A stretch of DNA of 64,000 nucleotides, taken from the NCBI GenBank assembly GCA_021768625.1, contig JAETUM010000004.1, positions 11,738 through 75,737 of the forward strand. The letters run 5' to 3'. The position numbers and the translations under genes were made by a program. This document shows, piece by piece, positions 1-64,000 of the stretch (position 1 is the stretch's first letter; every line of letters begins with the position of its first letter). Below the pieces are notes generated by a model. The model searched no databases and was not told the origin of the DNA. It saw nothing but the letters and a program-made list of their open reading frames with translations. The stretch comes from Candidatus Stoquefichus sp. GTDB lineage: Bacteria; Bacillota_I; Bacilli_A; Erysipelotrichales; Coprobacillaceae.

Positions 1-1
1 A

Positions 2-763
2 ATGAAATATCTTGATGAATTAAGAAGGCTTTTAGATGATAAAGGATTAGATTATATATTTTACACAAATGGAAATTTTTTAGATAATAATACATTAATG
101 TACTTTGCTAAAGAATATCATATTCCATCAAATAAGATTTTCATTCCTAATACAACAAAAGAATTTGTTAATATTATTTTTCAATGTGAGAAAACAATAT
201 CTATAAGAATGCATTCTGCAATTGTTTCTTATGCATTCGATATTCCATCTGTTACTATTAAATGGAATGAGAAAGTAGGATTATTTTATAATAATATTGA
301 TCGTTCACAAGCGTGTCTTGATTTAACAGAATGGAATGTGACTAATATAATAAATAAATTATCTGAAGTGGAAAAAAGGCAGTATAAAAAAGATGAAAAT
401 TATTTAATGTCACTTTACATATATTTATATAATGTTTTTGTTCAATTGGGAATAGCACCAAAGTTAAAGCTTTATGATTTTAAAACAGTTAAAGATTTAT
501 TACATTTAGATAGTGTTTCTCAAAGAGAAGATACAGATGATATGTGTACTAGAATTAATAAAGGACAATATCATTATTTATGTAGATTTATTGAATTAAG
601 AAAAAAGAATGATGAGATTAGCGGTTTGAAGAAGAAAAATAAGGATTTATCAAATGATTTAATTGAAAAAGAAAAGAAAATTGAAGATTTAAATCAAGAG
701 ATTCAAAGATTGAATAATCTTAAGATTATGAAAATTTATAAGAAAATTCATGGTAAAAAATAA
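2..763 (+). CDS. polysaccharide pyruvyl transferase-like protein, C-terminal part (5' end outside window)
   Basis: ORF is open to the window edge. Segment IRMHSAIVSYAFDIPSVTIKW resembles the conserved C-terminal core of CsaB/WcaK-type pyruvyl transferases. K/E-rich coiled-coil tail. Sits in a teichoic-acid locus. Confidence 0.4.
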   Translation: MKYLDELRRLLDDKGLDYIFYTNGNFLDNNTLMYFAKEYHIPSNKIFIPNTTKEFVNIIFQCEKTISIRMHSAIVSYAFDIPSVTIKWNEKVGLFYNNIDRSQACLDLTEWNVTNIINKLSEVEKRQYKKDENYLMSLYIYLYNVFVQLGIAPKLKLYDFKTVKDLLHLDSVSQREDTDDMCTRINKGQYHYLCRFIELRKKNDEISGLKKKNKDLSNDLIEKEKKIEDLNQEIQRLNNLKIMKIYKKIHGKK

Positions 764-780
764 GTATTTATTATATAAAA

Positions 781-820
781 AATGCAAATTCAAAGGATAT
801 TTGAATTTGCATTTTCTTTT
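781..820. terminator. bidirectional intrinsic terminator between convergent genes
   Basis: 14-bp perfect stem AATGCAAATTCAAA / TTTGAATTTGCATT with loop GGATA, an A-run upstream and a T-run downstream. Lies between the stop at 763 (+) and the stop at 821 (-). Confidence 0.7.
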
Positions 821-2554
821 TTATTTATTTTTCAATAAAATATAATCAATGACTTTATCACTTGCATATTCCGCGGTGTTATCAAAATTCTCATTAACGA
901 ATTTATGTAATTTTTCCATTTGAAAGTCTTTGTTTTGTATCGTTTCAATAACTTCATCAAATGTTAAACAAACCTTACCTGGAGCATATTCATCTAATTT
1001 TCTATGAACACTTCTTAGAAGTTCATATTCATATTTATCAAATGCAAAGAATATAATTGGTTTTTCTTGTAAAGAGAATTCATAAATGTTTGATGAATAA
1101 TCTGTAATAAGAATATCTGTAACATAGAATAACTCATTGATATCAGGATATGAAGAAAAATCTATAATTCTATCGCTAAATTTTTCATCAATTTCTATTG
1201 GTTTTCTTATAAATGGATGCATTTTCACTAAGAAAAGATATTCGTCACCACACATCTGATAAACTTTTTCTAAATCTAATTGTTTATAAGGATAATGTGC
1301 TGAACGTTGTCCAGTTCCTCTAAATGTTGGTGCAAATAATATGATTTTTTTGTTTTTGAAATTTGGATATTGATGATAGAAACTATCTTTAAATTGATTT
1401 ATTTTTGAAGAGTCCATATAACCATCAATTCTCATTAATCCAAATGGTAAACAATTTTCTTTATCTATACCAAATGCTTCAGCATAAACTTCTTTTAATG
1501 CATTTCCACCAACAATAGTATAATCATATTTTCTATGAGGACAATCATCTGGATATGGTGAACCCTTTTCACCAAAACGAGCATATCCTACAGACTTGAA
1601 TCCTACACCTGCATGCCATACTTGAATGAGCTTTGTTTTCTTGTTAAGTGTTATATATTTAAAGAAAGGTGAAAAGTCATCAACAAAGATAAAATCTTGT
1701 TTAGCAGTTAAAAATGCCAATTTCAACCATATAAAGAAAATTTGCCAACGCTTATGTTCTAAAGTCTTTTTAAAATAATAAGAAATTTTAAACTCTTTAT
1801 CAAGTCCACGTTCTTTTAATCTTTCGTCTAAGACTTTAAGATTGCCACTAATAGGAACTCTTGTTTCAGACATAATCAATATTCTATGACCATTTTTAGG
1901 TGTTATATGTGAGACAATTGTATAAATAAAGTTATTTGTTTTCTCTAAGAAATAAATAAGTCTTTTCTTTAGTCTTTTCTTAATAGACTTTGTTTCTATT
2001 TTAAAGTGTCTTTTCTTATAGTCTCTATTTTTCATCATATATGCTGTATGGATAGAACAAATTATTTGTTGTCTTCTTTTAGATGGATGAATACTTACAA
2101 TATAAGCATATGAAGTTCCACCATATCTATAAATCTTATCCAAATCTTTCAGCTTATAAGCAACATCTAAAGAAATAGGAATGTTATTCCATTCTAGAGG
2201 AATTAGTGGTTTTTCAATAGAAAGATCAGAGTTGTCATTCATCAACATTTCATATTTTTCTAAATCAATTTCATATTGTTTCATTTCTTCTTCAAAATTT
2301 GGATTAAAACACTTAATATACCAAACCCCATTTGTTAGCATCTCTTTATGAGCTATGTTTGTGATATTTATGGTAATAGAGTGAGTATTTAAATCAAATT
2401 CTAAAGGATAAAGATAACGATTTTTATTTGTCGCAATAGCAAAGCGACATTGTTCTAACTCTTGACCTTCTAATTGAATATGTAAATAAATTCTATCCCA
2501 AAATATATCTGTTATTATCATTTCATTTTCCATTAAACATAAAATTCCTTTCAA
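821..2554 (-). CDS. CDP-glycerol/ribitol glycerophosphotransferase (TagB/TagF/TarF family)
   Basis: 577 aa. C-terminal catalytic signatures VWHAGVGFK, ILFAPTFRG, KMHPF and LITDYSSNIYEF are typical of TagF-family teichoic acid polymerases/primases. Confidence 0.85.
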   Translation of the reverse strand: MKGILCLMENEMIITDIFWDRIYLHIQLEGQELEQCRFAIATNKNRYLYPLEFDLNTHSITINITNIAHKEMLTNGVWYIKCFNPNFEEEMKQYEIDLEKYEMLMNDNSDLSIEKPLIPLEWNNIPISLDVAYKLKDLDKIYRYGGTSYAYIVSIHPSKRRQQIICSIHTAYMMKNRDYKKRHFKIETKSIKKRLKKRLIYFLEKTNNFIYTIVSHITPKNGHRILIMSETRVPISGNLKVLDERLKERGLDKEFKISYYFKKTLEHKRWQIFFIWLKLAFLTAKQDFIFVDDFSPFFKYITLNKKTKLIQVWHAGVGFKSVGYARFGEKGSPYPDDCPHRKYDYTIVGGNALKEVYAEAFGIDKENCLPFGLMRIDGYMDSSKINQFKDSFYHQYPNFKNKKIILFAPTFRGTGQRSAHYPYKQLDLEKVYQMCGDEYLFLVKMHPFIRKPIEIDEKFSDRIIDFSSYPDINELFYVTDILITDYSSNIYEFSLQEKPIIFFAFDKYEYELLRSVHRKLDEYAPGKVCLTFDEVIETIQNKDFQMEKLHKFVNENFDNTAEYASDKVIDYILLKNK

Positions 2555-2734
2555 TATAAAAACATTTATTCACAATAAGATTATCACAAAAAGGATATTT
2601 TTACAATTGCTTTATAAAATAGAGTATAACTTTTTATTCTTTTTTAATACATGAATGAATATAATATTATTTGAAGTCATGTGAGGAATGTGATATTCTT
2701 ATTAGAGATTATACATTATGAGGAGACTATAGTA

Positions 2735-3721
2735 ATGAATTGGAATTTGCTGAGTAAATATAGAAGTGAACTTATGGGGTTGGCGACTATAGCTGTTGTG
2801 CTTTTTCATTTCTTTGAAGAAGTTGGGCAACATGCATCAGAGGTTACTGATACTGTTTTGCACTTATATAATTTTGGACGTTATGGGTATATAGGTGTAG
2901 AAGTCTTTTTGATTGTATCAGGGATTGGATGTTATTATTCTATTCGAAAAAATTTTAATAAAAAGGAGTTCTATAAAAAGAGAGCAAAAAGAATTTTAAT
3001 TCCTTATTTGCTTATTGCAGTTCCTTTTTGGCTCTATATAGATGTGTTTTTAAATAAGAGTATAGAAGAGTTTATATATGATTTAACAGGAATAAGCTTT
3101 TTAATAGATACAAAAACATTTTGGTATGTCTTTTTTATTTTAATTATGTATTTTCTTTTTCCATTAATATATAAATTTCTTTTTGGTAAAGAAAAAGATA
3201 TTTTTTTAAAATTTATGTTTATTGAATTGTTAGTTGCTTTCTTGACAATAATTCTATATGTAGAAATGTATGATGTCTTTGATTTGATTGAAATTGCTTT
3301 AACAAGAGTACCTATTTTTATTTTTGGAGTATATACTGGACATAAAGTTTATAACAATGAAAAAGTAAGTTTTCCTATTTTGTTTTTTAGTATTTTCTCT
3401 ATTTTTCTCATAAATATTGATTTTGATAATCAGTTGGTTATGAGATACATAAATTCTGTTCAATCTATTGGATTTTCTTTGATTATGGTCAAGATATTTG
3501 ATATAGTTAATTTAAAGAATATAAATCGATTTTTAAGTTTTGTAGGTAAATATTCGTTTGAAATCTATTTGCTTCATATAGCTTTTAGAAGAGTATTTGA
3601 TAGTCTAGATATTAGACCATATGAATGGAATAACTATTTGATGATTATCTTATTAACAGTATTGTTTACATGGTTAGTTCAATTGGTTACAAATACAAAA
3701 AGTAAAAAAGTTTATAAATAG
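2735..3721 (+). CDS. acyltransferase family 3 membrane O-acyltransferase
   Basis: Multi-TM protein with N-terminal motif LMGLATIAVVLFHF and about 10 hydrophobic segments. Start moved to ATG 2735, which has AGGAG 9 nt upstream; the track start at 2681 lacks an SD. Confidence 0.65.
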   Translation: MNWNLLSKYRSELMGLATIAVVLFHFFEEVGQHASEVTDTVLHLYNFGRYGYIGVEVFLIVSGIGCYYSIRKNFNKKEFYKKRAKRILIPYLLIAVPFWLYIDVFLNKSIEEFIYDLTGISFLIDTKTFWYVFFILIMYFLFPLIYKFLFGKEKDIFLKFMFIELLVAFLTIILYVEMYDVFDLIEIALTRVPIFIFGVYTGHKVYNNEKVSFPILFFSIFSIFLINIDFDNQLVMRYINSVQSIGFSLIMVKIFDIVNLKNINRFLSFVGKYSFEIYLLHIAFRRVFDSLDIRPYEWNNYLMIILLTVLFTWLVQLVTNTKSKKVYK

Positions 3722-3739
3722 CATAAGGAGGTAATTATA

Positions 3740-4465
3740 ATGAGTAATATTGCTATTATTTTTGCAGGTGGAACAGGAACAAGAATGGGAGCAGGTCTTC
3801 CAAAACAATTTCTACAAATTAATGGGAAACCTATTTTAATTCATACTTTAGATAATTTTCAAAATTCACCAAGTATTGATAAAATATATATATCTTGTAA
3901 AGAAGATTATATTCAACAAACTGAAAAGGAAATTGAAAAATATCAAATTACAAAAGTTAAGGGAATTGTTGCGGGAGGAGCGACGAGCCAAGATTCAATC
4001 TTTAATGCTCTATCTAAAGCAAGAGAGGAAAATGATGATGAATCTGTGGTACTTATTCATGATGGAGTTCGTCCATTTTTAACAGAAGATGTTATTAGAG
4101 CTAATATTGAGAGTGTTCAAAAACACGGTTCAGCTATTACTTGTACATCATGTTATGAAACAGTTATTTTAAGTGAAAATGGTGAAAAAATAGAACAAGT
4201 TCCTTCTAGAGATATTGCATATACTGCTCAAGCACCTCAAAGTTTTCATTTAGGAGATATTTTGAATGCACATTTGAAGATAAGAGAAACAAATCCTGGT
4301 TATATAGATATTGTTGATTCATGTTCTCTTTTAAGAAAACTAGGAAAAGATATTTATATTGTTAAGGGAAATAGAGGCAATATCAAAGTGACAACACCAG
4401 AAGATTTTTATATTTTAAGAGCGTTATTACAATATAAAGAAAATGAACAAATTTTAGGTTTATAG
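3740..4465 (+). CDS. IspD/TarI-family sugar-phosphate cytidylyltransferase
   Basis: N-terminal AIIFAGGTGTRMGAGLPKQFL (GxGxRM...PKQ nucleotide-binding loop), HDGVRPF and KVTTPEDF motifs of the IspD/TarI family. SD GGAGG upstream. Confidence 0.85.
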   Translation: MSNIAIIFAGGTGTRMGAGLPKQFLQINGKPILIHTLDNFQNSPSIDKIYISCKEDYIQQTEKEIEKYQITKVKGIVAGGATSQDSIFNALSKAREENDDESVVLIHDGVRPFLTEDVIRANIESVQKHGSAITCTSCYETVILSENGEKIEQVPSRDIAYTAQAPQSFHLGDILNAHLKIRETNPGYIDIVDSCSLLRKLGKDIYIVKGNRGNIKVTTPEDFYILRALLQYKENEQILGL

Positions 4466-4475
4466 GAGATTGATT

Positions 4476-5522
4476 ATGAATTGTATTATCAAAGAAGATA
4501 TTGAAAATATATTAAATGAAGATATTTCTTGGGAAAAACTAAGAAATACGACAGTATTGGTTACAGGATTTAAAGGAATGATTGGTTCTTATATTACAAA
4601 AACATGTTTGTATCTTAATGATACACAAGATTATCGTATTCATGTTATAGGATTAGAGAGAGATGACAGAAATGTTGATCCATACATATTAAATCATCCA
4701 GCAATGGAATTTGTCTATCAAGATGTATCACAACCATTGAATATACAAAAGAAGGTTGACTGGATTGTTCATGCTGCTTCACCAGCATCACCTTTAATTA
4801 TGAAGAATGATCCTGTAGGAACAATCGCTGCTAATGCATTAGGAACATGGAATGCATTACAGATTGCTTACCAAAGTCAAGCACAAGGTTTTATGTTTAT
4901 TTCATCAAGAGAAATTTATGGTCAACCTTATGATAATCAAGAAGAATTTTATGAAAATACATATGGATTGGTGGATCCATTAGAAGCAAGATCATGTTAT
5001 CCTGAAGGAAAAAAATGTGCAGAAACAATGTGTGTATGTTATAAAGAACAATATGGATTGAATACTAAAATTGCACGTTTAGCTCATACTTATGGTCCTG
5101 GAATGTCTATTTATGATGGAAGAGTTCAAGCTGACTTTTTGAAGAATGCTTTAAATAAGGAAAATATTATTATGAAAAGTACAGGTGCAGCAATAAGAAC
5201 ATATACTTATATTGCTGATGCAGTAGCTGCATTATTCCGTATTTTATTAGATTCAGATGATATTGTTTATAATATTGGTGATTCTGATAATCGTGTTTCT
5301 ATACGTGAATTAGCAGAAACAATTACTCAAATTAATCCTGATGATCATTTAAAGGTTATTATGGATATTCCTAGTGATGCTCTTAAAGGAGTATCACCAT
5401 ATACATTAGGAATTTTAAATAATGATAAACTTTGTTCAATTGGATGGAAACCTAGATATTCTGTTTTAGAAGGTTTTTCAAGAACATTAAAGTATTTGGA
5501 AATTGAAGAAAGCAAAAAATAG
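4476..5522 (+). CDS. NAD-dependent epimerase/dehydratase (extended SDR, UDP-glucuronate decarboxylase-like)
   Basis: Rossmann motif VTGFKGMIGSY and catalytic YPEGK (YxxxK). Start at ATG 4476 with AGGAG 7 nt upstream. Confidence 0.8.
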   Translation: MNCIIKEDIENILNEDISWEKLRNTTVLVTGFKGMIGSYITKTCLYLNDTQDYRIHVIGLERDDRNVDPYILNHPAMEFVYQDVSQPLNIQKKVDWIVHAASPASPLIMKNDPVGTIAANALGTWNALQIAYQSQAQGFMFISSREIYGQPYDNQEEFYENTYGLVDPLEARSCYPEGKKCAETMCVCYKEQYGLNTKIARLAHTYGPGMSIYDGRVQADFLKNALNKENIIMKSTGAAIRTYTYIADAVAALFRILLDSDDIVYNIGDSDNRVSIRELAETITQINPDDHLKVIMDIPSDALKGVSPYTLGILNNDKLCSIGWKPRYSVLEGFSRTLKYLEIEESKK

Positions 5523-5587
5523 GGTTGAAATGCTTAGTCTTGATTGCTAAGCATTTATTTGTGAAAAAAGTAAAGGAGAAGTATCAT

Positions 5588-6298
5588 ATGATTTATGCAG
5601 AAATTTTAGCTGGTGGAAAAGGAACAAGGATGGGAAATACTGAAATGCCTAAACAATTTTTAATGCTAGGAAAAAAGCCTATCTTTATTCATACAGTAGA
5701 ACAATTTTTAATGAATAAAAGAATAGATAAGATATTTATTTGTTGTCCAGAACAATGGGTTTCTTATACAAAAGATACTTTAAGAAAGTATATTTCTGAT
5801 ACAGCAAAAGTTATCGTTGTAAAAGGTGGAGAAACACGTAATGATACAATATTAAACGGATGTCGTTTTATTGAAGAAAATTATGGCATTCAAGAAGATG
5901 ATATTATATTGACCCATGATGCAGTAAGACCATTTTTAACTCAAAGAATAATTGATGATAATATAGATGGTGCTTTAAAATATGGTGCAGTAGATACTGT
6001 AGTAGAAGCTTTTGACACAATTGTTCATTCAAAGGATGGACAAATTATCACAGATATTCCAGTCAGAAGTGAAATGTATCAAGGGCAGACACCTCAATCT
6101 TTTAATATTAAATTATTGATGAGCTTTTTTGCATCATTAACAGAAGATGAGAAAAGCATATTAACTGATGCATGCAAAGCATTGGTTATTAAGGGAACAG
6201 ATGTCCATCTTGTCAAAGGTGAGGTTTCTAATATTAAGATTACAACACAATATGATTTAAAAGTAGCAAATGGTTTAGTAGAGGAGAATAAGTCATGA
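5588..6298 (+). CDS. tarI: ribitol-5-phosphate cytidylyltransferase (IspD/TarI family)
   Basis: MIYAEILAGGKGTRMG...MPKQFL, HDAVRPF and KITTQYDL motifs. Overlaps by 4 nt the downstream TarJ-like reductase, the classical tarI-tarJ arrangement. Start moved to ATG 5588 with an AGGAG SD. Confidence 0.8.
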   Translation: MIYAEILAGGKGTRMGNTEMPKQFLMLGKKPIFIHTVEQFLMNKRIDKIFICCPEQWVSYTKDTLRKYISDTAKVIVVKGGETRNDTILNGCRFIEENYGIQEDDIILTHDAVRPFLTQRIIDDNIDGALKYGAVDTVVEAFDTIVHSKDGQIITDIPVRSEMYQGQTPQSFNIKLLMSFFASLTEDEKSILTDACKALVIKGTDVHLVKGEVSNIKITTQYDLKVANGLVEENKS

Positions 6299-7311
6299 TT
6301 AATCAAGTATATAGATTGATAGCTCCAAAACAGATTAGAGAAGATTTTGTTGATTTAAAAATAGATGATGAAAGTGTTATTGTAAGACCAACATATCTTT
6401 CTATTTGTGCAGCTGATCAAAGGTATTATACTGGAAGTAGAGGAAGAGTTGTGATGAAACAAAAACTTCCTATGGCATTGATTCATGAGGCAGTAGGAGA
6501 AGTTGTTTATGATCCTCAAGGTGAATACAAGGTTGGAACAAATGTAGTGATGATTCCTAATACTCCTATAGAAGAGGATGAAATTATAAAAGATAATTAC
6601 ATGCGTTCAAGTCGATTTAGAGCAAGTGGTTTTGATGGCTTTATGCAAAATGTTGTATGTATGCAAAGAAACTTAATTATTCCATTCTCTGTAGAACCAC
6701 GTGTTGCTGTTTTATTAGAGTTAACAAGTGTTGTTATGAACGCTGTAGAAAACTTTGAAAAAATGGCTCATTGTAGAAGAAACACAATTGGTATTTGGGG
6801 AAATGGAAATCTAGGATTTATTGTAGCTTTGACTTTACGAAAGAAATATCCAGATAGTCAAATTATTGTGTTTGGTGTAGAAGAGCATAAGATGGCATAC
6901 TTTTCATTTGTTGATAATACATATCTTATAGATGATATACCATCTGATTTAAGAGTTGATCATGCATTTGAATGTGTTGGTGGACGAGCAAGTGGAACCG
7001 CTATTAATCAAATTATAGATTACATTCAACCACAAGGTACAATTAGTTTGATGGGTGTGAGTGAAAATAATGTACCTATTAATACAAGAATGGTTCTTGA
7101 AAAGGGGCTAACTTTATTAGGTAATAGTAGAAGTAATTATGATGATTTTAAGCATTCTGTACAGTTAATGGAGATGTATGATGATGTATGTGAGTATTTA
7201 TCAACAATTATTTCAGAAGAAGTTGTTGTTCAATCTATTGATGATATACATAGAGCTTTTGATGATGATTTAAATAATGATTTTAAAACAATTATGAAGT
7301 GGGAAATTTAA
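6295..7311 (+). CDS. tarJ: ribulose-5-phosphate reductase / ribitol-5-phosphate dehydrogenase (MDR zinc-ADH family)
   Basis: MINQVYRL...RPTYLSICAADQRYYTG N-terminus and GxGxxG-like IWGNGNLG Rossmann motif, typical of TarJ. Translationally coupled to the TarI gene. Confidence 0.75.
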   Translation: MINQVYRLIAPKQIREDFVDLKIDDESVIVRPTYLSICAADQRYYTGSRGRVVMKQKLPMALIHEAVGEVVYDPQGEYKVGTNVVMIPNTPIEEDEIIKDNYMRSSRFRASGFDGFMQNVVCMQRNLIIPFSVEPRVAVLLELTSVVMNAVENFEKMAHCRRNTIGIWGNGNLGFIVALTLRKKYPDSQIIVFGVEEHKMAYFSFVDNTYLIDDIPSDLRVDHAFECVGGRASGTAINQIIDYIQPQGTISLMGVSENNVPINTRMVLEKGLTLLGNSRSNYDDFKHSVQLMEMYDDVCEYLSTIISEEVVVQSIDDIHRAFDDDLNNDFKTIMKWEI

Positions 7312-7386
7312 TGAAGAAAGAGTGTTAATATTTTTAGCACTTTTTTGTTTATATGAAGGAATTAAATAATGCAAATGTTTAATGAC

Positions 7387-7416
7387 TTGACAATAATAAG
7401 AGGAATGGAGTATAAT
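7387..7416 (+). promoter_or_regulatory. sigma-A-type promoter for the surface protein gene
   Basis: Consensus TTGACA (7387-7392), 18-nt spacer, consensus TATAAT (7411-7416), about 145 nt upstream of ATG 7562. Confidence 0.5.
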
Positions 7417-7561
7417 AAAATTGATTTTTGTAAGCGTTTTTTTACAAAAAATGAAGTATTGAAATATTTTTCTCGATGATAGTTGTTTTGCTGCTAAAAA
7501 ATGCAACTTATTTCTTTTTATTGAGAAAATAAAAAAGTAAAAAATATATGGAGGGAAAAAA

Positions 7562-10500
7562 ATGAAAAAAGTAAAGAGTATGAAACAAATAACTGTCATT
7601 TTCTTATGTTTTGCACTGATTATGGGGTTATTAGTATTGGCCAATCAATCGGTTCACGCTGAAGGAACTGTTGTTGGTAGTACTGGATTTACAGTACAAG
7701 GCGGTGTAGAAGGTGTCGATTATCAAATTGATGAAGATACAAAGATGGTTATTGTTATGACAGGGAAAAGATTAACTTTTTCTGGAACATCTAGTGCTTA
7801 TGGAATTAGAGTAAAACCAGGGACAAAGGCAGATATTACATTAGATAATGTAACAATCACAGCACCGTTGCCTTTGGATGTTGCAACAAATTTAACAGGA
7901 ACAGCTGATGGATCAGTTGCAACACAAGGAGAAGATATACTTCCTGAAAATAGGACTTCTCTTCATCTAACATTAGCAGATGGAAGTACAAACAGATTAG
8001 AAGCAGGAGATTTATTTCCAGCTATCCACTGTGGTGAAGGATCTCTTTTAGTTATTGATGATGGAGTACGCAATGTTGACTCAAACGGTAATGCATTAAC
8101 TCCAGTACAAGGACGTGTACCAAAAACTTGTGTTTTAGAAAATGGAACAAAAGTCAATGAAGGTGATCCATTGTATGTTATGGAAAGCAATAATCCAGGT
8201 AAGTTATATGCATATGGTGGAAAATCTTGTGCAGGTATTGGAAGTGGTATTTGGGAAAATGCTGGTGATATGACTTTTAATGGAGGTTATATTGAGGCTT
8301 ATGCTTATGATAAGGCTGAAACAAGTACAAGTAGAGACTACCATGGAACAGGTGCAGGTATTGGAAGTTCTATGGCTGGTGGATGTACTGTAATGACTTT
8401 TAATGGCGGAACAATTGTTGCTACTGGATCTTACCATGGTGCAGGAGTTGGAACTGGCTTAAGTTCATCATGGGGTGCAAATTGGGATAGACCTCAAATG
8501 GAAGGAACAATAAAATCTAGAGAAACATATCGAGATACAATTCCTAGAGATATATATATTAATGGCGGAAATTTAACTGCTAAAGGTTTTGAGCATGGAA
8601 ATGCTTTTGGAGCAGGGTGTGCACCAGGAACAAATACAGGACATAAATTTGTTATTACAGGTGGAAACTTAACGCCAATTACTAGTCAAACAAGTGATAT
8701 TGGTGGCTTAGGAACAGATATAATTGTAACAGGTGGTTCTTTTAATACATCTAAGTTTTCTGGAACAGTTACAGATGGTAAAGGAACAACATTAACTATG
8801 GTTAAAATTGATATGAGTGTTTATCCAGAGTTTAAAGATAAACGTATCAAATGTCTTAATGTATTAATTGATGGAAAGCCAATTACACCAGAATATGGTC
8901 TTCCTAATAATATTGATGAAAATAACATGGTATATTTTTGGCTTCCTTCAAGTGTACAAGGAAAAGATATCGAAATTGAAAATTTAGTTGTTATTGATAA
9001 TGATGGTAAAGAATGGAATAGTGAATATAGTTATACTCTTCCTGATTTTAGTCCAACTCAACCACTTGCTAAACAATATATAGACTTTGTTTTACCAAGA
9101 GAAGAAATGAGTGATCAACTTGCAAAACTTTTAGTAAAACAATATGATGGATTAGATATTGGTGGAGAACAGATGAAGAAGGAATTTGCTGAATTACGAA
9201 TTTCAGCTCGTAAGCCAGATGGTAAATTCCTTAATGATGTAAATCACTTAACTGTTTCTCATCAAAAGTTGTTGGATAAAAATGGTGAGGCAGTTAATGA
9301 AGAGGTTGTTAATGGTTCTGTCACTGAAGCAGGAAGTTATCAAATTATTTTGACATCGGATGAATATGCTAATGAGCCAACTTTCCAAGTCCAATATTGG
9401 GGACATAAGGTTCGTATGGATGCACGTATTGATCCAGCTGATAGTATTATTAAGGATTTTACATATAAACTTAATGAAGGTGAAGGAAAGGTAAAAAGTG
9501 TTACATTTAATGCTATAGTAAGACCTACTGATGAGATGGCAAAAACATGTGCTTCACCAGATGGAAAAATTCAATTTTATGCTAATGGAGTTCCAGTTGG
9601 GGAACCTGTAGAGTTAACTCCTCAAGCTGATACAAAGGATGGTTATCATTATAGTTCTGTTGCTTATAATTGGGTGGTAGAAGGAATACAAATTCCGTAT
9701 ATCGAAGGAGATAAAATTCAATTTACTGCAAAGTATACAGAAGGTTCTAATTATAATGATAGTGAAGCTAAAGGAGCTACTTTTGATAATCCAGTACCTG
9801 GATTACCAACGGCGAGACCACCAAAGGTTGAAATTATTCCTACTGACCCTACAAAGCCAGTAAAACCTTTGGAACCAAATAAGCCTATAGAAAACAAACC
9901 TGGAGAGAATCCTGGTGATATTAATACACTTCATCAAAATGCTGATGATTTTGTAATGGTAACAGTTTCAGATGATGTTTTGGATAAAGATGCAATAGAA
10001 CAATTTATTAAGGAAAGATATCAAATTACAAGTCAAGTAGCAGGAACTGACGTTAAATTTGAATCTATACAATTGAAGGATAAAGATGGAAAAGTCATTG
10101 ATAAATTAGATTGTACACAGGCAGGAGAATTCCATATTATAACAGTTGTTAAAGATACTTTAGGAAATACAACAACTATAGATTTAGATTATATAGTTGT
10201 TCAACCACCACAAATTTCAGTAAAACCTGAGGGCTCTGGTAACCCAATACCTTTAAATCCAGAATATCCTCCTACAGTAGATGAGGAAACTGGTACATAT
10301 CATAATGTGGTAAAGGATAAATATAGCCAAGCTACTGAAAATCGTAAATTAAATCAAAAAGAGGTAGAAAAATGGATTGATTCTCATTATCAATTTGATA
10401 ATGGTTCGACTTCTTCTATAGTTATAAAGAATGAAACTGGTAATAAAGTTTCAGAAATTGACTTGTCTCAAGCAGGAAAGTATACAGTTGAAACTGTGGT

Positions 10501-11386
10501 AACAGATAAATATGGAAATACAACAACTGTTATCACAGATTATGAAATCAAATCTGCTCCAAATATTTCTATAAAACCAGAGGAACCTGGAGATATTCCA
10601 ATAACTCCATTGCTTCCAGATGGTCCAGATGTTATGGATAAAGATGGTCATGTACAACGTAAATATACTGATAGTATTGTTGAAAATACTGAAGATAAGA
10701 AATTGAATTCAAGTGAAATAGAAGAAATGTTCTTGAGCCGATATGAAATTCCAGAAGGTTCAAAGACAATAGTTAAAGTGTTTGATAAAGATGGAAAAAT
10801 AGTAACACAATTAGATAAAAGTGTACCTAATAAGTATTATATTGATGTTGTTGTAGAGGATGAAGATGGAAATACTTCAACAGTTCATTTGACTTATGAA
10901 TTGAAAGATAATTCGAACATTAATATTGATACAGATGGAGACGGAAAACCAGATCTTAATATTGACACAGACGGCGATGAAAAACCAGATCTTAATATTG
11001 ACACAGATGGCGATGGAAAACCAGATCTTAATATTGACACAAATGGAGATGGAAGACCAGATCTTAATATTGATACAGATGGAGATGGAAAGCCAGATCT
11101 TAATATTGATACAAATGGTGATGGAAAAGCAGAACTTAATGTTGATATAGATGGAGATGGAGAGCCAGATCTTAATATTGATACAAATGGAGATGGCATA
11201 GCTGATTTAAATATTGATAAAGATGGTGATGGAAAAATTGATGTTGATCTTCAAGGTGAAGAAACTCATAAAAATGGAGATAAAGTGAAAACAAGTGATG
11301 ATGCATTAGTTGTTGAATTTACAGCATTGGCATTTGTATCATTAGCTATTATGATTCTAATTTCATATAAGAAAAAACTAGGATAG
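7562..11386 (+). CDS. large cell-wall-anchored surface protein (beta-helix-like N-terminal region, three Ig-like repeats, DxDxDG repeat array)
   Basis: Signal peptide (MKKVKSMKQITVIFLCFALIMGLLVLANQSVHA). Recurring GxGAGIGS/TFNGG motifs. Three ~95-aa repeats (…QAGEFHIITVVKDTLGNTTT…). Nine 12-aa NIDTDGDGKPDL repeats. C-terminal KTSDD + TM + KKKLG sorting-signal-like tail. Confidence 0.8.
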   Translation: MKKVKSMKQITVIFLCFALIMGLLVLANQSVHAEGTVVGSTGFTVQGGVEGVDYQIDEDTKMVIVMTGKRLTFSGTSSAYGIRVKPGTKADITLDNVTITAPLPLDVATNLTGTADGSVATQGEDILPENRTSLHLTLADGSTNRLEAGDLFPAIHCGEGSLLVIDDGVRNVDSNGNALTPVQGRVPKTCVLENGTKVNEGDPLYVMESNNPGKLYAYGGKSCAGIGSGIWENAGDMTFNGGYIEAYAYDKAETSTSRDYHGTGAGIGSSMAGGCTVMTFNGGTIVATGSYHGAGVGTGLSSSWGANWDRPQMEGTIKSRETYRDTIPRDIYINGGNLTAKGFEHGNAFGAGCAPGTNTGHKFVITGGNLTPITSQTSDIGGLGTDIIVTGGSFNTSKFSGTVTDGKGTTLTMVKIDMSVYPEFKDKRIKCLNVLIDGKPITPEYGLPNNIDENNMVYFWLPSSVQGKDIEIENLVVIDNDGKEWNSEYSYTLPDFSPTQPLAKQYIDFVLPREEMSDQLAKLLVKQYDGLDIGGEQMKKEFAELRISARKPDGKFLNDVNHLTVSHQKLLDKNGEAVNEEVVNGSVTEAGSYQIILTSDEYANEPTFQVQYWGHKVRMDARIDPADSIIKDFTYKLNEGEGKVKSVTFNAIVRPTDEMAKTCASPDGKIQFYANGVPVGEPVELTPQADTKDGYHYSSVAYNWVVEGIQIPYIEGDKIQFTAKYTEGSNYNDSEAKGATFDNPVPGLPTARPPKVEIIPTDPTKPVKPLEPNKPIENKPGENPGDINTLHQNADDFVMVTVSDDVLDKDAIEQFIKERYQITSQVAGTDVKFESIQLKDKDGKVIDKLDCTQAGEFHIITVVKDTLGNTTTIDLDYIVVQPPQISVKPEGSGNPIPLNPEYPPTVDEETGTYHNVVKDKYSQATENRKLNQKEVEKWIDSHYQFDNGSTSSIVIKNETGNKVSEIDLSQAGKYTVETVVTDKYGNTTTVITDYEIKSAPNISIKPEEPGDIPITPLLPDGPDVMDKDGHVQRKYTDSIVENTEDKKLNSSEIEEMFLSRYEIPEGSKTIVKVFDKDGKIVTQLDKSVPNKYYIDVVVEDEDGNTSTVHLTYELKDNSNINIDTDGDGKPDLNIDTDGDEKPDLNIDTDGDGKPDLNIDTNGDGRPDLNIDTDGDGKPDLNIDTNGDGKAELNVDIDGDGEPDLNIDTNGDGIADLNIDKDGDGKIDVDLQGEETHKNGDKVKTSDDALVVEFTALAFVSLAIMILISYKKKLG
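10922..11245 (+). repeat. 9 tandem 36-bp repeats encoding NIDTDGDGKPDL (DxDxDG calcium-binding-like)
   Basis: Directly visible 36-nt periodicity. Spurious ORFs on both strands (10894-11199 minus, 10926-11150 plus) are by-products. Confidence 0.9.
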
Positions 11387-11409
11387 TTTAAGTAATTAAT
11401 TGAAAATGG

Positions 11410-11440
11410 TAGACTCAATAATTTTGTTGAGTCTCTTTTC
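11410..11440 (+). terminator. intrinsic terminator after surface protein gene
   Basis: Stem AGACTCAA / TTGAGTCT with an 8-nt loop, followed by CTTTTCT. Confidence 0.65.
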
Positions 11441-11592
11441 TATTTATAAAATTACAATAAAAAATAGTTAGAGTAAGTTTATACATATATCATTTTATTT
11501 CTACATAATTAGATAATCTTTACCGTTATTTATATTTTTGTTATAATGTTTGAAAGACTTTTAATATTTATAATGCATTAGGAGGATAATGA

Positions 11593-12774
11593 ATGAGTAT
11601 TATAAGAAAAATAAAGAGATGGATAAGATTTAGTATTTTCTATTTATTGAGCTGGATTTATTCTTTAGTATGTCCAATGAAAGATAATAGAGTTTGCTTT
11701 TTATCAGATGTAAGAACGGTCATGGGTGGAAACCTAAAATGTGTGTATGATTATTTAGAAGATAAAGATTTTGAACGAATTATAGAATTTAAGGCTGATA
11801 GACGAGTAAGAAGAACGTTTAAACAAAAGTTAGAGCTTATTTATAATTTAGCGACTTCACGATATATTATTCTTGATGATTTTACAAATGCAATTACTTT
11901 TATGAAAGTAAGAAAAGGTCAAGAAATTGTACAATTATGGCATGGACCAGGAGCGTTTAAAAAGTTTGGATGGTCAAGAGCAACGAATGGCGAAAATATT
12001 GGAAGCATTCACAGAGGATATAAAAAATATACAAAAGCAAGTGTAAGTGGACAAGGAATTAGATGGTGTTATGCTGAAGCTTTTTCTATTTCTGAAGATA
12101 AAGTGAAGGCTACAGGTTTTCCTAGAACTGATAGTTTTTTTGATAAAGAATTTATTCAAAAAACAAAGAATGATTTTTATGAAGCATATCCTGAATTAAA
12201 AAATAAAAAAATTATCTTATTTGCTCCTACATATCGTAGTACTAAAGTTAACGATGCATCATATGACTTTTCAAAGATTGATTTTCAAGCTATATATGAT
12301 CAATTTCACGACCAAGATTATGTTTTCATAATCAAGTGGCATCCTGCAATTTATAATAATATGGTTATGAATGTTATAGAAAGTCCAGATTTAAGTTTAT
12401 ATCAAGATTTTTATCGTGATTTTTCAGAATATAGAGACATTAATGATTTGCTTATTGTTTGTGATGTTTTAATCACTGATTATTCTTCTGTTATTTTTGA
12501 TTATGTTTTATTAGATAAACCTATTATTTATTTTACATATGATTTGGATGAATATACAGGATATGGTGGGAGAGGTTTGTATTTTGATTTTGATGAGTAT
12601 GTTTTTGGGCAAGTTGTTGATACATGTGATGATTTAATTCAAGCTATATATCATAATGATTTAATGGAAGAAAAGAGGAAAGTTTTCTTTGATAAGTTTA
12701 TGGGTGAATGTGATGGTCACTCAACACAAAAAACTTGTCAATGGATTTTTGAGAATAACCCACATATAAAATAA
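11593..12774 (+). CDS. CDP-glycerol glycerophosphotransferase (TagB/TagF family)
   Basis: VQLWHGPGAFKKFG, ILFAPTYR, KWHP and LITDYSSVIFDY catalytic-domain motifs. GGAGG SD. Confidence 0.85.
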   Translation: MSIIRKIKRWIRFSIFYLLSWIYSLVCPMKDNRVCFLSDVRTVMGGNLKCVYDYLEDKDFERIIEFKADRRVRRTFKQKLELIYNLATSRYIILDDFTNAITFMKVRKGQEIVQLWHGPGAFKKFGWSRATNGENIGSIHRGYKKYTKASVSGQGIRWCYAEAFSISEDKVKATGFPRTDSFFDKEFIQKTKNDFYEAYPELKNKKIILFAPTYRSTKVNDASYDFSKIDFQAIYDQFHDQDYVFIIKWHPAIYNNMVMNVIESPDLSLYQDFYRDFSEYRDINDLLIVCDVLITDYSSVIFDYVLLDKPIIYFTYDLDEYTGYGGRGLYFDFDEYVFGQVVDTCDDLIQAIYHNDLMEEKRKVFFDKFMGECDGHSTQKTCQWIFENNPHIK

Positions 12775-12776
12775 TT

Positions 12777-12800
12777 AGGAAAGTGATAACTTTCCTTTTA
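12777..12800 (+). terminator. intrinsic terminator
   Basis: Stem AGGAAAGT / ACTTTCCT, loop GATA, then TTT. Confidence 0.6.
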
Positions 12801-12900
12801 TCTTATTAAATAAGTATAGAATAGAGTGTTATTTAGAAAATATGTTAACACTAATAGTAGAAGTAATGCTATAATAGAAAACAAGAAATGTGGTGATAAG

Positions 12901-14016
12901 ATGAAAAGCTTTATAAAAATGATACTACAAGTTATAAGACGTATAGACTATATTGTTTTGTATTGTTTATGTCGTATTGTTTATCCAATAAATAATCAAC
13001 AAGTCTTATTTTTATCGGATTCACGAGAAGATATGACTGGTAATTTTTATTTTATATATGAAAAAATAAAGTATGATTATGTTGTGAAAAAATATTTAGG
13101 AAATCATAAGCATTATTCAAAATTTCTCATATGCAAAGATATGGCAACATCTCATTATATTTTGGTTGATGATTTTTATCCTTTAATTTATCCTATTCCA
13201 TTAAGAAAAAAAACGAGATTAATTCAAGTGTGGCATGCAGTAGGGGCATTTAAGACAGTGGGATTTGCAAGAAAACATAATCAAGATCATTTTTCTATGA
13301 CACATCGCAATTATACAGATGCTATTGTGAGTTCGTCATCTATACGTAAGGATTATGCACAAGCATTTCGTATGAACGAAGAAGATATACATAGTACAGG
13401 AATTCCGCGTACAGATATATTCTTTGATAAAAGTTATATTGAGAAGAAAAAAGAAGAGCTTTATAAAAAATATCCTTTATTAAAAGATAAAACGGTTATT
13501 TTGTTTGCTCCAACATTTCGTGGAAATAATATTCATCAAGCATATTATGATTTTGATAAGATTGATTTTGAACAATTACAATCACAGTTATCTAATGACT
13601 ATATTTTTATTATTAAAATGCATCCATTTATTCAAAATACATATTCTCAACAACTTGATTCTTCATTTTATTTAGATTTAACAAGTGAAAGAGAAATTAA
13701 TGATTTATTATTGATTACTGATATTTTAATTACAGATTATTCTTCAGTTATATTTGAAGCATCTTTATTAAATATTTATACGATTTTTTATGCTTATGAT
13801 TTAGAAGAATATATTTCATTAAGAGATTTTTTCTATTCTTACGAAAAGTATACTTTTGGACCAATTGTTAAAAATCAAGAACAATTACAAGATGCAATTC
13901 TTCATCCACAAAAAGATGATAATAAGTTAAAAGATTTTCATGATTATTTTATGAGCAGTTGTGATGGGCATGCTTCAGAACGTTTTGTAGAGACTTTATT
14001 AAAGGAGAAAATATAA
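12901..14016 (+). CDS. CDP-glycerol glycerophosphotransferase (TagB/TagF family)
   Basis: VWHAVGAFKTVG, ILFAPTFRG, KMHPF and LITDYSSVIFE motifs. Start moved to ATG 12901 (MKSFIK...), since the upstream extension in the track has no SD. Confidence 0.8.
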   Translation: MKSFIKMILQVIRRIDYIVLYCLCRIVYPINNQQVLFLSDSREDMTGNFYFIYEKIKYDYVVKKYLGNHKHYSKFLICKDMATSHYILVDDFYPLIYPIPLRKKTRLIQVWHAVGAFKTVGFARKHNQDHFSMTHRNYTDAIVSSSSIRKDYAQAFRMNEEDIHSTGIPRTDIFFDKSYIEKKKEELYKKYPLLKDKTVILFAPTFRGNNIHQAYYDFDKIDFEQLQSQLSNDYIFIIKMHPFIQNTYSQQLDSSFYLDLTSEREINDLLLITDILITDYSSVIFEASLLNIYTIFYAYDLEEYISLRDFFYSYEKYTFGPIVKNQEQLQDAILHPQKDDNKLKDFHDYFMSSCDGHASERFVETLLKEKI

Positions 14017-15149
14017 TGAGCGTAATTATAAAGATAGGTTCATGGTTTCTTAATTTTATTTATATGTTGATGAAACTTTTACCTGTGCAAAAAAAGATAA
14101 CCTATATATCTAGACAAATGAACACAACTCCAAAAGATTTTCAAATGGTTATTGATAACTTTAAAGAAAAAGATAATACTTATAAACATGTTGTTTTATC
14201 TAAAATGATACCAAAGGGAATTGTGGGGAAAGTAGAATATTGTTTTCATATGTTAAAACAAATGTATCATATTGTAACTTCTCAAGCTGTTTTATTAGAT
14301 ACATATTGTATACCTATTAGTTTATTAAAACAAAGGAAGCGTTTAATAGTTATTCAAATGTGGCATGCATTGGGTGCTTTTAAAAAATTTGGATATAGTA
14401 TTTTAGATCAAGAAGAGGGCTCTTCATCCAAAATTGCATATCTTATGAAAATGCATCATAATTATACATATGTATTATCAAGTAGCCAATACGCTTCACA
14501 GTTTTTTGCTGAAGCTTTTCATGTTGAAAATGATAAAATGAAAGTATTTCCATTACCTAAAACAGATTTATTAATTGATAAAGAATTGAAAAAGGAAACA
14601 ATACATCGTATTTATCAAAAGTATCCACAATTAAAGAATACACAAAAGAAGGTGATTGTGTATGCTCCAACATTTAGAAAAAATAATGATCAAGAACTTT
14701 ATCATGCGATAATGAAATTTATTCAACAAATAGATTTTCATCAATATGAATTTGTTTTGAAAATACATCCTTTGACACAATTTCATATTGATCATCCAAA
14801 TATTATAGAAGATCATAATTTTACTTCTTTGGAATTTTTTCATTTAGCTGATTATATTGTTACAGATTATTCGGCTATATTGTTTGAGGCTGTTATATTA
14901 GATAAACCTGTTTACTTTTATGCATTTGATTATCAAGAATACATGGGAAATAGATCTTTCTATATTGATTACCAAACGCAAATACCAGGACCGATTTTTA
15001 AGGATTCAAAAGAATTAATGGATGCTATTGCAAAAGGAAAAGTTGATAAGCAGAAAATCCAAGACTTTAAAAGACTCATGATAGCACCATGTCAAAAAAG
15101 TTATACAGATGATTTTACAGATTTTTTGATGAAAGAGATAGACCAATAA
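14016..15149 (+). CDS. CDP-glycerol glycerophosphotransferase (TagB/TagF family)
   Basis: [23 protein letters not shown] and [10 protein letters not shown] motifs. ATG overlaps the stop of the upstream paralog (TAATG). Confidence 0.8.
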
Positions 15150-15163
15150 AGGTCTATTTTTTT
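15138..15163 (+). terminator. intrinsic terminator ending the tag operon
   Basis: Stem ATAGACC / GGTCTAT, loop AATAAA, T7 run. Overlaps the stop codon at 15147-15149. Confidence 0.7.
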
Positions 15164-15205
15164 GATTTTCTTCATACATTGTTATATGGATGTAGGAGGA
15201 GAATT

Positions 15206-15538
15206 ATGAATAGAGGAGAAATATATTATGCAGATTTATCTCCAGTTATAGGGAGTGAACAAGGTGGCTATAGACCAGTTCTTATTTTACAAAATAATAA
15301 AGGGAATAAATATTCGACAACAGTTATTGTGGCACCTATATCATCACGCCTTACAAAAAATGCATTACCAACACATGTATTTATTGAACCGTATTTTCTA
15401 GAAAAGAAATCTGTAATTCTTTTAGAACAAATACGTACAATAGATAAAAAAAGAATTGATGAAAAATTGGGTACTTTATCTATTGGGATTATGGAGAAAG
15501 TTAATCAGGCAATTAAAACAAGTTTAGACATTAAATAA
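15206..15538 (+). CDS. mazF: MazF/EndoA (PemK family) endoribonuclease toxin
   Basis: [31 protein letters not shown]...VIVAPISS...[11 protein letters not shown] closely follows the MazF/NdoA consensus. AGGAGG SD. No antitoxin ORF fits in the 56 nt upstream. Confidence 0.85.
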
Positions 15539-15579
15539 TTGTTATGCTATAATTATACTCATATACAAGGAGTGATAAT

Positions 15580-16461
15580 ATGAATATAAGAAGTATAAAA
15601 AGTAGAGCGAATGAGTTATTGGTTTATTCTAAACCACAATTTATACGTATTTTAATTATTATGTTATTAGTAGGATTGGTTCCCTCTCTTTTTAATAATA
15701 GTCGTGGATTGATGGCACTCATATCATTGATTGTTTCAATTATCTTTCTTCCATTTGATCATGGATATATTGTTTCATCTTTGAAAATAGTAAGAAATAA
15801 TTATACTGCCTTAAAAGATGAAGATGCTTGGGTAGGGTTTTCAAGATTTAAAGAGCTATTTCCTACATACCTTATAGTAGGACTTATAAGGTTTGCTATA
15901 GTATTTTGTATCACATTTGTTTTGTTATTTTTATTAACTATTTTTAATGGAGCAACACTTTCTCATATGTCTAGTATGACTTATAATGCTAATGTGGATA
16001 CATTAGTTCGTGTTTTGATGGCTTCACCAGCTTTTTTAATGCAAACGATGATTGTTCTTTTGATTATTGTTATTGTTAATTATATTTTATCTATTTATTT
16101 ATTTGCAGTTCCTTATTTATTAGAACAATATCATATGGAAACAATGACAGCTATTAGAGAGTCAATTCAGTTTATTGATGGTTATGCTTTTGATTTATTT
16201 AAGTTAGACCTTTCATATTTTGGATGGTTTTTTCTAATAGGGATTGTTGATAGTTTGCTTGCTGAATTTTTAGGATCTATTCCTTTTGTTGGAACACTTG
16301 TTGTAGCAATACTTTGTGGATTGTTGAAAATATATGTTTTTTTACCACAATATTATTTATCTCGAACTATATTTTTTGAAGAAATTGCATATCAACGTTA
16401 TGAAGTTCATCAACAACAACCGTTTGATAATGTAAATGATTATAATCGAGAGGGAGAGTAA
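15580..16461 (+). CDS. DUF975-like integral membrane protein
   Basis: 293 aa with about 6 TM segments. N-terminal organisation (short basic head, then paired TM hairpins) resembles DUF975. Call made by pattern only. Confidence 0.4.
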   Translation: MNIRSIKSRANELLVYSKPQFIRILIIMLLVGLVPSLFNNSRGLMALISLIVSIIFLPFDHGYIVSSLKIVRNNYTALKDEDAWVGFSRFKELFPTYLIVGLIRFAIVFCITFVLLFLLTIFNGATLSHMSSMTYNANVDTLVRVLMASPAFLMQTMIVLLIIVIVNYILSIYLFAVPYLLEQYHMETMTAIRESIQFIDGYAFDLFKLDLSYFGWFFLIGIVDSLLAEFLGSIPFVGTLVVAILCGLLKIYVFLPQYYLSRTIFFEEIAYQRYEVHQQQPFDNVNDYNREGE

Positions 16462-16462
16462 A

Positions 16463-17179
16463 ATGTTTACAAGGAAAATTTCTAATCAAACAAAATTAAT
16501 GATGCTGTTAGTGTTTATTCCTTTTTATTTCTTTTGTGGTTCGATTATAGCTTCAGCAATTATTAAGTTTTGTATTATACAATTTTCTTTAGTTCTTGAT
16601 GAAACAACGGTTGTTGCATATCTTAACTTATTATTGGATCTTGTTTTTGCATTAATCATCTTGCTGATTTTTAAAGATTCATTAATAGAACAATGGAAAG
16701 ATTTTTTTAAAGAAAAAAAGGAAAATATATTGTATGGTTTTGTTATAGGGTTTGTCATGCTTTTTGTTGCAAGTATTGTGGGTGGATTACTTTCAATGGC
16801 TTTTGAAGCACAGACAGATAGCCAAAATCAAGCTGTGATAGAAAATCTTGCACAGGCACATCCTGTTATTATTGTGATTACATCAGTTATTTTAGCACCA
16901 ATTGTAGAAGAACTCCTTTTTAGAGGAACTATTTTTGGTTGGTTATATGAATTGCATCCAATGATAGCTCATCTAGGGTCAGCATTTTTGTTTGGATTTG
17001 TGCATATTATGGATGCTGTTTTATCTGGTAATTACCAAGAATGGTTTCAAATTTTTGCTTATTTCCTAATGGGAGCAGTTCTTAGTTTTCTGTATGAAAA
17101 AAGGAACAATATTTATGTTCCTATATTAAGTCATATGATGAATAATTTGATTTCTATTTTACTTGTTTTGTTTAATTAA
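16463..17179 (+). CDS. CPBP-family intramembrane glutamic endopeptidase (CAAX protease/Abi-like)
   Basis: All three CPBP motifs are present: EELLFRG, FGFVH and HMMNN. Multi-TM. Start moved to ATG 16463. Confidence 0.85.
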   Translation: MFTRKISNQTKLMMLLVFIPFYFFCGSIIASAIIKFCIIQFSLVLDETTVVAYLNLLLDLVFALIILLIFKDSLIEQWKDFFKEKKENILYGFVIGFVMLFVASIVGGLLSMAFEAQTDSQNQAVIENLAQAHPVIIVITSVILAPIVEELLFRGTIFGWLYELHPMIAHLGSAFLFGFVHIMDAVLSGNYQEWFQIFAYFLMGAVLSFLYEKRNNIYVPILSHMMNNLISILLVLFN

Positions 17180-17205
17180 GGTTTCATAATTATATGAGAT
17201 CTTTT

Positions 17206-17718
17206 TTATATAATATAAACGATTATACCTATTGTTATTCCTAATACCATTCCAAAAAGAATATCTGTAAGATAATGGACAAATAAATAAAGACGAGAGA
17301 TAGCAGTAAGTATTGCATAAAGAATACCTATACTTCCTAAAAATGGATTATACAAAAACATAACAGTGCTACATGCAAAAGAAGATGTTGTGTGCCCTGA
17401 TGGAAAAGATAAATCATTTGGTATAGGGACAAGAATTTTAATATCTTTATAAATATGGCAAGGTCTCTTTCTTTTGACTATAGATTTAATTGTTATTTGT
17501 CCAACTAAAGTTGCACTAATAAGGGCTATAAGCATATCTATAGACATTGCACGTGTTGGTTCAAAAAGGTTTGTCACTAGAATAATAATTAACCAGGTCA
17601 TACCAAAATCACCACAAGAACTAATTGTTTTCATTATTTCGTTAAGAAAGTGGTGATGATAAAATGATGTCATAAAGAATGCTATTTTTTTATCGTATTC
17701 TTTGATTTTATTCAGCAT
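17206..17718 (-). CDS. PAP2-family phosphatase (undecaprenyl-diphosphate/phosphatidate phosphatase-like)
   Basis: KRKRP, PSGHTT and SRLYLFVHYLTD form the KxxxxxxRP / PSGH / SRxxxxxHxxxD acid phosphatase signature. 4-5 TM segments. Confidence 0.85.
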   Translation of the reverse strand: MLNKIKEYDKKIAFFMTSFYHHHFLNEIMKTISSCGDFGMTWLIIILVTNLFEPTRAMSIDMLIALISATLVGQITIKSIVKRKRPCHIYKDIKILVPIPNDLSFPSGHTTSSFACSTVMFLYNPFLGSIGILYAILTAISRLYLFVHYLTDILFGMVLGITIGIIVYII

Positions 17719-19264
17719 CTTCTTGGAAAAATCTCCTTTTTATTAATGAATAGATATACTTTATAAAAATAATTGCTAGAGTATTAAATATAAAAATATG
17801 TAATAGTTGTTTTCCTTGAACAGAAAAAACTGAAACAGTTTGATAATATTGCTCATATGATGGAATGAAAGGTATAACAGTATGTAATAAATTGAAAAGC
17901 ATTTTAAATAAACTTTCGATTATTGAATAATAACTTTCAAAAAGAATACTTATAATTCCAAAAATTCCAGATTTTGCATTAAATTGATGAATAAATGCAA
18001 TTTCAAAAATAATACTAATAAATAAAATAAAAAATGAAACTGATAAAGTATATAATAAATTAATTGTTAAATTTAACACAGAAAAAGAATCGTCTTCATT
18101 TTCTAAAATACTATTCTTCATTAAAGGATTTTGTGTTTCTTGAATCATTTCTTTATCAAGAGTCTTATCTTTTTCTTTATTTTCTCTTTCTTTAATTTGT
18201 TGTAAAAGAAGTGAAAGCTCTTTTTCTTCTTTGTCATCAAGAGAACGTATAGTAGGAGAATCTTGTTTGCTTTTTTCCTCAACAACATTATCTATGTTTT
18301 CATTATGCTTTATCTTCTCTTGTGTTTGTTCTTGTGAAACGGTTTCTTCTTTTTCATCATCAAAAGAAAAACGTTGTAAATGTTTGGTTTGTGATTGTTG
18401 ATTGTTTTTTTCGGCTTTTACTTTATGAGATTCCTCATTAAGTAATGAAATATGATATTGATATGTTTGTTCAACAACATTAAGTACTTCATGGTCATCA
18501 CGATAAGTTTCAACAAGTTTTTGATGGACATTATCAATTTCTTCTTTTGTCATATGATCATTCATACCTAATATTGGTGAATATATTTGCATATCTTCAT
18601 ATCTTTCAAAAAGCAATATATTTAAAACTTCAAATAAATTATTGACAGTTTTGTAAGAAACCATTTTCTCTTCATTTCCAGCTTTAACAAGATCTTCACA
18701 GTAAATAGTATTCATTTGAAGCTTAGAAGCGGCTTTAGATAATGATAGAAACGAAGAAATAACAAGTGTTTCTTTATTAGTAATTTTAAAATAATCACGA
18801 ATTGTTTCCAGCATTTGTGTAGATGGAAGTGGATGACTCGCTGTATCACTTCCAATAATAAAGTGGAATTTATTATATATTTTTGCTAATTTTAGATATT
18901 CTACAGCATCTTTAGTACGATGAGTAGAAAGAACAGCTATTTTAACTTTTTTTTGCTGAGCATACTCAATGAGCTCTAGTAAACCATCTTTGGGTTTTAA
19001 ACCTTTATAATGAAGATATTGTGATAACTCTCTTTCTATTTTTGCGTTGAATGGTCCTATATCTATATTTTGGCTTAAGGGTAAACCTTTATACATGTCA
19101 TACATATTTGATAAGTGAGAATAGAATTCTTTTTTATCCAAATGAATATTTTTGCTATGACAATAATGTTTATAATAATTATAACGATATCTGTTTAAAT
19201 CAAAGATAACTCCGTCAAGAGGTATAATGATTAATTTTATATTTTGAATTGTTTGATTATACAT
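17708..19264 (-). CDS. HAD-like domain protein with K/E-rich linker and C-terminal membrane domain
   Basis: N-terminal IIPLDGVIFDL is a degenerate HAD motif I (first Asp missing). Also has a Rossmann-like core, a charged low-complexity linker and about 4 C-terminal TM segments. Overlaps the PAP2 gene by 11 nt. Confidence 0.5.
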   Translation of the reverse strand: MYNQTIQNIKLIIIPLDGVIFDLNRYRYNYYKHYCHSKNIHLDKKEFYSHLSNMYDMYKGLPLSQNIDIGPFNAKIERELSQYLHYKGLKPKDGLLELIEYAQQKKVKIAVLSTHRTKDAVEYLKLAKIYNKFHFIIGSDTASHPLPSTQMLETIRDYFKITNKETLVISSFLSLSKAASKLQMNTIYCEDLVKAGNEEKMVSYKTVNNLFEVLNILLFERYEDMQIYSPILGMNDHMTKEEIDNVHQKLVETYRDDHEVLNVVEQTYQYHISLLNEESHKVKAEKNNQQSQTKHLQRFSFDDEKEETVSQEQTQEKIKHNENIDNVVEEKSKQDSPTIRSLDDKEEKELSLLLQQIKERENKEKDKTLDKEMIQETQNPLMKNSILENEDDSFSVLNLTINLLYTLSVSFFILFISIIFEIAFIHQFNAKSGIFGIISILFESYYSIIESLFKMLFNLLHTVIPFIPSYEQYYQTVSVFSVQGKQLLHIFIFNTLAIIFIKYIYSLIKRRFFQEDAE

Positions 19265-19366
19265 ATTCTCACCACCTTTTTCATTATATCAAATATTCTA
19301 CAATTATTCCATTTAAAATGACTTGATTTTATAACTAAGATAGTGTATTATATATTCGTTGGCAAT

Positions 19367-19442
19367 CTCTCCTTAGCTCAGCTGGCAGAGCATCTGACTC
19401 TTAATCAGAGGGTCCACGGTTCGAACCCGTGAGGGGAGACCA
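19367..19442 (+). tRNA. tRNA-Lys (anticodon CTT)
   Basis: Hand-folded cloverleaf. Acceptor CTCTCCT/AGGGGAG (one G-U), D arm GCTC-AGCTGGCA-GAGC, anticodon stem TCTGA/TCAGA with loop CTCTTAA, T arm CACGG-TTCGAAC-CCGTG, encoded CCA. 76 nt. Confidence 0.85.
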
Positions 19443-19454
19443 ATTAAAAATTCG

Positions 19455-19490
19455 AAAAAGCATTGATTATATTGATGCTTTTTCTTTTTT
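19455..19490 (+). terminator. intrinsic terminator after tRNA-Lys
   Basis: 9-bp stem AAAAAGCAT / ATGCTTTTT with an 11-nt loop, followed by a long T-rich run. Confidence 0.65.
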
Positions 19491-20183
19491 TATATATTAT
19501 TTATTTATTTTATGAAGAAAGAGGTCTTAAAACTTATTTGTTTGACCTCTTTATTTAATAAAAACCTGAATGCGTCAGTTAGATAATACAAAATAGAGAT
19601 TGTAAAAATATTTGGAATCCTAGTCTTTTTTTGAACGTTTCATTTTTATGTATATATTTGATGTGGTAATCTTTCAGTTTCCAGGGGATAGTCTTTTTAA
19701 TATTGTTATAAGTAATATGATGTATTCTACCATTATTTGGAGAGGTGTCTAAGGAAATCAAGAAATAAGGGCAAAAGTTTCCTTTGTTTTATGTTTTGCA
19801 TTCTAGAAGTAGTTATAAAGAGGAAGAGTATTAGTAGGAGTAACTAAATCAATCATAAAAATATTGCAAATAGTTATTATATAAAAGGAAAAAAAACAAT
19901 AATCATTAATAATAATTAATCACTCTATGAATGAAATTTATTTTATCTTTTTTTTGTTATAATGATAAAAAGTAATATAATATCATGTTTAAAATAAATT
20001 AAAATCTAAAATTATTTATTTGATGATAATAAAAAATTGATATAAACTATGATGTACAATATAATTATATTATAAAAGGAATTTTAAAGTTTATAATAGT
20101 ATGAAAAATATAATAAGAGGGATAGCATATAAAAGAAAAATGTTAATGATTGCTTAAAGGATCAAGGAAGGGAGAGCACAATT

Positions 20184-20366
20184 ATGGTAAAGAAAATTGT
20201 TTTAAGTGTTATTATTTCTATAATTTCAGTTATAATTATTAATGAATTTATACTTCTTTCAAGATATAGAGAATCATCACTAGTTTTAAGTATCAATATT
20301 GTTACATTGATTGCTGTTATTGTTATAGGTATCTTTATACTTGATAATCTTAAAAAGTTAAAGTAA
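20184..20366 (+). CDS. small hydrophobic peptide (2 TM), unknown function
   Basis: 60 aa, two hydrophobic helices. GGAG 9 nt upstream of the ATG. Isolated in an AT-rich inter-tRNA spacer. Confidence 0.35.
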   Translation: MVKKIVLSVIISIISVIIINEFILLSRYRESSLVLSINIVTLIAVIVIGIFILDNLKKLK

Positions 20367-20627
20367 TTTAAAATTCATAGATATACTATCCATCTTTTAT
20401 AATAATTGTTTTCAAATAATGTAAGGGTAAATAAAAAAATATAAATATTGGTAGGCTTATTTTAGATCCTACTTTTTATAGATAAAAAACTAATTTTTAA
20501 TTGGTACTTTTTTTATTATGACCGTATTAGTCATTATATAAGATGAATAAGAAATTATGATTGTAAAATTATTTTATTTGGTTATTGAAATTGAAAAAAA
20601 TATATGCTATTATATTAGGGCAATGCT

Positions 20628-20718
20628 GGAGACATACTCAAGAGGCTGAAGAGGCGCCCCTGCTAAGGGTGTAGGTCGGGAAACTGGCGCGAGGGTTCAA
20701 ATCCCTCTGTCTCCGCCA
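20628..20718 (+). tRNA. tRNA-Ser (anticodon GCT), type II with long variable arm
   Basis: Acceptor GGAGACA/TGTCTCC. Anticodon stem CGCCC/GGGTG with loop CTGCTAA. Long variable arm (TAGGTCGGGAAACTGGCGC). T arm GAGGG-TTCAAAT-CCCTC. Encoded GCCA end. 91 nt. Confidence 0.9.
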
Positions 20719-20770
20719 ATTTTTCGATTTTTAAAACTATATTTAGAAATTAATAAATGAGCGGATATTG

Positions 20771-20795
20771 AGCGGAGGATTACCTTCGCTTTTTA
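20771..20795 (+). terminator. intrinsic terminator after tRNA-Ser
   Basis: Stem AGCGGAGG / CCTTCGCT (one G-U), loop ATTA, then TTTT. Confidence 0.6.
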
Positions 20796-20824
20796 TATTT
20801 TAGAAAATTAAACACACTTTATGT

Positions 20825-20855
20825 AGTGGATATCACATTGATATCCACTTTTTTG
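20825..20855 (+). terminator. second hairpin/terminator at the left edge of the element
   Basis: 11-bp perfect stem AGTGGATATCA / TGATATCCACT, loop CAT, T6 run. Confidence 0.65.
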
Positions 20856-20878
20856 CGTTTAGAGGAAGAGAGGCAAAT

Positions 20879-21811
20879 ATGCTATCAGATAATCAATATT
20901 TGCATTTTGAAACGATTGATTCGTATGAAGATGCAAAGGAATTTATAAAAGACAAGAATATATATTCCCCACATAAAAATTATGAAAGGGAAATGGAAAA
21001 TATACTGAGCTATAAGAAGACTCACATGAAGAAATATAAAAAAAGAAAGAATGGAAAATCAGCTTATAGAAATATCTTTGCATATTATCTTCAGGTGATG
21101 ATTCCTTATGAAATAGATGAAAAAAACTATCACGAATTTACAAATAGATTCATGATATCTATTTCAAAAAAATTTAAACGATTGTTGTATCTTTATTATT
21201 TCGAAAAGAAAGGTAAAGGGACATATGTCAATATTATGTGTTTTACCAGGTATGCCTATAAGAGAGATCATACCTTTACAAAACTGTATAGAAGAGACTT
21301 TTGTTATAACAAAGATACAAAAAAATTGTGTTCAAAAGATGATCCAAATGCAGTTATTGTACATAAAGCTAAAACACCAGTATTTGATGAGAGTGGTAAG
21401 AAGATAAGAGTAAAACGAAAGGTCCAGATGGTTGAAGAAGAAATATTTAAATATTCTTCTTTCAAAAAATTTGTTCAGAAGCTGAAGGATAAATTGAAGA
21501 AAGTTATCCAGGGTATGACAGTGAATTGGTTTTCTAGAGTAGTTATAGCCAAGATGACTGTTAAGCAAGAAGATACAGATGAAGTAAGATTTACAAAATA
21601 TAAAAGGAACCAATACATTAGCTCCATAAATTCAATAATCCAGGAATACCAGGAGAAACTATTGAGTAAATATTCAAACACAGATCAGATCTATGAGGAT
21701 TTTTTAGAAATGATTAATGAAGTGGATGAAATGGTATATACAAATGCAATTGCATTTAAAAAGATTAAAGATTACATGAATGAATGGTGGTTAAAAGCTG
21801 ATATTGATTAA
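20879..21811 (+). CDS. hypothetical protein, possibly replication/mobilisation-associated
   Basis: 310-aa basic protein, first gene of the element, upstream of a structured non-coding region and parA. No catalytic motif (no HUH or His triad) recognised. Confidence 0.5.
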   Translation: MLSDNQYLHFETIDSYEDAKEFIKDKNIYSPHKNYEREMENILSYKKTHMKKYKKRKNGKSAYRNIFAYYLQVMIPYEIDEKNYHEFTNRFMISISKKFKRLLYLYYFEKKGKGTYVNIMCFTRYAYKRDHTFTKLYRRDFCYNKDTKKLCSKDDPNAVIVHKAKTPVFDESGKKIRVKRKVQMVEEEIFKYSSFKKFVQKLKDKLKKVIQGMTVNWFSRVVIAKMTVKQEDTDEVRFTKYKRNQYISSINSIIQEYQEKLLSKYSNTDQIYEDFLEMINEVDEMVYTNAIAFKKIKDYMNEWWLKADID

Positions 21812-22208
21812 TTTCAGCCTATTTAAGGACATTATAGTTTCTATCTTTTAATAGGCTGAAATAGCCTGAGAACATTGAAAACTGAATAGTATGGTGAGTA
21901 CGAAAACTAACTAATTGGAGCTGGATATACTTATACGCCATGACATTCATCTATATGCAGAAAAATGCACTTAAGTGAGATGAATAGAGCGATCAGAAAA
22001 AAATATAAGATATATCGTTATTCTATCGAAATAATAGCCATGATAATTAGGATAATAATGATACATGCATGACGGTTTCAGCAAAGCTGATGTAATACGT
22101 GGTGACAGCTATAGCATAGCTGAAGCGAACTTTTACAATGGACTGTATACCTTGTAACAGTGCTTTTGGACAGAACGATAAACTGTCGCTCATCATACAT
22201 TATATTTA
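21812..22208 (+). other. ~400-bp ORF-free, hairpin-rich, relatively GC-richer region (candidate origin or ncRNA)
   Basis: No ORF of 60 codons or more on either strand. 11-bp arms TTCAGCCTATT / AATAGGCTGAA (21813-21860), with a competing AGGCT-GAAAT-AGCCT hairpin. Several more 5-8-bp stem-loops. Contains CAATGGAC-TGTATACC at 22136-22151. Confidence 0.4.
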
Positions 22209-22254
22209 TTAAATTACTTATAAATTAAAATGAAACGATTTATAAGTAATTTAA
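22209..22254. promoter_or_regulatory. 16-bp perfect inverted repeat directly upstream of the parA SD (candidate operator)
   Basis: TTAAATTACTTATAAA (22209-22224), 14-nt spacer, TTTATAAGTAATTTAA (22239-22254). The SD GGGGAGG starts 2 nt later. Confidence 0.5.
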
Positions 22255-22270
22255 TGGGGAGGAACAAACT

Positions 22271-23128
22271 ATGGAAGTAATAAGTATAATAAGTGAAAAA
22301 GGTGGTATGGGAAAAACTACCACTTCCGTTAATTTAGGAGTTGGACTTTCAAGAAAAGGAAAAAGAGTATTAATCGTGGATGGAGATCCACAAGGAAATA
22401 GTACAAGCTATTTCTCAAAGGTTTATCATAAGTTAGATTTAAAAGAGTTCAATACATTGTCTATTCCAGATTCACCAACTCCAAGACAAGCAACTACTTT
22501 TTTGAAGAATTACATTAAGGATAGTTCTTCAAATCTTAAAGATATTAATAATGTATTATTAGAAAACAAGGAAGTTATTCATGAATGTATATATTCAACG
22601 GAATATCCTAATGTAGACATTATTCCGTCGTTTGGAACAGAGCTAATTAAAACAGATAAATTAATTGCCTCATCAACAAGATTGGCTCATAAGAAGCTTA
22701 AAAACGCTTTAAGAGAGGTCAGAAAAGAATATGATGTCGTTGTTATAGACAATGCTCCAACATTTAACAATATAACTGTAAATAGCTTATTTGCAAGCAG
22801 TAAGATAATTATTCCATTAAAGCCAGGACTCTTTGAACTGGATGGATTTATCAACACATTAAATGAATTGTATGATTTTGAGGATGATTATGAGTGTAAC
22901 TATGAAATAAAGATTTTGATGAACATGATTCCTAGAGGAAATAGACCAGATTATCAACGTTTTATAGCAAAAATCAAGGAATTGTACCCTGATTATGTTT
23001 TTAATACAACAATAGGCTATCAGGATGCCGTTGCATCACGTAGTAGTATGAAAACTAAGCTATTAATTGATTCAAAATCTAAACTAAGTGAGGATTATCT
23101 CAATTTAATTGAAGAGATTGAGATATAA
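22271..23128 (+). CDS. parA: ParA/Soj-family partition ATPase
   Basis: Deviant Walker A SEKGGMGKTTT at residues 9-19, DGDPQGN, and a VVIDNAP Walker B-like motif. Confidence 0.85.
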   Translation: MEVISIISEKGGMGKTTTSVNLGVGLSRKGKRVLIVDGDPQGNSTSYFSKVYHKLDLKEFNTLSIPDSPTPRQATTFLKNYIKDSSSNLKDINNVLLENKEVIHECIYSTEYPNVDIIPSFGTELIKTDKLIASSTRLAHKKLKNALREVRKEYDVVVIDNAPTFNNITVNSLFASSKIIIPLKPGLFELDGFINTLNELYDFEDDYECNYEIKILMNMIPRGNRPDYQRFIAKIKELYPDYVFNTTIGYQDAVASRSSMKTKLLIDSKSKLSEDYLNLIEEIEI

Positions 23129-23283
23129 AAAACATTAAAGAAAGTCTTTAATGTCAATTTAAAATCAAATCAATTACATCCTTACTAAAAACATTAAAGG
23201 TCTCCTTTAATGTCAATTTAAAATCAAATCAATTACATCCTTACTAAAAACATTAAAGGTCTCCTTTAATGTCAATTTAAAAT
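23129..23283. repeat. 2.5 tandem copies of a 59-bp repeat, each with an internal 8-9-bp inverted repeat
   Basis: CATTAAAG begins at 23133, 23192 and 23251 (period 59). Unit core CATTAAAGG-TCT-CCTTTAATG, followed by TCAATTTAAAATCAAATCAATTACATCCTTACTAAAAA. Lies between parA and the parB-like gene. Confidence 0.85.
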
Positions 23284-23321
23284 AAAGATTAGCAATTAAT
23301 AAGAAAAGAGGTAGATAAGCT

Positions 23322-24008
23322 ATGCTTAAAGAAATAATAAAGCAAGAGAGAAAGATGAATACTAGACCAGTATATAAGACGATTGATATTGATGATATCA
23401 TTGCCAATGAATTAAATAATAAAAATCGAATAAGAAATATTGATTATTTAAAAGAAAATATAAAGTGTTGTGGACTTTTAAAACCATTAGAAGTATATGA
23501 TAACTATGATGGAACTTTCACTTTGATTGGTGGAGAAAGACGTTACACAGCATTAAGAAGTTTAGTGGATGAAGATGAATATGATCCAGAAATTCCTTGT
23601 TTGGTTCATGGTGTTAAAGATAAAGCTGAAGAACTGATAAAATTACATATGTCAAATGCTCAGGAGGAAATGAGTGAGGAAGATAAAATAATCATTACAA
23701 AAGATTTGATAAATGTATTGAAAACAAAACCAGAGTTAAAACCTTCAGGAACTGATCTAAGAGATTGGATAGCTACCTTTCTAGGTTGCAAAGGAAGAAC
23801 AGCACAAAAATATATTAACATTGTTAAAGGTGTGGAGCCAAAGAAAAAAGAAAAGGATACAACAGATTATAGTTATGCTACAACGTTATTAAGAGATAGA
23901 CTTAGAACTAAAGTTAAAATCAACAATGGCAAAGTTGCCATCTATTTCAATAACATTGATGATTTAAATAATATACTTAATGAAATGGGTATGATGGAAG
24001 ATGTTTAA
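23322..24008 (+). CDS. parB: ParB/KorB/Spo0J-like protein (ParB N-terminal domain)
   Basis: LKPLEVYD...FTLIGGERRYTALRSL matches the ParB GERR (CTP-binding) box. C-terminal ...NNGKVAIYFNNIDDLNNILNEMG resembles Spo0J/Noc C-termini. An alternative start at M12 (23355) is possible. Confidence 0.75.
   Translation: MLKEIIKQERKMNTRPVYKTIDIDDIIANELNNKNRIRNIDYLKENIKCCGLLKPLEVYDNYDGTFTLIGGERRYTALRSLVDEDEYDPEIPCLVHGVKDKAEELIKLHMSNAQEEMSEEDKIIITKDLINVLKTKPELKPSGTDLRDWIATFLGCKGRTAQKYINIVKGVEPKKKEKDTTDYSYATTLLRDRLRTKVKINNGKVAIYFNNIDDLNNILNEMGMMEDV
23926..23941. repeat. element palindrome copy (ATGGCAAAGTTGCCAT) inside the parB-like CDS
   Basis: Perfect 7+2+7 palindrome encoding NGKVAI near the 3' end of the parB-like gene. 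Confidence 0.9.
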
Positions 24009-24029
24009 TAAATAAAATGTGAAAGTAAA

Positions 24030-24215
24030 ATGAAAGAAATCAAAAAGGAAATATCGAAAATGAAAAAAATGAAAATATATGGGACTTATAAAAACAAAAA
24101 AGTAAGTAGAAATGTTTATAGTAAGGTTCAAGCGTATGCGACCATTAATCAAATGATCCAAGATGGTGTTACAGATATAAGTTGTAACTTTGATGAATTG
24201 GAGAAGTTATCATAA
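24030..24215 (+). CDS. small basic hypothetical protein
   Basis: 61-aa ORF directly downstream of parB. No motif recognised. Confidence 0.4.
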   Translation: MKEIKKEISKMKKMKIYGTYKNKKVSRNVYSKVQAYATINQMIQDGVTDISCNFDELEKLS

Positions 24216-24350
24216 GCTTAAAGAGGAGTGGGAAGCCGAACCTAACAAATTATATTATGTTTTAAAGATATTGAATATTTTAGGGGTTAAAAATATTGTA
24301 CTAGGTACGTATTAATTAAGCTATTCTTATAAGAAAGGAGTATGCAAAGT

Positions 24351-24452
24351 ATGAGTTATTTAAATGCTATTAATAAAATAATAAGATATGAATGCGGATG
24401 CCCTAAATGTGGATATAAATTTATAATTGATGAAGTGGATTGGGAGGGATGA
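24351..24452 (+). CDS. 33-aa zinc-ribbon-like micro-protein
   Basis: AAAGGAG SD 10 nt upstream. Sequence MSYLNAINKIIRYECGCPKCGYKFIIDEVDWEG (CxC-x2-C). Below the ORF-track length cutoff. Confidence 0.35.
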   Translation: MSYLNAINKIIRYECGCPKCGYKFIIDEVDWEG

Positions 24453-24455
24453 AGA

Positions 24456-24701
24456 ATGACAGAAGAAGCAAAAATGCAGTATATGGCAAATGGAATTATA
24501 TTAGCATGTGAGATATTAATAATGAACTCGTTTTATGCTGATAGCTATAAAACTATTAATAATGTGTCTAAAATAATTAGTGAATCAGACGTAACAAAGG
24601 AAGAGTGGAATAATTGTGAGGATGATTTTGCAAAAGAAAAAATTATTGAATTGTTTGAAAATGAAGAAGAATTTTATCAGAAGGTTGGTTGGATTAAATG
24701 A
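24456..24701 (+). CDS. hypothetical acidic protein
   Basis: 81-aa ORF with GGGAGGG SD. No motif recognised. Confidence 0.5.
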   Translation: MTEEAKMQYMANGIILACEILIMNSFYADSYKTINNVSKIISESDVTKEEWNNCEDDFAKEKIIELFENEEEFYQKVGWIK

Positions 24702-24799
24702 GTTTAGAAAGGAATATGATATTAAAAATATCAGTTAATGAACATGGGAACTTAGAGGGTGAAACTATTGCAGTAAAAAATATGGAACCAAAATTATAA
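24698..24799 (+). CDS. 33-aa hypothetical protein, translationally coupled
   Basis: ATGA start/stop overlap with the upstream gene. MSLERNMILKISVNEHGNLEGETIAVKNMEPKL. Confidence 0.3.
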   Translation: MSLERNMILKISVNEHGNLEGETIAVKNMEPKL

Positions 24800-24802
24800 A
24801 TA

Positions 24803-24865
24803 GGCTGCCGTTCCATTCAATGGACAAATACACAAAAAGGCAAACTTGCCGACGGTATCCTTCCC
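24803..24865 (+). promoter_or_regulatory. conserved ~60-nt leader motif, copy A (upstream of the SSB operon)
   Basis: GCTGCCGTTCCATTCAATGGACAAATACACAAAAAGGCAAACTTGCCGACGGTATCCTTCCC. Shares the blocks CCGTT, CAATGGACAA, ACAAAAAGG, CCGACGG and TAYCCYTT with copy B. Outer helix TGCCGT/ACGGTA. Inner hairpin GGCAA-AC-TTGCC (24839-24850) is a core copy of the element palindrome. Confidence 0.5.
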
Positions 24866-24890
24866 AATTTTATTTAGGAGGTGTAATCAA

Positions 24891-25562
24891 GTGTATGTGA
24901 TAGAGATTGATGGACATAAATTCAAAGAATATGATGCAGCTAAAGAATATTATCTATATATCATACATAAAAATAAATCTATGCATTTTAAACTTTATCG
25001 TAAAGATGAAGTAATCATAGATGAAGAATTTGCTTTAGAAGAAAGCAATCATAACTTTTTTGGTTTTGTATTTACAGCAATTCAAAAAAATATTTTCAAA
25101 AAAATTCTAGGTGGAAAAGACTCCTATGAGGATAGTGAAAAACTTACAGAACTTGAAAAAATGTATGTTCATTATTTTCAAATAAAAAATGATATAAATG
25201 ATTTAAGTATAGATTATAGCAGTAATGAAGATTACATTAACTACATATCACAAGATGAAATTAATATCATGGCTGATATGTGTGCATTATATGATATTGA
25301 AAATGGAGAACTAAAAAATAAAGATGAATTAGCGTTGGAATATATGGCTATTCCTGTAGAAGAACTAGTGTTTCAGTTTGAACAAAAATATGGTTATGAT
25401 TATCATGTACAATATTATAATGATTTGTCAAAAAGTGATAATAACTTAAAACATATATTGGATAAACATATAAAACATTATTTAGCTGTTAAAAATGATT
25501 TAAATATTTCAAAGGAAAATAAAAATACGCTTATTTTAGAGAGGAAAAAGAAAAATGTTTGA
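24891..25562 (+). CDS. hypothetical protein
   Basis: Start moved to GTG 24891 with AGGAGG 9 nt upstream; the track TTG start at 24846 lies inside leader motif A. Overlaps the SSB start by 8 nt. Confidence 0.55.
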   Translation: MYVIEIDGHKFKEYDAAKEYYLYIIHKNKSMHFKLYRKDEVIIDEEFALEESNHNFFGFVFTAIQKNIFKKILGGKDSYEDSEKLTELEKMYVHYFQIKNDINDLSIDYSSNEDYINYISQDEINIMADMCALYDIENGELKNKDELALEYMAIPVEELVFQFEQKYGYDYHVQYYNDLSKSDNNLKHILDKHIKHYLAVKNDLNISKENKNTLILERKKKNV

Positions 25563-25905
25563 TGTAGTAGTAAGTGGGAAGTTAACAAAAGATCCAGAGA
25601 TCAAGGAATTAGAAAATGGTACAGTTATTTGTAATTTTGTCATATCAAATTATGACTATCATAGGGAGAAAACAAATTTTGTTAGATGTACAGCATATGG
25701 TAAAATTGCTGAAAACTTAAAAAAGAACAAGGGTAAAGGAGATACCTTAGTTGTATCTGGTAAAGGAAGATTAGAAGAGGAGGAATATAAAGAAAAAAGA
25801 ATATATTACTTTAGTGTGACGGTCAATGAAATTGTCTATTTAAAATCATCTCAAGAAAAGAAAGATGATTTAAATGATCAATTTGAAGAAGTTAATGAAA
25901 TATAG
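25555..25905 (+). CDS. ssb: single-stranded DNA-binding protein (OB fold, short plasmid-type SSB)
   Basis: MFDVVVSGKLTKDPEIKELENGTVICNFVI...FVRCTAYGKIAENLKKNKGKGDTLVVSGKGRLEEEEY follows the SSB OB-fold pattern and has an acidic C-terminal tail. Confidence 0.75.
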   Translation: MFDVVVSGKLTKDPEIKELENGTVICNFVISNYDYHREKTNFVRCTAYGKIAENLKKNKGKGDTLVVSGKGRLEEEEYKEKRIYYFSVTVNEIVYLKSSQEKKDDLNDQFEEVNEI

Positions 25906-25906
25906 T

Positions 25907-25934
25907 TTGAAAAATGCTTGAAAAAATATATAAT
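25907..25934 (+). promoter_or_regulatory. sigma-A-type promoter
   Basis: TTGAAA (25907-25912), 16-nt spacer, TATAAT (25929-25934), about 60 nt upstream of ATG 25994. Confidence 0.4.
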
Positions 25935-25993
25935 AGTCTTAAGAAGTAATAAAGAAGATTAATTATTTTTTAACAGTGAGGAAGGTGTAAGTC

Positions 25994-26203
25994 ATGGAAG
26001 ATAATTTTGATATTTCAAAATATCTTGGTAACAACAAGATTTATTCTAAAGACCATCCTAAAAAGTATAACGAGGATGAAGATATTTATGGACCAGCATT
26101 AGTTCCTGAAGATGTTTTATCAGGACAAAGAGAATGGAAATTAACAGGTGATATTAATGATCCTAGAAACAAAGAAGGTATTTTTTATTTAGAAGAGGAG
26201 TAA
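25994..26203 (+). CDS. hypothetical protein
   Basis: 69-aa ORF with GAGGAAGG SD. No motif recognised. Confidence 0.5.
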   Translation: MEDNFDISKYLGNNKIYSKDHPKKYNEDEDIYGPALVPEDVLSGQREWKLTGDINDPRNKEGIFYLEEE

Positions 26204-26215
26204 TTCCTCTTTTTA
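26194..26215 (+). terminator. hairpin plus T-run overlapping the stop codon
   Basis: Stem AGAGGA / TCCTCT, 5-nt loop containing the TAA stop, then TTTTT. Confidence 0.45.
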
Positions 26216-26236
26216 TTATGTGGAGGAGTTTTTATA

Positions 26237-26674
26237 ATGTGTAAAATAGGAGATATTATATTAATTGAAAAATTTAAAAATGAGCATGGAAAGGATGTAG
26301 GAATGCATCCTTTTATTGTTTTGAGTACAAAGAAGGGTGTTATTGAGTCAATGCCTTTAGATATGATAGCAGTATTATTGAGTTCAATAAAAGATGAAAA
26401 GAACAGAAAAAGGAACTTATCATATGAAGTTAATTATGAAGTGAAAAAAGAAGCTGGCTTAAAAAAGGATAGTTTTGTAAAAGGAAATCAAGTATATTGT
26501 TTTGATAGTAATAAAAGCGATTATAGACGAGTAGGTAGTATTGATGTGGATATATTCATGGAAATAAGAGAACATGTAAAAATGATGTTATTACAAGGTA
26601 AAGCTCAAATTATTACAACAAATCTAGAATTGGAAGATGATTCCAAAGAATTAGAAAATGAAATGAGTTTATAG
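26237..26674 (+). CDS. PemK/MazF-fold (SH3-like barrel) toxin-like protein
   Basis: MCKIGDIILIEKF...G.HPFIVLS...IAVLLSS...GLKKDSFVKGNQVYCFD...RVGSIDVDIF parallels the MazF pattern GD(I/V)..V.F....G.E....RP.(L/V)VLS...(I/V)..P(I/L)(T/S)S...S.V...Q(I/V).T(I/V)D. The 40-aa acidic C-terminal tail is atypical. Confidence 0.5.
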   Translation: MCKIGDIILIEKFKNEHGKDVGMHPFIVLSTKKGVIESMPLDMIAVLLSSIKDEKNRKRNLSYEVNYEVKKEAGLKKDSFVKGNQVYCFDSNKSDYRRVGSIDVDIFMEIREHVKMMLLQGKAQIITTNLELEDDSKELENEMSL

Positions 26675-26675
26675 G

Positions 26676-26691
26676 ATGGCAAACTTGCCAT
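26676..26691. repeat. element palindrome copy (ATGGCAAACTTGCCAT)
   Basis: Perfect palindrome 2 nt after the stop at 26674, ending 28 nt upstream of GTG 26720. Confidence 0.9.
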
Positions 26692-26719
26692 TTATTTTAA
26701 AATAAGGAGATGATTTATT

Positions 26720-27214
26720 GTGGATGATATACGAAAGAAGGTTGAACAAAGAGCGTGGAAAGAAGGCGAAACAGTTTATCAAGTTGTAGGAGAAATGCTT
26801 GATGATTTATCTACGGAAGATTTATTAAAACACTATATTAATGAATATGGCGAATCAGGTATTAGAGAATATATTATTGAACAACTCACTATGGGTGAAA
26901 TAAATTCGTTGAAGCAAAATGAAAAAAAACAAATCCTTCAATATACTTTAGACAATCTTTTAGCTGTACCAGATTTATTTGATAATGAACATATATATGA
27001 ACTTTCTACTGAAGATATAAACAAATTTGTAAGTTTATGGACTGAAAAAAGAGATCTACCACATGTTCTTTTATTAAGTGATTGCGTTGCTTTTGATAAT
27101 ACTGATGGGAATTGTTGGGGAGAAAATTTTGAGACTAGGGAACAAGCTATTTCATATTTGCATGGTGAATCTTATGAAGAAATAATGGGATTAGAGGATG
27201 AGTTAGGAATATAA
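26720..27214 (+). CDS. acidic hypothetical protein
   Basis: 164 aa, strongly acidic (D/E-rich). AAGGAG SD. GTG start. No motif recognised. Confidence 0.55.
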   Translation: MDDIRKKVEQRAWKEGETVYQVVGEMLDDLSTEDLLKHYINEYGESGIREYIIEQLTMGEINSLKQNEKKQILQYTLDNLLAVPDLFDNEHIYELSTEDINKFVSLWTEKRDLPHVLLLSDCVAFDNTDGNCWGENFETREQAISYLHGESYEEIMGLEDELGI

Positions 27215-27216
27215 AA

Positions 27217-28182
27217 ATGGGAAACACTTTAACAAAAGAAGAAATATCAGAACGTAGAAAAAAAGTAGCAGCATATCCTATATCTACATTAGCATGTGAC
27301 TTGGGATATTCTTTAAAACCTGCAGGTAAAAATTATATTACTCTTAAAGAACATGATTCGGTTATGATAAAAAAGAGTGATAATACATATCGTCGTTTTA
27401 GTGATGGATCCTGGGGAGATACCCTTTCTTTTTTGATGTGCTTTGGAGAAGAGGCAACAAATAACAAGAAATTTAAAAGTATTAGTTATTCCTTGTTTTA
27501 TCTAGAAAAGAAATTGGGTAAATCAAACAATAATGTTTTTAAACCCCCTGTTAAAAGTCAGCAGCTAAAATCAAAGAAACTTATTTTACCTAAAGCTGAT
27601 GAGGATAATAATCAAGTTATTGATTATCTTACTGAAAGAGGAATATCTAAAAACATAATTGATATGTTTATTGAAAAAAAGCTTCTGTATCAAGAGAAGG
27701 ATTGGAAAAAGAATTGTATATTTGTTTCTTATGAAAATGATAAACCAGTATTTGCGATGAGAAGATCTAGCAATTTTAAATATAAATTTGTACAAGATAT
27801 TGAAGGGTCTGATTATAGTCGAGGTTTTTTTATAAATAACAATAGTGATACTTTAGTTGTAACTGAAGCGTGCATTGAAACTATGTCATTGATGACTTTA
27901 AAAGAAAGTGATTTTGGAGAGTTTAACAGATCATCTTTTTTCTGTATGAACAGTATATATAAAAGTGATGGGCTTATTAATACATTAAAATCTTATAAAA
28001 AAATAAATCTTGTTATTTTAGCTTTAAATAATGATGAGATGGGAAGAAAGGCTACAGAAAGAATAAAGCAACTTATTCATGAAAAGGTAAAAAATATAAC
28101 GGTTTGGATTAAACTTCCAAAAGAAGAAGGATTTGATTGGAATGACACACTATGTAAATTAAAGAAGGAGATAAAAGTATGA
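27217..28182 (+). CDS. DUF3991 + Toprim domain protein (conjugative primase/topoisomerase-like)
   Basis: N-terminal ...GKNYITLKEHDSVMIKKSDNTYRRFSDGSWGDTLSFLM matches the DUF3991 pattern. The Toprim acidic residues are in VVTEACIETMSL and ALNNDEMGRKA. Confidence 0.7.
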   Translation: MGNTLTKEEISERRKKVAAYPISTLACDLGYSLKPAGKNYITLKEHDSVMIKKSDNTYRRFSDGSWGDTLSFLMCFGEEATNNKKFKSISYSLFYLEKKLGKSNNNVFKPPVKSQQLKSKKLILPKADEDNNQVIDYLTERGISKNIIDMFIEKKLLYQEKDWKKNCIFVSYENDKPVFAMRRSSNFKYKFVQDIEGSDYSRGFFINNNSDTLVVTEACIETMSLMTLKESDFGEFNRSSFFCMNSIYKSDGLINTLKSYKKINLVILALNNDEMGRKATERIKQLIHEKVKNITVWIKLPKEEGFDWNDTLCKLKKEIKV

Positions 28183-28529
28183 AAATTGCTATGATAAAGA
28201 TAAAAAATGGTATAAGAAAAAATATACGAAAAAATCAAAAAGAATATACGTTTATTTGTCCTCTTAATGGAATTTCTGTTGGTGATTATGTAGTGTGTGA
28301 TGTTAATGCTAATAGTAAGGATATTAGAGAACTCAATTTTAAAGTTGGAAGAGTTGAAAGTCTTATTGAAGACAAGAATGAAATCAAGAAAATATTAGAA
28401 CAACAAAAACCATATTCTTATATTGTATGTAAAGTAGGAGTTAAAGACTTTGAAAAAAGGTGTAATCAAATTCAAGAGTTAAAGTCTGCAAGAATGAATA
28501 AATATCATTTGATGGCTCAAAAAAAATAG
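28179..28529 (+). CDS. hypothetical protein
   Basis: 116-aa ORF with a 4-nt overlap (ATGA) with the Toprim gene. Confidence 0.55.
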   Translation: MKIAMIKIKNGIRKNIRKNQKEYTFICPLNGISVGDYVVCDVNANSKDIRELNFKVGRVESLIEDKNEIKKILEQQKPYSYIVCKVGVKDFEKRCNQIQELKSARMNKYHLMAQKK

Positions 28530-28532
28530 AAA

Positions 28533-28548
28533 ATGGCAACCTTGCCAT
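28533..28548. repeat. element palindrome copy (ATGGCAACCTTGCCAT)
   Basis: Perfect 7+2+7 palindrome with AAA/TTTT flanks, 4 nt after the stop at 28529. Confidence 0.9.
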
Positions 28549-28565
28549 TTTTAATTTATTTGTAT

Positions 28566-28624
28566 GCTGACCGTTCAATGGACAATGATAACAAAAAGGT
28601 GAAAACCGACGGGTACCCTTTCTC
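28566..28624 (+). promoter_or_regulatory. conserved ~60-nt leader motif, copy B
   Basis: GCTGACCGTTCAATGGACAATGATAACAAAAAGGTGAAAACCGACGGGTACCCTTTCTC. Same conserved blocks as copy A. The inner hairpin is replaced by GGT-GAAA-ACC (helix kept, sequence changed). Ends 28 nt upstream of ATG 28653. Confidence 0.5.
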
Positions 28625-28652
28625 TTAAGAAGAAATAAGAAAGGAAAAAGAA

Positions 28653-28835
28653 ATGAAAAGATTAATAATTAATGAAAATAAAAGTGCATTTGAATTTAGA
28701 CGAATAGTCAATTTTAGAGCAAATGAATTAATTAAAAATGGTTATATTCTTATTAGAATTAGATATAAATTAGATAAAAAAACAAATAGATACAAACACG
28801 CTGTTATTGAGTATAAAGCTAGGACAGTCTATTAA
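28653..28835 (+). CDS. small basic hypothetical protein
   Basis: 60-aa ORF with AAAGGAAAAAG SD-like stretch. No motif recognised. Confidence 0.4.
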   Translation: MKRLIINENKSAFEFRRIVNFRANELIKNGYILIRIRYKLDKKTNRYKHAVIEYKARTVY

Positions 28836-29254
28836 AAAGGATGAGTAAATTGAAAAAATGGATTATAACTGATAACCAAAAATATATGACAGTAGTTTTT
28901 GCTGATAATATATTTCATTATGAATATTTGTATGTTAGAAAAAATTTTGAAGTGTATCTGTAAGAAGTGCCTTTAAAAGAAGTGTTAAAAATACATAGAA
29001 ATACATTATTAAATATTATCTATGCTCCTATAACTTTGTTTAATTATTATTTTCATTGTGAAGTAGTCATTATCAGTGTTGATGAGGAAAAAATTAAAAG
29101 ATTTTATAAAGAACACAAATTGATTAAACCTACATATGTTTTTAACTGAACTAATTTGCATTAAAATGATATGAAGAGAGAATGAATAAGCAAAATATTT
29201 TTTAAGTAAAATCAATAAAAAAGAAATTTTATTAAAGGATAGAGGATGATTAAA

Positions 29255-29437
29255 TCATCCTCTAAAAATTTTGCTATCAACAAGTCTTTTTAAGTATTCT
29301 TTTGCTTCTTGTTCTGATGAAAATTCTAAATTGTAATTGTAGTATTTTCCATTTTTATCAATTACTGTGCCATTACTAACAGTTCCATCTGTGTTTAAAG
29401 TATAATTAAGAAGCCAAGAATTATAAGTTATCATCAT
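29255..29437 (-). CDS. small hypothetical protein (only convincing minus-strand gene in the element)
   Basis: 60 aa. Strong AAGGAGG SD on the minus strand about 10 nt before the ATG. Divergent from the lipoprotein gene. Confidence 0.55.
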   Translation of the reverse strand: MMITYNSWLLNYTLNTDGTVSNGTVIDKNGKYYNYNLEFSSEQEAKEYLKRLVDSKIFRG

Positions 29438-29542
29438 ATATATGTATACCTCCTTGGTATAAATTATACATCATTATATAAAATTATAAATAATTAAGTA
29501 TTATAATTTTGTAATACATATTATAGAAAGGAGACTTTAATA

Positions 29543-30181
29543 ATGAAAAAAATAGTATTAATAGTCATTTGTTTATTTTTAATAAGCTGCAATCACAACG
29601 AAAATTCTACTAGTGAACAAGAAATCAAACAACAAAATAGCATTGAAAAAACAATGATTTTGGAGGATGAATTTATAATGAGTTCTAATATTGGTTTAGA
29701 TTTCAATTATCCATCTCCTTCATTAAAATATTGGAATATGAATGGTCCAGACAATAATGACTGTACTTGTTTTACAAATAAGAAAAATGGTTCAAGAATT
29801 TATGTTTTAAAAAACATAGATTCTCAATTAAGTAGTAATAAAAATTTTAAATATAATCTTAATGGAAAAGATATACCTAAATATTTAGATCAGCAATTAA
29901 AAAAATATGCTGGATTTGAATATACGGATATAGAGATTGATAAAGACTACACTAAATATGAAACAAATATAAAATTTTATAACTGTTTTGGTGCAGTAAA
30001 GGATAAAGGAAAAGTATCTTATGTTTCAATGGCTTTTTTTCAAAGTCAATTCTATATCCCTGAAGTATATGGAATAGAAGCACCTTGTGTAATATTAATA
30101 TTATATGAAGATGAGAATTTGAAAGATGAAGTTAATGAAATGTTGAAAAAATTGAAAAATGGAATTTATTATCCAAAATGA
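29543..30181 (+). CDS. lipoprotein, unknown function (entry-exclusion candidate)
   Basis: Lipobox LFLISC at residues 11-16 after a basic n-region. AAGGAG SD. Confidence 0.6.
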   Translation: MKKIVLIVICLFLISCNHNENSTSEQEIKQQNSIEKTMILEDEFIMSSNIGLDFNYPSPSLKYWNMNGPDNNDCTCFTNKKNGSRIYVLKNIDSQLSSNKNFKYNLNGKDIPKYLDQQLKKYAGFEYTDIEIDKDYTKYETNIKFYNCFGAVKDKGKVSYVSMAFFQSQFYIPEVYGIEAPCVILILYEDENLKDEVNEMLKKLKNGIYYPK

Positions 30182-30196
30182 AATTAAATTTTTAAA

Positions 30197-30212
30197 ATGG
30201 CAAACTTGCCAT
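30197..30212. repeat. element palindrome copy (ATGGCAAACTTGCCAT)
   Basis: Perfect palindrome with AAAA/TTTTTT flanks, ending 30 nt upstream of the micro-ORF ATG at 30243. Confidence 0.9.
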
Positions 30213-30242
30213 TTTTTGTTTTTTTAGAAAGGAGACGGGAAT

Positions 30243-30292
30243 ATGAAACAATGGAGCAGGAGTGTTTTTTTATGACACCTCTTTGAGGTGTC
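30243..30292 (+). promoter_or_regulatory. leader L1: 10-codon micro-ORF whose TGA stop opens a hairpin GACACC-TCTTTGA-GGTGTC
   Basis: AAAGGAGA SD. ATG 30243, MKQWSRSVFL, TGA 30273-30275. Hairpin at 30274-30292. Same architecture as leader L2 at 38275-38330. Confidence 0.45.
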
Positions 30293-30342
30293 GATATAGA
30301 AAAGTGAAATAAGAATAGAAAATTGAAAGGGAGTAGAAAATA

Positions 30343-31527
30343 ATGAAAAGAATATTGAAAAAAATAAATGATATTGTATTAAGTTTAGAGATTATAGTGC
30401 TTATCGCAATTGTTATTTTAAATGTTTTTCTATGGTTCATAAATATGGAACATTATGTTGTGTTGAGTGGCAGCATGGAGCCTGAAATTCATGTAGGAGC
30501 AATGGTCTATGTTGATAAAAATATTTCTATTGAAGAAATCGAAACTGGAGATATCATTGCATTTCAAACCAATTCAGCATTAGTAACGCATAGAGTTGTT
30601 GAAAAAGATGATAAAACTAAAACTTTCATGACAAAAGGAGATGCAAATGAAGTTAATGACTTTGCTCCAGTAGATTATGATATGTATGTAGGAAAGACAG
30701 TATTTTCTATCCCATATTTAGGATATTTAATGAGCTATATTAATACTACAAGAGGAAAGATTATTATAGTTACAATAGTTTTGGCTATGTTTCTTTCTCA
30801 TTATCTATTAGATGATAATGAGGAAAATGAAGAAAATGAAAAAATGAAAAATAAAAAAACAGAGGAGAAAAGAAAAATGGAAAAGAAAAATTTAAAAAAA
30901 GGAATTGCTAGTTTATTATTATTAGGATGCGTTGCTGTTGGAGGAATTTCAGCTTATTTGACAGATATCGAAAATGCGAATAATGAATTTACAGTTGGTA
31001 AAATTAATATTGAATTAAAAGAAGATAACTGGAATCCTGAAGAAGGAAAAGATATCACACCAAATAAAGAGATCGCAAAAGATCCAACAGTTACAAACAT
31101 TGGAAAAAATGGAGCATATGTATTTGTGGAAGTAGAAGTTCCATATGCAAATATCGTTGTTGCAAATGATGATGGAACAAAGAAAGCAGCTGCTGATACT
31201 GAATTATTTAGCTATACAGTAAATAGTGGTTGGGTTGAATTAGGAACAGGAACAAAAGATACTGAAAAAGGTATTATTACGCATGTATATGCATATGCAA
31301 CAGATTTAAATACATTAACTGCTCTTTCTAAAGAAGCAACTACACCTTCAGTATTTGATAGTGTAAAAGTAGCTAACTTTGTAGAAAATCAAGGATTAGA
31401 AGAAACAGAAACAAGTATCAATGTCATTGCTAAAGCGATCCAAACAACTGATATTAACGGAGGAAAAACAGACGCAGCATCTGTATATGAAGTATTAAAT
31501 AATCAAGTTCCTACAAATGTAAAATAG
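30343..31527 (+). CDS. SipW-type signal peptidase I fused in frame to a TasA/camelysin-like SipW-substrate domain
   Basis: Residues 1-157: TM, SGSMEP (catalytic Ser), THRV (His), TKGDAN and a second TM, i.e. archaeal/SipW-type S26B peptidase. Residues 179-394 begin at internal ATG 30877 (AGAGGAG SD 9 nt upstream): MEKKNLKKGIASLLLLGCVAVGGISAYLTDIENANNEFTVG, a SipW-cognate signal. No stop codon separates the two parts. Confidence 0.7.
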   Translation: MKRILKKINDIVLSLEIIVLIAIVILNVFLWFINMEHYVVLSGSMEPEIHVGAMVYVDKNISIEEIETGDIIAFQTNSALVTHRVVEKDDKTKTFMTKGDANEVNDFAPVDYDMYVGKTVFSIPYLGYLMSYINTTRGKIIIVTIVLAMFLSHYLLDDNEENEENEKMKNKKTEEKRKMEKKNLKKGIASLLLLGCVAVGGISAYLTDIENANNEFTVGKINIELKEDNWNPEEGKDITPNKEIAKDPTVTNIGKNGAYVFVEVEVPYANIVVANDDGTKKAAADTELFSYTVNSGWVELGTGTKDTEKGIITHVYAYATDLNTLTALSKEATTPSVFDSVKVANFVENQGLEETETSINVIAKAIQTTDINGGKTDAASVYEVLNNQVPTNVK

Positions 31528-31546
31528 TTTTATAATTTTTTTATTG

Positions 31547-31584
31547 AGGTGTTTTCAAAAAGCTAAAAATGAAAACACCTTTTT
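31547..31584 (+). terminator. intrinsic terminator
   Basis: 10-bp stem AGGTGTTTTC / GAAAACACCT, 14-nt loop, then TTTT. Confidence 0.7.
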
Positions 31585-31611
31585 AATATTTATATAGAAA
31601 GGAAGATTATT

Positions 31612-32208
31612 ATGAAAACGAAAATAATGAAATATAAGATATGTTATATTTTAATTTTAATTGTTATCATGTTTTTTATATCTGGAATATTAGCAAATAT
31701 TACAGATATGTTAAGTGTGGTTAATAATCTTGCTGTAGATACGGTTGATATAGAATTAACTCAAAAGATGATAAGAAATAACAACCTGGTTGATTTTGAA
31801 AATAATGACGTTGTTTTACCTGGACAGAGTATTTCTTTTATTCCTAATATTTCTAATGCTGGAGTAGATTGTTATGTTCGAGTTAAACTGGAAACTGATG
31901 TATTATCTTATGATGATTTTCAAAGTTTCAATGAAAAATGGAAATATAATCCTTTAGATGATTATTTTTATTATACAGAAGTATTAAATGAAGAAAAAAC
32001 AATTGAAGTTTTTCAATCATTTACGATTCCTGATAGCTGGAGTAATGAAATGGCAGATGAAAGTTTTATTGTGAATATGACAGCCGAAGCAATTCAGTCT
32101 AGAAATTTCTATCCTAACTTTGATTCCAATGATCCGTGGAATGGCGAAAAGGCAGAAAAGACAGTTCGATCTAGGCTTGATAGAAAGCTGGTGAAGTCAG
32201 ATGTTTAA
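31612..32208 (+). CDS. TasA/camelysin-like protein with SipW-type signal
   Basis: N-terminal TM followed by ANITDMLSVVNNLAVDTVDIEL, then PGQSISFIPNISNAGVDCYVRVKL, typical of the TasA/CalY fold family. Confidence 0.6.
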   Translation: MKTKIMKYKICYILILIVIMFFISGILANITDMLSVVNNLAVDTVDIELTQKMIRNNNLVDFENNDVVLPGQSISFIPNISNAGVDCYVRVKLETDVLSYDDFQSFNEKWKYNPLDDYFYYTEVLNEEKTIEVFQSFTIPDSWSNEMADESFIVNMTAEAIQSRNFYPNFDSNDPWNGEKAEKTVRSRLDRKLVKSDV

Positions 32209-32902
32209 GAAATTAATTCTAACATTGTTTATTTCTGTTGCAACATTAATGAGTTCTACATTTGCATATGAAAATATGAATGTCGAATATATAGGAGATA
32301 CAGAAAAATTATTTAAAACAAGTGATGATTTCTTTGTTAATATTCCTACATTGTTACCAGGGGATACATATGAAGATAAAGCGGTTTTATTTAACAACTC
32401 AGATTTTAATATCAATCTTTATTTTAAAACAGAGCCTTTAGAAAAAGAAAAATATGAATTAGAAGAAGATTATAAACTTCTTGAGAAAATCAAATTATCT
32501 ATTTCAGTTAAAAAAGGCAAAGAAATAGTTAATGTTTATGATGGCTTTTTAGCTTCAAAGAATTTTGTGGATTTCAAAAAAATTGGATCTTACATTCCAA
32601 AAGAAAAAGCAGATTTCATTTTTAGATTGGAAGTTCCTACAGAATTAAAAAATGAATTTGATATGACTCGTACAAAAGTCAAATGGATTTTTGGAGTAGA
32701 ACCTGAAGAAATAGAAAAAGAAGTTTTAGGAGATGATTTTGAAAATCAATCGAATGTCAATATAGAAAAACAAACAATTCATTCATATATCAAAACTGGT
32801 GATAATATGGCCCCAGTATTATATGGAATGTTAGGAGCATGTGCTATATTGCTGATTCTTATTTTTAGAAAGGGAAAAGAAAATGATAAAAAAGATATTT
32901 AA
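32201..32902 (+). CDS. secreted protein with C-terminal sorting-signal-like anchor (IKTGDN + TM + RKGKEN)
   Basis: Signal peptide. LLPGDTYEDKAVLFNNSD beta-sandwich-like motif. C-terminal KTGD motif, hydrophobic helix and basic tail. Overlaps the upstream gene by 8 nt. Confidence 0.55.
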   Translation: MFKKLILTLFISVATLMSSTFAYENMNVEYIGDTEKLFKTSDDFFVNIPTLLPGDTYEDKAVLFNNSDFNINLYFKTEPLEKEKYELEEDYKLLEKIKLSISVKKGKEIVNVYDGFLASKNFVDFKKIGSYIPKEKADFIFRLEVPTELKNEFDMTRTKVKWIFGVEPEEIEKEVLGDDFENQSNVNIEKQTIHSYIKTGDNMAPVLYGMLGACAILLILIFRKGKENDKKDI

Positions 32903-33419
32903 CATACAGAAAGTCAAATACTTCGTTATTCTTTTTATTGTGATGTCAGCCTTTCTAACAATATTTGCATATTTAGCTGATATTGATAATGCTGGTAATG
33001 AATTTACAATTGCAAAACAAACAGTTGAAATCGTAGAGGAATTTGATCCACCAGAAAAATTGATACCTGGTATTTCTTTCACTAAAAAAGTAAATGTTAA
33101 AAATACAGGAACTATTCCCTGTTATGTTCGAGTCTTTGCACAAATCAATGACAGTACGATAGGGGATTATGTAGATATTGATTATGACATGATCAATTGG
33201 ACTATAAAAGATGATGGATATTACTATTACAATAAAATCCTTAATTCTAATGAATTGACAAGTCCATTATTTACAACTGTTAGTATTTCTAATGATATAG
33301 AACAGGATGCATTGAATGATTTTGATATTATTGTTTATACTGAATCTGTACAGGAAGAGGGATACTCAAATATAGATGATGCTTTTAGACTTGATAGAAA
33401 GGAGAATCGCAATGAATAA
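32883..33419 (+). CDS. TasA/camelysin-like protein with SipW-type signal
   Basis: FAYLADIDNAGNEFTIAKQTVEIVEEF...PGISFTKKVNVKNTGTIPCYVRVF matches the SipW-cognate signal and TasA core pattern. Confidence 0.65.
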   Translation: MIKKIFNIQKVKYFVILFIVMSAFLTIFAYLADIDNAGNEFTIAKQTVEIVEEFDPPEKLIPGISFTKKVNVKNTGTIPCYVRVFAQINDSTIGDYVDIDYDMINWTIKDDGYYYYNKILNSNELTSPLFTTVSISNDIEQDALNDFDIIVYTESVQEEGYSNIDDAFRLDRKENRNE

Positions 33420-36400
33420 GAAATTGAATAAGAAATTGAAAAGAATATTTCTGATGATGATGACTTTTTTAATAACTATCACGACATTTTATAATCATGA
33501 TGTTGTTAAAGCTGAAGATTCTTCTTTGAACGATTGGAGTATAAAGATCAATTGGGGAGATCCAAGTGAAAATATTCCAGATAACTGGAAACCTGTATAT
33601 AGTGATGAGGATACAGTTTCCGTTAAAACTCAATTGACGATTCAATATAAAGGTGATGGAACAAAAACATATGAACCAGGAGATGTCAAGATCTCAATGA
33701 ATGATATTGCTGATATATTTGATACTGAACTTGCTAAACAAGGCTGGGGATTTTGTCCATCTATAAATTCAATAATTGAAATAACTTCATCGGCTGATAA
33801 AAAAGGAGTGGCTGGTGTTGAAGATTGGGAATATACAACAACTGGAAGTTTTGATAATCATCAGATTCTTCTAAGTAATAAAAGCGAAATTTCTGGTTCG
33901 TTCACTTCAACTGTACAGTTCGTATTTAAGTTTAATAAATATTCATCAGTAAAAGCAATTAGGCTTTTTAAACCTCGTTATTCTAAGGATATTCAAGCAA
34001 CACTGACAGTTGATAATTCGATAAGAGAGTCGAATATAATCAACTACACATTTGATGGAGTACAGGATCAATACGAGATTAAATGGAATACAATGAAAAA
34101 TATAACTGAAGCAAGTGAGATTTTATCTAAGATACCACAAGATAAATGGAAAGATTATTATTTTTATAATACAAGTGTGCAAGGAGTCATCACAAGAAAT
34201 ACATTCAGTTTGAAAAATGGTTGGAGACTGGAATTTGATTATCCAGCTGATTTTATTTTAGGTGATCTTTCAAGTAACAACACAAATAAATCACATTCGA
34301 TTTTTACTAAAGGAGTTGGGGAAGATAAACTTAATTCTAATAACTTCTTTGGAACAGCTTTTCATTATTATCAGTATGGGACGTATTCCTATTTAAATAG
34401 ATATATAGCGATTCCTAAAGAATATTTAGACAAGAATAATGGTTATATTGATTTAAATGTAAAGATGTATGGAACATATACTAATGAAGATACTGAAAAA
34501 TTGATAAGCAGTGATACGACAAGGATCAATTTGAATGATGCTAAAGTTTCTTTTGAAGGAGATTTATATGCAACAGAAAAAGATAGTTTATCTATGAATG
34601 AAAACATTCCCTATATTAATATTATGAGGAAAAATTTCGATAAGGATAAAAATGAGTTGGATTATGAAAATGAGCAAGTCTTCATGTTAAAAGCAACAGC
34701 TGTTTACTATGGAAAAAAATATAATCTGATATTGGGTGATGATTTGCAGTATTTTGTATATGATGATAATTCTTTTCGAAGGCTTGAAAATAATGAAAGA
34801 TTAGTCAATAAAGTTTCTTTAAATAAAATCGGAAGCAAAAAAACATATGCTTATGAAATTTATGGAAAGAAGTTAAATGGTGATGGAACTTACGAAAAAA
34901 TAAAAGAGGGTTCTATAACAGGAAATACAAAGATAACTTTCGATGACTGGTATTATGATATCAAGGTAAAATATCTCAATTTGGAGGAGACGATTAATAA
35001 TGGAAGGCTTGTATATCTTTATTACAAAATTTTAGATAATGAAAGTCTTGATGACAATAAAAGACCAGCTAAATTATACAACTCTTCTTACCTTCAGATT
35101 GAAATGGCAGATGAAAATGGAGAGAATAATTATATTCATCTTGATTATGATGTTAATACTAATATAGAATCATTAAAAAGTGATCTAGAGGAATATTCTT
35201 TATCCAATTATGGAGAAACTGTGCTAAGAGGAATAAATATTTTAAATATTAGGTCGAAATATGTCATGTTAAGTTCAAATAAGAATAGTTGTACATTAGA
35301 CTATAGTGATGATGAATTGTATAAAAAGGATGTCATAAGCAGTGATTATATTCAAAATTATTCGTTAGGAAATACAGAATTAAAAGAATTTAAAATCAAA
35401 TTAACTGTACCTGATTATTTGGAAATTAATCATAATGATGTGAAATTATATATCAATGATCAAGCTTATAGAATCGAAGAGTTAGAAGCAAAGGGAATTA
35501 TTGTTTCATATGAAAAAAATAATTTAGATGGACAATATGAAATGATATACTCTATAGATGCAAATAAATCTCCAATCAAGCTCAAAGAGAATAACATCAA
35601 TAATGATTTTAATATTCAATATGATGTTCATTTATCATATGATGATTATGTCATGTATGGATTGCAGGGTAAAACAAGTTCGATTCAACATGAGCTATAT
35701 GATGTTGTATTAGTTGATGGAGACAATCAAGAGAAGATTGATTGTTTTAATTCATTTACAAGAGTGAATGATAGTATTGTTATTCCTAATGTTCCATTAG
35801 GTTCATTTCAAGGTATTCAAAAAGAAGTGAAAACAGATAGCAATAGCTATACAAAGCAACAGGCTGTAACAAATGCTGGAGAAGATTATTCATATAAGTT
35901 AAAAATTTCTTCAGGACAGACAAGAATGGCTAATATCATCTTATATGATAATTTAGAGAATAATGAGCTAGATACCTGGAAAGGTGAATTTAAGGGTATA
36001 GATATGTCTGTTTTAGAAGGTTTAAATGTGGATGTGTCGAAGTTCAAGATTTACTATTCAATAAATAGAAATCAATCTAGAGACTTAGAAACTAATGGTT
36101 GGATACTTTCTTCTGATTACAGTGGAGATATATCCGAAGTTAAGTCTATTGCAATTGATATGCAGGATTATGTGTTAACTCCTAATCAGATAGGATATAT
36201 AGAAGTGTTAATGAAAGCTCCTGAAGATAATGTTAAATTAGGATCAATAACGAAGAATCAATATTTTTCTTCTTATAAAGAATATGATGAGAAAGATGAA
36301 TCTCAGTCAAATCCTCTAAAAGAAACGATAGATCTTCCTTCAAATATTACATCTTTGTCATTTGGAAAGATCATTCCTACAAAAGAGCTGACAATAACAA

Positions 36401-36813
36401 AAACTATTTATAAGGAAGATATTAATTTTGCTTATGGTAATCCAGTTGCAATCTTTAAAATTGATGGTACAGATATAGAAGGTAATTCTATTATTAAATA
36501 TGTGAGTGCTGAGTTTACAGAGGAATTTGTTAATAATGAAACAGGAATCGAAGAAAATGGATTAACAAGAATTGACATGAGTCAAAAGGTCGCATTACCT
36601 TTGGGAACTTATACTGTTACAGAAGTCGATAATCTAAGATATAAATTAATAGAAATTGACACTATAAATGCAGAATCTAAGACTACAAATAGTGTCACAT
36701 TTGACTTAGAAAAAGATGATGATGAAAGTGTAAGATTTACAAATAGATGTACAAATTACAATGACTTATCAGATAGTGATATTGTCATAAATGAAATTAA
36801 GAAAGGAAATTAA
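33412..36813 (+). CDS. large (1133 aa) secreted protein, putative fibre tip/adhesin with C-terminal Cna-B-like beta-sandwich
   Basis: Start moved to ATG 33412 (GGAG SD): MNKKLNKKLKRIFLMMMTFLITITTFYNHDVVKA signal peptide. C-terminal ...LTITKTIYKED...LPLGTYTVTEVDNLRYKL resembles Cna-B/SpaA-type domains. No anchor motif. Confidence 0.6.
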   Translation: MNKKLNKKLKRIFLMMMTFLITITTFYNHDVVKAEDSSLNDWSIKINWGDPSENIPDNWKPVYSDEDTVSVKTQLTIQYKGDGTKTYEPGDVKISMNDIADIFDTELAKQGWGFCPSINSIIEITSSADKKGVAGVEDWEYTTTGSFDNHQILLSNKSEISGSFTSTVQFVFKFNKYSSVKAIRLFKPRYSKDIQATLTVDNSIRESNIINYTFDGVQDQYEIKWNTMKNITEASEILSKIPQDKWKDYYFYNTSVQGVITRNTFSLKNGWRLEFDYPADFILGDLSSNNTNKSHSIFTKGVGEDKLNSNNFFGTAFHYYQYGTYSYLNRYIAIPKEYLDKNNGYIDLNVKMYGTYTNEDTEKLISSDTTRINLNDAKVSFEGDLYATEKDSLSMNENIPYINIMRKNFDKDKNELDYENEQVFMLKATAVYYGKKYNLILGDDLQYFVYDDNSFRRLENNERLVNKVSLNKIGSKKTYAYEIYGKKLNGDGTYEKIKEGSITGNTKITFDDWYYDIKVKYLNLEETINNGRLVYLYYKILDNESLDDNKRPAKLYNSSYLQIEMADENGENNYIHLDYDVNTNIESLKSDLEEYSLSNYGETVLRGINILNIRSKYVMLSSNKNSCTLDYSDDELYKKDVISSDYIQNYSLGNTELKEFKIKLTVPDYLEINHNDVKLYINDQAYRIEELEAKGIIVSYEKNNLDGQYEMIYSIDANKSPIKLKENNINNDFNIQYDVHLSYDDYVMYGLQGKTSSIQHELYDVVLVDGDNQEKIDCFNSFTRVNDSIVIPNVPLGSFQGIQKEVKTDSNSYTKQQAVTNAGEDYSYKLKISSGQTRMANIILYDNLENNELDTWKGEFKGIDMSVLEGLNVDVSKFKIYYSINRNQSRDLETNGWILSSDYSGDISEVKSIAIDMQDYVLTPNQIGYIEVLMKAPEDNVKLGSITKNQYFSSYKEYDEKDESQSNPLKETIDLPSNITSLSFGKIIPTKELTITKTIYKEDINFAYGNPVAIFKIDGTDIEGNSIIKYVSAEFTEEFVNNETGIEENGLTRIDMSQKVALPLGTYTVTEVDNLRYKLIEIDTINAESKTTNSVTFDLEKDDDESVRFTNRCTNYNDLSDSDIVINEIKKGN

Positions 36814-36857
36814 TAATCCTTTCTTTTTTCTTAAATAAAACAGGGAGGAAGATATAA

Positions 36858-37427
36858 ATGAAACGGAAAATATTCATGGTTGGAATAATGGCAGCAGTCA
36901 TGATTGGAACAATTAGCTTACCTTGCAATTCGGTAACAGGTATTCAAGCTGCCGTTATAAAAGCACAACCCAAGGTTAGAAATTTGAATTCTGCTGAAAT
37001 AGAAGTTTTTAGAAGCAAACTATATAGCAGTATCAATGCGTATAGAAAGTCAAATAAAAGAAAGACACTTTCTAAAAATACTACATTACAGAAATCAGCA
37101 ACACTGCGTGCAAAAGAAGTTGTAAAAAAATGGTCCCATACAAGACCAAATGGGTTGAGATGTTTTACAGCATTTGCGACTTATAGAAAGACTGGTGTTA
37201 CAAATGGAGAAAATTTAGCTAAAGTTACATTTTCTGCAAAAAAATCATATAATAAAGATTATCTCAACAGAGCGGTTCAAGGTATGATGAAAAAACTAAA
37301 ATCCTCACAGACTCATAGAAATGTCATGTTGAATAATGTATATAGTAAATATGGAATTGGCATTACCGTCAAAAAGAGTGGTAATACAATCACCGTGTAC
37401 TCTGTTCAACACTATTCTAGCAAGTAG
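36858..37427 (+). CDS. CAP/SCP (YkwD-like) domain secreted protein
   Basis: Signal peptide. INAYRKSNKRKTLSKNTTLQKSATLRAKE...WSHTRPNG...GENLA...H..NVM...Y...G matches the CAP-domain pattern. Confidence 0.65.
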   Translation: MKRKIFMVGIMAAVMIGTISLPCNSVTGIQAAVIKAQPKVRNLNSAEIEVFRSKLYSSINAYRKSNKRKTLSKNTTLQKSATLRAKEVVKKWSHTRPNGLRCFTAFATYRKTGVTNGENLAKVTFSAKKSYNKDYLNRAVQGMMKKLKSSQTHRNVMLNNVYSKYGIGITVKKSGNTITVYSVQHYSSK

Positions 37428-37442
37428 AAGGGAGGGGTAAAA

Positions 37443-37607
37443 TTGTCTGATCACAAAACAGAAGAATATCATCAGGAAAAACACTTTCCTGATGATTCAC
37501 ATTTATTTCTTAATCGTTTATCTGTAATTGTTATTGGTAGAGAAGATAGCAGTAACATACATTATATAGAACAGAGTATTAAGAATTTAAAAGAAAAGTA
37601 TAAATAG
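37443..37607 (+). CDS. 54-aa hypothetical protein (TTG start)
   Basis: Strong GGGAGGGG SD 7 nt upstream of TTG 37443. Below the ORF-track cutoff. Confidence 0.35.
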   Translation: MSDHKTEEYHQEKHFPDDSHLFLNRLSVIVIGREDSSNIHYIEQSIKNLKEKYK

Positions 37608-37646
37608 TTATTTTTATACAAAAAATGCAATATACAAGAAAAGTTT

Positions 37647-37674
37647 TTTGATTTGTTAGTATTATATAGTATAA
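37647..37674 (+). promoter_or_regulatory. sigma-A-type promoter
   Basis: TTGATT (37647-37652), 16-nt spacer, TATAAT (37669-37674), upstream of ATG 37703. Confidence 0.4.
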
Positions 37675-37702
37675 TATTATTAGAAGAGGAAAGGATGATA
37701 TT

Positions 37703-38212
37703 ATGAAAAAATTACTTATAATTATTATGTGTAGTATGTTAATAGCTGGATGTTCATCAACTGATAATAAAACAGCAGAATCTCATTCAAAACCTGTGCA
37801 ACAAGAAATAGTTAAAAAAGATCAAACAGAACAGGAAAAGACTGTTGATAAGAAAGAAGAAACAAAAACAGAAAATAAGAATAAAACTGAAACAGTCAAA
37901 AAAGAAGAAAAGAAAGAAAATCAAAAGAAAACAACTAAAAAGACAACAGATTCTACAAGTAAAAAAACATCTACGAAAAAGAAAACAAACACAACTAAAA
38001 AGTCAACCACAAAGAAAAAAACAACTCCAAAAAAGAAAAAAACAGATAGTATTACTGGAAAAGCCATTGATTATGGATGTATTGATTGTGGAAAACATTT
38101 TAAAACAGAGAAAGAAATTAAAAAACATCTAAAGGAATCTGGACATGGACAATATAGTATTGCATATGAAACTGATGAAGAATGGCCGGAAGATTGGGTT
38201 AGTATAGAATAG
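37703..38212 (+). CDS. lipoprotein with K/T-rich low-complexity linker and C2H2-zinc-finger-like C-terminus
   Basis: Lipobox LIAGCS. About 90 aa of KKT/KKE low complexity. C-terminal CIDCGKHFKTEKEIKKHLKESGH fits C-x2-C-x3-F-x5-hydrophobic-x2-H-x5-H. Confidence 0.6.
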   Translation: MKKLLIIIMCSMLIAGCSSTDNKTAESHSKPVQQEIVKKDQTEQEKTVDKKEETKTENKNKTETVKKEEKKENQKKTTKKTTDSTSKKTSTKKKTNTTKKSTTKKKTTPKKKKTDSITGKAIDYGCIDCGKHFKTEKEIKKHLKESGHGQYSIAYETDEEWPEDWVSIE

Positions 38213-38274
38213 TTATTTAAAGTAAGGTTTTAAAATCCTTGCTTTTTTTATTTATTTGAAAGGAGAAAAGAAAA

Positions 38275-38330
38275 ATGGATTGGTTTTATATATATCAAAG
38301 CAAATATGGCTGACAACCTTTGAGTTGTCA
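38275..38330 (+). promoter_or_regulatory. leader L2: 12-codon micro-ORF whose TGA stop opens a hairpin TGACAAC-CTTTGA-GTTGTCA
   Basis: AAAGGAGA SD. ATG 38275, MDWFYIYQSKYG, TGA 38311-38313. Hairpin at 38311-38330. Parallels leader L1. Confidence 0.45.
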
Positions 38331-38362
38331 ACATGGAATATATTTATTTCATAAATTAATAG

Positions 38363-38389
38363 GTAGGTCATTTGACCTACTTTTCTTTT
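38363..38389 (+). terminator. terminator/attenuator hairpin in the adhesin leader
   Basis: Stem GTAGGTC / GACCTAC followed by TTTTCTTTT, located 45 nt upstream of the adhesin ATG. Confidence 0.55.
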
Positions 38390-38434
38390 ATGAAAATATA
38401 TAGTTTTAAAATCAATATGAAAGGATTTGAGAAA

Positions 38435-41400
38435 ATGAAATATTTTGAAAAATTAAAAGGGATTTTAGATAAATCATGGAAAATATTATTGATTTTTACT
38501 ATGGTCATATCAATGTTAGCTCTAAAAGGAAATAACAGTATTAAAGACGTTATAGCTTATAGTGGCTATCCTAAAAGTATAAATGTCAAGTATCATGGAA
38601 AATTGACTTATAGTGGAAGCACAGTAGGAGATTTTACTGTGAATGGCAAGCAAGCATTTTGCATGGCTCATGAACTGCCTACTCCTGGCAATGATACAAA
38701 AATGACAGCGGAGATATATGATAATGTAACTATTAGAAAAGTTCTTTATTATGGCTGGAGTGGTCCAAAACAATGGAGTGGATTTAAAAGCAGGGCACAA
38801 GGTGTTGTTGTAACTTCACTAACATTATCACATTATTATTATGGTACAAAGGAACGTACAATTCAAAAAGATTTTATGGATTACATAAAAAACAAAACTG
38901 TACCAAATTATAAAGTTAAATTTTCCACATCATCGGTCAATGCCTATATGAGTGGAACTATTCAAAGAACACCTAGTGTTACATTAAACAGTGGAATGAC
39001 TGATAATAGTGTGAGTGTTACATTACAGAATGATGTAACATATGTAGATGAAACACATAATAAAAGGCAAAAGGGTGGAACAGTCAAGATTTATGGAAAG
39101 ACAAAATTTCACTTAGAAGCACCGTTAACTAAGAACTTAGGGACATGGTCTACTGGTAATAAATCACAGGGAGCAATTTTTGCACCTGTTCTCAGTCAAA
39201 CAAAAATAGGCAAAGTTCAGCCCATTGGTTATCCAGATTGGGCAGTTGATCCAATGGATATTACTTCATTAAAAGTCAAATGGGTTGATTTAGGAAACTT
39301 GAAACTTGGTAAACAGGAAAAAGAAACTGGTAAAATGGTTGCTGATACTTATTTTAAAGTTTCTTATAATAGTGATATGTCCAACTACAAAGGAATATGG
39401 AAAACAGGAAAAGATGGATATGTAACTATCAATAACCTTAAAGCAGGAGCAGTCTATGTTCAAGAGATAAAAGTTCCAGATCATTTGATATTGGATAAGA
39501 CAATTCGTAAGGTTACAATTGAAAAAGGAAAAACTGTATCTTTTACAAACAAAAATAATCTTAAACCAACCAGTTTAAAGCTTGGAAAACAAGAACTAGA
39601 AACTGGTAAGATGGTTGCAGGAGCATTATTTAAAGTTTCTAAAAATTCAGATATGTCAAATTATAGAGGTATCTATAAAACAGGAAGTGATGGTTATGTC
39701 ACTTTATCTAACCTCTTGCCAGGTACATATTATATACAGGAGGTTGGTGTTCCAGCACATTTAATCTTGGATAAGACTATTCATAAAGTAACTGTAACTT
39801 ATGATAAACCGGGAGTATTTATAAAGAAAAACAACTTAAGAAAAGGTAATCTGAAACTTGGAAAACAAGACGAAAAGAATAGAATGGTTCCTAATACTTT
39901 ATTCAAAGTTTCACAAAAATCAGATATGTCAAATTATAGAGGTATCTATAAAACAGGAAGTGATGGTTATGTGACTTTATCTAATCTTTTGCCAGGTACT
40001 TATTATGTTCAAGAGGTTGGTGTTCCAAATCATTTGATCTTAGATAAGACTATTCATAAAGTTGTTGTTAATTATGATAAGACAACAACATTTATGAAAA
40101 CAAATAGGGTTAAACCTGCAAGATTAGATATTATTAAAACTGGTGAGGTTTTGACAGATTATAAAGATGGAAATTTCGTTTTTGAAGAAAAAGGACTTCC
40201 AGATATGGAAGTACAGATTTTTGCAGAAGAAAAGATTTTTGATTATATGACTGGTAAGACTTATCAAAAAGGAGACCTTGTCAAAACTGTGAGAACAGGA
40301 AAAGACGGAAAGATTAGTGTTAATCTTCCATTAGGTAAATATCGTATACATGAGTATAAAGCTCCTTTAGGCTTTGTTTTATCAAGTGTTGATCAATATG
40401 TTACTTTATCAAGTAGCAGTCCAACACAAACTTTAGTGACTGCTAGTAAGAGCTTCTATAATGAAAGACAAAAGGTTAAAATCAATGCTATTAAAGTTGA
40501 TGGAATGACACAAGAAAGACTTCAAAATGCAGTTATCGGATTGTATGCAAATGAAGACATTTATAATTATCAAGGAAAGAAATTAGTTGATAAAGGAACA
40601 CTTCTTTTATCAAAAGAGACGGATAAAAATGGAAATATTGTCTTTGATATAGATTTACCATTAGTTGATGTATATCTTGAAGAAATACAACCACCAGAAG
40701 GCTATGTAAAAATTGATAAAAAATATTATATAGATATTAAGTCAACAGACCAAACAACACAGATATACAACTTTTCAAGAACAATCGTTAATAACCCTAA
40801 ACCAGTTGAAATATCTAAGAAAGCTATTACAGGTAGTGAAGAATTAGAAGGAGCAAAATTACAGATTATAGATGTTCTAACAAAAGAGGTTGTTGAAGAA
40901 TGGATTTCTACTGATAAACCACACATGACAAATGAGTTGCTGGTAGGAAGAAGATATATATTAAGGGAAATTTTATCTCCTGATGGATATACAATAGCAA
41001 ATGATATAGAGTTTACAGTTAATGGAGATAAAAGTGTTCAAAAAGTTACAATGATTGATGAATTAACAAAGGTTGATATTTCAAAACAAGATGCAACAAA
41101 TGGAAAAGAACTTCCAGATGCTAAATTAGAAATTATAGATCCAATAACAAATAAAGTTGTTAGAGAACATATTTCCACAAATGAGCCTTGGATTATCGAA
41201 GGTTTGATTTGGAATAAAGAATATATATTAAGAGAAACCCTTGCTCCTGATGGGTATGAAACAGCAAATGAAATTCGTTTTACGGTTGGCAAAGATAACA
41301 AAGTTGTAATGAAAGATGAGCCTCTAGAACCTGAAGAATTAGGAGAAGAACCTGTATTTACAAATATTCAAGTCAATAAAATTGACAGTCAGACAAAAGA

Positions 41401-41776
41401 ATTAATTAAATCAAAAGATTTTGAATTTACTTTATATTCTGATTCTGAATGTACTCAAGTCTTAAAAATTGTACATGCTGATAAAAAGAACGGTACAGCA
41501 ACATTTAAGGCATTAAAATTTGGAACTTACTACATCAAAGAGACTAATGCTCCAAAAGGATACAGTTTAAGTGATGAAGTGAAAAAAGTTGTTATCAATG
41601 AAAAATTGAATGGTGTTGGAGGTACTTATTCATTTGAGTATGCCAATACATTGTTACCTACAAAGTTTGCTAAAACAAGTGATAATACACAAATGATTCC
41701 GTATATGATTATTACTGGAGTATCTGGGTTATTATCAGTTTATTTCTATCGTTCAAGAAGAAAGGAAGAAATCTAA
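38435..41776 (+). CDS. Cna-B/SpaA-repeat surface adhesin with C-terminal anchor
   Basis: Start moved to ATG 38435 (MKYFEKLK..., signal-anchor helix); ATG 38417 is an alternative, and the track TTG start at 38372 lies inside the leader terminator. At least 8 prealbumin-like Cna-B/SpaA repeats (…LPGTYYIQEVGVPAHLILD…, …APDGYETANEIRFTV…). C-terminal AKTSDN + TM + RSRRKEEI. Confidence 0.8.
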   Translation: MKYFEKLKGILDKSWKILLIFTMVISMLALKGNNSIKDVIAYSGYPKSINVKYHGKLTYSGSTVGDFTVNGKQAFCMAHELPTPGNDTKMTAEIYDNVTIRKVLYYGWSGPKQWSGFKSRAQGVVVTSLTLSHYYYGTKERTIQKDFMDYIKNKTVPNYKVKFSTSSVNAYMSGTIQRTPSVTLNSGMTDNSVSVTLQNDVTYVDETHNKRQKGGTVKIYGKTKFHLEAPLTKNLGTWSTGNKSQGAIFAPVLSQTKIGKVQPIGYPDWAVDPMDITSLKVKWVDLGNLKLGKQEKETGKMVADTYFKVSYNSDMSNYKGIWKTGKDGYVTINNLKAGAVYVQEIKVPDHLILDKTIRKVTIEKGKTVSFTNKNNLKPTSLKLGKQELETGKMVAGALFKVSKNSDMSNYRGIYKTGSDGYVTLSNLLPGTYYIQEVGVPAHLILDKTIHKVTVTYDKPGVFIKKNNLRKGNLKLGKQDEKNRMVPNTLFKVSQKSDMSNYRGIYKTGSDGYVTLSNLLPGTYYVQEVGVPNHLILDKTIHKVVVNYDKTTTFMKTNRVKPARLDIIKTGEVLTDYKDGNFVFEEKGLPDMEVQIFAEEKIFDYMTGKTYQKGDLVKTVRTGKDGKISVNLPLGKYRIHEYKAPLGFVLSSVDQYVTLSSSSPTQTLVTASKSFYNERQKVKINAIKVDGMTQERLQNAVIGLYANEDIYNYQGKKLVDKGTLLLSKETDKNGNIVFDIDLPLVDVYLEEIQPPEGYVKIDKKYYIDIKSTDQTTQIYNFSRTIVNNPKPVEISKKAITGSEELEGAKLQIIDVLTKEVVEEWISTDKPHMTNELLVGRRYILREILSPDGYTIANDIEFTVNGDKSVQKVTMIDELTKVDISKQDATNGKELPDAKLEIIDPITNKVVREHISTNEPWIIEGLIWNKEYILRETLAPDGYETANEIRFTVGKDNKVVMKDEPLEPEELGEEPVFTNIQVNKIDSQTKELIKSKDFEFTLYSDSECTQVLKIVHADKKNGTATFKALKFGTYYIKETNAPKGYSLSDEVKKVVINEKLNGVGGTYSFEYANTLLPTKFAKTSDNTQMIPYMIITGVSGLLSVYFYRSRRKEEI
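39299..40123 (+). repeat. three tandem ~275-bp coding repeats (copies 2 and 3 nearly identical over long stretches)
   Basis: Repeats begin LKLGKQE(K/L)ETGKMV... Copies 2 and 3 share ...SDMSNYRGIYKTGSDGYVTLSNLLPGTYY(I/V)QEVGVP.HLILDKTIHKV... with near-identical DNA. Confidence 0.85.
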
Positions 41777-41777
41777 G

Positions 41778-41810
41778 AGGGTGAAAATATTTCACCTTCT
41801 TTTCTTTTTG
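41778..41810 (+). terminator. intrinsic terminator after adhesin gene
   Basis: Stem GGTGAAA / TTTCACC with a short loop, followed by TTCTTTTCTTTTT. Confidence 0.65.
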
Positions 41811-41812
41811 TT

Positions 41813-42067
41813 ATGAAGAAAGCACTTATTATAGGTAATATATTCATTTTTACATTATTAACTTTTATTTTATTATATTATATCGGTTATGAATATATTG
41901 GTGTTTTGCTTTATTGTTTCATTTTGTTCTTGAGTTTAGTTATTATGGTGCTTTTTTTAGGTTGGATATTCATGCGCTTTTTTTATCCAGGTATTAAAAG
42001 GAATAATGATAAAATAAAAGATCAACTTGAAATCTTAACCGAAATGAAGAAAGGAAAGGAAAAATGA
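41813..42067 (+). CDS. small membrane protein (2 TM)
   Basis: 84 aa with two hydrophobic helices. 4-nt overlap with the next gene. Confidence 0.5.
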   Translation: MKKALIIGNIFIFTLLTFILLYYIGYEYIGVLLYCFILFLSLVIMVLFLGWIFMRFFYPGIKRNNDKIKDQLEILTEMKKGKEK

Positions 42068-42405
42068 AAAAGAAAATAAAAAATGGATTTATAAAAGTAA
42101 TGACATTCATGACAATCATGCTTGCAAATATGAATATGAATGTTGCTCATGCAGATTCTAAATTCGATTTAGATGGTGCAAAAAAACTTACAAAAGGATA
42201 TTCAGAACCAATTTTATCGTATCTAATGTGGATACTTCCAACAGCATGTGCTATTGCTTGTTTAGTAGTTGGTATAAAATGGTATATTAAAGATGAAGAT
42301 GAAAAAGAAAGACATAAACCAGGAAAAACAATAAAAAATATTATTATTTTGGGTATTGTCTGTGAGTGTATTGTCATTATTTTATCAATTGTTGGTATTA
42401 AGTAA
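42064..42405 (+). CDS. small secreted/membrane protein, possible T4SS component (VirB2/TrbC-like topology)
   Basis: Signal peptide ending AHA, followed by two TM helices. Sits immediately upstream of the VirB6-like gene. Call rests on topology only. Confidence 0.35.
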   Translation: MKKKIKNGFIKVMTFMTIMLANMNMNVAHADSKFDLDGAKKLTKGYSEPILSYLMWILPTACAIACLVVGIKWYIKDEDEKERHKPGKTIKNIIILGIVCECIVIILSIVGIK

Positions 42406-42419
42406 GTAGGTGATTTTAA

Positions 42420-44165
42420 ATGTTTGATGGAGTCATCACTGCTATTAATGATTTTTTTAGAGATATCTTATGGGGAATTACTTCAGTTTTTTTGTTTATA
42501 TTGGATTTTTTATGGGAATGTGTATTAAAAATTGCAACTTTGGATATAGGCAGTTTTACTTTTTTAAAACAATGGTTCTTGCTTATTTCAACAACCCTAA
42601 CTATGTTTATTATTTTTAGAGTAGTAAAAATGGCAATTAAAAATCTAATTGATGAAGATTATAGAGAAAAGTATGATTTTTCAAATGTTGTTATTAAGCT
42701 TGTTATTGCGAGCGTAACAATAACACTTATGCCTATATTTTATAATTACGCTTGCTCTATCTCAAGTGATGCAATTAAAAATATAAATTATTTCATACCT
42801 GTAGAGACTGAAGAAATGACAATGTCTGATGTCTTAATCCAAGCAGGGCGATTGAACATTGAAGATATCAATGCAGATTTAGGCAAAGAGATTACAAGAG
42901 ATGAAGAATTTAATATTAATATGAAAAATAGTAATGATGAATATATGTATTTTCCAACTTATGCATCATTATTTTTAATTATTATTGTTTCTGTTTTAGG
43001 TGTATTTATATTTTTTGCTACAGCTCTGCAAATTGGTCAAAGATTTTATATGCTAATTCTAAAATATCTTATTAGTCCTTATGTTGTATCAGGGCTTATA
43101 GATCCTGAAGATCAGTCGTTTACTACATGGGGAAAGCTAGTGGTTGGAGATTTACTCATGAATTTTATTCAAGTGTATGCAACATATCTCATATTATTTC
43201 TTTGTACTAACAATACGATCTTAGCCACTTTTGGAGAAGGTGCTATAGCATTATGCTGTCAAATTATTTTCTTCTTATCTGGACTTTCAGCGGTGCAAAA
43301 TATTCCAACAACTATTGCTAGAATCATAGGAGGAAGTAATGCAGGAAGTATGCAGGCACTACAGGATATTAGGACAATAGCTGCAAGTGGTAAGGCAGTT
43401 TCTCTTGGTGCTGCAGGAGCTACCATAGGAACAGCTATGGGAGCTATTGGTGGTGCAATGCATGGGAAAGCACAAGATGGAAGTGTTGGCTCTGCTGTTA
43501 AAGAAGGAGTTAAAAGTGGGGCTTCAACCTTAAGTTCAACATTTACTGGTGGAAGAATAGGTGGAGGTGTCACTGAAGGGAAGCAGAGAATGGCTACAGG
43601 ATTCAATCAGCTTAAACATCCAGGACAAAGTCAGGAATCACAAGGTGTAGGAAAGGGTTCAAAAGGAGATATTTTTAGTACACCAGTATTTGGTTCAGCG
43701 AGTGGAGTTGGATCAAGCCCACAATCATCTAGTACTTATAATGCTCCACCTACAGAAAAGCAATTAGCTGCAGCAGAAAAATTAGGAATCTCAGGTGCTG
43801 AAAATATGAACCGTGGAGATTTATCACATGCCTTGGAAGCAGCGGGTATGGATGATTCGTGGTTTGCTGATCAACATGACTATAGTGGTACGTTTGATGA
43901 TTATGGTGATTCATATGGTGGATCAAGCTATATTCCTGCTGATGATTCAGCTCCTACGTCAGAACAACTTATTATGGCGGAAAATTTTGGTATCGAAGAT
44001 GCTGATACAATGAGCAGAAAACAACTCGATAAGGCACTTAGTAAAGCAGGAGCGAGTTTTTCAGAAGGATTTAATCCTTCGATTAAAAGTAAAAATAAGG
44101 AAATTATTTCTTCAGGAGGATCTAAATTTTATCAGGATACTTTAGCAAGAAGAAGGAAAAAATAA
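42420..44165 (+). CDS. VirB6/TrbL-like polytopic T4SS membrane protein with Gly-rich, repeat-containing C-terminal tail
   Basis: At least 6 TM segments in the first ~330 aa, then a G/A/S-rich region and two copies of a ~33-aa motif (PPTEKQLAAAEKLGISGAENMNRGDLSHALEAAG / APTSEQLIMAENFGIEDADTMSRKQLDKALSKAG). Confidence 0.6.
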   Translation: MFDGVITAINDFFRDILWGITSVFLFILDFLWECVLKIATLDIGSFTFLKQWFLLISTTLTMFIIFRVVKMAIKNLIDEDYREKYDFSNVVIKLVIASVTITLMPIFYNYACSISSDAIKNINYFIPVETEEMTMSDVLIQAGRLNIEDINADLGKEITRDEEFNINMKNSNDEYMYFPTYASLFLIIIVSVLGVFIFFATALQIGQRFYMLILKYLISPYVVSGLIDPEDQSFTTWGKLVVGDLLMNFIQVYATYLILFLCTNNTILATFGEGAIALCCQIIFFLSGLSAVQNIPTTIARIIGGSNAGSMQALQDIRTIAASGKAVSLGAAGATIGTAMGAIGGAMHGKAQDGSVGSAVKEGVKSGASTLSSTFTGGRIGGGVTEGKQRMATGFNQLKHPGQSQESQGVGKGSKGDIFSTPVFGSASGVGSSPQSSSTYNAPPTEKQLAAAEKLGISGAENMNRGDLSHALEAAGMDDSWFADQHDYSGTFDDYGDSYGGSSYIPADDSAPTSEQLIMAENFGIEDADTMSRKQLDKALSKAGASFSEGFNPSIKSKNKEIISSGGSKFYQDTLARRRKK

Positions 44166-44176
44166 ATTTATTAAAA

Positions 44177-44192
44177 ATGGCAAACTTGCCAT
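44177..44192. repeat. element palindrome copy (ATGGCAAACTTGCCAT)
   Basis: Perfect palindrome with AAAA/TT flanks, ending 17 nt upstream of ATG 44210. Confidence 0.9.
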
Positions 44193-44209
44193 TTAGAGAG
44201 GAGATAAAA

Positions 44210-44353
44210 ATGTTTGATGAATTAGATGAATTAGGAATGGATTTTAGTGAAGTTGATGGTTTACCAGATGAAACACATATATATACGTTTAATGAGGTAG
44301 TAGAGGAGATGAAATACTATGAAACTCACAAAGACAAGAGAAATGATAGCTAA
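44210..44353 (+). CDS. 47-aa acidic micro-protein
   Basis: AGAGGAG SD 6 nt upstream. The same GAGGAGATAAAAATG context precedes the gene at 47550. MFDELDELGMDFSEVDGLPDETHIYTFNEVVEEMKYYETHKDKRNDS. Overlaps the ArdC start by 35 nt. Confidence 0.45.
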   Translation: MFDELDELGMDFSEVDGLPDETHIYTFNEVVEEMKYYETHKDKRNDS

Positions 44354-45512
44354 TGAATTTCTATCATGTCTAGAACAGGAGCAGCTTCCATGGAAAAAGG
44401 GATGGAAGACTTTGGATAACTTTAACCCTATTACTAAAACTAAGTACAGAGGAGTTAATTTAGTTGCACTTATGATTGCTGCAGAAATAAAGGGATATAA
44501 TGATCCAAGATGGCTTACATTTGATCAAATAAAAAAAGATGAAAATTTACATCTTCAAAAAGGATCTAAAGGTGTGCCTATAGAATTTTGGAGTCATTAT
44601 GATAAAAAATATAAGAAAATTCTTTCTAGAAAAGAAGCAATGGAATTATATAAAGATGAAAATAGAAAGGATGACTTATCTTTTGTGTGTAAAACATATT
44701 ATGTTTTTAATGGATCTTGTATTGATGGATTAGAACCTTATTTTTCAAAGGAAAATCAAATTTCTAATTCTTTGGCTAATAGTGTTATACAAGATTTTTT
44801 ATCTAACTGTCAAATTTCACTTGAACATAAAGGAAGTGGGGCTTATTATTCCCTAAACAGAGATACTGTTGTTATGCCTTCGATTGAACTATTTGATAAT
44901 GAGGAAAGATATCTTTCTGTACTGCTTCATGAGTGCAGTCATGCAACTGGACATAAAAAAAGATTAAATCGTCCTATCATTAATAGCTTTGGAACTCCAG
45001 AATATGCAAAAGAAGAATTGAGAGCAGAGATATCTTCATCATTTTTGTATAATAAATTAAATTTAGATTATTCAGATGCTATGTTAAGTAACAATAAAGC
45101 ATATATTCAATCATGGATAAGTATAATCAAGGACAAACCTCAAGAACTTTTTAAAGCTATTACAGAAGCAGATAAGATTTATGATTATGTTTTGGAAAAG
45201 GGAAATTATGAGAAACATTTAGAGCAAGGTATAAACATGGAACAAGATAAAACAATTGATTTCCTTCAAAATATGAAAATAGAAGATAAATTGAATTTAA
45301 TTGCTGAAATTTCTAAGAGTACTAATGAAGATATTTTTAATAAATTGACAGTTTCTCATTTAGGTTGTTTATTTAATGATAAATATTATACAGATGTAAA
45401 ATATGCTATTGAAAGTGATGAATTTAATCATTATTTAGCTGATTTTATGAGTACAAAGCAAATAGGTATAGAGATGTTTAGCACAAAACCAAGCATGGAG
45501 CTGGCTTTGTAG
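44319..45512 (+). CDS. ardC: ArdC-like antirestriction protein (ssDNA-binding N-domain + zincin metalloprotease)
   Basis: N-terminal ...LPWKKGW...YRGVNLVALM (DUF1738/ArdC-N pattern). HExxH-type LLHECSHATGH...R motif in the C-domain. Confidence 0.75.
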   Translation: MKLTKTREMIANEFLSCLEQEQLPWKKGWKTLDNFNPITKTKYRGVNLVALMIAAEIKGYNDPRWLTFDQIKKDENLHLQKGSKGVPIEFWSHYDKKYKKILSRKEAMELYKDENRKDDLSFVCKTYYVFNGSCIDGLEPYFSKENQISNSLANSVIQDFLSNCQISLEHKGSGAYYSLNRDTVVMPSIELFDNEERYLSVLLHECSHATGHKKRLNRPIINSFGTPEYAKEELRAEISSSFLYNKLNLDYSDAMLSNNKAYIQSWISIIKDKPQELFKAITEADKIYDYVLEKGNYEKHLEQGINMEQDKTIDFLQNMKIEDKLNLIAEISKSTNEDIFNKLTVSHLGCLFNDKYYTDVKYAIESDEFNHYLADFMSTKQIGIEMFSTKPSMELAL

Positions 45513-45519
45513 AAAGGAG

Positions 45520-46314
45520 TTGTTTAATTTGGAAGATGTGTTATTATATTTTTCGTTAAAGTATAAAGGGGATTTTAAAAAAATTTATCAAGCAATAATT
45601 GATAAGGAAGAAATTGATCAAAAAAAATTAGAAGAAGATAAAGAAAGAATGAAATGTAAATATACTACTATTGTAAGTGAAGATTACCCTCAATTATTAA
45701 AACATATTGCATGTCCACCATTTGTCCTTTATTATTATGGAGATTTAAATTTAGTAAACCAAAAGACACTGGGAGTTGTAGGTACAGTACAGCCAAGTCA
45801 GTATGGAATAGATATGACACGTACATTTGTAAAAGACTTAGTAGAAAATGATCGTGTTATAGTCAATGGACTAGCATTAGGAATTGATGCTGTTACAACT
45901 CAACAGGTCATTGATTCTGGTGGAAAAAATATTGCAATTTTACCATGTGGGATAGATTATTGCTATCCAAAAGCACATCAGGAGCTGTATGAGGAATTAA
46001 AGAAAAATCATTTAGTGGTAAGTGAATATCCATTCGAGTTAAAACCTGAAAAATGGTATTCTCCTGCTAGAAATCGTCTGGTTGCGGGTTTATCTCCAGC
46101 ATTGCTTGTAACAGAAACAAAGATTAAAAGTTCAAATATGATTACTGTAGGATATGCTTTGGAACAAGGTAAGGATGTTATGTGTGTACCATCTAATATT
46201 TCTTCACAGAGTGGATGTAATGTGCTAATAAAACAAGGAGCTATGTTAGTTGAAGATGCTAATGAAGTACTTGAATATTTAGGTGATAGCTGCTCTATGG
46301 GATTAGGAATGTAA
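45520..46314 (+). CDS. dprA: DprA/Smf-like DNA-processing protein
   Basis: LGVVGTVQPSQYG...VNGLALGIDAV...GGKNIAILPCGIDYCYP...SEYP...ARNRLVAGLS...VTE...SSNMITVGYALEQGKDVMCVP...GCNVLIKQGA follows the DprA Rossmann-domain consensus throughout. The true start may be TTG 45529, because the SD abuts 45520. Confidence 0.8.
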   Translation: MFNLEDVLLYFSLKYKGDFKKIYQAIIDKEEIDQKKLEEDKERMKCKYTTIVSEDYPQLLKHIACPPFVLYYYGDLNLVNQKTLGVVGTVQPSQYGIDMTRTFVKDLVENDRVIVNGLALGIDAVTTQQVIDSGGKNIAILPCGIDYCYPKAHQELYEELKKNHLVVSEYPFELKPEKWYSPARNRLVAGLSPALLVTETKIKSSNMITVGYALEQGKDVMCVPSNISSQSGCNVLIKQGAMLVEDANEVLEYLGDSCSMGLGM

Positions 46315-46336
46315 ATATTTTAATATGATTTGATAA

Positions 46337-46368
46337 GGGAATAAGATGAAAAGTTTTATTCCCTTTTT
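46337..46368 (+). terminator. intrinsic terminator after dprA-like gene
   Basis: 8-bp stem GGGAATAA / TTATTCCC, 11-nt loop, T5. Confidence 0.7.
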
Positions 46369-46389
46369 ATTAGGAGGAGCTGAAGAACA

Positions 46390-47499
46390 TTGACTGAAAT
46401 AAAGAAGGAAAAATCAATACAGATGAGTCTGTTTGATTATTTTATTGATTCTGGAGCATTTACTTTACAACAGGCCAATGAGTGTGTTTTAGAACACTAT
46501 CAAAGAGATGTTAAAATTCCAAGTATAAGAGCAAGAATTTATGAGGGGATTGATAAAGGACTATTCAAAAGATTAGAAAAAGGTGTTTTTATTGCTAATA
46601 CTGAGAAAAATGCTTGTTTGCTTGTACAAGGTAATGGTAGAGATTTAAGTATGCTTGATGATGATAGTGTTGATGCAATTATATGTGACCATCCATATGA
46701 TTTGAGAAAATCACACGTTGGTGGTAACAGACAATTGATTGATTATGATTGTTTTAAGTATGATGTGAGTGATTTTGAACAGAAGTACAGAGTATTGAAA
46801 CCTGGTGGTTTTTTGATTGAAATGCTTCCAGAAAGAAATGCAGATAACATTGAATATTTAAATGAAATATTGAATATAGCAAAGAAATGCAATAGAGCAG
46901 ATAAGATGAAAGGTTTTGAGCTGTATGCAATTGTGCCATGGAAAAAAGGAGACTTTGTCATTAACCAGGGAAGAAAGAGTAAGAATACAGAAGATATGTA
47001 TTTTTTTACAAAAGGTAAAGCTAGAAATTTAAAGTTGGATAACAAAAAGAATTTGTCAATTGCTAAAAATTTAAATTTAAAGATTCCATCTACAAAGTCT
47101 GAAGATGTCGCTAATGCTTTAATTAAAGCTGGTATAGAACCATTTTATATGAGTGGTACAAATGGTATGTTGCCAACAGAATTTGATTATCAGCCAGCTT
47201 CAACTAAAGAAAAAATACATAAAGCAGAAAAACCAGTAGAATTATTTGAAGACATTATAAAATATGTATCTCTTGAAAATGAGTTGATTTTAGATCAATA
47301 TGCAGGCTCTGGGAATTTGGGTAAGGCAGCTTTAAATACAAATAGAAATGCTATACTTATAGAGCAAGATAAACAGACATTTGAGAAAATCATAAGTTCA
47401 TATGAAGAATTTGATACACTTGTAGATATTGCTGAAGATTGTATTTTTCTAAATAAAGATGTTCAGGATGAAGATGAAATGATAATGGGAATAAATTGA
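46390..47499 (+). CDS. orphan beta-class (motif IV before motif I) N6-adenine/N4-cytosine DNA methyltransferase
   Basis: Motif IV variant AIICDHPYD (DPPY-like) is N-terminal. Motif I LDQYAGSGNLGKAAL, preceded by EKPVEL, is C-terminal. No cognate restriction gene is adjacent. TTG start; ATG 46423 is an alternative. Confidence 0.75.
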   Translation: MTEIKKEKSIQMSLFDYFIDSGAFTLQQANECVLEHYQRDVKIPSIRARIYEGIDKGLFKRLEKGVFIANTEKNACLLVQGNGRDLSMLDDDSVDAIICDHPYDLRKSHVGGNRQLIDYDCFKYDVSDFEQKYRVLKPGGFLIEMLPERNADNIEYLNEILNIAKKCNRADKMKGFELYAIVPWKKGDFVINQGRKSKNTEDMYFFTKGKARNLKLDNKKNLSIAKNLNLKIPSTKSEDVANALIKAGIEPFYMSGTNGMLPTEFDYQPASTKEKIHKAEKPVELFEDIIKYVSLENELILDQYAGSGNLGKAALNTNRNAILIEQDKQTFEKIISSYEEFDTLVDIAEDCIFLNKDVQDEDEMIMGIN

Positions 47500-47516
47500 T
47501 ATTCTCACAGTTTAAA

Positions 47517-47532
47517 ATGGCAAGTTTGCCAT
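47517..47532. repeat. element palindrome copy (ATGGCAAGTTTGCCAT)
   Basis: Perfect palindrome with AAA/TTT flanks, ending 17 nt upstream of ATG 47550. The centre GT is the reverse complement of the common AC. Confidence 0.9.
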
Positions 47533-47549
47533 TTTAGGAGGAGATAAAA

Positions 47550-48383
47550 ATGACAAAATACAAAATAAAGGTTACAGAAATTTTACAGAAGGAAATTGAG
47601 ATTGAAGCAGATAATCTTGATAAAGCTATAGAAAAGGTTGAAGAAATGTATGATAATTCTGAAATTGTTTTGGATTCAGAGGATTTTGTATCTGTTGATT
47701 TCAATAATGCACAAGAATTAGAGATAGAAAGAAGTCTAACAACTAATTCTATAGAATTTAATGATTTAAAAACAGCATTACAGGAATTTGATGAGAATGG
47801 GATAAGATCAGAGGTTGGTAAGTGGAGTATAGTTCGAGGAGCATATGATATGCAATTTGAAATACATTATGAAGGTATGACAATACTTCAATGTATTGAT
47901 AATCAATTAGAATGGGTATATAGACCTGAGTATTGGGATAGTGAAACTGAGAAATCACTGATAGATCTTGTTGCAAACACGTATGGTATTAAAATGCAAA
48001 AAACGATATCTACTATTAAAGATTTAAAACAGGCCATTGAAGATGTTGGCTGGTCTGTTTCTGAATCAGATATCTTTTCAAATGAGAAATGTTGGATCCT
48101 TTCAAAGTATTCACCTGAAGAAGAAAATTTTAGCTTTTCAATACATCATCATAATAATGTTGAAGAAATAATACATGAAATAAATGAATATGTTTTTATT
48201 TTTGATAAAGATGAATATTTTTTAACTCTTGATGCAAGGGATGAATATTGTGGAACGTGGATTGCTGAACATGCTAGAGATGTCGAAACAATGCTAAATA
48301 GATTATCAGATTATTGCAATAATTTGAATATTGTTACGACAACAAGCAAAGACAATGAAGATGAATTTGAAATGTCTTTGTAA
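47550..48383 (+). CDS. DpnD/PcfM-like N-terminal domain protein
   Basis: MTKYKIKVTEILQKEIEIEADNLDKAIEKVEEMYDNSEIVLDSEDFVSVDF matches the DpnD/PcfM domain pattern common on Gram-positive conjugative elements. The C-terminal 200 aa are unknown. Confidence 0.55.
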   Translation: MTKYKIKVTEILQKEIEIEADNLDKAIEKVEEMYDNSEIVLDSEDFVSVDFNNAQELEIERSLTTNSIEFNDLKTALQEFDENGIRSEVGKWSIVRGAYDMQFEIHYEGMTILQCIDNQLEWVYRPEYWDSETEKSLIDLVANTYGIKMQKTISTIKDLKQAIEDVGWSVSESDIFSNEKCWILSKYSPEEENFSFSIHHHNNVEEIIHEINEYVFIFDKDEYFLTLDARDEYCGTWIAEHARDVETMLNRLSDYCNNLNIVTTTSKDNEDEFEMSL

Positions 48384-48402
48384 AATAAGCAAAGGAAAAC
48401 CA

Positions 48403-48999
48403 ATGATGAAAAAAGAAGATATAAATGGTAGTGAGTTAATGGAGTATATTTATCTTTGGAGTCCGTCTATTGTCACTTTTATAATATTTTTATATAATAT
48501 TATTGATAAAGGAGTAATAGAAATGAAAGAATGGCTAACGCTTATTGGAGCAGTTGTAGCAGCAGTTATTGCAGCAGGAGTAGCTATATGGAAAGAAAAC
48601 AGAAATAGCAAAAGAATAGTAGAGAAAGTAGAAGAAAGACATACTAAAGAAAGAGCAGAACGCTATCATGAAAATGAACTTAAACAGGCTGAAAATAATT
48701 ATAAGCTTGAACTTGATTCAAATAAAAAAATTGCTAAAAATCATGATTGTTTGATTAGAATTGATACATTATTGTCTATGCAACAAGAGAAAATCAGAAA
48801 TTCTGATACATCTACAAAAGGTGTGGAAGCAGCAATGAATATCATTAATAAGATTGTACAGGATAATGCCGATATTTCAGGTATGAATAGTAAGTTGATT
48901 CAAGAAAACCTGGAGTTAAAAGGAAAGATTTCTGATATGGAGAAGAGAATTAATATTATAGCTGCAGAAAACAAAAAGCTTACAGAAAAAAATGGTTAA
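48403..48999 (+). CDS. membrane-anchored coiled-coil protein
   Basis: Start moved to ATG 48403 (AAAGGA SD). Two hydrophobic helices followed by a heptad-rich K/E region. Confidence 0.5.
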   Translation: MMKKEDINGSELMEYIYLWSPSIVTFIIFLYNIIDKGVIEMKEWLTLIGAVVAAVIAAGVAIWKENRNSKRIVEKVEERHTKERAERYHENELKQAENNYKLELDSNKKIAKNHDCLIRIDTLLSMQQEKIRNSDTSTKGVEAAMNIINKIVQDNADISGMNSKLIQENLELKGKISDMEKRINIIAAENKKLTEKNG

Positions 49000-49132
49000 T
49001 TATGAATTGCTTGAAACTGAGTATCAGGCTCTAAAAGATAAATATGAAAAAGTATTAAAAGAAAATAAAGAATTATCAAAAGAACTTCATCATGAAAAAG
49101 ATGATTTTGAAATGATGATGTAAAGAGTAATG

Positions 49133-49166
49133 AAACAGGTTGGAATAACGACCTGTTTTCTTTTTG
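49133..49166 (+). terminator. intrinsic terminator upstream of the T4SS core operon
   Basis: Stem AAACAGGT / ACCTGTTT, 10-nt loop, TTCTTTTT. Confidence 0.75.
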
Positions 49167-49184
49167 TGTGAATAGATGTCAAAA

Positions 49185-49200
49185 ATGGCAAACTTGCCAT
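49185..49200. repeat. element palindrome copy (ATGGCAAACTTGCCAT)
   Basis: Perfect palindrome with AAAA/TTTT flanks. It follows a separate, unrelated terminator by 19 nt and ends 19 nt upstream of ATG 49220. Confidence 0.9.
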
Positions 49201-49219
49201 TTTTGAGAAAGGAGAGTTT

Positions 49220-49615
49220 ATGACTTTTATCATTCCAAAAGATTTTAAAAAAGGGAAATATATTTTAAATAGATATAGAATCAAAGATTTAATTATACTT
49301 GCGAGTGGGTGTATATCAGGATGTGTAACCATTCTTTCAATGGTAATGATGACCTTAAATACATCTAAAATCATATATGCAGTTATTGGGATTATTGTTG
49401 GAATATTGATTATTGGAACTGTATTTCTTCTTACAACGAATGTAAGTTATTACTTTAATCTTTTAGAATATTACATTTCTATAATTGATTTTTATAAAAA
49501 TAATCATGAGTATATATGGACTGGTTTTGATTATACCTATGAAGAGGAGGAAAGAAAAATAAATGAGTTGGAAAGAAAAGAGGAAAAAAGAAAGAAGAGC
49601 CAAAAAAATTCATAA
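49220..49615 (+). CDS. PrgI/VirB3-like small T4SS membrane protein
   Basis: 131 aa. FIIPKDFKKGKYILNRYRIKDL followed by two TM helices. Sits directly upstream of the VirB4-like genes, as for PrgI/TcpE-type proteins. Confidence 0.5.
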   Translation: MTFIIPKDFKKGKYILNRYRIKDLIILASGCISGCVTILSMVMMTLNTSKIIYAVIGIIVGILIIGTVFLLTTNVSYYFNLLEYYISIIDFYKNNHEYIWTGFDYTYEEEERKINELERKEEKRKKSQKNS

Positions 49616-50156
49616 GATATTGGAATGGATGGACATTCAAAAAATAAACCATAAAGGTATTTATCTTCAAAGAGGAAGTCAAACTAGAGTCGTTAAAGGA
49701 ATACAAATTGAACCTATTAATATATATCTTCTTCCTCTTGAGGAGAGGGTTAATAGAATTTATGCTCTTGCTAATGCTTATGATAAATTAAAGTTTGATC
49801 TTTATTTAAAATGTGTTAGAAAGCCACCTGATTTAGATAGATATTTTGATCAGTATCAGAATTATATTTCAAAAGAGGATAATCCAGCTATAAAAAAACT
49901 CATACAAATTCAGTTTGATGGATTAGATTGGTTTTATGAAAACCAAAGAGAGGTTTCTTTTTATATGCTTATTCAAGAAACAGAAGATCTAATTGAAAAA
50001 AGATTTGATATGCTAGTTCAAGAATTTTTAAAGGCAGGATTTAACATCAAGGTAATGAGTGCAAGTGATTATGAACAAATCGTATCAAATGAATTTGAAA
50101 ATGAAACAGTCAATGAATATATGTTTACACATTTATTGTTGCCAGAGGATTTGTAG
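49563..50156 (+). CDS. conjugation protein, VirB4 N-terminal-domain-like
   Basis: 197 aa. GAGGAGG SD. Overlaps the upstream gene by 53 nt. Pattern ...GIQIEPINIYLLPLEE...ALANAYDKL resembles the N-terminal region of Gram-positive VirB4/PrgJ-type proteins. Weak call. Confidence 0.4.
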   Translation: MSWKEKRKKERRAKKIHKILEWMDIQKINHKGIYLQRGSQTRVVKGIQIEPINIYLLPLEERVNRIYALANAYDKLKFDLYLKCVRKPPDLDRYFDQYQNYISKEDNPAIKKLIQIQFDGLDWFYENQREVSFYMLIQETEDLIEKRFDMLVQEFLKAGFNIKVMSASDYEQIVSNEFENETVNEYMFTHLLLPEDL

Positions 50157-50166
50157 GAGGTAGATC

Positions 50167-52035
50167 ATGATTAAATTAACTAGAAAAGAAAAAGCTCGAA
50201 GAACAACCATTGTTCCAGCTGGTTTTAAAGCAAAAGAAGACTGTATTGTGATAGGTGAGAAATACAAACAAGTTCTAACCTTTTTTAAATATCCTGATGA
50301 ATTTGTAGAGGGTTTTTTAGCAAGTATGGTAACTTCACCCCACTATGCATTGGATTTGAAAATTTCACATGCTGATGATTTAGATGAAGCAAGTGCCTTA
50401 AAGTCACAGTTGTCAGAGAAAAAAGATAAATATAAGAATTCTAAAGATGATGTAGAAAAACAAACACTATATAATGAGATTATGTCACTTGAAAACTATA
50501 TAAATATGCTTGTAGGAAGTCATCGTTCAACATTAAATGTATCAACCCAAGCCTATGTTACAAATGTTTCAAAAAGCGAATTAGAAAAGAAAGTACAAGA
50601 TATTAAAAATGATTTCTCTAAAGGATCTACAGCGATTACACTTAGAAATATTAAATATATTCAAGAGGGGCTTTATAAAAATAATTCTCCTCTTTTTATT
50701 AAACCAGGATTAAGAAAAGAAGTGGCTTATTCCAATGGACAAATCATGTCGAGCTTGTCATGTGCAGGACTATGGCCATTTATATATAATACGCTTGAAG
50801 ATCCTGAAGGAAAATTAATTGGTAGAGAATTAACAAATGGAGGAAAGATTATCTTTAATCAATTTTTGTATAAGAATTATAAAGAATTAGCACAAATACA
50901 AGGAAGACCCAATGGTAATATGATTGTTGTTGGTCGTTCTGGAATGGGAAAAACAACAATTATGGTTTTGTTGCTAATAGACCACATCATACATCATAGA
51001 TATATTATATGGATAGATCCGGAAAATAAAAACCGTAATCTATGTAATGCTATTGGTGGAAATTATATTGAAATAGGGATTGGTGGACAATTAATTAATA
51101 TTTTTGATCTTAAGCCAATTACTACTGAAGAGAATGAAATAGAAGCAAAAGATATTATGTATGATACACAAACAGCTATATTTAATGTTGTTGAGGAAAT
51201 AAAAACGACATTTGAAACATTATGGCCAAAAATAAGCGAAAATGAATTAGCAATGATAGGAGAAATAACAGTAGAGACATATAAATCGGTTGGTATAGAT
51301 GGTTATGAGAGTTTTGAACATTATAGTCCTGAAGATTATCCTACGTTTACTAATTTTACTGCAACTATTAAACAGAAAATAGAAATGTATTCAAAAGAAG
51401 CAGAAATATATAAGTTAGAGATTTCTGCTTTAAAAAAATTAGAGTTGAAAATGAGACAAATTACTGGATACGCAGATGTGCCTGGTGAATGGGGAAGGTA
51501 CTTTAATGGAATTACTACAATAAAGAAAGAAACCTTAGAGAAAACAAGGATGATAGCTATAGGAACTAAACATTTATTTCATGCTCATCCAAGGCTTAAA
51601 AATGCTTTATTAAGACAGATATTTAAATTTTCAGAATCAATGTGCCTAGATGAAAACGAAGAAAGTGTATTGTGCATTGATGAAGAGCATATGTTCATTT
51701 CAGAAGAAATTTTAGCAGATGTTCTAGGGACACTTCAGAGAAGGGTTAGAAAATATAATACAGTTACTTTAACAGGAACACAACAAGTTATTGATTATGC
51801 TTCTCCGAAAATCTTAACACATGGGAAGGCTATTTTTGATAATGCGATATATCAATTCTATATGAATCTAACAAAAGATGGAGTTACAGATTTAAGCAAA
51901 TTAGTAACATTGACAGATGAAGAAAAATTGAGATTGCAATCATTGAGTCCTCATACAGGACTGTTCTTTTGTGGGCAAAAAAGAATACCACTTGAAGTCC
52001 TTGCGACAGATGCTGAGCTTAGTTTAATGCTTTAG
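50167..52035 (+). CDS. VirB4/TrsE/PrgJ-like T4SS ATPase
   Basis: Walker A VVGRSGMGKTT, Walker B VLCIDEEH. 622 aa. N-terminal FKYPDEFVEGFLA motif is typical of the family. Confidence 0.85.
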   Translation: MIKLTRKEKARRTTIVPAGFKAKEDCIVIGEKYKQVLTFFKYPDEFVEGFLASMVTSPHYALDLKISHADDLDEASALKSQLSEKKDKYKNSKDDVEKQTLYNEIMSLENYINMLVGSHRSTLNVSTQAYVTNVSKSELEKKVQDIKNDFSKGSTAITLRNIKYIQEGLYKNNSPLFIKPGLRKEVAYSNGQIMSSLSCAGLWPFIYNTLEDPEGKLIGRELTNGGKIIFNQFLYKNYKELAQIQGRPNGNMIVVGRSGMGKTTIMVLLLIDHIIHHRYIIWIDPENKNRNLCNAIGGNYIEIGIGGQLINIFDLKPITTEENEIEAKDIMYDTQTAIFNVVEEIKTTFETLWPKISENELAMIGEITVETYKSVGIDGYESFEHYSPEDYPTFTNFTATIKQKIEMYSKEAEIYKLEISALKKLELKMRQITGYADVPGEWGRYFNGITTIKKETLEKTRMIAIGTKHLFHAHPRLKNALLRQIFKFSESMCLDENEESVLCIDEEHMFISEEILADVLGTLQRRVRKYNTVTLTGTQQVIDYASPKILTHGKAIFDNAIYQFYMNLTKDGVTDLSKLVTLTDEEKLRLQSLSPHTGLFFCGQKRIPLEVLATDAELSLML

Positions 52036-52059
52036 ACTAAGTTTTATTATGAGGAAAAT

Positions 52060-53079
52060 ATGAAAAAGTTAGTGTCGATATTTATAGGAACTATTCTTAC
52101 AATTGCTATTTTATTATCTTCGTTGATTGGTGGAATATGTGGTAGTGATCAAGAATCAGTTGATCCAGGTAATGATACATTAAGCACTGAAGTTCTTAAT
52201 TATGGACCAACGATTATATTGTATGCTCAAGAATATGAAATGAGTGATTATGTAAATTTAATTCAAGCAGTCATGATGCAAGAATCAGGTGGAAGAGGAA
52301 TGGATCCTATGCAGTCCTCAGAGGGTCCATTTAATAAAAAATATCCCAAGGTTCATAATGGGATTACTGATCCTAATTATTCAATTGAATGTGGAATCCA
52401 GGAATTAAAAAGCTGTCTAAATGCTGCAAAGGTAAGAAGTGCTTCGGACTTAGAAAGGATCTCATTAGCATTACAAGGTTATAATTTTGGAAATGGCTAT
52501 ATTAAATGGGCTGTTAAAAATTATGGTGGCTATTCTAAAAGTAATGCTAAAACATTTTCAAATATGTATAAAGCAAAATTAAATGTTAAAGTGTATGGAG
52601 ATCCTAATTATGTCCCACACGTAATGAGATATTATTCAGTGTTCGGAGAAACAGATATTTCCAAATTAACAGAAGTATCACAAAAAATTCTTGCAATTGC
52701 AAAATCTAAATTAAACTGTCCATATCATTGGGGAAAAAGTGGCCCAGATCAATTTGATTGTTCTGGATTGGTATATTATTGTTTGAGCCACGCTGGAGTT
52801 AAAGGTTCGAGATCAACAGCAAGTGGTTATTCAAAACAGTTTAAGACCATTTCCTATTCTTCATTACAACCAGGAGATTTAATTACAATTTCCTATGATG
52901 GAAAAACAGTTTCGCATATTGGTATTTATGCAGGTGATGGAAAAATGATACATGCTTCAGGAGAAGGTTCAACATGTTTAGGAAATCATGTTGAAAGAGG
53001 TCATGTTGTAAAATATGGTGATGTGAGTAAAGGCAGTTTCTTTTTTAAACATATTTATAACTGTAAAAGAGTTCAATAA
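52060..53079 (+). CDS. bifunctional cell-wall hydrolase (lysozyme/SLT-like + NlpC/P60)
   Basis: N-terminal TM. LIQAVMMQESGGRGMDPMQSSEG (lytic transglycosylase-like). C-terminal CPYHWGKSGPDQFDCSGLVYY...HIGIY...IHAS (NlpC/P60 Cys-His). Typical of conjugative peptidoglycan hydrolases (TcpG/PrgK/Orf14 class). Confidence 0.85.
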   Translation: MKKLVSIFIGTILTIAILLSSLIGGICGSDQESVDPGNDTLSTEVLNYGPTIILYAQEYEMSDYVNLIQAVMMQESGGRGMDPMQSSEGPFNKKYPKVHNGITDPNYSIECGIQELKSCLNAAKVRSASDLERISLALQGYNFGNGYIKWAVKNYGGYSKSNAKTFSNMYKAKLNVKVYGDPNYVPHVMRYYSVFGETDISKLTEVSQKILAIAKSKLNCPYHWGKSGPDQFDCSGLVYYCLSHAGVKGSRSTASGYSKQFKTISYSSLQPGDLITISYDGKTVSHIGIYAGDGKMIHASGEGSTCLGNHVERGHVVKYGDVSKGSFFFKHIYNCKRVQ

Positions 53080-53082
53080 AAC

Positions 53083-53253
53083 GGTATACTTTTCGGTATA
53101 CCTGTGTATTACAGTTTGGTATACCTCTTTAATTACCTCTAAACCCTTGAAAATCAACGTTGTTGATTTGTCCAAATGGATTTTGGTATACCGAGGTGTA
53201 TGACAAAATCCCTTATCCTGCTACAGACAAAACGGTATACCTTTTGGTATACC
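53083..53253. repeat. array of six GGTATAC(C) palindromic boxes plus a 7-bp inverted repeat (candidate oriT / RHH operator region)
   Basis: Boxes at 53083, 53095, 53118, 53185, 53234 and 53246. Two 25-bp modules, AAAACGGTATACTTTTCGGTATACC and AAAACGGTATACCTTTTGGTATACC, lie 151 bp apart. Inverted repeat AATCAAC-GTT-GTTGATT at 53152-53168. Confidence 0.6.
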
Positions 53254-53303
53254 ATTTTGCGGTTTTATGGAATTTATGTTAAAAATGGGAGGAGTGAATT
53301 TTC

Positions 53304-53663
53304 TTGAAAAAGGTATTACAAATTAAAATTGATCATGAAGTATATGAAATGTTTGAATATGTTTATCAAACAGAAAGAGTAAAAGAATCGAAATTAACGA
53401 AGAAAGAAGTTATGGAAAAAATAATTAAATTTTATGTGCAAAATCACTTTATAGAAAGTGGTGATTCAACAGCTCCTTCTAACGCAAGTGTCACTGATGA
53501 AATTTTACTTAAACTATATGAATATGTCTTATTGCTGGTGAAAGCAAATACAAATCTTCCACCAAAAGATGAAGTGGCTAAAATGAAAAAATATGTAGAA
53601 TCTCCATCAAGGTTTGATAAATTCATTAATGAGAAAATTGCAAAAGAAATGAAGAATCAATAA
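53304..53663 (+). CDS. ribbon-helix-helix-like protein (candidate relaxosome accessory factor/regulator)
   Basis: TTG start with GGGAGGAG SD. N-terminal KVLQIKIDHEVYEMFEYVYQTE...LTKKEVMEKIIKFY fits a beta-strand/helix/helix RHH layout. Confidence 0.45.
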   Translation: MKKVLQIKIDHEVYEMFEYVYQTERVKESKLTKKEVMEKIIKFYVQNHFIESGDSTAPSNASVTDEILLKLYEYVLLLVKANTNLPPKDEVAKMKKYVESPSRFDKFINEKIAKEMKNQ

Positions 53664-53727
53664 AGAAGGTGATAGTATTTCTAAGACGAACAAAAGTTAT
53701 AGAGTAACTGATAACTTCATAAAAAAA

Positions 53728-53949
53728 ATGAAGTTGATTGAAGATTGGTACAAGGAATCAGGAGTACAAAAAAATAAGGCTGAGTTGTTGGATGAGATGA
53801 TTGATTTATATTATGTTCATTTATTTTCTAATGAAGATGTTTTAGCAGCACAAGTTCATGTGTTATGTGTTAATCTATTAAAACAAGTTAATGAACAAAA
53901 TGCAATTTTTTATAATTCGATTTTAGAAGAAATAAAAAAATCTCTCTAA
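53728..53949 (+). CDS. small hypothetical protein (possible second RHH-like accessory factor)
   Basis: 73-aa ORF. The frame is open upstream to 53669 (…KSYRVTDNFIKKMKLIEDWY…) but has no canonical start there. Confidence 0.4.
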   Translation: MKLIEDWYKESGVQKNKAELLDEMIDLYYVHLFSNEDVLAAQVHVLCVNLLKQVNEQNAIFYNSILEEIKKSL

Positions 53950-53976
53950 TCTATCTGGCAGAATTGCCAGATAGAT
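53949..53976. repeat. variant palindrome (ATCTATCTGGCA-GAAT-TGCCAGATAGAT) sharing the TGGCA...TGCCA core
   Basis: 12-bp perfect arms. Starts at the last base of the stop codon at 53947-53949. Confidence 0.8.
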
Positions 53977-54006
53977 ACATGAAAAAAATAGGAGGTGTTT
54001 AAGAAG

Positions 54007-55041
54007 GTGGGAATTGAAGAATTTTTTAAATATATTACGCAAGTACCTTTATCAAATATTGATTTTCCTATAACAATAAATAATGTTAAGCCAAATGAAA
54101 GTTTGAATTATTCTTTGTCTATAACTTCATTGTTTTCTTTTTTACTGTTGAAAGATTATATGTTTTATCCTAAAATAATGTATAATGGTGATATATTAAT
54201 AACAGGAGAGAATGATATGAAAGAAAAATTATATTATTTTAGAATTCCTTATAATTCAAGAGAAAAGTATATTGATATTGTTTATGATGTTAATAACATG
54301 ATTTCTCATTCTGGATATTGTGAATTAAATGTTAATAACATTCCAGGTCATTTAGACTCAATACTTGCTTTTATTGATGGTGAAAATAACGTGAGTAAAA
54401 TCAGACAATATTTAATATCTAATGGTATTTATTTATGTGAAGATATGACATTCAAAGATTTAATGATTGCTAAATCAAAAAAACAATGGTCAGGAACTAC
54501 TCTTGTTCCTAATATGCCTAAAAATGAGATAGAAGAAATTTTTGGATACTTATATTTTTTTAAAAGTGATGAACAATTACAACAAGATGGTTATTCTTTC
54601 GAAAAAGAATATAAGCCTAAAGTTTTTATTTCTTATTCATGGAAGGACGATAATTATGTTAAAGAGTTTGCAGATATATTAATGGCTTCAGATATTAATA
54701 TCTGGATAGATAAGAAAGATATAGAGGGTGGAAATCATATTTTGCAAAGCATTATGGAAGGAATAGAAGAATGCGATATGGCAATCTTTTTTATAAGTAA
54801 TGCTTTTAAAAACTCTATTATTGGGAAACGTGAACTAGTAACATTCTTCACTAATGTTACTTTGGGTAAAAAACAGTGGAGAATATGTAAAATTGATGAT
54901 GTTGATCCTGATGATATCTTTCCTTCTTTAAGTCAATATAAGTATATTGAATGGCAGAATAGGGAAGAATTGTTAGAAAGTGTATATAGAGGAATAGATA
55001 AAATAAAGGAACAACACAAAATAAAAAAACACAATTTCTAA
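54007..55041 (+). CDS. TIR-domain protein with ~200-aa unknown N-terminal domain
   Basis: C-terminal KVFISYSWKDDNYVKEFADILMASDINIWIDKKDIEGGNHILQSIMEGIEECDMAIFFISNAFKNSIIGKRELVTFF follows the bacterial TIR pattern (FISYS, W.D, the conserved Glu in ...RE(L)...). GTG 54007 is preferred over the track GTG 53995, which overlaps the AGGAGG SD. Confidence 0.7.
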   Translation: MGIEEFFKYITQVPLSNIDFPITINNVKPNESLNYSLSITSLFSFLLLKDYMFYPKIMYNGDILITGENDMKEKLYYFRIPYNSREKYIDIVYDVNNMISHSGYCELNVNNIPGHLDSILAFIDGENNVSKIRQYLISNGIYLCEDMTFKDLMIAKSKKQWSGTTLVPNMPKNEIEEIFGYLYFFKSDEQLQQDGYSFEKEYKPKVFISYSWKDDNYVKEFADILMASDINIWIDKKDIEGGNHILQSIMEGIEECDMAIFFISNAFKNSIIGKRELVTFFTNVTLGKKQWRICKIDDVDPDDIFPSLSQYKYIEWQNREELLESVYRGIDKIKEQHKIKKHNF

Positions 55042-55051
55042 TTTATATAAA

Positions 55052-55067
55052 ATGGCAATATTGCCAT
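55052..55067. repeat. element palindrome copy (ATGGCAATATTGCCAT)
   Basis: Perfect 16-bp palindrome with AAA/TTTT flanks, 11 nt after the TIR gene stop. Confidence 0.9.
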
Positions 55068-55147
55068 TTTTGCTTTAACCAATAGCAAGTAAAATAAAAT
55101 TGGCAGGTTCTATAAGTTGTAATAACGTCAACTAAAAACTGTTTTGA

Positions 55148-55173
55148 GGATCTCATTAAAGAGATCCTTTTTT
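55148..55173 (+). terminator. intrinsic terminator immediately upstream of the SD of the ToxN-like gene
   Basis: Stem GGATCTC / GAGATCC, loop ATTAAA, T6. AAGGAGG SD follows directly. Confidence 0.65.
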
Positions 55174-55184
55174 AAGGAGGAAAT

Positions 55185-56000
55185 ATGAAACAGTTAGAAC
55201 TATTAGATGTTCCAGAATCTGCTATGGAAATTTTACAATCAAAAGGTTTTTGTATAAGTAGTAAAGAAGATAAGTTTATTGTTACTTATAATTGCTCTAA
55301 AGAAACATTGAAATTTAAAAATAAAAAAGAAATTTCATTTTGGGTTAATAATTACTTATATTATTATTTCACTTATGAAAAATATAATTTATTTATAAAT
55401 AATAAATTAAACCTGGATGATTGTTTAAAGTATTATAAAAATGTTGTTGATTTTAATCGATATGTTAATAATGATGAATTAAATCATCTTATAGATGAGA
55501 TAGAAGTATATATATCTAAAATAATAAATGATTATCAAAAAGAAATTAATAAGCGTATAAGAATTGAACCATTTTATTTTTATTTATTAGATGAAGAAAT
55601 TTATAACAAAGATTATCCAAAATTGTATCCTAAGAAAAGTACAAGGCCTTTTCTTTTGTATAAAAAAGAATTGGACAGTAATATTCTTTGGTTGATACCA
55701 ATATCTAGAGCACCAAACAAGAAGTATGAAAAACTTCTTAGCAATGAGAAAAAAGCTATTATAAAATATTCAATTGTGAAAACAAGTTGTTATATTTTAA
55801 TTCAAAATATAATTCCTATAAATGAAAAGTATATTAAATCAAGGTTTTTATATAATGGTATTCACATACATATTAAGAATAAAGAAGTAATGAGAAATAT
55901 TCATAAGAAAGCAGAGAGAACTCTTGCTATGATTAAATACGATAAATATTATTTTTCTAGCGAGATAAAAAAGATGTATTTATCTCAAAGTGAAAAGTAA
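55185..56000 (+). CDS. protein with C-terminal ToxN/AbiQ-like (type III toxin endoribonuclease-like) domain and ~130-aa N-terminal extension
   Basis: Residues ~130-270 (FYFYLLDEEIYNKDYPKLYPKKSTRPFLLYKKELDSNILWLIPISRAPNKKYEKLL...CYILIQNIIPINEKYI) parallel the remembered ToxN/AbiQ layout (FYTIS.KYI.YL...KAFIGIVLEI....YLAPLTSPKK...LINLKFMIPI.E). Pattern match by eye only. Confidence 0.4.
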   Translation: MKQLELLDVPESAMEILQSKGFCISSKEDKFIVTYNCSKETLKFKNKKEISFWVNNYLYYYFTYEKYNLFINNKLNLDDCLKYYKNVVDFNRYVNNDELNHLIDEIEVYISKIINDYQKEINKRIRIEPFYFYLLDEEIYNKDYPKLYPKKSTRPFLLYKKELDSNILWLIPISRAPNKKYEKLLSNEKKAIIKYSIVKTSCYILIQNIIPINEKYIKSRFLYNGIHIHIKNKEVMRNIHKKAERTLAMIKYDKYYFSSEIKKMYLSQSEK

Positions 56001-56009
56001 ATTATAGAA

Positions 56010-56025
56010 ATGGCAAAGTTGCCAT
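56010..56025. repeat. element palindrome copy (ATGGCAAAGTTGCCAT)
   Basis: Perfect palindrome ending 24 nt upstream of ATG 56050. Confidence 0.9.
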
Positions 56026-56049
56026 TTTTTATATAAGGAGAAATTTAAA

Positions 56050-57213
56050 ATGAAAATTGGAACATTTAGATTTGCAGAATACGGAAAACAAGCTCCTAAA
56101 AATTCACGTTTTAAAGGAACTATAGATACAGAATCTTTACTAGGGTGGAGTGAATATACTGATAGAGAGGAAGCTAAGGATCATGAGAAGGAATTGAATA
56201 AGAGAGATGATGGTTTTTTTGGGTATACTCAATCTCATACTCTAGAAAAAACAATGAGTTCAATTGGATTTATAGAACATGGTGAAAACGAAAAAAGAAA
56301 AGAGTTTAGAAAAATGATTGCAGCATCATTTCATAAGAAAGGAAATCTCTTTTTTGATACTGTTATTAGTGTTGAGAATTTTGCGGAATTAGAAGAGTGT
56401 GGAATTCGTTCTGTAGAAGATTGGAATATTATTGTCAATAATGCAATGAAGAAATTTATTAAAACATTGGATTTGGATTATCAAAATATTATCTGGTGGG
56501 CTGACTCACATAATAATACAGAAAATCCACATATACATCTTACATTCTTAGAAAAAGAACAAACAAGAACTAGAGGGAAAATAACACCAGAACAATTAGC
56601 AGCGTTCAAAAGATATTTCTTTACAGAAATATCTGCACGAAAAAAATTAGAGAAAGAATTTAAGAAACCATATCAAGAGGTTTTTAAAGATAAAGATATC
56701 CAATTTAAGGAAATCCTTAATAATGCAGATAATGTTTTATCAAAGAATAAAGTAACTCTTAACAATTTATATAGATATTTACCAAAACAAGGAAGATTAC
56801 AATATAACTCATATAACTTTAAACCTTATAGACATTATATTGATGATATTATTAATGATATTATTTTAAAAGATAAAGATGTACAAAAATCACTTGATAA
56901 ATGGATGAATACATTAGAAATGTTTGAACAGATTATTAATGACAATGCTCATGATATAGCTACAATCAAAGAAGCTGAAATGAAAAAGTTGTATGAACAG
57001 ATTGGAAATAAAATATTAAAGTATTACAAAAAATCAAATTATATTGAGGTAATTAAAAAGGGAAAGAATGGTAAGACATATCATAAGCTCATTAAAAAAA
57101 GAAAAATCACAAGAAATAGTCTTGCTTATGATATAAGTAGATCAGCTGAAAATGAAAGTTATAGATTAGAATTAGAGATAGAGGAGTTTTTAAGAGCATA
57201 TCACTTAAGTTAA
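56050..57213 (+). CDS. conjugative relaxase (MobL-like, His-triad relaxase domain)
   Basis: N-terminal relaxase fold with the HxDxxxPHxH-type metal motif WWADSHNNTENPHIHLTF. Size and basic helical C-terminus are consistent with Firmicutes MobL (pLS20 Rel-type) relaxases. The family assignment is tentative. Confidence 0.7.
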   Translation: MKIGTFRFAEYGKQAPKNSRFKGTIDTESLLGWSEYTDREEAKDHEKELNKRDDGFFGYTQSHTLEKTMSSIGFIEHGENEKRKEFRKMIAASFHKKGNLFFDTVISVENFAELEECGIRSVEDWNIIVNNAMKKFIKTLDLDYQNIIWWADSHNNTENPHIHLTFLEKEQTRTRGKITPEQLAAFKRYFFTEISARKKLEKEFKKPYQEVFKDKDIQFKEILNNADNVLSKNKVTLNNLYRYLPKQGRLQYNSYNFKPYRHYIDDIINDIILKDKDVQKSLDKWMNTLEMFEQIINDNAHDIATIKEAEMKKLYEQIGNKILKYYKKSNYIEVIKKGKNGKTYHKLIKKRKITRNSLAYDISRSAENESYRLELEIEEFLRAYHLS

Positions 57214-57217
57214 TTAT

Positions 57218-57233
57218 ATGGCAAGTTTGCCAT
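57218..57233. repeat. element palindrome copy (ATGGCAAGTTTGCCAT)
   Basis: Perfect palindrome 5 nt after the relaxase stop, ending 24 nt upstream of ATG 57258. Confidence 0.9.
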
Positions 57234-57257
57234 TTTTAGAGATAAGGAGGATAAACT

Positions 57258-58061
57258 ATGAGAAAAAGTAATATTGAATTTGGATATTTTCAAATTAAAA
57301 ATGATGAACATTTATATTTATTGGAAAGTCAAGGTAGCAAAAATATAACTATCTCAAAAACATATGATCAGGTTTCTAATGAAAAAAATGATAAATATGA
57401 ATGGAATGGTCAGTACGATATTGATTATGATGGAATAACAGATATTTATTGTTATATAGATTATGTTGATGATAAAGTAAGTATTGAATTTGTTGAAGGT
57501 TATTCCATTCATGGTTCATCAAGTTCGTATGAGTTGGATTTTGAAAATGACAAATCAACTATAGATTGGATAATTAACAAGGTTACAAAAAATGAAGAAT
57601 TTATTTCTTTTTGTGACACAATAGATAAAATCAACAAGTTGGAAGAAAAGTTATTATTAGAATCTTCTGGAGAAGAGTCAAAATTAAAGTTTTTAGAATA
57701 CACTGAAGGCAAAATAGAACCACTTGGGAAAATCATGATTAATGATGATAATAAGCTAGTTAATGATGCTAAAGAAGAACATACTGATTATAATGTGATA
57801 ATGACAGGAAGAATTCGAGATTATGGCTTATGTAAAATATTAGATAATTCTATAAATGGTGGGGAATCACTGTTATTGGTTACAGAGGAAAATAACATAT
57901 TAGATAACCCAATGATAGATGCCACAATATATACTGCAAGAATGGAATTTGATAAAATTGATCCAGCTTATGTTCAACTGGTTTTAGAATATTGGAATGA
58001 ATGTGGTATGGAATCATTAATACAAGAAGAAAATGAATTAGAAAATTCATTGATTTTATAA
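57258..58061 (+). CDS. acidic hypothetical protein
   Basis: 267 aa, D/E-rich. AAGGAGG SD. Lies between the relaxase and coupling protein genes. Confidence 0.6.
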   Translation: MRKSNIEFGYFQIKNDEHLYLLESQGSKNITISKTYDQVSNEKNDKYEWNGQYDIDYDGITDIYCYIDYVDDKVSIEFVEGYSIHGSSSSYELDFENDKSTIDWIINKVTKNEEFISFCDTIDKINKLEEKLLLESSGEESKLKFLEYTEGKIEPLGKIMINDDNKLVNDAKEEHTDYNVIMTGRIRDYGLCKILDNSINGGESLLLVTEENNILDNPMIDATIYTARMEFDKIDPAYVQLVLEYWNECGMESLIQEENELENSLIL

Positions 58062-58083
58062 CAAACTATCTATATTAAACAAC

Positions 58084-58099
58084 ATGGCAAACTTGCCAT
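58084..58099. repeat. element palindrome copy (ATGGCAAACTTGCCAT; arms extend to 14 bp, 58077-58106)
   Basis: AAACAACATGGCAA-AC-TTGCCATGTTGTTT. Confidence 0.9.
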
Positions 58100-58128
58100 G
58101 TTGTTTTATTTAAAGAATGGAGAAATTT

Positions 58129-60147
58129 ATGAAGAAGTTAACACAGATTATTATTGCTACTATTATATCAATGGTTTTGATATATTTTCTTGGAATTCAA
58201 TTTATAAATATGTGGGTTTATAAAAAATTTAATATAAGTTATGACTATTCATTGTTATTTTTTAGGGGAAATTTATATTTCTTAATATTAACCTTTCTTT
58301 CTACTATACCAGCATGGTGTATATTTTTTAATGATATTTTTAGAAAGAAAATAAAATATAACAATTCTTACAGTACAATGCAAAGTCAGAGGGATATAAA
58401 AAAGAATCTAATTCTTATTCATTTTAATAGAAATGGACTTTATATAACTCCTTTAGATAAAATAAAAATACTAAAAAATGAGATGAAATTGAATTTGGAA
58501 AAAAGTTTTTATAATTTTTATTTAAATAATGAATCCTTATATTGGTTGCATTTACAAGATATAAAATTTAAAAAAATGAAAAAATATAAGGTCGGAGATG
58601 AAGAAACCTATTTTAGAACAGGATTACCAATAATTACTAAGACAGGAAAAATATGGTGTGATCCAACAGACAGTCATTCTTTGATTGTTGGAACAACTAA
58701 TTCTGGTAAAACATTTAGTATTATACTTATACTTATTCAATTAACACGTTTAGCAAAGCAATCCGCTGTTATAGTTGATGTTAAAGGGGAGTTATCAAGG
58801 ATGACTGCTCAAGATTTTATAAATGATGGCTATACAACATATTTTATTGACTTTATAACACCTGAAAGTAGTGATTGTTGGAATCCATTACATTTAGCAG
58901 CCATTGAATGGAAAAAAGAGAATGAAAGAATTGAAAAAGAAAAAGCGAGAATAGTGGAATTACTAAATGAGAAAGAAAAGATACATCATTTACATTATGG
59001 TGATAGTATACCATTTGATCCATATAAAGCTATAGGAAACAATGAGAATGGCGATCCTTTAATTAACCCAGTAACTGGAGAAATTTTAACATATCCAGAT
59101 TATTCAAAAGCAAGTGAATATATTATAGATGTATGTAATTCGATTTGCGATGATCCAACCGCAAAGGAAAAGGTATGGAATAATATGGCTAGTAGGTTAA
59201 TGAGAGGTATTATCTACTTATTAATGGAAGAGGGAAATGAAGAATTTATCAATTTTGAATCAGTAAAAAGGATTTTGGATTTAGGAGATTTGCCTATTCC
59301 TGGTACTAAAAGTACTTACTTAAAAGAATATGTATATAAATACAGAAAAGCAGGTGATTTATCTTATGAAACACTAAGTGAATATTTAGAAGCTCCAGCG
59401 ACAACTAAAAACTCTATTAAGAGTGTTTTTGGTGAAAGGATTGATGCAATAATTTTATCTCAACAGATTAAGAATATGACAGCTAAAAATGATATAGACT
59501 TTGAAAATATTGGCAATAAAAAAACAGTTATATTTTTAAAGGTACATGATGAAAAATCAACATATTATCCTTTGGTTAATTTATTTATGAGACAATTTTG
59601 TGAGGTGCAGATAAAATTAGCAAGAAAAAATCCTAAAGAAAGATTAAGAGTACCAATCGATATTATTTGGGATGAGTTTGGAAATTCACCAACATATGAA
59701 GGAATAAAAAACCTTTTGACAGCAGGAAGATCAAGAGGTATTAGAGTGACAATGGTTATACAAGGATATGACCAATTAAATGAAAAGTATGGGGATAATG
59801 GAGCTAAAACAATAAAAAACAACTGTATGAATACAGTTTATCTATTAAGTGGAGACAATATGACATTGAAAGAGATAAGTGATAGATGTGGTACCAAGAA
59901 AGTTTATAGAAATGGAAAAGAAGAAAATGAACCAGTTTTTACAATTGACAGATTGTCTCACTTTAAATTAGGAGAAGCATTGTTTTTAAGACAGAGGGAA
60001 AATCCTTTTTTCACAAAACTAAAAGCCTATGATAAATATAGAATTTATAAAAGAGAAGCAAATTATGTAGGACAGCCAAAACCTAAGCCTATAGCAAAAG
60101 GCTGGGATATAAAAAAAGCATATGCTTTTAAACAATTTAAAAAGTAA
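58129..60147 (+). CDS. type IV coupling protein (VirD4/TraG/PcfC-like)
   Basis: Two N-terminal TM helices. Walker A VGTTNSGKT, Walker B IIWDEFGN. ATG 58129 is preferred (GGAGA SD 5 nt upstream) over 58117. Confidence 0.85.
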   Translation: MKKLTQIIIATIISMVLIYFLGIQFINMWVYKKFNISYDYSLLFFRGNLYFLILTFLSTIPAWCIFFNDIFRKKIKYNNSYSTMQSQRDIKKNLILIHFNRNGLYITPLDKIKILKNEMKLNLEKSFYNFYLNNESLYWLHLQDIKFKKMKKYKVGDEETYFRTGLPIITKTGKIWCDPTDSHSLIVGTTNSGKTFSIILILIQLTRLAKQSAVIVDVKGELSRMTAQDFINDGYTTYFIDFITPESSDCWNPLHLAAIEWKKENERIEKEKARIVELLNEKEKIHHLHYGDSIPFDPYKAIGNNENGDPLINPVTGEILTYPDYSKASEYIIDVCNSICDDPTAKEKVWNNMASRLMRGIIYLLMEEGNEEFINFESVKRILDLGDLPIPGTKSTYLKEYVYKYRKAGDLSYETLSEYLEAPATTKNSIKSVFGERIDAIILSQQIKNMTAKNDIDFENIGNKKTVIFLKVHDEKSTYYPLVNLFMRQFCEVQIKLARKNPKERLRVPIDIIWDEFGNSPTYEGIKNLLTAGRSRGIRVTMVIQGYDQLNEKYGDNGAKTIKNNCMNTVYLLSGDNMTLKEISDRCGTKKVYRNGKEENEPVFTIDRLSHFKLGEALFLRQRENPFFTKLKAYDKYRIYKREANYVGQPKPKPIAKGWDIKKAYAFKQFKK

Positions 60148-60165
60148 CGATATGGAGGAAAAAAC

Positions 60166-61323
60166 ATGATAGAAGAGTTATTGGAGCAGTATAATATAAC
60201 CTATTTAGGTTATCAAAACTTAGATGAGTCAATATTAAAGAAATTAGACAGAACAAAAATACATAGACTAACAAAAGAAAGCAATTGTTTAATTATGGAG
60301 AATTACAGTGAAGAGAAGGATTCTCTTTTTCTTAAAGATTCAATCTTAAAGTCAATGAAGATAAGTAATACTCGAATTAAACAAGCTATATTTATAAATT
60401 GTAAATTTGATGATACTGTTATAGCAGAATCGTCATTTGCGAATGGTATATTTATAAATTGCTATTTTAAATACATTATGTTTGATAAGGTTAATTTAGA
60501 ACACGCAAAAATGGTATATTGCCATTTTGAATCGTGTAGTATGACTAGATGTAAATTAAATTACTCTCATTTTTTTAAGAGTGACTTTGAAAAAATAGAA
60601 ATTGAAAAGGACCATAATCATCCGAAGTTCAGTGAAACAAAGGATATGATTATAGAAAATAGTGTAGATAAAGAAAATATAGAAAAAAAAGAGGTAGAAA
60701 ACATGAAGGCAGATAAAAAAACTAATATTATAGAAAATAAAATTTTTGAAAGTGACTATCAAATTGAAAGTGATATGATTTATAATCATTGTACATTCAA
60801 TGAAACAAATATTGAAAAAATAAATGTGAGTACAGATTTCCAAGATTGTGTCTTTAATAATACAACTTTTAATGGTGAATTTTATAAAGTTGCATTTTCA
60901 TTAAGTAAATTTAATGATTGCATATTTTCGGGCTATTTTTCAAAATGTTTTTTTGATAATTGTAAATTTAATGATACAAATAAGTTTGAAAAAATACATT
61001 TTTTACAATGTGATTTTTCTCGAGCTGATATACCAAATCAAATTATGGATGTTATTAAAGAAAAGTCGTCTTACTCAATCTTTGATGTTGCACCTCATAA
61101 AAAAGAGGATAATGAATTTGAAAATATGATTAAGCCTATATTTGAAAAATTCCAAAAATATAAAATGGAAATTGATGAGTTACAAAATAAAATAATAGAG
61201 AAAAAGGATATTATTGATTATATATCAAAATTAAGTTCTGATGAAAAACTTCAAATTGTTGTTTCTTCTTTAGCTGTTTCTTCTAATAATACTAATACTA
61301 ATAGTAATGATAATGAGATATAA
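60166..61323 (+). CDS. pentapeptide-repeat protein (two repeat blocks) with coiled-coil and N/T/S-rich tail
   Basis: Runs such as FINCKFDDTVIAESSFANGIFINCYFKYIMFDKVNLEHAKMVYCHFESCSMTRCKLNYSHFFKSDF and CTFNETNIEKINVSTDFQDCVFNNTTFNG... follow the A(D/N)LXX-type quadrilateral beta-helix periodicity. Confidence 0.7.
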   Translation: MIEELLEQYNITYLGYQNLDESILKKLDRTKIHRLTKESNCLIMENYSEEKDSLFLKDSILKSMKISNTRIKQAIFINCKFDDTVIAESSFANGIFINCYFKYIMFDKVNLEHAKMVYCHFESCSMTRCKLNYSHFFKSDFEKIEIEKDHNHPKFSETKDMIIENSVDKENIEKKEVENMKADKKTNIIENKIFESDYQIESDMIYNHCTFNETNIEKINVSTDFQDCVFNNTTFNGEFYKVAFSLSKFNDCIFSGYFSKCFFDNCKFNDTNKFEKIHFLQCDFSRADIPNQIMDVIKEKSSYSIFDVAPHKKEDNEFENMIKPIFEKFQKYKMEIDELQNKIIEKKDIIDYISKLSSDEKLQIVVSSLAVSSNNTNTNSNDNEI

Positions 61324-61331
61324 TTGATAGA

Positions 61332-61907
61332 ATGAATTATTTTATAGAAGTGATGGATGGATCTAATTTAACATATTATTTTAGATCCTATTTATTTTCA
61401 AAAGGTTTTAGGTTTAGAAAGAAACAAAAGATATGGCTTTATCAAACACATGACTTAGACTTCATTGGTCAAATTAAATCTTATTGCAAGTCAAATGGAC
61501 TTGTTTGTATTGTTTATACTAGAAATCAGATAAGGAATAGAACATACAGGGAAAACTTTTTTGAGAAAAATCAACCTTTAATAAAGGATTACTATCTATG
61601 TGCATACTGTCTAAAGCCAGTACATAAAAAAAAGATAACTGTAGATCATGTTATTTCTGTAAAAAAAGCAAAAACTAATAAATTGTACCAAAAAATAATG
61701 AAAAAAATGAAAATTAGTAATGTGAATGATGAAAAAAATTTAGTGGCTTGTTGTAGTAGATGTAATCAAAGAAAAGGAAAGAAAGGTGGCTTGTGGGTTG
61801 TAAGAGGTTTTTTAGGCAAACATAAGATATGGCTGTTGTCATGTTATATTTTAATGATATTCTTAATATTTTTAATGATTGTCGTTTTATTCCCAAAAAG
61901 TCATTAA
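61332..61907 (+). CDS. HNH endonuclease with C-terminal transmembrane helix
   Basis: CAYCLKPV...ITVDHVISV...NLVACCSRCNQRKG is an HNH/Cys-box motif. C-terminal IWLLSCYILMIFLIFLMIVVLF is a hydrophobic anchor. Confidence 0.7.
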   Translation: MNYFIEVMDGSNLTYYFRSYLFSKGFRFRKKQKIWLYQTHDLDFIGQIKSYCKSNGLVCIVYTRNQIRNRTYRENFFEKNQPLIKDYYLCAYCLKPVHKKKITVDHVISVKKAKTNKLYQKIMKKMKISNVNDEKNLVACCSRCNQRKGKKGGLWVVRGFLGKHKIWLLSCYILMIFLIFLMIVVLFPKSH

Positions 61908-61948
61908 CATAAAAGTAGATGATAGGATTATGAAGAAAGGGAGTAAAT

Positions 61949-62131
61949 ATGGAATTAACTGAAGAACAAGAGTTTCAAGATGATGTACATGATATTCTCA
62001 GGCATCTTGAAGAAGAAGCGATTTTTATATGTGATAATTCATCAGATAAAATTAATAGACATGTGGAATTAATGCGTATAGGATACTATAAATTATTTAA
62101 TATGCTGAAGTATAATTTAGAAAAGGAGTAA
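61949..62131 (+). CDS. small acidic hypothetical protein
   Basis: 60-aa ORF with AAAGGGAG SD. Confidence 0.45.
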   Translation: MELTEEQEFQDDVHDILRHLEEEAIFICDNSSDKINRHVELMRIGYYKLFNMLKYNLEKE

Positions 62132-62147
62132 ATGGCAATTTTGCCAT
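62132..62147. repeat. element palindrome copy (ATGGCAATTTTGCCAT)
   Basis: Begins immediately after the stop codon at 62129-62131 and ends 31 nt upstream of ATG 62179. Last copy in the window. Confidence 0.9.
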
Positions 62148-62178
62148 TTTTTATATAGAAAGAAGGTGAGGATAAAAT

Positions 62179-63279
62179 ATGAGTAAAAAACTAGATGAAT
62201 TATTTCAAAAATATGCGTATTCAACTCAACAAAAATATCAATTAAGATTGGCTGATGAAAAAAGACTTGATTTGGATATAATTAAAAACCCAAAATATGA
62301 TTGGGAACAAATGCGAGAAATAAGATTGTGTATGGAATACAATATTGATCCTTCTGCATTATGTGATTATAATATTCCATCTGATTCTATGGAAAAGATT
62401 AGAATTCATTTGTTTGAAAAAGCAGGTATTTATAAGGAAAATAATGAAATTATTCAAAGGAAAAGATTAAAACGATTTATATTATGTTTTTTATTGTTAA
62501 TTATGATAAGTGGAACAGCTGCTATTATGTATGTTAATAGAGATTATATTATGTTATATTTTGAAAACATTAATTTTGAACTCAATTGTCAAAAAGTTGA
62601 TATAGGTATTTCTAAAATTAAAAATATTGACTATACTGCTTATATCAAAAATTATGATAAAAAAAACAAACTTATATTACCAAATACTAAAATCAATGAT
62701 ATAGGAAATTATACTGTTACATATAAGATAAAAAATGGAGTAAAAACAAAAGAAGAACATCTTATTGTACACGTATATGATGATATTAAACCAATTATTA
62801 ATTTATCTACAACTTCTCTTGTTATCCAGGAGGGGACAAATATATCTCCTTCAAAATATATTGTTTCTGCTATAGACAATATAGACGGAGATTTAAGAAA
62901 AGATATAAAGATTGAAAGTAATGTAAAGGTGAATGTTCCTGGTAATTATAAAATAGTATATCGAGTAAGGGATACAGAAAAAAATGAAGAAAAAAAGCAA
63001 ATAGTTGTTACTGTTAAAAAGAATGAATCAAGTACAATAAATAATGATTTTCCTGGTTCTTCAAATAAAAAAGATACAAAACAACAAAATAGGCCAATAA
63101 GAAAGACAGCTAAAGATAAAATATTTTATTTTAAAACCATTGGTGATGCTGATAAGATATATAAGCAGGCAGAAAAATATGCTAAATCTATGATTATTTT
63201 AAAGAAAGCAAGAGGGTATGAAATTAAACCTTTTAAAAAGGATAGTATAAATGTCGGATGGAAGGTGTCATTTGAATAG
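62179..63279 (+). CDS. single-pass membrane protein with extracellular Ig-like (DUF5011-type) repeats
   Basis: Cytoplasmic ~95 aa, then TM (FILCFLLLIMISGTAAIMYV), then repeats ...IGNYTVTYKIKNG...HVYDDIKP and ...PGNYKIVYRVRDTEKNEE...VTVKK. Confidence 0.55.
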   Translation: MSKKLDELFQKYAYSTQQKYQLRLADEKRLDLDIIKNPKYDWEQMREIRLCMEYNIDPSALCDYNIPSDSMEKIRIHLFEKAGIYKENNEIIQRKRLKRFILCFLLLIMISGTAAIMYVNRDYIMLYFENINFELNCQKVDIGISKIKNIDYTAYIKNYDKKNKLILPNTKINDIGNYTVTYKIKNGVKTKEEHLIVHVYDDIKPIINLSTTSLVIQEGTNISPSKYIVSAIDNIDGDLRKDIKIESNVKVNVPGNYKIVYRVRDTEKNEEKKQIVVTVKKNESSTINNDFPGSSNKKDTKQQNRPIRKTAKDKIFYFKTIGDADKIYKQAEKYAKSMIILKKARGYEIKPFKKDSINVGWKVSFE

Positions 63280-63361
63280 TGTTTTATAATTGTCATAAAA
63301 AACACTTGCTTTTTTATGAGGTAGGGTGTATCATGTATATGATATTACTATTGATATGTTT

Positions 63362-63397
63362 AAGGAATCAATTTATTGTTGATTCCTTATTTCGTTT
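63362..63397 (+). terminator. intrinsic terminator
   Basis: 10-bp stem AAGGAATCAA / TTGATTCCTT, 7-nt loop, T-rich tail. Confidence 0.6.
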
Positions 63398-63425
63398 AGG
63401 CACTATTATATAGTGTCTTTTTTTA
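63398..63425 (+). terminator. intrinsic terminator
   Basis: Stem AGGCACTA / TAGTGTCT (one G-U), loop TTATA, T7. Confidence 0.65.
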
Positions 63426-63520
63426 TGAAATTACTTATTTTATTTATGTGATATTTACTTATCAATTAAATATTTCAAAATGGTATATGTTGAGCTTTAT
63501 CCTTCAAAAGGAGGAAATAT

Positions 63521-64000
63521 ATGAAATTAACTGAAGTATTTGATAAGTATATTGAAGAAATGAGACTGGAATTAAAAGAAAGTACAGTTGAAACACAGAT
63601 TTATCGATTTAATGTAATAGCTAAATATATGGAGGATTTAGATATAAATGATATTACTTATGATATGGTTAAAGAATTACAAAAAAATTTATTTATAAGA
63701 GATGGATTTAGCTCATCATATGTCAATCATATTATAAGTGTATTAAGAAAATTGTTTAAATATGCATATGCAAGAAAAATAATTGAATTTAATCCTATTA
63801 CAGAGATCAAAAATATTAAAGATAGTACTGTAAAAGAAAAAGTGATTTATGATTATAAAATGTATCAAGATTTTTCTGCGGTAATTTCAAATGAGAGTGA
63901 TAAATTAATGTTTGATTTTCTGTTTTTTCTTGGATTAAGAATAGGGGAACTTGTTGCTTTAAAGTGGAAAAATATTGATATGATAAATGGTATTATAGAC
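63521..64000 (+). CDS. int: tyrosine site-specific recombinase/integrase, N-terminal 160 aa (3' end outside window)
   Basis: AGGAGG SD. MKLTEVFDKYIEEMRLELKESTVETQIYRFNVI...SSSYVNHIISVLRKLFKYAYARKII is a SAM-like core-binding domain. ...FLFFLGLRIGELVALKWKNID contains the catalytic Arg (box I). Not in the ORF track because it has no stop inside the window. Confidence 0.8.
   Translation, partial: MKLTEVFDKYIEEMRLELKESTVETQIYRFNVIAKYMEDLDINDITYDMVKELQKNLFIRDGFSSSYVNHIISVLRKLFKYAYARKIIEFNPITEIKNIKDSTVKEKVIYDYKMYQDFSAVISNESDKLMFDFLFFLGLRIGELVALKWKNIDMINGIID

What the first reader, a model, noticed from the sequence alone, without database searches (positions are those of the whole stretch)
23926..62147. 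Element-wide family of 12+2 near-identical palindromes, ATGGCAA-NN-TTGCCAT, including one inside the parB-like gene
Canonical copies lie at 23926, 26676, 28533, 30197, 44177, 47517, 49185, 55052, 56010, 57218, 58084 and 62132. There is a core-only copy at 24839 and a long-armed variant at 53949 (CTGGCA-GAAT-TGCCAG). I found none in the 20 kb of chromosomal flank. Both 7-nt arms are invariant and only the central 2 nt vary (AC, CC, GT, AG, AT, TT). Most copies carry A3-4 and T3-6 flanks. All but two sit in the short gap between an upstream stop codon and the next gene, and ten end 17-31 nt before a start codon (counting the preferred starts 54007 and 58129, and the micro-ORFs at 30243 and 44210). 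Independently evolved intrinsic terminators conserve structure but not sequence. In addition, copy 49185 follows a separate bona fide terminator. This argues for sequence-specific recognition. Hypothesis 1 (favoured): these are parS/OB-like sites for the element's ParB/KorB-like protein. This would parallel the 16-bp palindromic parS inside B. subtilis spo0J and the 12 dispersed KorB operators that globally repress RK2. Hypothesis 2: they are RNA hairpins or weak bidirectional terminators punctuating a long conjugation transcript, read through by processive antitermination as described for pLS20. Hypothesis 3: they are conserved module-boundary linkers that allow cassette exchange, since the cargo genes are individually bracketed.
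Basis: partly seen in the sequence, partly recalled or inferred. Interest (0 to 1): 0.85.

Follow-up and report, generated by a model that had tools for sequence, protein, structure and literature searches.

The report
Dispersed ParB binding sites on an ICE
The twelve identical 16-bp palindromes scattered over this integrated conjugative element are almost certainly binding sites for the element's own ParB-type DNA clamp, because related elements carry variant palindromes whose bases change in step with amino acids in the DNA-reading helix of their ParB.

Summary
There are 12 exact ATGGCAA-NN-TTGCCAT copies, all between 23926 and 62147, where shuffles give none. Two degenerate palindromic copies also exist, and the 20-kb chromosomal flank has none.

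The element is an integrative conjugative element (ICE) of an Erysipelotrichaceae-like bacterium, inserted next to tRNA-Ser. It encodes ParA, ParB, a MobL relaxase, a type IV secretion system and a tyrosine integrase.

About 40 related elements carry the same kind of palindrome, NN[G/A]G[C/T]AA-NN-TT[G/A]C[C/T]NN, each in its own variant. Half-site base 5 is C in all 21 elements whose ParB has Arg159, and T in all 15 with Lys159. Residue 159 is the only ParB alignment column that separates the two groups. The switch arose at least three times, and two predictions made beforehand came true. Base 3 (G to A) tracks Arg147 and Tyr164. All three residues lie in the predicted helix-turn-helix.

Most family sites lack a downstream T-run, show no G·U bias, and some lie inside genes. 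Terminator or RNA-hairpin readings therefore fail as the primary explanation.

Whether the sites serve partition, element-wide silencing, or both is inferred, not shown. This is a new variant of a known kind, of moderate interest.

The parts
20628..20718 (+). tRNA-Ser(GCT). The element begins just downstream, so this is the likely integration target and left boundary.
   Evidence: All element genes from 20879 onward lie on the + strand. The flank at 1-19264 carries teichoic-acid and housekeeping genes.
22271..23128 (+). ParA-type Walker ATPase, the partner of the ParB-like protein
   Evidence: AAA_31 3.9e-40, CbiA, ParA, MipZ
23322..24008 (+). ParB-family protein, 228 aa. It has an N-terminal CTPase-fold domain with GGERRY (the GxxR motif), an HTH (helices 146-154 and 158-169, with Arg147, Arg159 and Tyr164), and a C-terminal dimerisation-like domain. 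It is the proposed reader of the palindromes.
23926..23941 (.). site 1, ATGGCAAAGTTGCCAT, inside parB (codons N-G-K-V-A-I)
24837..24852 (.). degenerate site AAGGCAAACTTGCCGA (core GGCAA-AC-TTGCC intact). It sits upstream of the 238-aa gene. Relatives have a perfect site at the same position.
26676..26691 (.). site 2, between the PemK toxin gene and the 164-aa gene that precedes the primase gene
28533..28548 (.). site 3, 3 nt after the stop of gene 28179-28529
30197..30212 (.). site 4, after gene 29543-30181. The position is conserved in L017 and L018.
44177..44192 (.). site 5, upstream of a micro-ORF and the ArdC gene
47517..47532 (.). site 6, between the DNA methylase gene and the PcfM-like gene
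49185..49200 (.). site 7, after a separate terminator-like hairpin (49132-49159) and upstream of gene 49220
53955..53970 (.). variant site CTGGCAGAATTGCCAG, embedded in a 12-bp-arm hairpin (53949-53976) upstream of the TIR gene
55052..55067 (.). site 8, after the TIR-domain gene
56010..56025 (.). site 9, upstream of the MobL relaxase gene
57218..57233 (.). site 10, after the relaxase gene. Together with site 11 it brackets gene 57258-58061, which is absent from the relative L004.
58084..58099 (.). site 11, upstream of the coupling-protein gene. Here the palindrome extends to 13-bp arms (AACAAC...GTTGTT).
62132..62147 (.). site 12, after the small ORF that follows the HNH gene. The position is conserved in L004.
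63521..64000 (+). start of a tyrosine integrase gene that runs off the window, marking the right-hand end of the ICE
   Evidence: L069 is 100% identical to window 53392-64000 and continues into a 351-aa Phage_integrase gene.

Best explanation
The palindromes are the cognate DNA sites, equivalent to parS or KorB operators, of the ParB-family protein encoded at 23322-24008. A ParB dimer reads each 16-bp site (really about 20-22 bp) through its helix-turn-helix. Arg159 at the start of the recognition helix reads the C:G pair at half-site position 5. Arg147 and/or Tyr164 read the G at position 3.

By analogy with ParB, KorB and BisD, the sites would act as loading points where CTP-bound ParB closes into a clamp and slides. 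Twelve loading points over about 40 kb would coat the whole unidirectional conjugation gene array.

I infer two consequences. The first is ParA-driven partition of the excised element. The second is KorB-like damping of transcription across the element, by silencing or roadblock, while it is quiescent. Each related element has its own site variant, matched to its own ParB. This would keep co-resident elements from cross-talking.

What is shown: the sites are real and element-specific. They are a conserved family trait. Their sequence co-varies with HTH residues of ParB. The protein has the ParB CTPase fold, an HTH and a C-terminal domain, and sits next to ParA.

What is inferred: physical binding, CTP dependence, sliding, and the biological outcome.
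For: 1) The sites are specific to the element. There are 12 exact copies where shuffles give none, and none in the 20-kb chromosomal flank. A phage-like stretch joined to the same element in L069 also has none.

2) The sites are a family trait. Relatives found through the relaxase or through ParB carry ATGGCAA, GTGGCAA, ACGGCAA, TTGGCAA, GTGGTAA, ATGGTAA, AAGGTAA, TCGGTAA, TTAGCAA or GTAGCAA half-sites. Each element is uniform within itself. L026 has 7 copies, and L068 has 11 copies in 4.7 kb.

3) Protein and DNA co-vary. Among 36 non-redundant ParB variants with sites, 21 are C-type and 15 are T-type. Residue 159 (R versus K) is the only well-occupied alignment column, out of 226, with disjoint residues between the two types. 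Lys arose at least 3 times on an Arg background: in L011, in the L013/L029/L065 group, and in the GVCGK clade. The rule was written down, before P0026/L029 and P0025/L065 were examined. Both turned out T-type as predicted.

4) A second signal exists for position 3. The two lineages with A at that position (L068 and L028) are the only ones with Val147 instead of Arg, and Ile or Leu164 instead of Tyr. Both residues are otherwise invariant and lie in the HTH.

5) The protein is a ParB. It hits Pfam ParB_N and ParB_C. A profile search hits Spo0J 4umk at 6e-9, Noc, and the Spo0J C-terminal domain 5noc. The AF2 model has pLDDT 87.6. Foldseek matches Noc, CDP- or CTPγS-bound ParB, and KorB. The GGERRY / GxxR motif is invariant. 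ParA is adjacent.

6) In the sister clade the sites sit as a tandem pair just upstream of parA, the classical position for a centromere or operator.

7) The symmetry is DNA-like. Watson-Crick symmetry extends 2-3 bp beyond the 16-mer with no G·U excess.

8) Established precedents exist. KorB uses 16-bp OB sites and long-range silencing by a CTP clamp (PMC11790492). BisD uses bisS sites on ICEclc and slides over about 50 kb (PMC12409273). Residues at the start of the recognition helix set ParB versus Noc specificity (PMC7383237).
Against: No binding experiment exists.

L013, L014 and L057 carry a K159 ParB, yet two C-type TTGGCAA sites lie downstream of parB.

Half-site positions 1-2 differ between elements with no matching ParB column.

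A control with the linked ParA also gave one separating column (Ser versus Thr/Gly/Ala). 'A unique column' alone is therefore not proof. The ParB case rests on three things together: convergence on the same residue, its HTH location, and the successful predictions.

The window element has no site upstream of parA.

Three ParB-bearing loci (L020, L025, L067) show no recognisable site in the DNA available.

Box III of the CTPase motif reads S-N where B. subtilis ParB has E-N. This comparison is from my own knowledge, and CTP hydrolysis may therefore differ.

The strong preference for intercistronic gaps is not itself explained by ParB binding. 78% of 99 sites fall outside ORFs, although ORFs cover about 87% of the element.
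Confidence: 0.78

Rival explanations
1. The palindromes are bound by a different element-encoded sequence-specific protein, such as a small HTH or RHH regulator, the relaxase or the HNH protein. On this view the ParB correlation is indirect.
For: Many small ORFs of unknown function remain. A linked control protein, ParA, also shows one column that separates the site types. L013 has C-type sites despite a K159 ParB.
Against: The ParB signal has four features an indirect link would not predict. The same residue (Arg to Lys) changes convergently three times. It sits at the N-terminus of the predicted recognition helix. It is backed by a second HTH signal for position 3. It passed two prospective tests. 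In addition, 16-bp palindromes are the canonical ParB substrate, and ParB is present at every locus that has sites and for which the parAB region is available.
Confidence: 0.07
2. The palindromes act as RNA hairpins or weak bidirectional intrinsic terminators that punctuate a long conjugation transcript. They would be read through by a processive antitermination system, as in pLS20.
For: In this window most copies have A3-4 and T3-6 flanks. The hairpins fold at -7 to -18 kcal/mol. One search lists 28533 and 30197 and one search lists 62132 as + strand terminator-like; 23926, 28533, 56010 and 62132 are listed on the - strand. The copies sit right after stop codons. pLS20-type operons carry more than 20 internal terminators (PMC8955417), and the relaxase here is MobL, the pLS20 type.
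Against: Antitermination bypasses terminators regardless of their sequence (PMC10325885, abstract), so it gives no reason for 12 identical stems. Across the family only 20% of 89 sites have at least 5 T in the 8 nt downstream, and the flanks are instead AAG/CTT, AAC/GTT or AC/GT. There is no G·U bias on the transcribed strand. Some sites lie inside coding regions: parB here, the coupling-protein gene in L004, and the VirB4, relaxase and surface-protein genes in L008. A 2-nt centre forces a 4-nt loop with only 6 core pairs. Finally, the arms change in concert with a DNA-binding protein.
Confidence: 0.07
3. The palindromes are module-boundary linkers or recombination patches, loosely like attC sites, that allow cassette exchange between elements.
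For: Cargo-like genes are bracketed by sites. The TIR gene lies between 53955 and 55052. Gene 57258-58061 lies between 57218 and 58084, and the relative L004 lacks both the gene and its two sites. L013 switches site type at the parB/ssb boundary, which suggests mosaicism. Uniform flanks within an element suggest that the sites are copied as units.
Against: No recombinase is linked to the sites. Sixteen to 22 bp is short for homologous exchange. Sites also flank core genes and sit in conserved positions across elements with different site types. The one junction seen (L069, window 53392) is not at a palindrome. This reading does not explain the co-variation with the ParB HTH.
Confidence: 0.04
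4. The palindromes work as hairpins in the transferred single strand. Candidates are priming signals for the DUF3991-Toprim primase, or secondary relaxase or DprA/SSB loading signals.
For: The element encodes a primase, SSB, DprA and a relaxase. A perfect palindrome forms the same hairpin on either strand.
Against: No covariation with any of these proteins was tested or seen. The hairpin would be short (6-7 bp with a 4-nt loop). This reading does not predict site sequences tracking HTH residues of a duplex-DNA binder.
Confidence: 0.03

Closest known systems
KorB and its OB operators on IncP-1 plasmid RK2
   Same: Both are ParB-family proteins encoded next to a ParA (IncC in RK2) on a conjugative element. 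Both use a 16-bp palindromic operator present in many dispersed copies across the element, including next to transfer genes. Foldseek matches the KorB structures 8qa8 and 8qa9. The CTP-clamp mechanism and long-range silencing of KorB are documented (PMC11790492).
   Different: The host is Gram-positive (Erysipelotrichales) and the element is integrated. The protein is much smaller (228 aa) and sequence identity to KorB is only 16-17% in the structural alignment. No KorA or TrbA partner has been identified. The sites sit in intercistronic gaps of a co-directional gene array rather than at defined distances from promoters. The window element has no site at the parA promoter.
Chromosomal ParB/Spo0J with parS, and Noc with NBS
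   Same: The best sequence and structure matches are here (4umk, 7nfu, 7ol9, 6sdk). All share a 16-bp palindrome, the GxxR CTP motif, an HTH and a C-terminal dimerisation domain. In this element one site lies inside parB itself, as in B. subtilis spo0J (that fact is from my own knowledge). Specificity is set by a few residues at or near the recognition helix, as shown for ParB versus Noc (PMC7383237).
   Different: The site sequence is unrelated to TGTTNCACGTGAAACA. The sites are spread over the whole mobile element. The in-gene copy is not conserved in relatives. Many natural specificity variants exist within one family.
BisD with bisS on ICEclc (Pseudomonas)
   Same: Both are ParB-like CTP clamps encoded by an ICE. 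BisD loads at palindromic sites on the ICE and spreads over about 50 kb to control transfer genes (PMC12409273).
   Different: BisD has an extra activator domain, uses only two 23-bp bisS sites, works with BisC, and activates rather than represses. The protein here has a plain ParB architecture and 12 or more sites.
Internal terminators of the pLS20 conjugation operon with conAn antitermination
   Same: Both are Gram-positive conjugation operons of the MobL family with many hairpins between genes (PMC8955417).
   Different: pLS20 terminators are not sequence-identical and are bypassed regardless of sequence. The sites here are identical within an element, mostly lack U-tracts across the family, and co-vary with ParB.

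Membership tests
ParB/parS-type CTP-clamp system (ParB, KorB, Noc, BisD) | N-terminal ParB CTPase fold with the GxxR arginine motif | tested here: met
   Pfam ParB_N. Profile hits to Spo0J and Noc. Foldseek hits to ParB-CDP/CTPγS, Noc and KorB. GGERRY is invariant apart from E/H at the third position.
ParB/parS-type CTP-clamp system (ParB, KorB, Noc, BisD) | Central helix-turn-helix DNA-binding domain | tested here: met
   The AF2 model has helices 146-154 and 158-169 at pLDDT above 90. Structural alignment to Noc and ParB covers about 158 columns, including the DNA-binding domain.
ParB/parS-type CTP-clamp system (ParB, KorB, Noc, BisD) | C-terminal dimerisation domain | tested here: inconclusive
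   The Pfam ParB_C hit is weak and below cutoff (20.5 bits against 23.8). The hit to the Spo0J C-terminal domain 5noc has E = 2.8e-4. The predicted helix-strand-strand-helix topology fits.
ParB/parS-type CTP-clamp system (ParB, KorB, Noc, BisD) | Cognate palindromic site of about 16 bp on the same replicon | tested here: met
   12 exact 16-bp palindromes. The site sequence co-varies with HTH residues 159, 147 and 164 across 36 ParB variants.
ParB/parS-type CTP-clamp system (ParB, KorB, Noc, BisD) | Specific binding, CTP binding and hydrolysis, clamp closure and sliding | not testable with these tools
   Needs EMSA or BLI, CTPase assays, crosslinking and ChIP-seq.
ParB/parS-type CTP-clamp system (ParB, KorB, Noc, BisD) | Adjacent ParA ATPase partner | tested here: met
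   ParA lies at 22271-23128. ParA is upstream of ParB in every relative that has sequence there.
KorB-type global regulon | Many operators dispersed over the whole element | tested here: met
   12 sites plus 2 degenerate ones over 38 kb. L026 has 7 sites in 6 kb and L068 has 11 in 4.7 kb.
KorB-type global regulon | Operators placed at or upstream of promoters, with repression of those promoters | tested here: inconclusive
   The promoter scan is no better than shuffles in this AT-rich DNA. In clade B the site lies 6-10 bp upstream of a conserved TTTGTAC box before parA.
KorB-type global regulon | Clamp-locking co-repressor (KorA or TrbA) | not tested
   The scanned ORFs gave no Pfam hit suggesting one. 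ORFs of 60-70 aa or shorter (for example 24030-24215, 25994-26203, 28653-28835) were not scanned; three other small ORFs (24456-24701, 53728-53949, 61949-62131) were scanned and gave no hit.
Rho-independent terminators | GC-rich stem-loop followed directly by a U-tract, as a conserved feature | tested here: not met
   Only 3 of 12 window copies are called terminator-like on the + strand. Across 89 family sites, only 20% have at least 5 T in 8 nt. Some sites lie inside ORFs.
Genome-wide REP/MITE-like repeats | Similar density across the host chromosome | tested here: inconclusive
   There are none in the 20-kb flank here and none in the non-element DNA of L069. The rest of the genome is not available.

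The most novel reading that the evidence does not exclude
A previously undescribed family of ICEs in Erysipelotrichales uses a small ParB clamp with a dense set of loading sites. These sites are inserted into the intercistronic gaps of a roughly 40-kb one-directional conjugation operon. The result would be an operon-wide silencing or roadblock system doubling as a centromere.

The family also displays a simple natural recognition code: Arg159 or Lys159 pairs with C5 or T5, and Arg147/Tyr164 pair with G3. This code has been rewritten repeatedly, giving at least ten mutually orthogonal ParB/site pairs, probably to avoid incompatibility between co-resident elements.
Probability: 0.3. Interest if true: 0.7.

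Novelty: new variant of a known kind. Interest (0 to 1): 0.55.

Why it matters
KorB-style control of a whole mobile element by a ParB clamp has been worked out only in Gram-negative systems (RK2, ICEclc). This finding offers a Gram-positive, gut-associated counterpart with clear, testable sites.

The family also provides a natural series of ParB and site pairs in which single HTH residues track single bases. That is directly useful for studying how DNA-binding specificity evolves, and for building orthogonal ParB/parS labelling or partition tools.

It is also a caution for annotation. Identical 'terminator-like' hairpins between the genes of a mobile element may be protein-binding sites.

Tried and rejected
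DNA searches of the plasmid and phage collections found only the tRNA.

Rfam found nothing but tRNAs.

The promoter scan was uninformative in 28% GC DNA, with counts equal to shuffles.

I looked for ParB columns that track half-site positions 1 and 2. Only clade markers outside the HTH turned up.

My first ParA control was flawed because it omitted the window, L011, L017 and L065. It gave 15 'separating' columns. I redid it properly and it gave one column, which I report as a caveat.

I tested whether the parB-internal copy is conserved in relatives. It is not.

I tested whether L011's Lys159 came in by recombination from the other T-type clade. Its ParB is window-like throughout the HTH region.

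I checked whether the junction in L069 lies at a palindrome. It does not.

I could not recover the ParB genes of L008 and L009 because the look-ups were exhausted. L008's sites match the GVCGK clade (L024), so it is probably of that type.

Three ParB loci (L020, L025, L067) gave no recognisable site in the DNA available.

Full report
**Observation**

None of 100 dinucleotide-preserving shuffles gave a match.

Allowing mismatches adds almost nothing, so the distribution is all-or-nothing. There is one 2-mismatch hit at 45931 inside dprA, which is not palindromic. There are two 3-mismatch hits that are themselves palindromic and intergenic. These are 24837 (AAGGCAAACTTGCCGA) and 53955 (CTGGCAGAATTGCCAG, inside a 12-bp-arm hairpin at 53949-53976).

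No copy lies in 1-20000. That region encodes teichoic-acid enzymes and ends with tRNA-Lys and tRNA-Ser.

Placement is as described. One copy lies inside the parB-like gene. The others begin 0-22 nt after a stop codon, and most end 17-31 nt before an RBS and start codon. The only slip is that the centre of copy 55052 is TA, not AT.

**What the element is**

From 20879 to the end of the window, all genes lie on the + strand. They encode:

- ParA, a ParB-like protein, SSB, a PemK toxin and a DUF3991-Toprim primase
- an S26/camelysin-like peptidase and a thioester/SpaA adhesin
- ArdC, DprA and an N6/N4 methylase
- a PcfM-like protein, a VirB4-like ATPase and a lysozyme/NlpC-P60 hydrolase
- a TIR protein, a MobL relaxase and a coupling protein
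- a pentapeptide protein, an HNH protein and an Ig-like surface protein

A metagenomic contig that is 100% identical to window 53392-64000 continues into a tyrosine integrase gene. That gene starts at about window position 63521.

This is therefore an integrative conjugative element (ICE) inserted beside tRNA-Ser. The closest named relatives are in Erysipelotrichaceae MAGs. No close DNA relative exists in the plasmid or phage collections.

**The palindrome is a family trait with element-specific variants**

I fetched loci around homologues of the relaxase and of the ParB-like protein. This gave about 40 distinct related elements from Erysipelotrichales, Massilimicrobiota, Thomasclavelia, Fimiplasma and gut metagenomes.

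Almost all carry 16-bp palindromes of the same design, NN[G/A]G[C/T]AA-NN-TT[G/A]C[C/T]NN. Each element has its own version:

| Half-site | Loci | Copies noted |
|---|---|---|
| GTGGCAA | L004, L017, L018 | |
| ACGGCAA | L019, L015, L016 and the large human-gut clade | |
| TTGGCAA | L009 | |
| GTGGTAA | L011, L013, L065 | |
| ATGGTAA | L029 | |
| AAGGTAA | L008, L023, L024 and others | |
| TCGGTAA | L046, L052, L053 | |
| ATGGCAA | L026 | 7 |
| TTAGCAA | L068 | 11 in 4.7 kb, in nearly every intergenic gap (two in the 3' parts of ORFs), with three tandem pairs 34-36 bp apart |
| GTAGCAA | L028 | 5 |

Both arms always change together, and all copies within an element agree. A hairpin with no sequence-specific reader would not behave this way. 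The pattern calls for a dimeric, sequence-specific factor encoded by the element itself.

**Which factor**

The ParB-like protein has the family's invariant GGERRY (GxxR) motif. It also has a segment, W-x3-(F/Y)-(L/I)-G-C-K-G-[R/K]-T-A-Q-K-Y-I-N.

An AlphaFold2 model (mean pLDDT 87.6) places helices at 146-154 and 158-169, forming a helix-turn-helix. It also predicts a C-terminal helix-strand-strand-helix unit.

Foldseek finds Noc, CDP- or CTPγS-bound ParB, and KorB. A profile search of PDB sequences finds Spo0J (4umk, 6e-9), Noc, and the Spo0J C-terminal domain.

At I noticed that the residue before TAQKY is Arg in elements with GGCAA sites and Lys in elements with GGTAA sites. I wrote this down as a prediction for the ParBs not yet examined. 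P0026 (Lys) turned out to sit in L029, with ATGGTAA and GTGGTAA sites. P0025 (Lys) sits in L065, with GTGGTAATATTACCAC. All newly found Arg-type ParBs had C at position 5.

Over 36 non-redundant ParB variants with sites, 21 are C-type and 15 are T-type. Residue 159 is the only one of 226 well-occupied alignment columns whose residues do not overlap between the two groups.

A neighbour-joining tree and pairwise identities show that Lys arose at least three times on an Arg background. The three origins are L011 (sister to the window element), the L013/L029/L065 group, and the GVCGK clade (sister to the ACGGCAA clade). L011's ParB is window-like all through the HTH region, so its Lys is not a recombination import.

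There is a second signal. The only two lineages with A instead of G at half-site position 3 (L068 and L028) are not each other's relatives. They are also the only ones with Val instead of the otherwise invariant Arg147, and Ile or Leu instead of the otherwise invariant Tyr164. Both residues are in the HTH.

Arg pairing with a G-containing base pair, and its loss when the G is lost, is what direct read-out would predict. That step is inference. It is consistent with the ParB/Noc work, where a handful of residues at and around the recognition helix set specificity (PMC7383237).

**Caveats on the covariation**

- The same column test on the linked ParA also returns one separating column. A conserved Ser is replaced by Thr, Gly or Ala in T-type elements. 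A single separating column is therefore not proof by itself. The ParB case is stronger because the same residue recurs, it sits in the recognition helix, a second HTH signal exists, and the predictions held.
- L013, L014 and L057 have a Lys159 ParB but two TTGGCAA sites downstream of parB. I cannot explain this. It may be a mosaic element or a second reader.
- Half-site positions 1 and 2 vary between elements with no matching ParB column.

**Why not terminators or RNA hairpins**

- In this window the flanks are A3-4 and T3-6, and the hairpins fold at -7 to -18 kcal/mol. Even so, the scan calls only three copies terminator-like on the + strand.
- Across 89 non-redundant family sites, the flanks simply extend the palindrome by 2-3 bp. 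Watson-Crick symmetry is 56%, 82% and 46% at the first three flanking pairs, then about 30%, which is background.
- In other elements these flanks read AAG/CTT, AAC/GTT or AC/GT. Only 20% of sites have at least 5 T in the next 8 nt. There is no G·U excess on the transcribed strand.
- Some sites lie well inside coding regions: parB here, the coupling-protein gene in L004, and the VirB4, relaxase and surface-protein genes in L008.
- Processive antitermination of the pLS20 kind bypasses terminators whatever their sequence (PMC10325885, PMC8955417). It therefore gives no reason for identity.
- Some window copies may still pause or stop RNA polymerase as a side effect.

**Placement**

Of 99 non-redundant sites, 78% lie outside + strand ORFs, although ORFs cover about 87% of the element.

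Several positions are conserved between elements with different site variants:

- upstream of the 238-aa gene (degenerate in the window at 24837)
- around the primase gene
- after the orthologue of gene 29543-30181
- after the small ORF that follows the HNH gene

Other positions turn over. L004 has tight 14-15-nt junctions with no site where the window has sites 56010, 57218 and 58084. Window gene 57258-58061, together with its two flanking sites, is missing from L004.

In the sister clade there are only 2-3 sites per 20 kb. These include a tandem pair 32 bp apart just upstream of parA and 6-10 bp before a conserved TTTGTAC box. That is the classical position for a centromere or operator. The window's clade has multiplied the sites along the gene array.

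The in-parB copy exists only in this lineage. Relatives encode KGKATI or NGKAVI there, using other codons.

**How it most likely works**

ParB dimers recognise the sites. By analogy with ParB, KorB and BisD, they bind CTP, close into clamps and slide. This analogy rests on established knowledge (PMC11790492, PMC12409273).

With ParA next door, the complex can serve to partition the excised element. With 12 loading points spread over a 40-kb co-directional array, it could also keep the array quiet, either by KorB-like silencing or as roadblocks. Variation in the site code between related elements would prevent cross-recognition.

Binding is strongly supported but not demonstrated. CTP dependence, sliding and the outcome are all inferred.

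**Comparison with known systems, and novelty**

The design is that of KorB and OB on RK2, and more loosely of BisD and bisS on ICEclc and of chromosomal ParB and Noc.

It differs in several ways:

- the host is Gram-positive
- the protein is small, with a plain ParB architecture and only 16-24% identity to the solved relatives
- no KorA-like partner has been identified
- the sites sit in intercistronic gaps
- there are at least ten natural specificity variants

Literature searches found no description of this family. I rate it a new variant of a known kind, with interest about 0.55.

Noticed in passing
L013, L014 and L057 (one 77-91 kb metagenomic element); sites at L013 2633-10787 versus 11623 and 15047: One element carries two palindrome types. 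GTGGTAA occurs 5 times up to just after parB, then TTGGCAA occurs twice downstream, although its ParB has Lys159, which elsewhere goes with T-type sites. It also carries a second relaxase (PF03432) upstream. This may be a mosaic of two elements, or there may be a second reader protein.
   Followed up: partly
ParA, window 22271-23128 (motif AVASRS-S-M near the C-terminus); alignment of ParA from 35 loci: A conserved Ser in ParA is present in all 20 C-type elements. It is replaced by Thr, Gly or Ala in all 15 T-type elements. This is the only ParA column that separates the two groups. L011 may have a short recombination tract spanning the ParA C-terminus and the ParB N-terminus. The meaning is unknown.
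   Followed up: partly
L069 (Logan SRR13008612_1272), junction at window 53392: A contig 100% identical to window 53392-64000 carries phage tail and baseplate genes upstream instead of the conjugation genes. The junction lies inside ORF 53304-53663 and not at a palindrome. It could be an assembly chimera or a real recombinant. The same contig shows the tyrosine integrase that runs off the window's end.
   Followed up: partly
L068 (Logan SRR26879380_31036, 4.7 kb): This locus has 11 copies of acTTAGCAA-NN-TTGCTAAgt in 4.7 kb, in nearly every intergenic gap around parA and parB (two lie in the 3' parts of ORFs). Three tandem pairs are 34-36 bp apart. It is the densest array seen in the family.
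   Followed up: partly
L015 6601-6700, L021 8926-9010, L024 9000-9040, L046 9010-9050: In the sister clade, the site or sites upstream of parA are followed after 6-10 bp by a conserved TTTGTAC(A/C)TT box. This could be a -35-like element or a second operator.
   Followed up: no
L015 4757-5626, L016 4051-4992: Some relatives encode a second, longer ParB_N-domain protein (289-313 aa) two genes upstream of parA. The window element has none. Its ORF at 20879-21811 corresponds to the gene that lies between the two.
   Followed up: no
window 53995-55041 and 26237-26674: The ICE carries defence or addiction cargo: a TIR-domain protein bracketed by palindromes, and a PemK/MazF-type toxin with a small upstream ORF (25994-26203).
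   Followed up: no
window 57258-58061: A 267-aa gene with no Pfam match sits between the relaxase and coupling-protein genes, flanked by two palindromes. In the 70%-identical relative L004, the gene and both sites are absent and the two core genes are 15 nt apart.
   Followed up: partly
window 20770-20849: Two strong terminator-like hairpins lie directly after tRNA-Ser and before the first element gene. They may be the tRNA terminator and/or part of the attachment site.
   Followed up: no
window 30343-31527 and 38372-41776: The conjugation module includes an S26 signal-peptidase/camelysin-like protein and a 1134-aa thioester-domain adhesin with 8 SpaA repeats. The adhesin recurs in the relatives L013, L015 and L016.
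   Followed up: no

What the first reader, a model, noticed from the sequence alone, without database searches (positions are those of the whole stretch)
24803..28624. Duplicated ~60-nt conserved leader motif with a compensatory hairpin swap (copies at 24803-24865 and 28566-28624)
Both copies share the ordered blocks GCTG, CCGTT, CAATGGACAA, ACAAAAAGG, CCGACGG and TAYCCYTT. Both can close an outer helix (TGCCGT/ACGGTA versus TGaCCGT/ACGGgTA). The internal hairpin is GGCAA-AC-TTGCC in copy A and GGT-GAAA-ACC in copy B, so the structure is retained while the sequence differs. Each ends 25-28 nt before a start codon; copy A precedes the operon containing ssb. It could be a cis-regulatory RNA. Alternatively, by analogy with the Frpo-type single-stranded promoters upstream of ssb, psiB and ardA in enterobacterial plasmid leading regions, it could be a hairpin active on transferred ssDNA (promoter or priming site). 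A relaxase or accessory-protein site is also possible.
Basis: partly seen in the sequence, partly recalled or inferred. Interest (0 to 1): 0.6.

Follow-up and report, generated by a model that had tools for sequence, protein, structure and literature searches.

The report
Conserved structured leader on conjugative elements
Two copies of a ~65-base conserved, hairpin-forming sequence sit just upstream of genes in a gut-bacterium DNA-transfer element; relatives in other elements keep its shape through compensating changes, so it is probably an undescribed RNA control element, of unknown function and rare.

Summary
Both copies (24802-24865, 28565-28626) are real. They are the only two in the 2.9-Mb genome, and none is expected by chance.

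Six further variants turned up in related conjugative elements from gut metagenomes and MAGs, giving 8 distinct sequences in about 5 lineages. All share:
- an invariant inner helix, CCGU/ACGG;
- a partly covarying outer helix;
- a nearly invariant 22-nt 5' internal loop, UUCAAUGGACAAUGAUAACAAAAAG;
- an internal hairpin with six different sequences that always pair;
- an 8-11-nt pyrimidine run complementary to the next gene's Shine-Dalgarno (SD) sequence.

The motif always lies on the gene strand. It starts right after an upstream stop codon in most contexts, and it stays with the downstream gene while the upstream context changes.

No Rfam family matches. It does not fit an Frpo-type ssDNA promoter, a single-strand origin, conAn2/canT antitermination RNAs, a CsrA site or a conserved leader peptide.

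Best reading (about 45%) is a cis-acting mRNA leader that gates translation of the next cistron, with an unidentified factor reading the conserved loop. A function on single-stranded DNA is not excluded. The family is new but narrow in distribution, so interest is moderate.

The parts
24802..24865 (+). Motif copy A (whole element, including the pyrimidine run)
   Evidence: CM R1, built without this copy, scores it 33 bits, E about 1e-7.
24802..24811 (+). Copy A, P1 5' strand (AGGCUGCCGU). It starts 2 nt after the upstream stop codon TAA at 24797-24799.
   Evidence: MFE fold (z = -2.56); pair counts.
24812..24824 (+). Copy A only: extra hairpin P2 (UCCAU-UCA-AUGGA), created by a 5-nt insertion (CCATT) relative to the B type.
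   Evidence: In B-type copies the same AUGG can only pair with the P1 strand CCGU.
24817..24838 (+). Copy A, conserved 5' internal loop (UCAAUGGACAAAUACACAAAAA)
   Evidence: Alignment A7.
24839..24850 (+). Copy A, P3 hairpin GGCAAACTTGCC. This has the same core as the element-wide palindrome family.
24852..24861 (+). Copy A, P1 3' strand (ACGGUAUCCU)
24858..24865 (+). Copy A, pyrimidine run TCCTTCCC. It is complementary to the SD AGGAGG at 24876-24881 of ORF223, which starts with GTG at 24891.
   Evidence: Folds (P(unpaired SD) 0.25).
28565..28626 (+). Motif copy B (whole element, including the pyrimidine run)
   Evidence: R1 score 90.5 bits.
28565..28574 (+). Copy B, P1 5' strand (UGCUGACCGU)
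28575..28597 (+). Copy B, conserved 5' internal loop (UCAAUGGACAAUGAUAACAAAAA)
   Evidence: Identical in winB, L068, L070 and L072; one change each in L037 and L042.
28598..28607 (+). Copy B, P3 hairpin GGU-GAAA-ACC
28609..28618 (+). Copy B, P1 3' strand (ACGGGUACCC)
28616..28626 (+). Copy B, pyrimidine run CCCTTTCTCTT. It forms 7 bp with AGAAAGG, which overlaps the SD (28640-28645) of the 60-aa gene (ATG at 28653).
   Evidence: P(unpaired SD) 0.34.
28529..28552 (.). Palindrome/terminator-like hairpin directly upstream of copy B. It belongs to a separate family and is not part of the motif. In L037 it forms the boundary of a gene-cassette insertion.
24891..25905 (+). Genes downstream of copy A: ORF223 (24891-25562) and ssb (25555-25905)
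   Evidence: Pfam SSB, 9.8e-16.
28653..28835 (+). 60-aa basic protein gene downstream of copy B. It is the constant downstream partner of all B-type copies.
   Evidence: AF2 pLDDT 88.7, beta-alpha-beta-beta topology.

Best explanation
The motif is a cis-acting structured segment of the polycistronic mRNA of a family of Gram-positive conjugative elements. It works as a 5' leader for the next cistron.

Anatomy. A closing helix P1 has an invariant CCGU/ACGG core plus a variable outer part. P1 and a small variable hairpin P3 hold a 22-nt, nearly invariant A-rich strand (UUCAAUGGACAAUGAUAACAAAAAG) as a large one-sided internal loop. Directly 3' of P1 lies an 8-11-nt pyrimidine run that can pair with the Shine-Dalgarno region of the following gene.

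Most likely mechanism (inferred). The fold, or an unidentified protein or ligand bound to the conserved loop, decides whether the pyrimidine run is free to occlude the SD. That would set translation of ORF223-ssb (copy A) and of the 60-aa gene (copy B). In most contexts the 5' strand of P1 begins 0-3 nt after the upstream stop codon, so a terminating ribosome would open P1. This may couple the switch to upstream translation.

Shown here: conservation, covariation, strand, position, and linkage to the downstream gene.

Inferred only: that the motif acts as RNA, that it controls translation, and that a trans factor exists.
For: - Real and homologous copies.
- Eight distinct sequences in about 5 lineages come from independent samples.
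- Structure: 82% of cells are paired against 18-54% for slid partners. Seven pairs carry changes on both sides. 0 of 500 shuffles reach the observed covariation score.
- P3 has six different sequences and all of them pair.
- RNAalifold independently recovers inner P1 and P3.
- Strand: 10 G.U cells pair only on the + strand. One of these positions (columns 10/66) is G.U in all six non-A sequences. The 6 A.C cells lie mostly at the helix ends.
- In L068, L070 and L072, A-to-G changes opposite a fixed U keep a 7-bp outer pairing, AGAGRRG/CUUCUCU.
- The motif is always on the same strand as the flanking genes, in every context.
- For the B type, upstream context differs three ways (116-aa gene plus palindrome; an inserted cassette in L037; a 352-aa gene in L068/L072). 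The downstream 60-aa gene stays constant.
- For the A type, the upstream gene differs (DUF3846 versus a remnant), and homology starts only about 45 nt upstream.
- A pyrimidine run is present in all 8 sequences.
- The SD is predicted mostly paired in 5 of 7 leaders (P(unpaired) 0.25-0.34). The median for 37 other genes of the element is 0.55, and 27% of those are at or below 0.34.
Against:
- The structure is small and weak. The consensus energy is -6.85 kcal/mol.
- Copy B alone does not adopt P1 in its MFE fold (z = +0.81).
- Five B-type copies carry an A x G mismatch in P1.
- The inner P1 never varies, so it carries no covariation signal.
- There are few sequences, they are related, and alignment A7 was fitted to the model.
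- SD occlusion is only modestly enriched and the leaders are not independent. Two leaders (L072, L025) show an open SD.
- No trans factor is identified.
- A same-genus genome (G060) has the 60-aa gene with no motif.
- All genes of these elements are co-oriented, so constant orientation fits a strand-specific ssDNA role equally well.
Confidence: 0.45

Rival explanations
1. The motif acts as single-stranded DNA. It would fold on the transferred or rolling-circle strand and mark a site for priming of complementary-strand synthesis (sso/ssi-like), for SSB or primase loading, or for transcription from ssDNA.
For: - The elements are conjugative (MobL relaxase, T4CP, VirB4) and carry ssb and a DUF3991-Toprim primase between the two copies.
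- Orientation is strictly constant, as it is for sso elements (PMC4595007).
- The hairpins covary, which also fits ssDNA.
- GAAA loops closed by C-G (L070, L072) are also very stable in DNA (own knowledge).
Against: - As DNA, the motif region folds no better than shuffles for copy A (z = +0.2 and +0.6).
- No helix is long enough to rebuild a -35/-10 duplex.
- Known ssos are about 200 nt with three stem-loops (PMC4595007).
- If the relaxase gene enters last, the usual case (own knowledge), the transferred strand is the minus strand. On that strand the 10 G.U cells become A.C mismatches.
- The pyrimidine run/SD complementarity and the linkage to the downstream gene have no role in this model.
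Confidence: 0.15
2. The motif is an RNA processing or stability element. It could be an endonuclease entry site (RNase Y type) in the A-rich loop beside a hairpin, or a small self-cleaving ribozyme. Either would separate the upstream and downstream cistrons and set their relative levels.
For: - The position is intercistronic.
- A highly conserved single-stranded A/U-rich stretch is flanked by variable helices. This is the conservation pattern typical of ribozyme cores and of structure-guided RNase sites (own knowledge).
- The 5' hairpin left after cleavage could stabilise the downstream mRNA.
Against: - No Rfam ribozyme family matches, even at E up to 10.
- No pseudoknot or tertiary partner for the loop is conserved.
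- There is no direct evidence of cleavage.
Confidence: 0.12
3. The motif is a processive antitermination or attenuation RNA, like HK022 put. Once transcribed it would modify RNA polymerase in cis so that it reads through the many small hairpin/T-run terminators inside the long operon.
For: - Two paralogous ~65-nt structured copies lie in one orientation in a mobile element, as putL and putR do.
- The window element has 12 palindromic hairpin/T-run sites between genes.
- RNA-based antitermination is established for Gram-positive conjugation operons (PMC8191782, PMC11658703).
Against: - conAn2 (260-600 bp) and canT (341-452 nt) are far larger and unrelated.
- The L068/G057-type elements have the motif but only two hairpin sites, both more than 11 kb away.
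- Copy B lies after, not before, its nearest terminator-like hairpin.
- The motif is not placed near the start of the operon.
Confidence: 0.08
4. The motif is a double-stranded DNA site: an operator, a complex centromere or another protein-binding site near the partition genes.
For: - It always lies within about 2 kb of parA/parB.
- In L042 it sits between parA and the parB-like gene.
- Long blocks are conserved at the sequence level.
Against: - A duplex site gives no reason for the variable spacer to be self-complementary in all six versions, or for outer P1 to covary.
- It gives no reason for strict co-orientation with genes or for an SD-complementary pyrimidine run.
Confidence: 0.07
5. The conservation reflects a short leader peptide (uORF MDNDNKK...) starting at the conserved AUG in CAAUGGAC. 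The peptide, or its translation, would relay ribosomes to the next gene.
For: - The AUG is invariant.
- The frame is open for 14-26 codons in all copies.
- L068 and L072 have a good SD 6-10 nt upstream (-11.3 and -8.0 kcal/mol).
- The uORF stop abuts or overlaps the main start in L068 and copy A.
- The one loop change in L042 is synonymous (GAU to GAC).
Against: - The window's own two copies and L037 have no SD (-1.1 to -2.4 kcal/mol).
- Copy A carries a 1-nt indel, so the shared ACAAAAAGG block is read in a different frame from the B type.
- P3 changes are compensatory for pairing, not conservative for the peptide (VKT versus TKV).
- Another frame is often just as open.
Confidence: 0.08

Closest known systems
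SD-sequestering mRNA leaders (translational riboswitches and protein-binding operators)
   Same: The conserved nucleotides concentrate in an internal loop held by covarying helices. An anti-SD-like pyrimidine run follows, 12-50 nt before the SD. The motif is always 5' of a gene and on the same strand.
   Different: No Rfam family matches. The downstream genes are mobile-element establishment genes with no metabolic theme. The position is intercistronic, right after a stop codon, rather than promoter-proximal. No ligand or protein is known.
HK022 putL/putR antitermination RNAs
   Same: Two paralogous structured RNAs of about 65-70 nt lie in one orientation in the operons of one mobile element and are presumed to act in cis.
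   Different: put RNAs have two stem-loops, sit just downstream of promoters and act on RNA polymerase. This motif is one helix with a 22-nt one-sided loop and a small hairpin. It is not tied to promoters or terminators in its relatives.
Frpo/ssi single-stranded DNA promoters of F and ColIb-P9 leading regions (PMC11541004; Masai and Arai 1997)
   Same: It lies upstream of ssb in a conjugative element, in one fixed orientation, and includes a hairpin.
   Different: Frpo is a long hairpin that rebuilds a duplex -35/-10 promoter plus UP element. This motif has only 10-bp and 3-5-bp helices, no promoter hexamers in a stem, and no stability as DNA.
conAn2 (pLS20 family) and canT (Tn916) antitermination RNAs
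   Same: They are cis-acting non-coding RNA in conjugation operons of Gram-positive elements that contain internal terminators.
   Different: Their sizes are 260-600 bp and 341-452 nt. conAn2 needs the ConAn1 protein. There is no sequence or structural likeness.
Single-strand origins (ICEBs1 sso1, pBAA1/pTA1060 sso)
   Same: They are orientation-specific, structure matters more than sequence, and they occur on conjugative or RCR elements.
   Different: They are about 200 nt with three stem-loops. This motif is about 65 nt, weak as DNA, and tied to the downstream SD.

Membership tests
Any Rfam 15 family | Score at or above the family's gathering threshold | tested here: not met
   The whole window gives only two tRNAs at gathering thresholds. 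Permissive scans of both copies give only chance-level hits, E at least 0.26 and 20-90 bits below threshold.
Frpo-type ssDNA promoter | A long ssDNA hairpin whose stem rebuilds -35 and -10 hexamers at promoter spacing | tested here: not met
   DNA folds of both strands show no long hairpin. Copy A gives z = +0.2 and +0.6. The helices are 10 bp and 3-5 bp with a 22-nt unpaired strand. No hexamer pair lies within a stem.
Frpo-type ssDNA promoter | Sequence similarity to known Frpo/ssi elements | not tested
   No reference Frpo sequence was fetched. blastn of copy A against 72,556 plasmids found nothing.
Frpo-type ssDNA promoter | The transferred strand is the template for the downstream genes | not testable with these tools
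   The nick site and transfer polarity are unknown.
Single-strand origin (ssoA/ssoT/sso1) | About 150-300 nt of extensive ssDNA secondary structure (three stem-loops in pBAA1/sso1) | tested here: not met
   The motif is about 65 nt with two short helices and no DNA-fold stability. Features taken from PMC4595007.
Single-strand origin (ssoA/ssoT/sso1) | Orientation-specific reduction of ssDNA intermediates | not testable with these tools
   This needs a plasmid assay.
conAn2 / canT antitermination RNAs | A 260-600-nt (conAn2) or 341-452-nt (canT) region at the start of the conjugation operon, with ConAn1 encoded upstream | tested here: not met
   Size and position differ. No ConAn1-like gene was recognised next to either copy (Pfam).
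CsrA-regulated leader | CsrA is present in the host or element, with GGA sites in the leader and at the SD | tested here: not met
   GGA occurs in the loop (AUGGA) and at the SDs, but Pfam CsrA (PF02599) finds nothing in the 2.92-Mb genome. The positive controls were found.
Structured cis-regulatory mRNA leader (generic kind) | Helices supported by covariation | tested here: met
   7 pairs with changes on both sides, and 0 of 500 shuffles reach the covariation score. One search gives independent RNAalifold support.
Structured cis-regulatory mRNA leader (generic kind) | Fixed orientation 5' of genes and linkage to the downstream gene | tested here: met
   All 8 sequences lie on the gene strand. 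Upstream context varies while the downstream gene is kept.
Structured cis-regulatory mRNA leader (generic kind) | An expression platform (SD occlusion or a terminator) | tested here: inconclusive
   The pyrimidine run is conserved in all copies. The SD is predicted paired in 5 of 7 leaders, against 27% of control genes at the same cut-off. Two leaders are open.
Structured cis-regulatory mRNA leader (generic kind) | It is transcribed, and expression changes when it is mutated | not testable with these tools
Element-wide palindrome family (TGGCAAnnTTGCCA) | A full 14-16-bp palindrome with A/T flanks | tested here: not met
   Only copy A's P3 (and that of L025, L037A and L068) carries the 12-nt core GGCAAnnTTGCC. 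The other copies have unrelated P3 sequences, so the motif is a separate family.

The most novel reading that the evidence does not exclude
The motif could be a new class of small sensor or catalytic RNA specific to conjugative elements. The invariant 22-nt loop would form a binding pocket for a cellular signal or element-encoded protein, or a self-cleavage core. It would switch on establishment genes (ssb operon, 60-aa gene, par genes) at a defined moment, such as entry into a new host, possibly coupled to ribosomes terminating on the upstream cistron.
Probability: 0.12. Interest if true: 0.7.

Novelty: new variant of a known kind. Interest (0 to 1): 0.45.

Why it matters
How Gram-positive conjugative elements time the expression of their establishment genes (ssb, partition and anti-defence neighbours) is poorly understood. 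The known RNA devices, conAn2 and canT, are large and act on transcription. A compact, covariation-supported leader that travels with different downstream genes would be a new and easily testable handle on post-transcriptional control in these elements. It would also be a new entry for RNA family databases. Its impact is limited by its narrow distribution. The exact-pattern scan of 185,579 species genomes found only chance hits (the window's own genome may have been left out of that scan). The covariance model found true copies in only two genomes, the window's own and G057, in samples of 401 genomes each from its order, class and phylum.

Tried and rejected
- **Rfam.** Gathering and permissive scans gave nothing.
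- **Exact-pattern scans.**
  - Genome contigs gave only chance hits: a Stutzerimonas coding region and a Ruminococcaceae promoter, TTGACA..TACAATGG.
  - Metagenome contigs gave one true homolog, L042; the rest were chance.
  - Viral contigs gave chance hits only. L065/L066 lie between minus-strand phage genes, and L090/L091 score 15-17 bits.
- **Plasmid database.** blastn with copy A and tblastn with the 60-aa and 352-aa proteins gave nothing useful.
- **Weak CM hits (22-28 bits) in order, class and phylum samples.**
  - Three (L073, L075, L087) are mutually homologous stretches of one conserved protein-coding gene, which looks like nicotinate phosphoribosyltransferase by eye; that identification was not tested.
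  - The rest are single low-scoring hits without the motif's helices or gene context, several containing the AT-rich word TTGACAATGAT, plus A-run/hairpin/U-run terminators in small genomes.
  - None is a family member.
- **Sigma-70 promoter in or over the motif.** The scan is uninformative in this AT-rich DNA (78 found, 74 expected). No hexamer pair is conserved across copies.
- **Minus-strand terminator reading of P3 plus CTTTTTGT.** Stems of 3 bp in the B type are too weak, and this does not explain the rest of the loop.
- **Pseudoknot partner for the loop.** None is conserved.
- **Trans complement of the loop elsewhere in the genome.** None found.
- **CsrA.** Absent from the genome.
- **The 60-aa protein as obligate RNA-binding partner.**
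  - Its fold (beta-alpha-beta-beta, pLDDT 89) has no significant PDB match. The best hits are ribosomal S6/RRM-like at E > 0.1.
  - G060 has the protein without the motif.
- **Conserved leader peptide.** Rejected as the cause of conservation.
- **IS200/IS605-type ends or integron attC.** There is no transposase between the copies, relatives carry a single copy, and the core sites do not match (sequence inspection).

Full report
**Setting**

The window is low-GC DNA (25-32% in 4-kb blocks). From about 20.9 kb onward it carries a Gram-positive conjugative element next to two tRNA genes. Its genes are:
- ParA, a ParB-like protein, ORF223, SSB, a PemK-like toxin and a DUF3991-Toprim primase;
- a SipW/TasA-type cluster, a SpaA/thioester adhesin and a T4SS pilin;
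- ArdC, DprA, a DNA methylase, VirB4 and a cell-wall hydrolase;
- a TIR protein, a MobL relaxase and the coupling protein.

Essentially all genes are on the + strand.

**Checking the observation**

- The three-block pattern CAATGGACAA / ACAAAAAGG / CCGACGG occurs exactly twice in the window, against 0 in 100 shuffles.
- It occurs nowhere else in the 2.92-Mb genome.
- The distances to the start codons are 25 and 28 nt.
- Copy A precedes ORF223 and ssb.
- Only the GCTG block fails to hold up in relatives.

**Finding relatives**

The element family is rare. ORF223, the primase and the 60-aa protein downstream of copy B have only a handful of homologs among 5.8 billion proteins.

Their contigs gave:
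- near-identical A-type copies with a loop change (L025, L026);
- a diverged B-type copy in L037;
- two new B-type variants upstream of the 60-aa homolog, in L068 (an NCBI MAG) and L070.

A degenerate-pattern scan of metagenome contigs gave one more lineage, L042 from a badger-gut co-assembly. There the motif lies between parA and a membrane-protein/parB-like pair on a relaxase-bearing contig.

A covariance model (R1) was built from copy B and four relatives.
- It finds copy A at 33 bits, E about 1e-7.
- It finds one more copy in a genome of the same family (G057 = L072).
- Its weaker hits in 401-genome samples of the order, class and phylum are conserved coding sequence, isolated low-scoring AT-rich matches or terminators.
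- The exact-pattern scan of 185,579 species genomes gave only chance matches.

The family therefore has 8 distinct sequences in about five lineages, all from gut-type Firmicutes elements. Only the window-type element has two copies.

**Anatomy (alignment A7)**

- **P1.** An invariant inner helix CCGU/ACGG is extended by up to six more pairs that vary. At columns 11/65 the pair is C-G in L042, G.U in the A type and A x G in the B type. At 10/66 it is G.U or U-A. At 8/68 it is G-C, U-A or G.U.
- **Internal loop.** A 22-23-nt 5' strand, UUCAAUGGACAAUGAUAACAAAAAG, is identical in four B-type sequences, has one change each in L037 and L042, and is partly different in the A type (…ACAAAUACACAAAAAG). 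The 3' side of the loop is a single G.
- **P3.** A hairpin with six different sequences, all self-complementary:
  - GGCAAACTTGCC
  - GGCAAATTTGCC
  - GGTGAAAACC
  - GGTGAAAGCC (U.G)
  - GACGAAAGTC
  - GGCTATTCAACTAGCC
- **Pyrimidine run.** A run of 8-11 nt starts inside or just after the P1 3' strand in every sequence.
- **P2, copy A only.** A 5-nt insertion (CCATT) gives a separate hairpin, UCCAU-UCA-AUGGA. In the B type the same AUGG can pair only with the P1 strand CCGU. P1 and this hairpin are therefore mutually exclusive in the B type and compatible in copy A.

**Is the structure more than chance?**

On A7 the named structure has 82% of cells paired, against 18-54% when the 3' partners are slid by 1-3 columns. 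Seven pairs change on both sides (3 of 500 shuffles reach that). The covariation score is reached by 0 of 500 shuffles. RNAalifold independently predicts inner P1 plus P3, with two covarying pairs.

There are caveats:
- only eight related sequences are available;
- the alignment was fitted to the model;
- the consensus fold is weak (-6.85 kcal/mol);
- copy B alone does not fold into P1.

**Which strand and which molecule?**

Ten cells are G.U and pair only on the + strand. They include the position that is G.U in all six non-A sequences, and one-sided changes that keep pairing (L037 P3, L072 outer P1). Six cells are A.C and would pair only on the minus strand; most of these lie at the outermost positions.

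In L068, L070 and L072 a purine run directly after the stop codon (AGAGAGG, AGAGAAG, AGAGGAG) can pair with the fixed CUUCUCU through A-U or G.U.

As DNA, neither strand of copy A folds better than shuffles. Copy B's signal comes from the neighbouring palindrome and the pyrimidine/purine helix, not from the motif.

These points favour RNA of the + strand, but only modestly.

**Context**

The motif is always co-oriented with the genes.
- It starts 0-3 nt after an upstream stop codon in copy A and in the L068/L070/L072 type.
- It starts 12 nt after the stop codon in L042.
- In copy B and L037 it follows a palindromic hairpin.

Upstream context changes while the downstream gene is kept. B-type copies always precede the 60-aa gene, but they follow a 116-aa gene plus palindrome (window), a three-gene cassette (L037) or a 352-aa gene (L068, G057). 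A-type copies keep ORF223-ssb downstream, while the upstream gene is DUF3846 or only its last codons. The motif therefore behaves as a 5' module of the downstream cistron.

In minimum-energy folds the pyrimidine run pairs with the downstream SD region in copies A and B, L037, L068 and L042. The mean probability that the SD is unpaired is 0.25-0.34 in five of seven leaders. The median for 37 other genes of the element is 0.55, and 27% of those are at or below 0.34. Two leaders (L072, L025) are predicted open. This is suggestive, not decisive.

**Interpretation**

I commit to a cis-acting mRNA leader that gates translation of the next cistron through the pyrimidine run. The conserved loop would be the recognition surface for an unidentified factor. 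Opening of P1 by ribosomes terminating on the upstream gene is a possible input. My confidence is about 0.45 for the general statement and lower for the details.

**Alternatives considered**

- **Frpo-type ssDNA promoter: rejected on its defining feature.** Frpo needs a long hairpin that rebuilds a duplex -35/-10 promoter (PMC11541004).
- **sso: unlikely.** Known ssos are about 200 nt with three stem-loops (PMC4595007). Some other ssDNA role cannot be excluded, because all genes are co-oriented.
- **conAn2 and canT: unrelated.** They are several-fold larger (PMC8191782, PMC11658703).
- **put-like antitermination: poorly supported.** Relatives with the motif have almost no internal hairpin terminators.
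- **CsrA: excluded.** The genome has no CsrA.
- **Conserved leader peptide: does not explain the conservation.** The window's copies lack an SD for it. Copy A reads the shared ACAAAAAGG block in another frame. P3 changes preserve pairing, not the peptide.
- **The 60-aa protein as partner: only a lead.** It is basic and folds confidently as beta-alpha-beta-beta. It has no significant structural match. A same-genus genome has it without the motif.
- **Processing site or new ribozyme: compatible but untested.** This fits the conservation pattern but has no direct evidence.

**Novelty and limits**

The motif matches no Rfam 15 family and none of the described RNA devices of conjugative elements. 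It is best called a new, narrowly distributed variant of the structured cis-regulatory leader kind.

The assignment to RNA and any regulatory effect therefore remain inferences.

Noticed in passing
window 23928-62147 (12 sites, for example 26678, 28535, 30199, 44179); also L031:11646 and L037:7731/8984: The 14-bp palindrome TGGCAAnnTTGCCA occurs 12 times, only inside the element, and nowhere else in the 2.92-Mb genome. One copy lies inside the parB-like gene. A CATGGCAAATTTGCCATG copy exists in a Thomasclavelia-like relative whose primase is only 44% identical. The number, palindromy and parB-internal copy recall parS/KorB-type operator sets as much as terminators. Copy A's P3 carries the 12-nt core.
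   Followed up: partly
L037:7726-9005 versus window 28529-28552: A three-gene cassette, one gene on the minus strand, is inserted in L037 exactly between two palindrome copies. The window has a single palindrome there. The palindromes therefore mark cassette boundaries.
   Followed up: partly
window 28653-28835; L037:9105-9287; L068:6098-6280; L042:743-922(-); G060 (L094:1501-1677): This is a small basic protein family of about 60 aa with no Pfam hit. AF2 gives pLDDT 88.7 and a beta-alpha-beta-beta topology, with only weak likeness to ribosomal S6/RRM/ACT half-folds. It is present in every element that has the motif, but also in G060, which lacks the motif.
   Followed up: partly
window 24698-24799: The 33-codon ORF just upstream of copy A looks like the C-terminal remnant of the DUF3846 gene that occupies this position in L025, L037 and L038. 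DNA homology starts about 45 nt before the stop.
   Followed up: partly
L042:2132-3052 (minus strand): parA on the badger-gut contig is split into 66-aa and 227-aa ORFs. This is a frameshift or an assembly error.
   Followed up: no
L042:2020-2050 (minus strand): An 8-bp hairpin, GGUGGAAA-UG-UUUCCACC, lies between the motif's pyrimidine run and the next SD in L042 only. It makes that leader much more structured (z = -3.2).
   Followed up: no
L094:1451-1500 (G060): In the same-genus genome, the 60-aa homolog is preceded not by the motif but by a short hairpin, TAGTCA-TATC-TGACTA, plus the SD. This is a different leader for the same gene.
   Followed up: no
window 23128-23304: Three tandem 59-bp repeats lie between parA and the parB-like gene. 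They are a candidate centromere or iterons and are unrelated to the motif.
   Followed up: no

What the first reader, a model, noticed from the sequence alone, without database searches (positions are those of the whole stretch)
30343..31527. SipW-type signal peptidase fused in frame to its own TasA-like substrate
One 394-codon ORF holds a complete SipW-like peptidase (TM, SGSMEP, THRV, TKGDAN, TM). It continues without a stop through an acidic/basic linker into a TasA/camelysin-like protein that carries its own SipW-cognate signal (…GGISAYLTDIENANNEFTVG). An internal ATG at 30877 has a good SD (AGAGGAG, 9-nt spacing), so both a fusion and a stand-alone substrate could be made. The predicted topology is coherent: the peptidase C-terminal TM returns the chain to the cytoplasm, so the substrate signal would insert N-in/C-out and could be cleaved in cis or in trans. 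In the B. subtilis tapA-sipW-tasA paradigm the two are separate genes.
Basis: partly seen in the sequence, partly recalled or inferred. Interest (0 to 1): 0.7.

Follow-up and report, generated by a model that had tools for sequence, protein, structure and literature searches.

The report
Signal peptidase fused to its substrate
A bacterial mobile element carries one gene that joins a SipW-type signal peptidase to the fibre protein it normally cuts; the fusion is real, but comparison with relatives suggests a rare, recent and probably harmless accident at an overlapping gene junction.

Summary
Window 30343..31527 (+) is one 394-codon ORF. It contains a complete archaeal/ER-type (SipW-like) signal peptidase I, a charged linker, and a TasA/BsaA/camelysin-family pre-protein with its own SipW-type signal peptide. 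An internal SD and ATG sit at 30861-30879.

It is not a sequencing artefact. The identical fused ORF occurs in several independent assemblies and in two genomic contexts.

It is not a conserved design either.
- The closest relatives (86% nt and 67% aa identity) have two overlapping genes. The window differs by a net 2-nt indel in an A-rich tract.
- Two other lineages fused independently, one by a TAA>GAA stop loss and one by a 1-nt deletion.
- None of 54 species-representative sipW/tasA-like pairs is fused, although 40 overlap or lie within 30 nt.
- All 120 closest peptidase homologues are stand-alone.

Best reading: a recurrent, young, tolerated fusion. The peptidase removes the internal signal peptide, so the two modules separate after translation. 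The retained internal start still yields stand-alone substrate. Cleavage and use of the internal start are inferred, not shown.

The gene heads a fibre/adhesin operon on a conjugative element. I rate it a new variant of a known kind, of moderate interest.

The parts
30194..30215 (+). Terminator-like hairpin plus T-run ending the upstream 212-aa gene. The fused gene therefore starts a new transcription unit.
30327..30333 (+). Shine-Dalgarno-like AAGGGAG, 9 nt upstream of the ATG at 30343
   Evidence: read from the sequence
30343..31527 (+). Fused ORF of 394 codons plus stop: SipW-like signal peptidase, linker, TasA/BsaA-like pre-protein
30343..30810 (+). Peptidase module, aa 1-156. TM1 is about aa 13-33. 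It carries catalytic Ser44 (30472-30474), His83 (30589-30591), Asp100 (30640-30642) and Asp106 (30658-30660). TM2 is aa 136-156 (30748-30810).
   Evidence: TIGR02228 at 101 bits; SEC11A/C alignment; hydropathy; AF2 and Foldseek SEC11C E=3e-5
30811..30900 (+). Charged, A-rich linker (aa 157-186) with A5-A7 runs. It is predicted disordered and then helical. This is the site of the net 2-nt difference from the split relative that creates the fusion.
30861..30867 (+). Internal Shine-Dalgarno AGAGGAG, invariant between the fused allele and the split relative
30877..30954 (+). Internal ATG (Met179) and SipW-type signal peptide (aa 179-204): n-region KKNLKK, h-region 187-203, then ...GGISA. Cleavage after Ala204 (ISA|YLTD) is inferred by analogy with TasA.
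   Evidence: TIGR04088 at 24.5 bits against 19; same start codon as L004; TasA cleavage context from PMC10269814 abstract. The cleavage position is inferred.
30955..31524 (+). Predicted mature TasA/BsaA/camelysin-family domain (aa 205-394). The N-terminal stretch 205-219 is disordered and is a candidate donor strand. Residues 223-367 are beta-rich.
   Evidence: PF12389; 50-60% identity to many stand-alone 220-240 aa homologues; AF2
31546..31581 (+). 12-bp hairpin followed by U5, directly after the fused gene. It is a candidate intrinsic terminator or attenuator ahead of the rest of the operon.
   Evidence: dG -17.8 kcal/mol, z -4.7
31612..32208 (+). 198-aa secreted protein with a weak BsaA-family match and a variant SipW-type signal (..GILANITD..)
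32201..32902 (+). 233-aa secreted protein. Its C-terminus carries YIKTGDN, a hydrophobic stretch and a basic tail, resembling a sortase sorting signal.
32883..33419 (+). 178-aa BsaA-family protein with a SipW-type signal (..TIFAYLADIDNAGNEFT..)
   Evidence: TIGR04090 at 63.3 bits against a cutoff of 60
33376..36813 (+). 1145-aa secreted protein with no Pfam hit. The large protein at the same position in related operons has TED_2 and SpaA domains.

Best explanation
This is a genuine but evolutionarily young gene fusion at the junction of a tightly coupled sipW / tasA-like gene pair. The pair heads a SipW-dependent fibre/adhesin operon on a conjugative element.

In the ancestor, the peptidase gene ended a few bases inside the start of the fibre-subunit gene, in another frame. 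A net 2-nt change in the A-rich junction put the two in frame.

Two products are expected:
1. From the ATG at 30343, a 3-TM fusion. TM1 runs N-in, the catalytic domain sits outside, TM2 returns the chain to the cytoplasm, the basic linker stays inside, and the substrate's signal peptide inserts N-in/C-out.
2. From the retained internal SD/ATG at 30877, the ordinary pre-protein.

Either way, the SipW active site, acting in cis or from another molecule, cuts after about Ala204 (ISA|YLTD) and releases the same mature subunit. The peptidase keeps a spent signal peptide as a third helix and still serves the other SipW-type substrates of the operon.

The fusion therefore resolves itself. That is why it is tolerated and why it recurs, but it is not selected as an architecture.

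Shown: the ORF, the domains, the motifs, the topology, the independence of the assemblies, the split ancestry, and the rarity and recurrence.
Inferred: cleavage, its position, use of the internal start, and neutrality.
For: 1. Domains and catalytic motifs are complete.
2. The identical fused allele occurs in independent assemblies and in two contexts. L006/L007 have a different 5' 170 nt and a different upstream gene but the same linker.
3. The relative L004/L005 (86% nt identity) is split. Its sipW (183 aa) overlaps the 219-aa tasA-like gene by 17 nt in another frame, with the same SD and ATG. The window differs by 2 nt upstream of the ATG.
4. The outgroup L016 (67% aa identity) and all 120 closest peptidase homologues (148-199 aa, with two of about 280 aa) are unfused.
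5. Other lineages fused independently by other routes. Cluster 3 lost one G (L008 against L009-L011). Cluster 2 has TAA>GAA ('...GRN*IMMKNRK' against '...WRNEFMMKNRK'). P0134 and P0250 are also fused.
6. Fusion is rare. None of 54 pairs in GTDB species representatives is fused, although 24 overlap and 16 lie within 30 nt, 10 of them in frame. One of 30 metagenome loci is fused, and that one is a low-coverage contig with a further frameshift.
7. This is the only S26 peptidase in the window, while at least two more operon proteins carry SipW-type signals. The peptidase must therefore still work in trans.
8. All fused lineages keep the order TM2, basic linker, h-region, A(Y/F)(L/F)(T/S)D.
Against: - No expression or protein data exist. 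Cleavage, its site and internal initiation are all inferred.
- The window-lineage fused alleles differ by only one substitution outside the recombined 5' end. Neutrality cannot be separated from mild harm or benefit.
- In cluster 2, linker variants stay in frame. These include a 6-aa deletion (P0127) and an apparently compensated double frameshift (P0126). This could hint at selection to keep the fusion.
- A signal peptide left tethered to the enzyme could inhibit it.
- The rarity of fusions, despite many junctions being one mutation away, may mean they are mildly deleterious rather than neutral.
Confidence: 0.62

Rival explanations
1. The fusion is adaptive. Tethering SipW to the fibre subunit would guarantee co-localised, co-translational cis-processing. 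Alternatively, it would give a membrane-anchored base subunit that holds the peptidase at the growing end of the fibre, acting as an assembly platform.
For: - The topology is fully compatible with cis cleavage.
- The fused allele persists in several samples and two contexts.
- Cluster-2 linker variants remain in frame, including a compensated frameshift.
- Published work on C. perfringens BsaA proposes that the newest subunit is held in the membrane by its signal peptide and that SipW cuts only after donor-strand exchange (PMC11580942). This would make a tethered peptidase meaningful.
Against: - None of 54 species-representative loci is fused, and none of the 120 nearest peptidases.
- Every fused lineage has near-identical split relatives, so no fusion is old.
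- A catalytic enzyme made 1:1 with a structural subunit is wasteful, and the internal start is retained.
Confidence: 0.15
2. The fusion is a mildly deleterious or inactivating lesion and the operon is decaying. The extra helix or the tethered signal peptide would cripple the peptidase, or the fusion would clog Sec insertion.
For: - Fusions are rare although 40 of 54 junctions overlap or lie within 30 nt.
- The alleles are young.
- P0250 is a singleton.
- L102 carries additional frameshifts.
Against: - All catalytic residues and both modules are intact, with high model confidence.
- All four downstream operon genes are intact ORFs.
- The allele is spread over at least 5 assemblies and has recombined into a second context.
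- The cluster-2 fusion is the majority form in its 90% cluster.
Confidence: 0.13
3. It is a sequencing or assembly artefact: a miscounted A-run merges two genes.
For: The junction is A-rich, with A6, A5 and A7 runs. The split relative differs by a 2-nt indel there.
Against: - The identical junction appears in contigs from different studies and assemblers: Logan, SPAdes NODE_, MEGAHIT k141_ and an NCBI genome.
- It also appears in a variant whose 5' end and upstream gene differ.
- The split relative differs by many substitutions as well (86% identity), so it is a different allele, not a corrected read-out.
Confidence: 0.03
4. Recoding. Transcriptional slippage or ribosomal frameshifting on the A-runs would regularly yield a stand-alone peptidase from the fused allele, or a fusion from split alleles. 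The DNA-level state would then matter little.
For: There are A7 runs at 30853 and 30894. Stops follow quickly in both alternative frames. All three well-documented fusion junctions are A-rich.
Against: - A7 is short for efficient slippage.
- No conserved slippery heptamer with a downstream structure was seen.
- The cluster-2 fusion arose by a stop-codon substitution, not in a run.
- The idea was not tested further.
Confidence: 0.05

Closest known systems
Clostridium perfringens sipW-bsaA-bsaB-bsaC operon (Obana 2020, PMC7395162; Kivimaki 2025, PMC11580942)
   Same: - A SipW-type peptidase gene comes first and is immediately followed by the major TasA-like fibre subunit.
- Further BsaA/BsaB-like paralogues follow, one with an LPXTG-type anchor in most strains.
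- A large adhesin-type protein follows.
- The 178-aa protein in the window passes the BsaA-family model.
   Different: - There, sipW and bsaA are separate genes. Here they are one ORF.
- The fused subunit is below the BsaA-family cutoff (25.9 against 60).
- The locus sits on a conjugative element.
- The large downstream protein is not a VWA protein.
Bacillus subtilis tapA-sipW-tasA (and B. cereus sipW-tasA-calY)
   Same: A dedicated ER/archaeal-type signal peptidase is encoded next to TasA-family substrates that carry the characteristic signal peptide (...GG.xA|(A/Y)(F/L)xD) (PMC10269814; PMC9245690).
   Different: - The genes are separate.
- Neither module is an orthologue. The SipW equivalog model gives 90.6 bits against 190, and the TasA equivalog model gives 23.8 against 450.
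- The structural match to the TasA fibre 8aur is weak (E 0.02).
Eukaryotic signal peptidase complex catalytic subunits SEC11A/SEC11C (PDB 7P2P, 7P2Q)
   Same: These are the best sequence and fold matches for residues 11-136, with the SGSMEP, HRV and KGDxN...D motifs aligned.
   Different: SEC11 has one TM, works in a four-subunit complex and is never fused to a substrate.
Self-resolving polyproteins (protease plus cargo in one chain, e.g. viral polyproteins)
   Same: It works like one if the inference holds. An enzyme translated in one chain with its substrate releases it by cutting at a cognate site.
   Different: - The two are not homologous.
- Here the cut is a membrane signal-peptide cleavage.
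- The arrangement is not conserved, and an internal start makes the fusion dispensable.
SipW-like peptidase fused to a sortase (L092:7079-8377, Lachnospiraceae MAG)
   Same: This is another in-frame fusion of the peptidase's C-terminal TM region to the N-terminal membrane anchor of the next fibre-assembly protein.
   Different: The partner is an enzyme (sortase), not a substrate. Its anchor need not be cleaved.

Membership tests
Archaeal/ER-type signal peptidase I (S26B; TIGR02228; SipW-like) | Profile score above the curated cutoff | tested here: met
   TIGR02228 scores 101.3 bits against 51.85. PF10502 scores 34.7 against 22.9.
Archaeal/ER-type signal peptidase I (S26B; TIGR02228; SipW-like) | Catalytic Ser, His and Asp in the SGSMEP, HRV and GDxN..D motifs (Ser-His type, not the Ser-Lys type of bacterial LepB) | tested here: met
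   S44, H83, D100 and D106 are invariant in the fused homologues and align with the SEC11A/C motifs.
Archaeal/ER-type signal peptidase I (S26B; TIGR02228; SipW-like) | N-terminal membrane anchor and, as in SipW, a C-terminal TM | tested here: met
   Hydropathy segments lie at 4-41 and 133-158. AF2 helices lie at 2-32 and 136-156.
Archaeal/ER-type signal peptidase I (S26B; TIGR02228; SipW-like) | S26 fold | tested here: met
   Foldseek gives 7p2q_A E=3e-5 and 7p2p_A E=1e-4, both with probability 1.00.
Bacillus SipW orthologue (NF046067 equivalog) | Score above the equivalog cutoff | tested here: not met
   90.6 bits against a cutoff of 190. The protein is SipW-like, not a SipW orthologue.
Archaeal/ER-type signal peptidase I (S26B; TIGR02228; SipW-like) | Cleaves TasA-type signal peptides | not testable with these tools
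   This needs biochemistry or genetics.
TasA/camelysin/BsaA family (PF12389) with SipW-dependent signal (TIGR04088) | PF12389 above the gathering score | tested here: met
   23.8 bits against 22.5, which is marginal. Most of the listed stand-alone homologues (mostly 46-60% identical) carry PF12389.
TasA/camelysin/BsaA family (PF12389) with SipW-dependent signal (TIGR04088) | SipW-cognate signal peptide motif | tested here: met
   TIGR04088 scores 24.5 against 19, over residues 188-221.
TasA/camelysin/BsaA family (PF12389) with SipW-dependent signal (TIGR04088) | Jelly-roll or Ig-like beta fold resembling TasA | tested here: inconclusive
   A confident beta-rich domain spans 223-367. The best matches are type II cohesins (E about 1e-3). 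The TasA fibre 8aur_A reaches only E 0.02 with probability 0.63.
TasA/camelysin/BsaA family (PF12389) with SipW-dependent signal (TIGR04088) | Encoded beside a sipW-type peptidase and paralogous subunits | tested here: met
BsaA subfamily (TIGR04090) | Score above the subfamily cutoff | tested here: not met
   25.9 bits against 60 for the fused protein. The 178-aa neighbour does pass, at 63.3.
BsaA subfamily (TIGR04090) | N-E-K triad for the intermolecular isopeptide lock (PMC11580942) | not tested
   Invariant N214, E224/E233/E263 and K246 exist, but no alignment to BsaA and no multimer model was made.
TasA orthologue (NF046066 equivalog) | Score above the equivalog cutoff | tested here: not met
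   23.8 bits against 450.

The most novel reading that the evidence does not exclude
The fusion protein is itself the functional unit. It would be a membrane-embedded SipW covalently tethered to the newest fibre subunit, holding the base of a donor-strand-exchange fibre at the peptidase. Each cis-cleavage would then be coupled to subunit addition, giving a minimal, sortase-independent fibre assembly platform. It would be encoded by a conjugative element and might be used for mating-pair adhesion.
Probability: 0.1. Interest if true: 0.7.

Novelty: new variant of a known kind. Interest (0 to 1): 0.35.

Why it matters
- It is a natural enzyme-substrate fusion for a membrane signal peptidase. If the inferred cleavage occurs, it gives a ready-made construct for asking whether SipW-type peptidases can cut in cis. 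It also allows tests of how a tethered signal peptide affects turnover, and whether timing of cleavage controls assembly of TasA/BsaA fibres.
- It illustrates a general point for annotation. Tightly overlapping operon genes whose products are separated by proteolysis can fuse repeatedly without obvious cost. Such 'novel architectures' in databases should not be over-interpreted.
- It places a SipW-dependent fibre/adhesin operon on a conjugative element of gut Bacillota.

Tried and rejected
- **Artefact hypothesis.** Rejected after retrieving the junction from independent assemblies.
- **Conserved-architecture hypothesis.** Rejected after three checks: ORF-by-ORF analysis of 80 GTDB and 80 metagenome loci, a search with the peptidase half alone, and a profile search of 1.84 billion representatives. 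Only the best 150 hits of the profile search are visible, so more divergent fusions could be hidden.
- **P0139 (333 aa).** It looked fused by length, but its N-terminus is unrelated to SipW.
- **L102.** This is the only fused metagenome locus. It is a 1.4x-coverage contig with an additional frameshift in the subunit, so it does not count as evidence.
- **Third homology search, with P0250.** It showed that P0250 is a singleton and gave no old fused clade.
- **Plasmid collection (tblastn).** There was no fused hit and no close relative.
- **Foldseek.** It did not give a convincing TasA match for the C-terminal domain.
- **Literature.** Searches for a natural SipW-TasA fusion found none. The library holds open-access papers only.
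- **L084.** The long ORF preceding a peptidase was not pursued, because a stop-to-stop extension is not evidence of a fusion.
- **Promoter scan.** Promoter-like sites were no more frequent than in shuffles, so no internal promoter can be claimed.

Full report
**1. Is it there?**

Yes. The ORF 30343..31527 (+) is 394 codons with an ATG start. The sequence shows no stop between the two halves.

The N-terminal 156 residues are a complete archaeal/ER-type signal peptidase I.
- TIGR02228 scores 101.3 bits against a cutoff of 51.85. Pfam Peptidase_S26 scores 34.7 against 22.9.
- phmmer against the PDB finds only SEC11C and SEC11A (E = 4e-9 and 1e-7). The motifs SGS44MEP, H83RV, KGD100AN and D106 are aligned.
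- The AF2 model (mean pLDDT 86) matches SEC11C/A best (Foldseek E = 3e-5 and 1e-4).

The protein is SipW-like, not a SipW orthologue. The Bacillus equivalog model gives 90.6 bits against 190.

Residues 179-394 are a TasA/BsaA/camelysin-family pre-protein.
- The SipW-cognate signal model TIGR04088 scores 24.5 against 19, over residues 188-221. PF12389 scores 23.8 against 22.5.
- Over a hundred stand-alone proteins, mostly 216-270 aa, are mostly 46-60% identical to this half.
- The fold is a confident beta domain, but its match to the TasA fibre is weak (8aur, E 0.02).

Hydropathy and the model agree on three membrane helices, at about 13-33, 136-156 and 187-203. A charged, partly disordered linker lies between the second and third.

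**2. Is it an artefact?**

No. The exact 394-aa protein is on record from NCBI, Logan and ENA. DNA retrieved from SRR13008622 (contig seen in 4 samples), SRR13008605 and ERZ25893051 is identical over the gene.

A 395-aa variant from ERZ27236832 and ERZ28573961 has the same linker. Its first 170 nt are diverged and a different gene lies upstream. The fused allele has therefore recombined into a second context.

**3. Where did it come from?**

A relative at 86% nt identity (L004/L005) has two genes. Its sipW (183 aa) ends 17 nt inside the 219-aa subunit gene, in another frame, with the same SD and the same ATG. The window has 2 extra nt in the A-rich tract upstream of that ATG, which brings the frames together.

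The next outgroup is L016, an Erysipelotrichales MAG at 67% aa identity. It is also split with a 14-nt overlap. All 120 closest homologues of the peptidase half are 148-199 aa, apart from two of about 280 aa. Split is therefore ancestral and fused is derived.

Outside the recombined 5' end, the fused alleles differ by one substitution in about 1000 nt. The allele is young.

**4. Is it unique?**

No, but it is rare.
- Cluster 3 (P0033/P0133, 38% identical to the window protein) is fused by loss of a single G: GGTAAGAAAAATGAATAA becomes GGTAAAAAAATG. The split form in the same 90% cluster is more frequent.
- Cluster 2 (P0019 and four other fused members, on at least 8 contigs) is fused by a TAA>GAA stop loss. 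Compare Blautia/Ruminococcus genomes, which read '...IAGRN*IMMKNRK', with '...IAWRNEFMMKNRK'.
- A profile of the three fused proteins was searched against 1.84 billion representatives. It gave 16,455 hits at E<1e-10. Among the 150 best, only two further fused forms appeared: P0134 (356 aa, 6-residue linker) and P0250 (417 aa). P0250 is a singleton.

I analysed the ORFs of the loci returned from GTDB species representatives.
- None of 54 sipW/tasA-like pairs is fused.
- 24 overlap, 13 of them by the 4-nt ATGA.
- 16 are separated by 30 nt or less, 10 of those in the same frame and so one stop-loss away from fusion.
- 14 are further apart.

Among metagenome loci, 1 of 30 is fused. It is a 1.4x-coverage contig with another frameshift.

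In short, at least three independent mutational routes lead to the same architecture. Each has near-identical split relatives, and no old fused clade was found.

**5. How it most likely works**

The gene follows a terminator (30194-30215). It is followed by a strong hairpin plus U-run (31546-31581, dG -17.8, z -4.7). It therefore heads the operon and may be over-represented in transcripts.

Two products are expected from the sequence: the 394-aa fusion from 30343, and the 216-aa pre-protein from 30877. The topology of the fusion is coherent. TM2 returns the chain to the cytoplasm. The lysine-rich segment KKNLKK obeys the positive-inside rule. The h-region then inserts N-in/C-out and presents ...GGISA|YLTD at the outer face, where the SipW active site sits.

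The cleavage position is inferred by analogy with TasA, whose SipW site has an aromatic residue at P2' (PMC10269814 abstract), and from the TIGR04088 motif. Cleavage would release the same mature subunit from either precursor. It would leave the peptidase with a third helix.

This is the only S26 peptidase in the window. The 178-aa BsaA-family protein and the 198-aa protein downstream carry similar signals. The enzyme must therefore also work in trans.

All fused lineages keep the same order of elements. A fusion that its own enzyme resolves costs little. That explains both its recurrence and its lack of fixation. None of the cleavage steps has been shown.

**6. Rivals**

- An adaptive tether or assembly platform is attractive. 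The published BsaA model has the newest subunit held by its signal peptide until SipW cuts (PMC11580942). The in-frame linker variants in cluster 2 also fit. The rarity and youth of all fusions argue against it.
- A mildly deleterious lesion cannot be excluded. It would also explain the rarity.
- Recoding on the A-runs is untested and unlikely.
- The artefact reading is rejected.

**7. Context**

Window positions of about 20-62 kb encode a conjugative element. The genes include ParA/ParB, a DUF3991-Toprim primase, ArdC, a DprA-like protein, a methylase, a VirB4/TraG-like ATPase, a lysozyme-NlpC/P60 hydrolase and a coupling protein. It also carries a TED_2 plus 8x SpaA adhesin (38372-41776).

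Related sipW/tasA-like operons end in TED_2/SpaA proteins. The overall gene order resembles the C. perfringens bsa operon of most strains.

**8. Novelty and verdict**

No description of a natural SipW-substrate fusion was found in the searchable literature. This is a new variant of a known system, not a new kind of system.

Its significance is lower than proposed. Interest is 0.35.

Noticed in passing
L092:7079-8377 (Lachnospiraceae MAG MGBC100069, CAJTKU010000004.1): One ORF joins a SipW-like S26 peptidase, through a K/E-rich linker and a TM helix, to a sortase domain (TLSTC motif). It lies 2.5 kb downstream of an ordinary split sipW/tasA-like pair. It is a second kind of fusion at the C-terminal TM of these peptidases.
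   Followed up: partly
window 20000-62000: The fibre operon sits inside a conjugative element (ICE or plasmid-like). Genes include ParA/ParB, SSB, PemK toxin, DUF3991-Toprim, ArdC-metallopeptidase, DprA-like, an N6/N4 methylase, a VirB4/TraG-like ATPase, lysozyme plus NlpC/P60, and a T4 coupling protein. A SipW-dependent fibre as conjugative-element cargo or mating adhesin was not explored.
   Followed up: partly
window 32201-32902 and 38372-41776: Two proteins end in a sorting-signal-like motif. The 233-aa operon protein ends in YIKTGDN and the 1134-aa TED_2/SpaA adhesin ends in FAKTSDN. Each motif is followed by a hydrophobic stretch and a basic tail. No sortase gene was found in the window by tblastn or a TLxTC scan, so a host sortase with a xKT(G/S)DN specificity would be needed.
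   Followed up: partly
window 31546-31581: A 12-bp stem with a 12-nt loop, followed by U5, lies right after the fused gene (dG -17.8 kcal/mol, z -4.7). The simple terminator scan missed it because of the long loop. It may attenuate transcription into the minor-subunit genes.
   Followed up: partly
window 30274-30292: A perfect 8-bp inverted repeat, GACACCTC-TTT-GAGGTGTC, lies in the leader about 50 nt upstream of the fused gene's start. No T-run follows it. It could be an operator or an RNA element.
   Followed up: no
L016-L095 (GTDB species representatives): In 13 of 54 sipW/tasA-like pairs, the stop of sipW and the start of the subunit gene form a 4-nt ATGA overlap. In 10 more, the two genes are in the same frame and 30 nt or less apart. 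Translational coupling seems to be the rule in this gene pair.
   Followed up: yes
P0126 (cluster 2 member, ENA contig of 36 kb): The peptidase tail reads SLIWHIPQKRIKK instead of SDLAYTPKKNKK and then returns to frame. This looks like a compensated double frameshift that keeps the fusion in frame. It could be a single complex mutation or a hint of selection.
   Followed up: no
P0402-P0406, P0411, P0416 (hits): Signal-peptidase homologues of about 400 aa carry C-terminal He_PIG, fn3 or Pur_ac_phosph_N-type domains. Other long architectures therefore exist in this peptidase family.
   Followed up: no
L018 and L020 record titles: Near-identical sipW/tasA-like loci are filed under Prevotella sp. 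CAG:279, an Eggerthellaceae bin, Ruminococcus sp. and Blautia schinkii. This suggests mis-binning or horizontal spread of this operon.
   Followed up: no
The search with the first 167 residues of the window protein did not list the window protein's own cluster (P0001). The word-index search is therefore not exhaustive, even for identical sequences.
   Followed up: no
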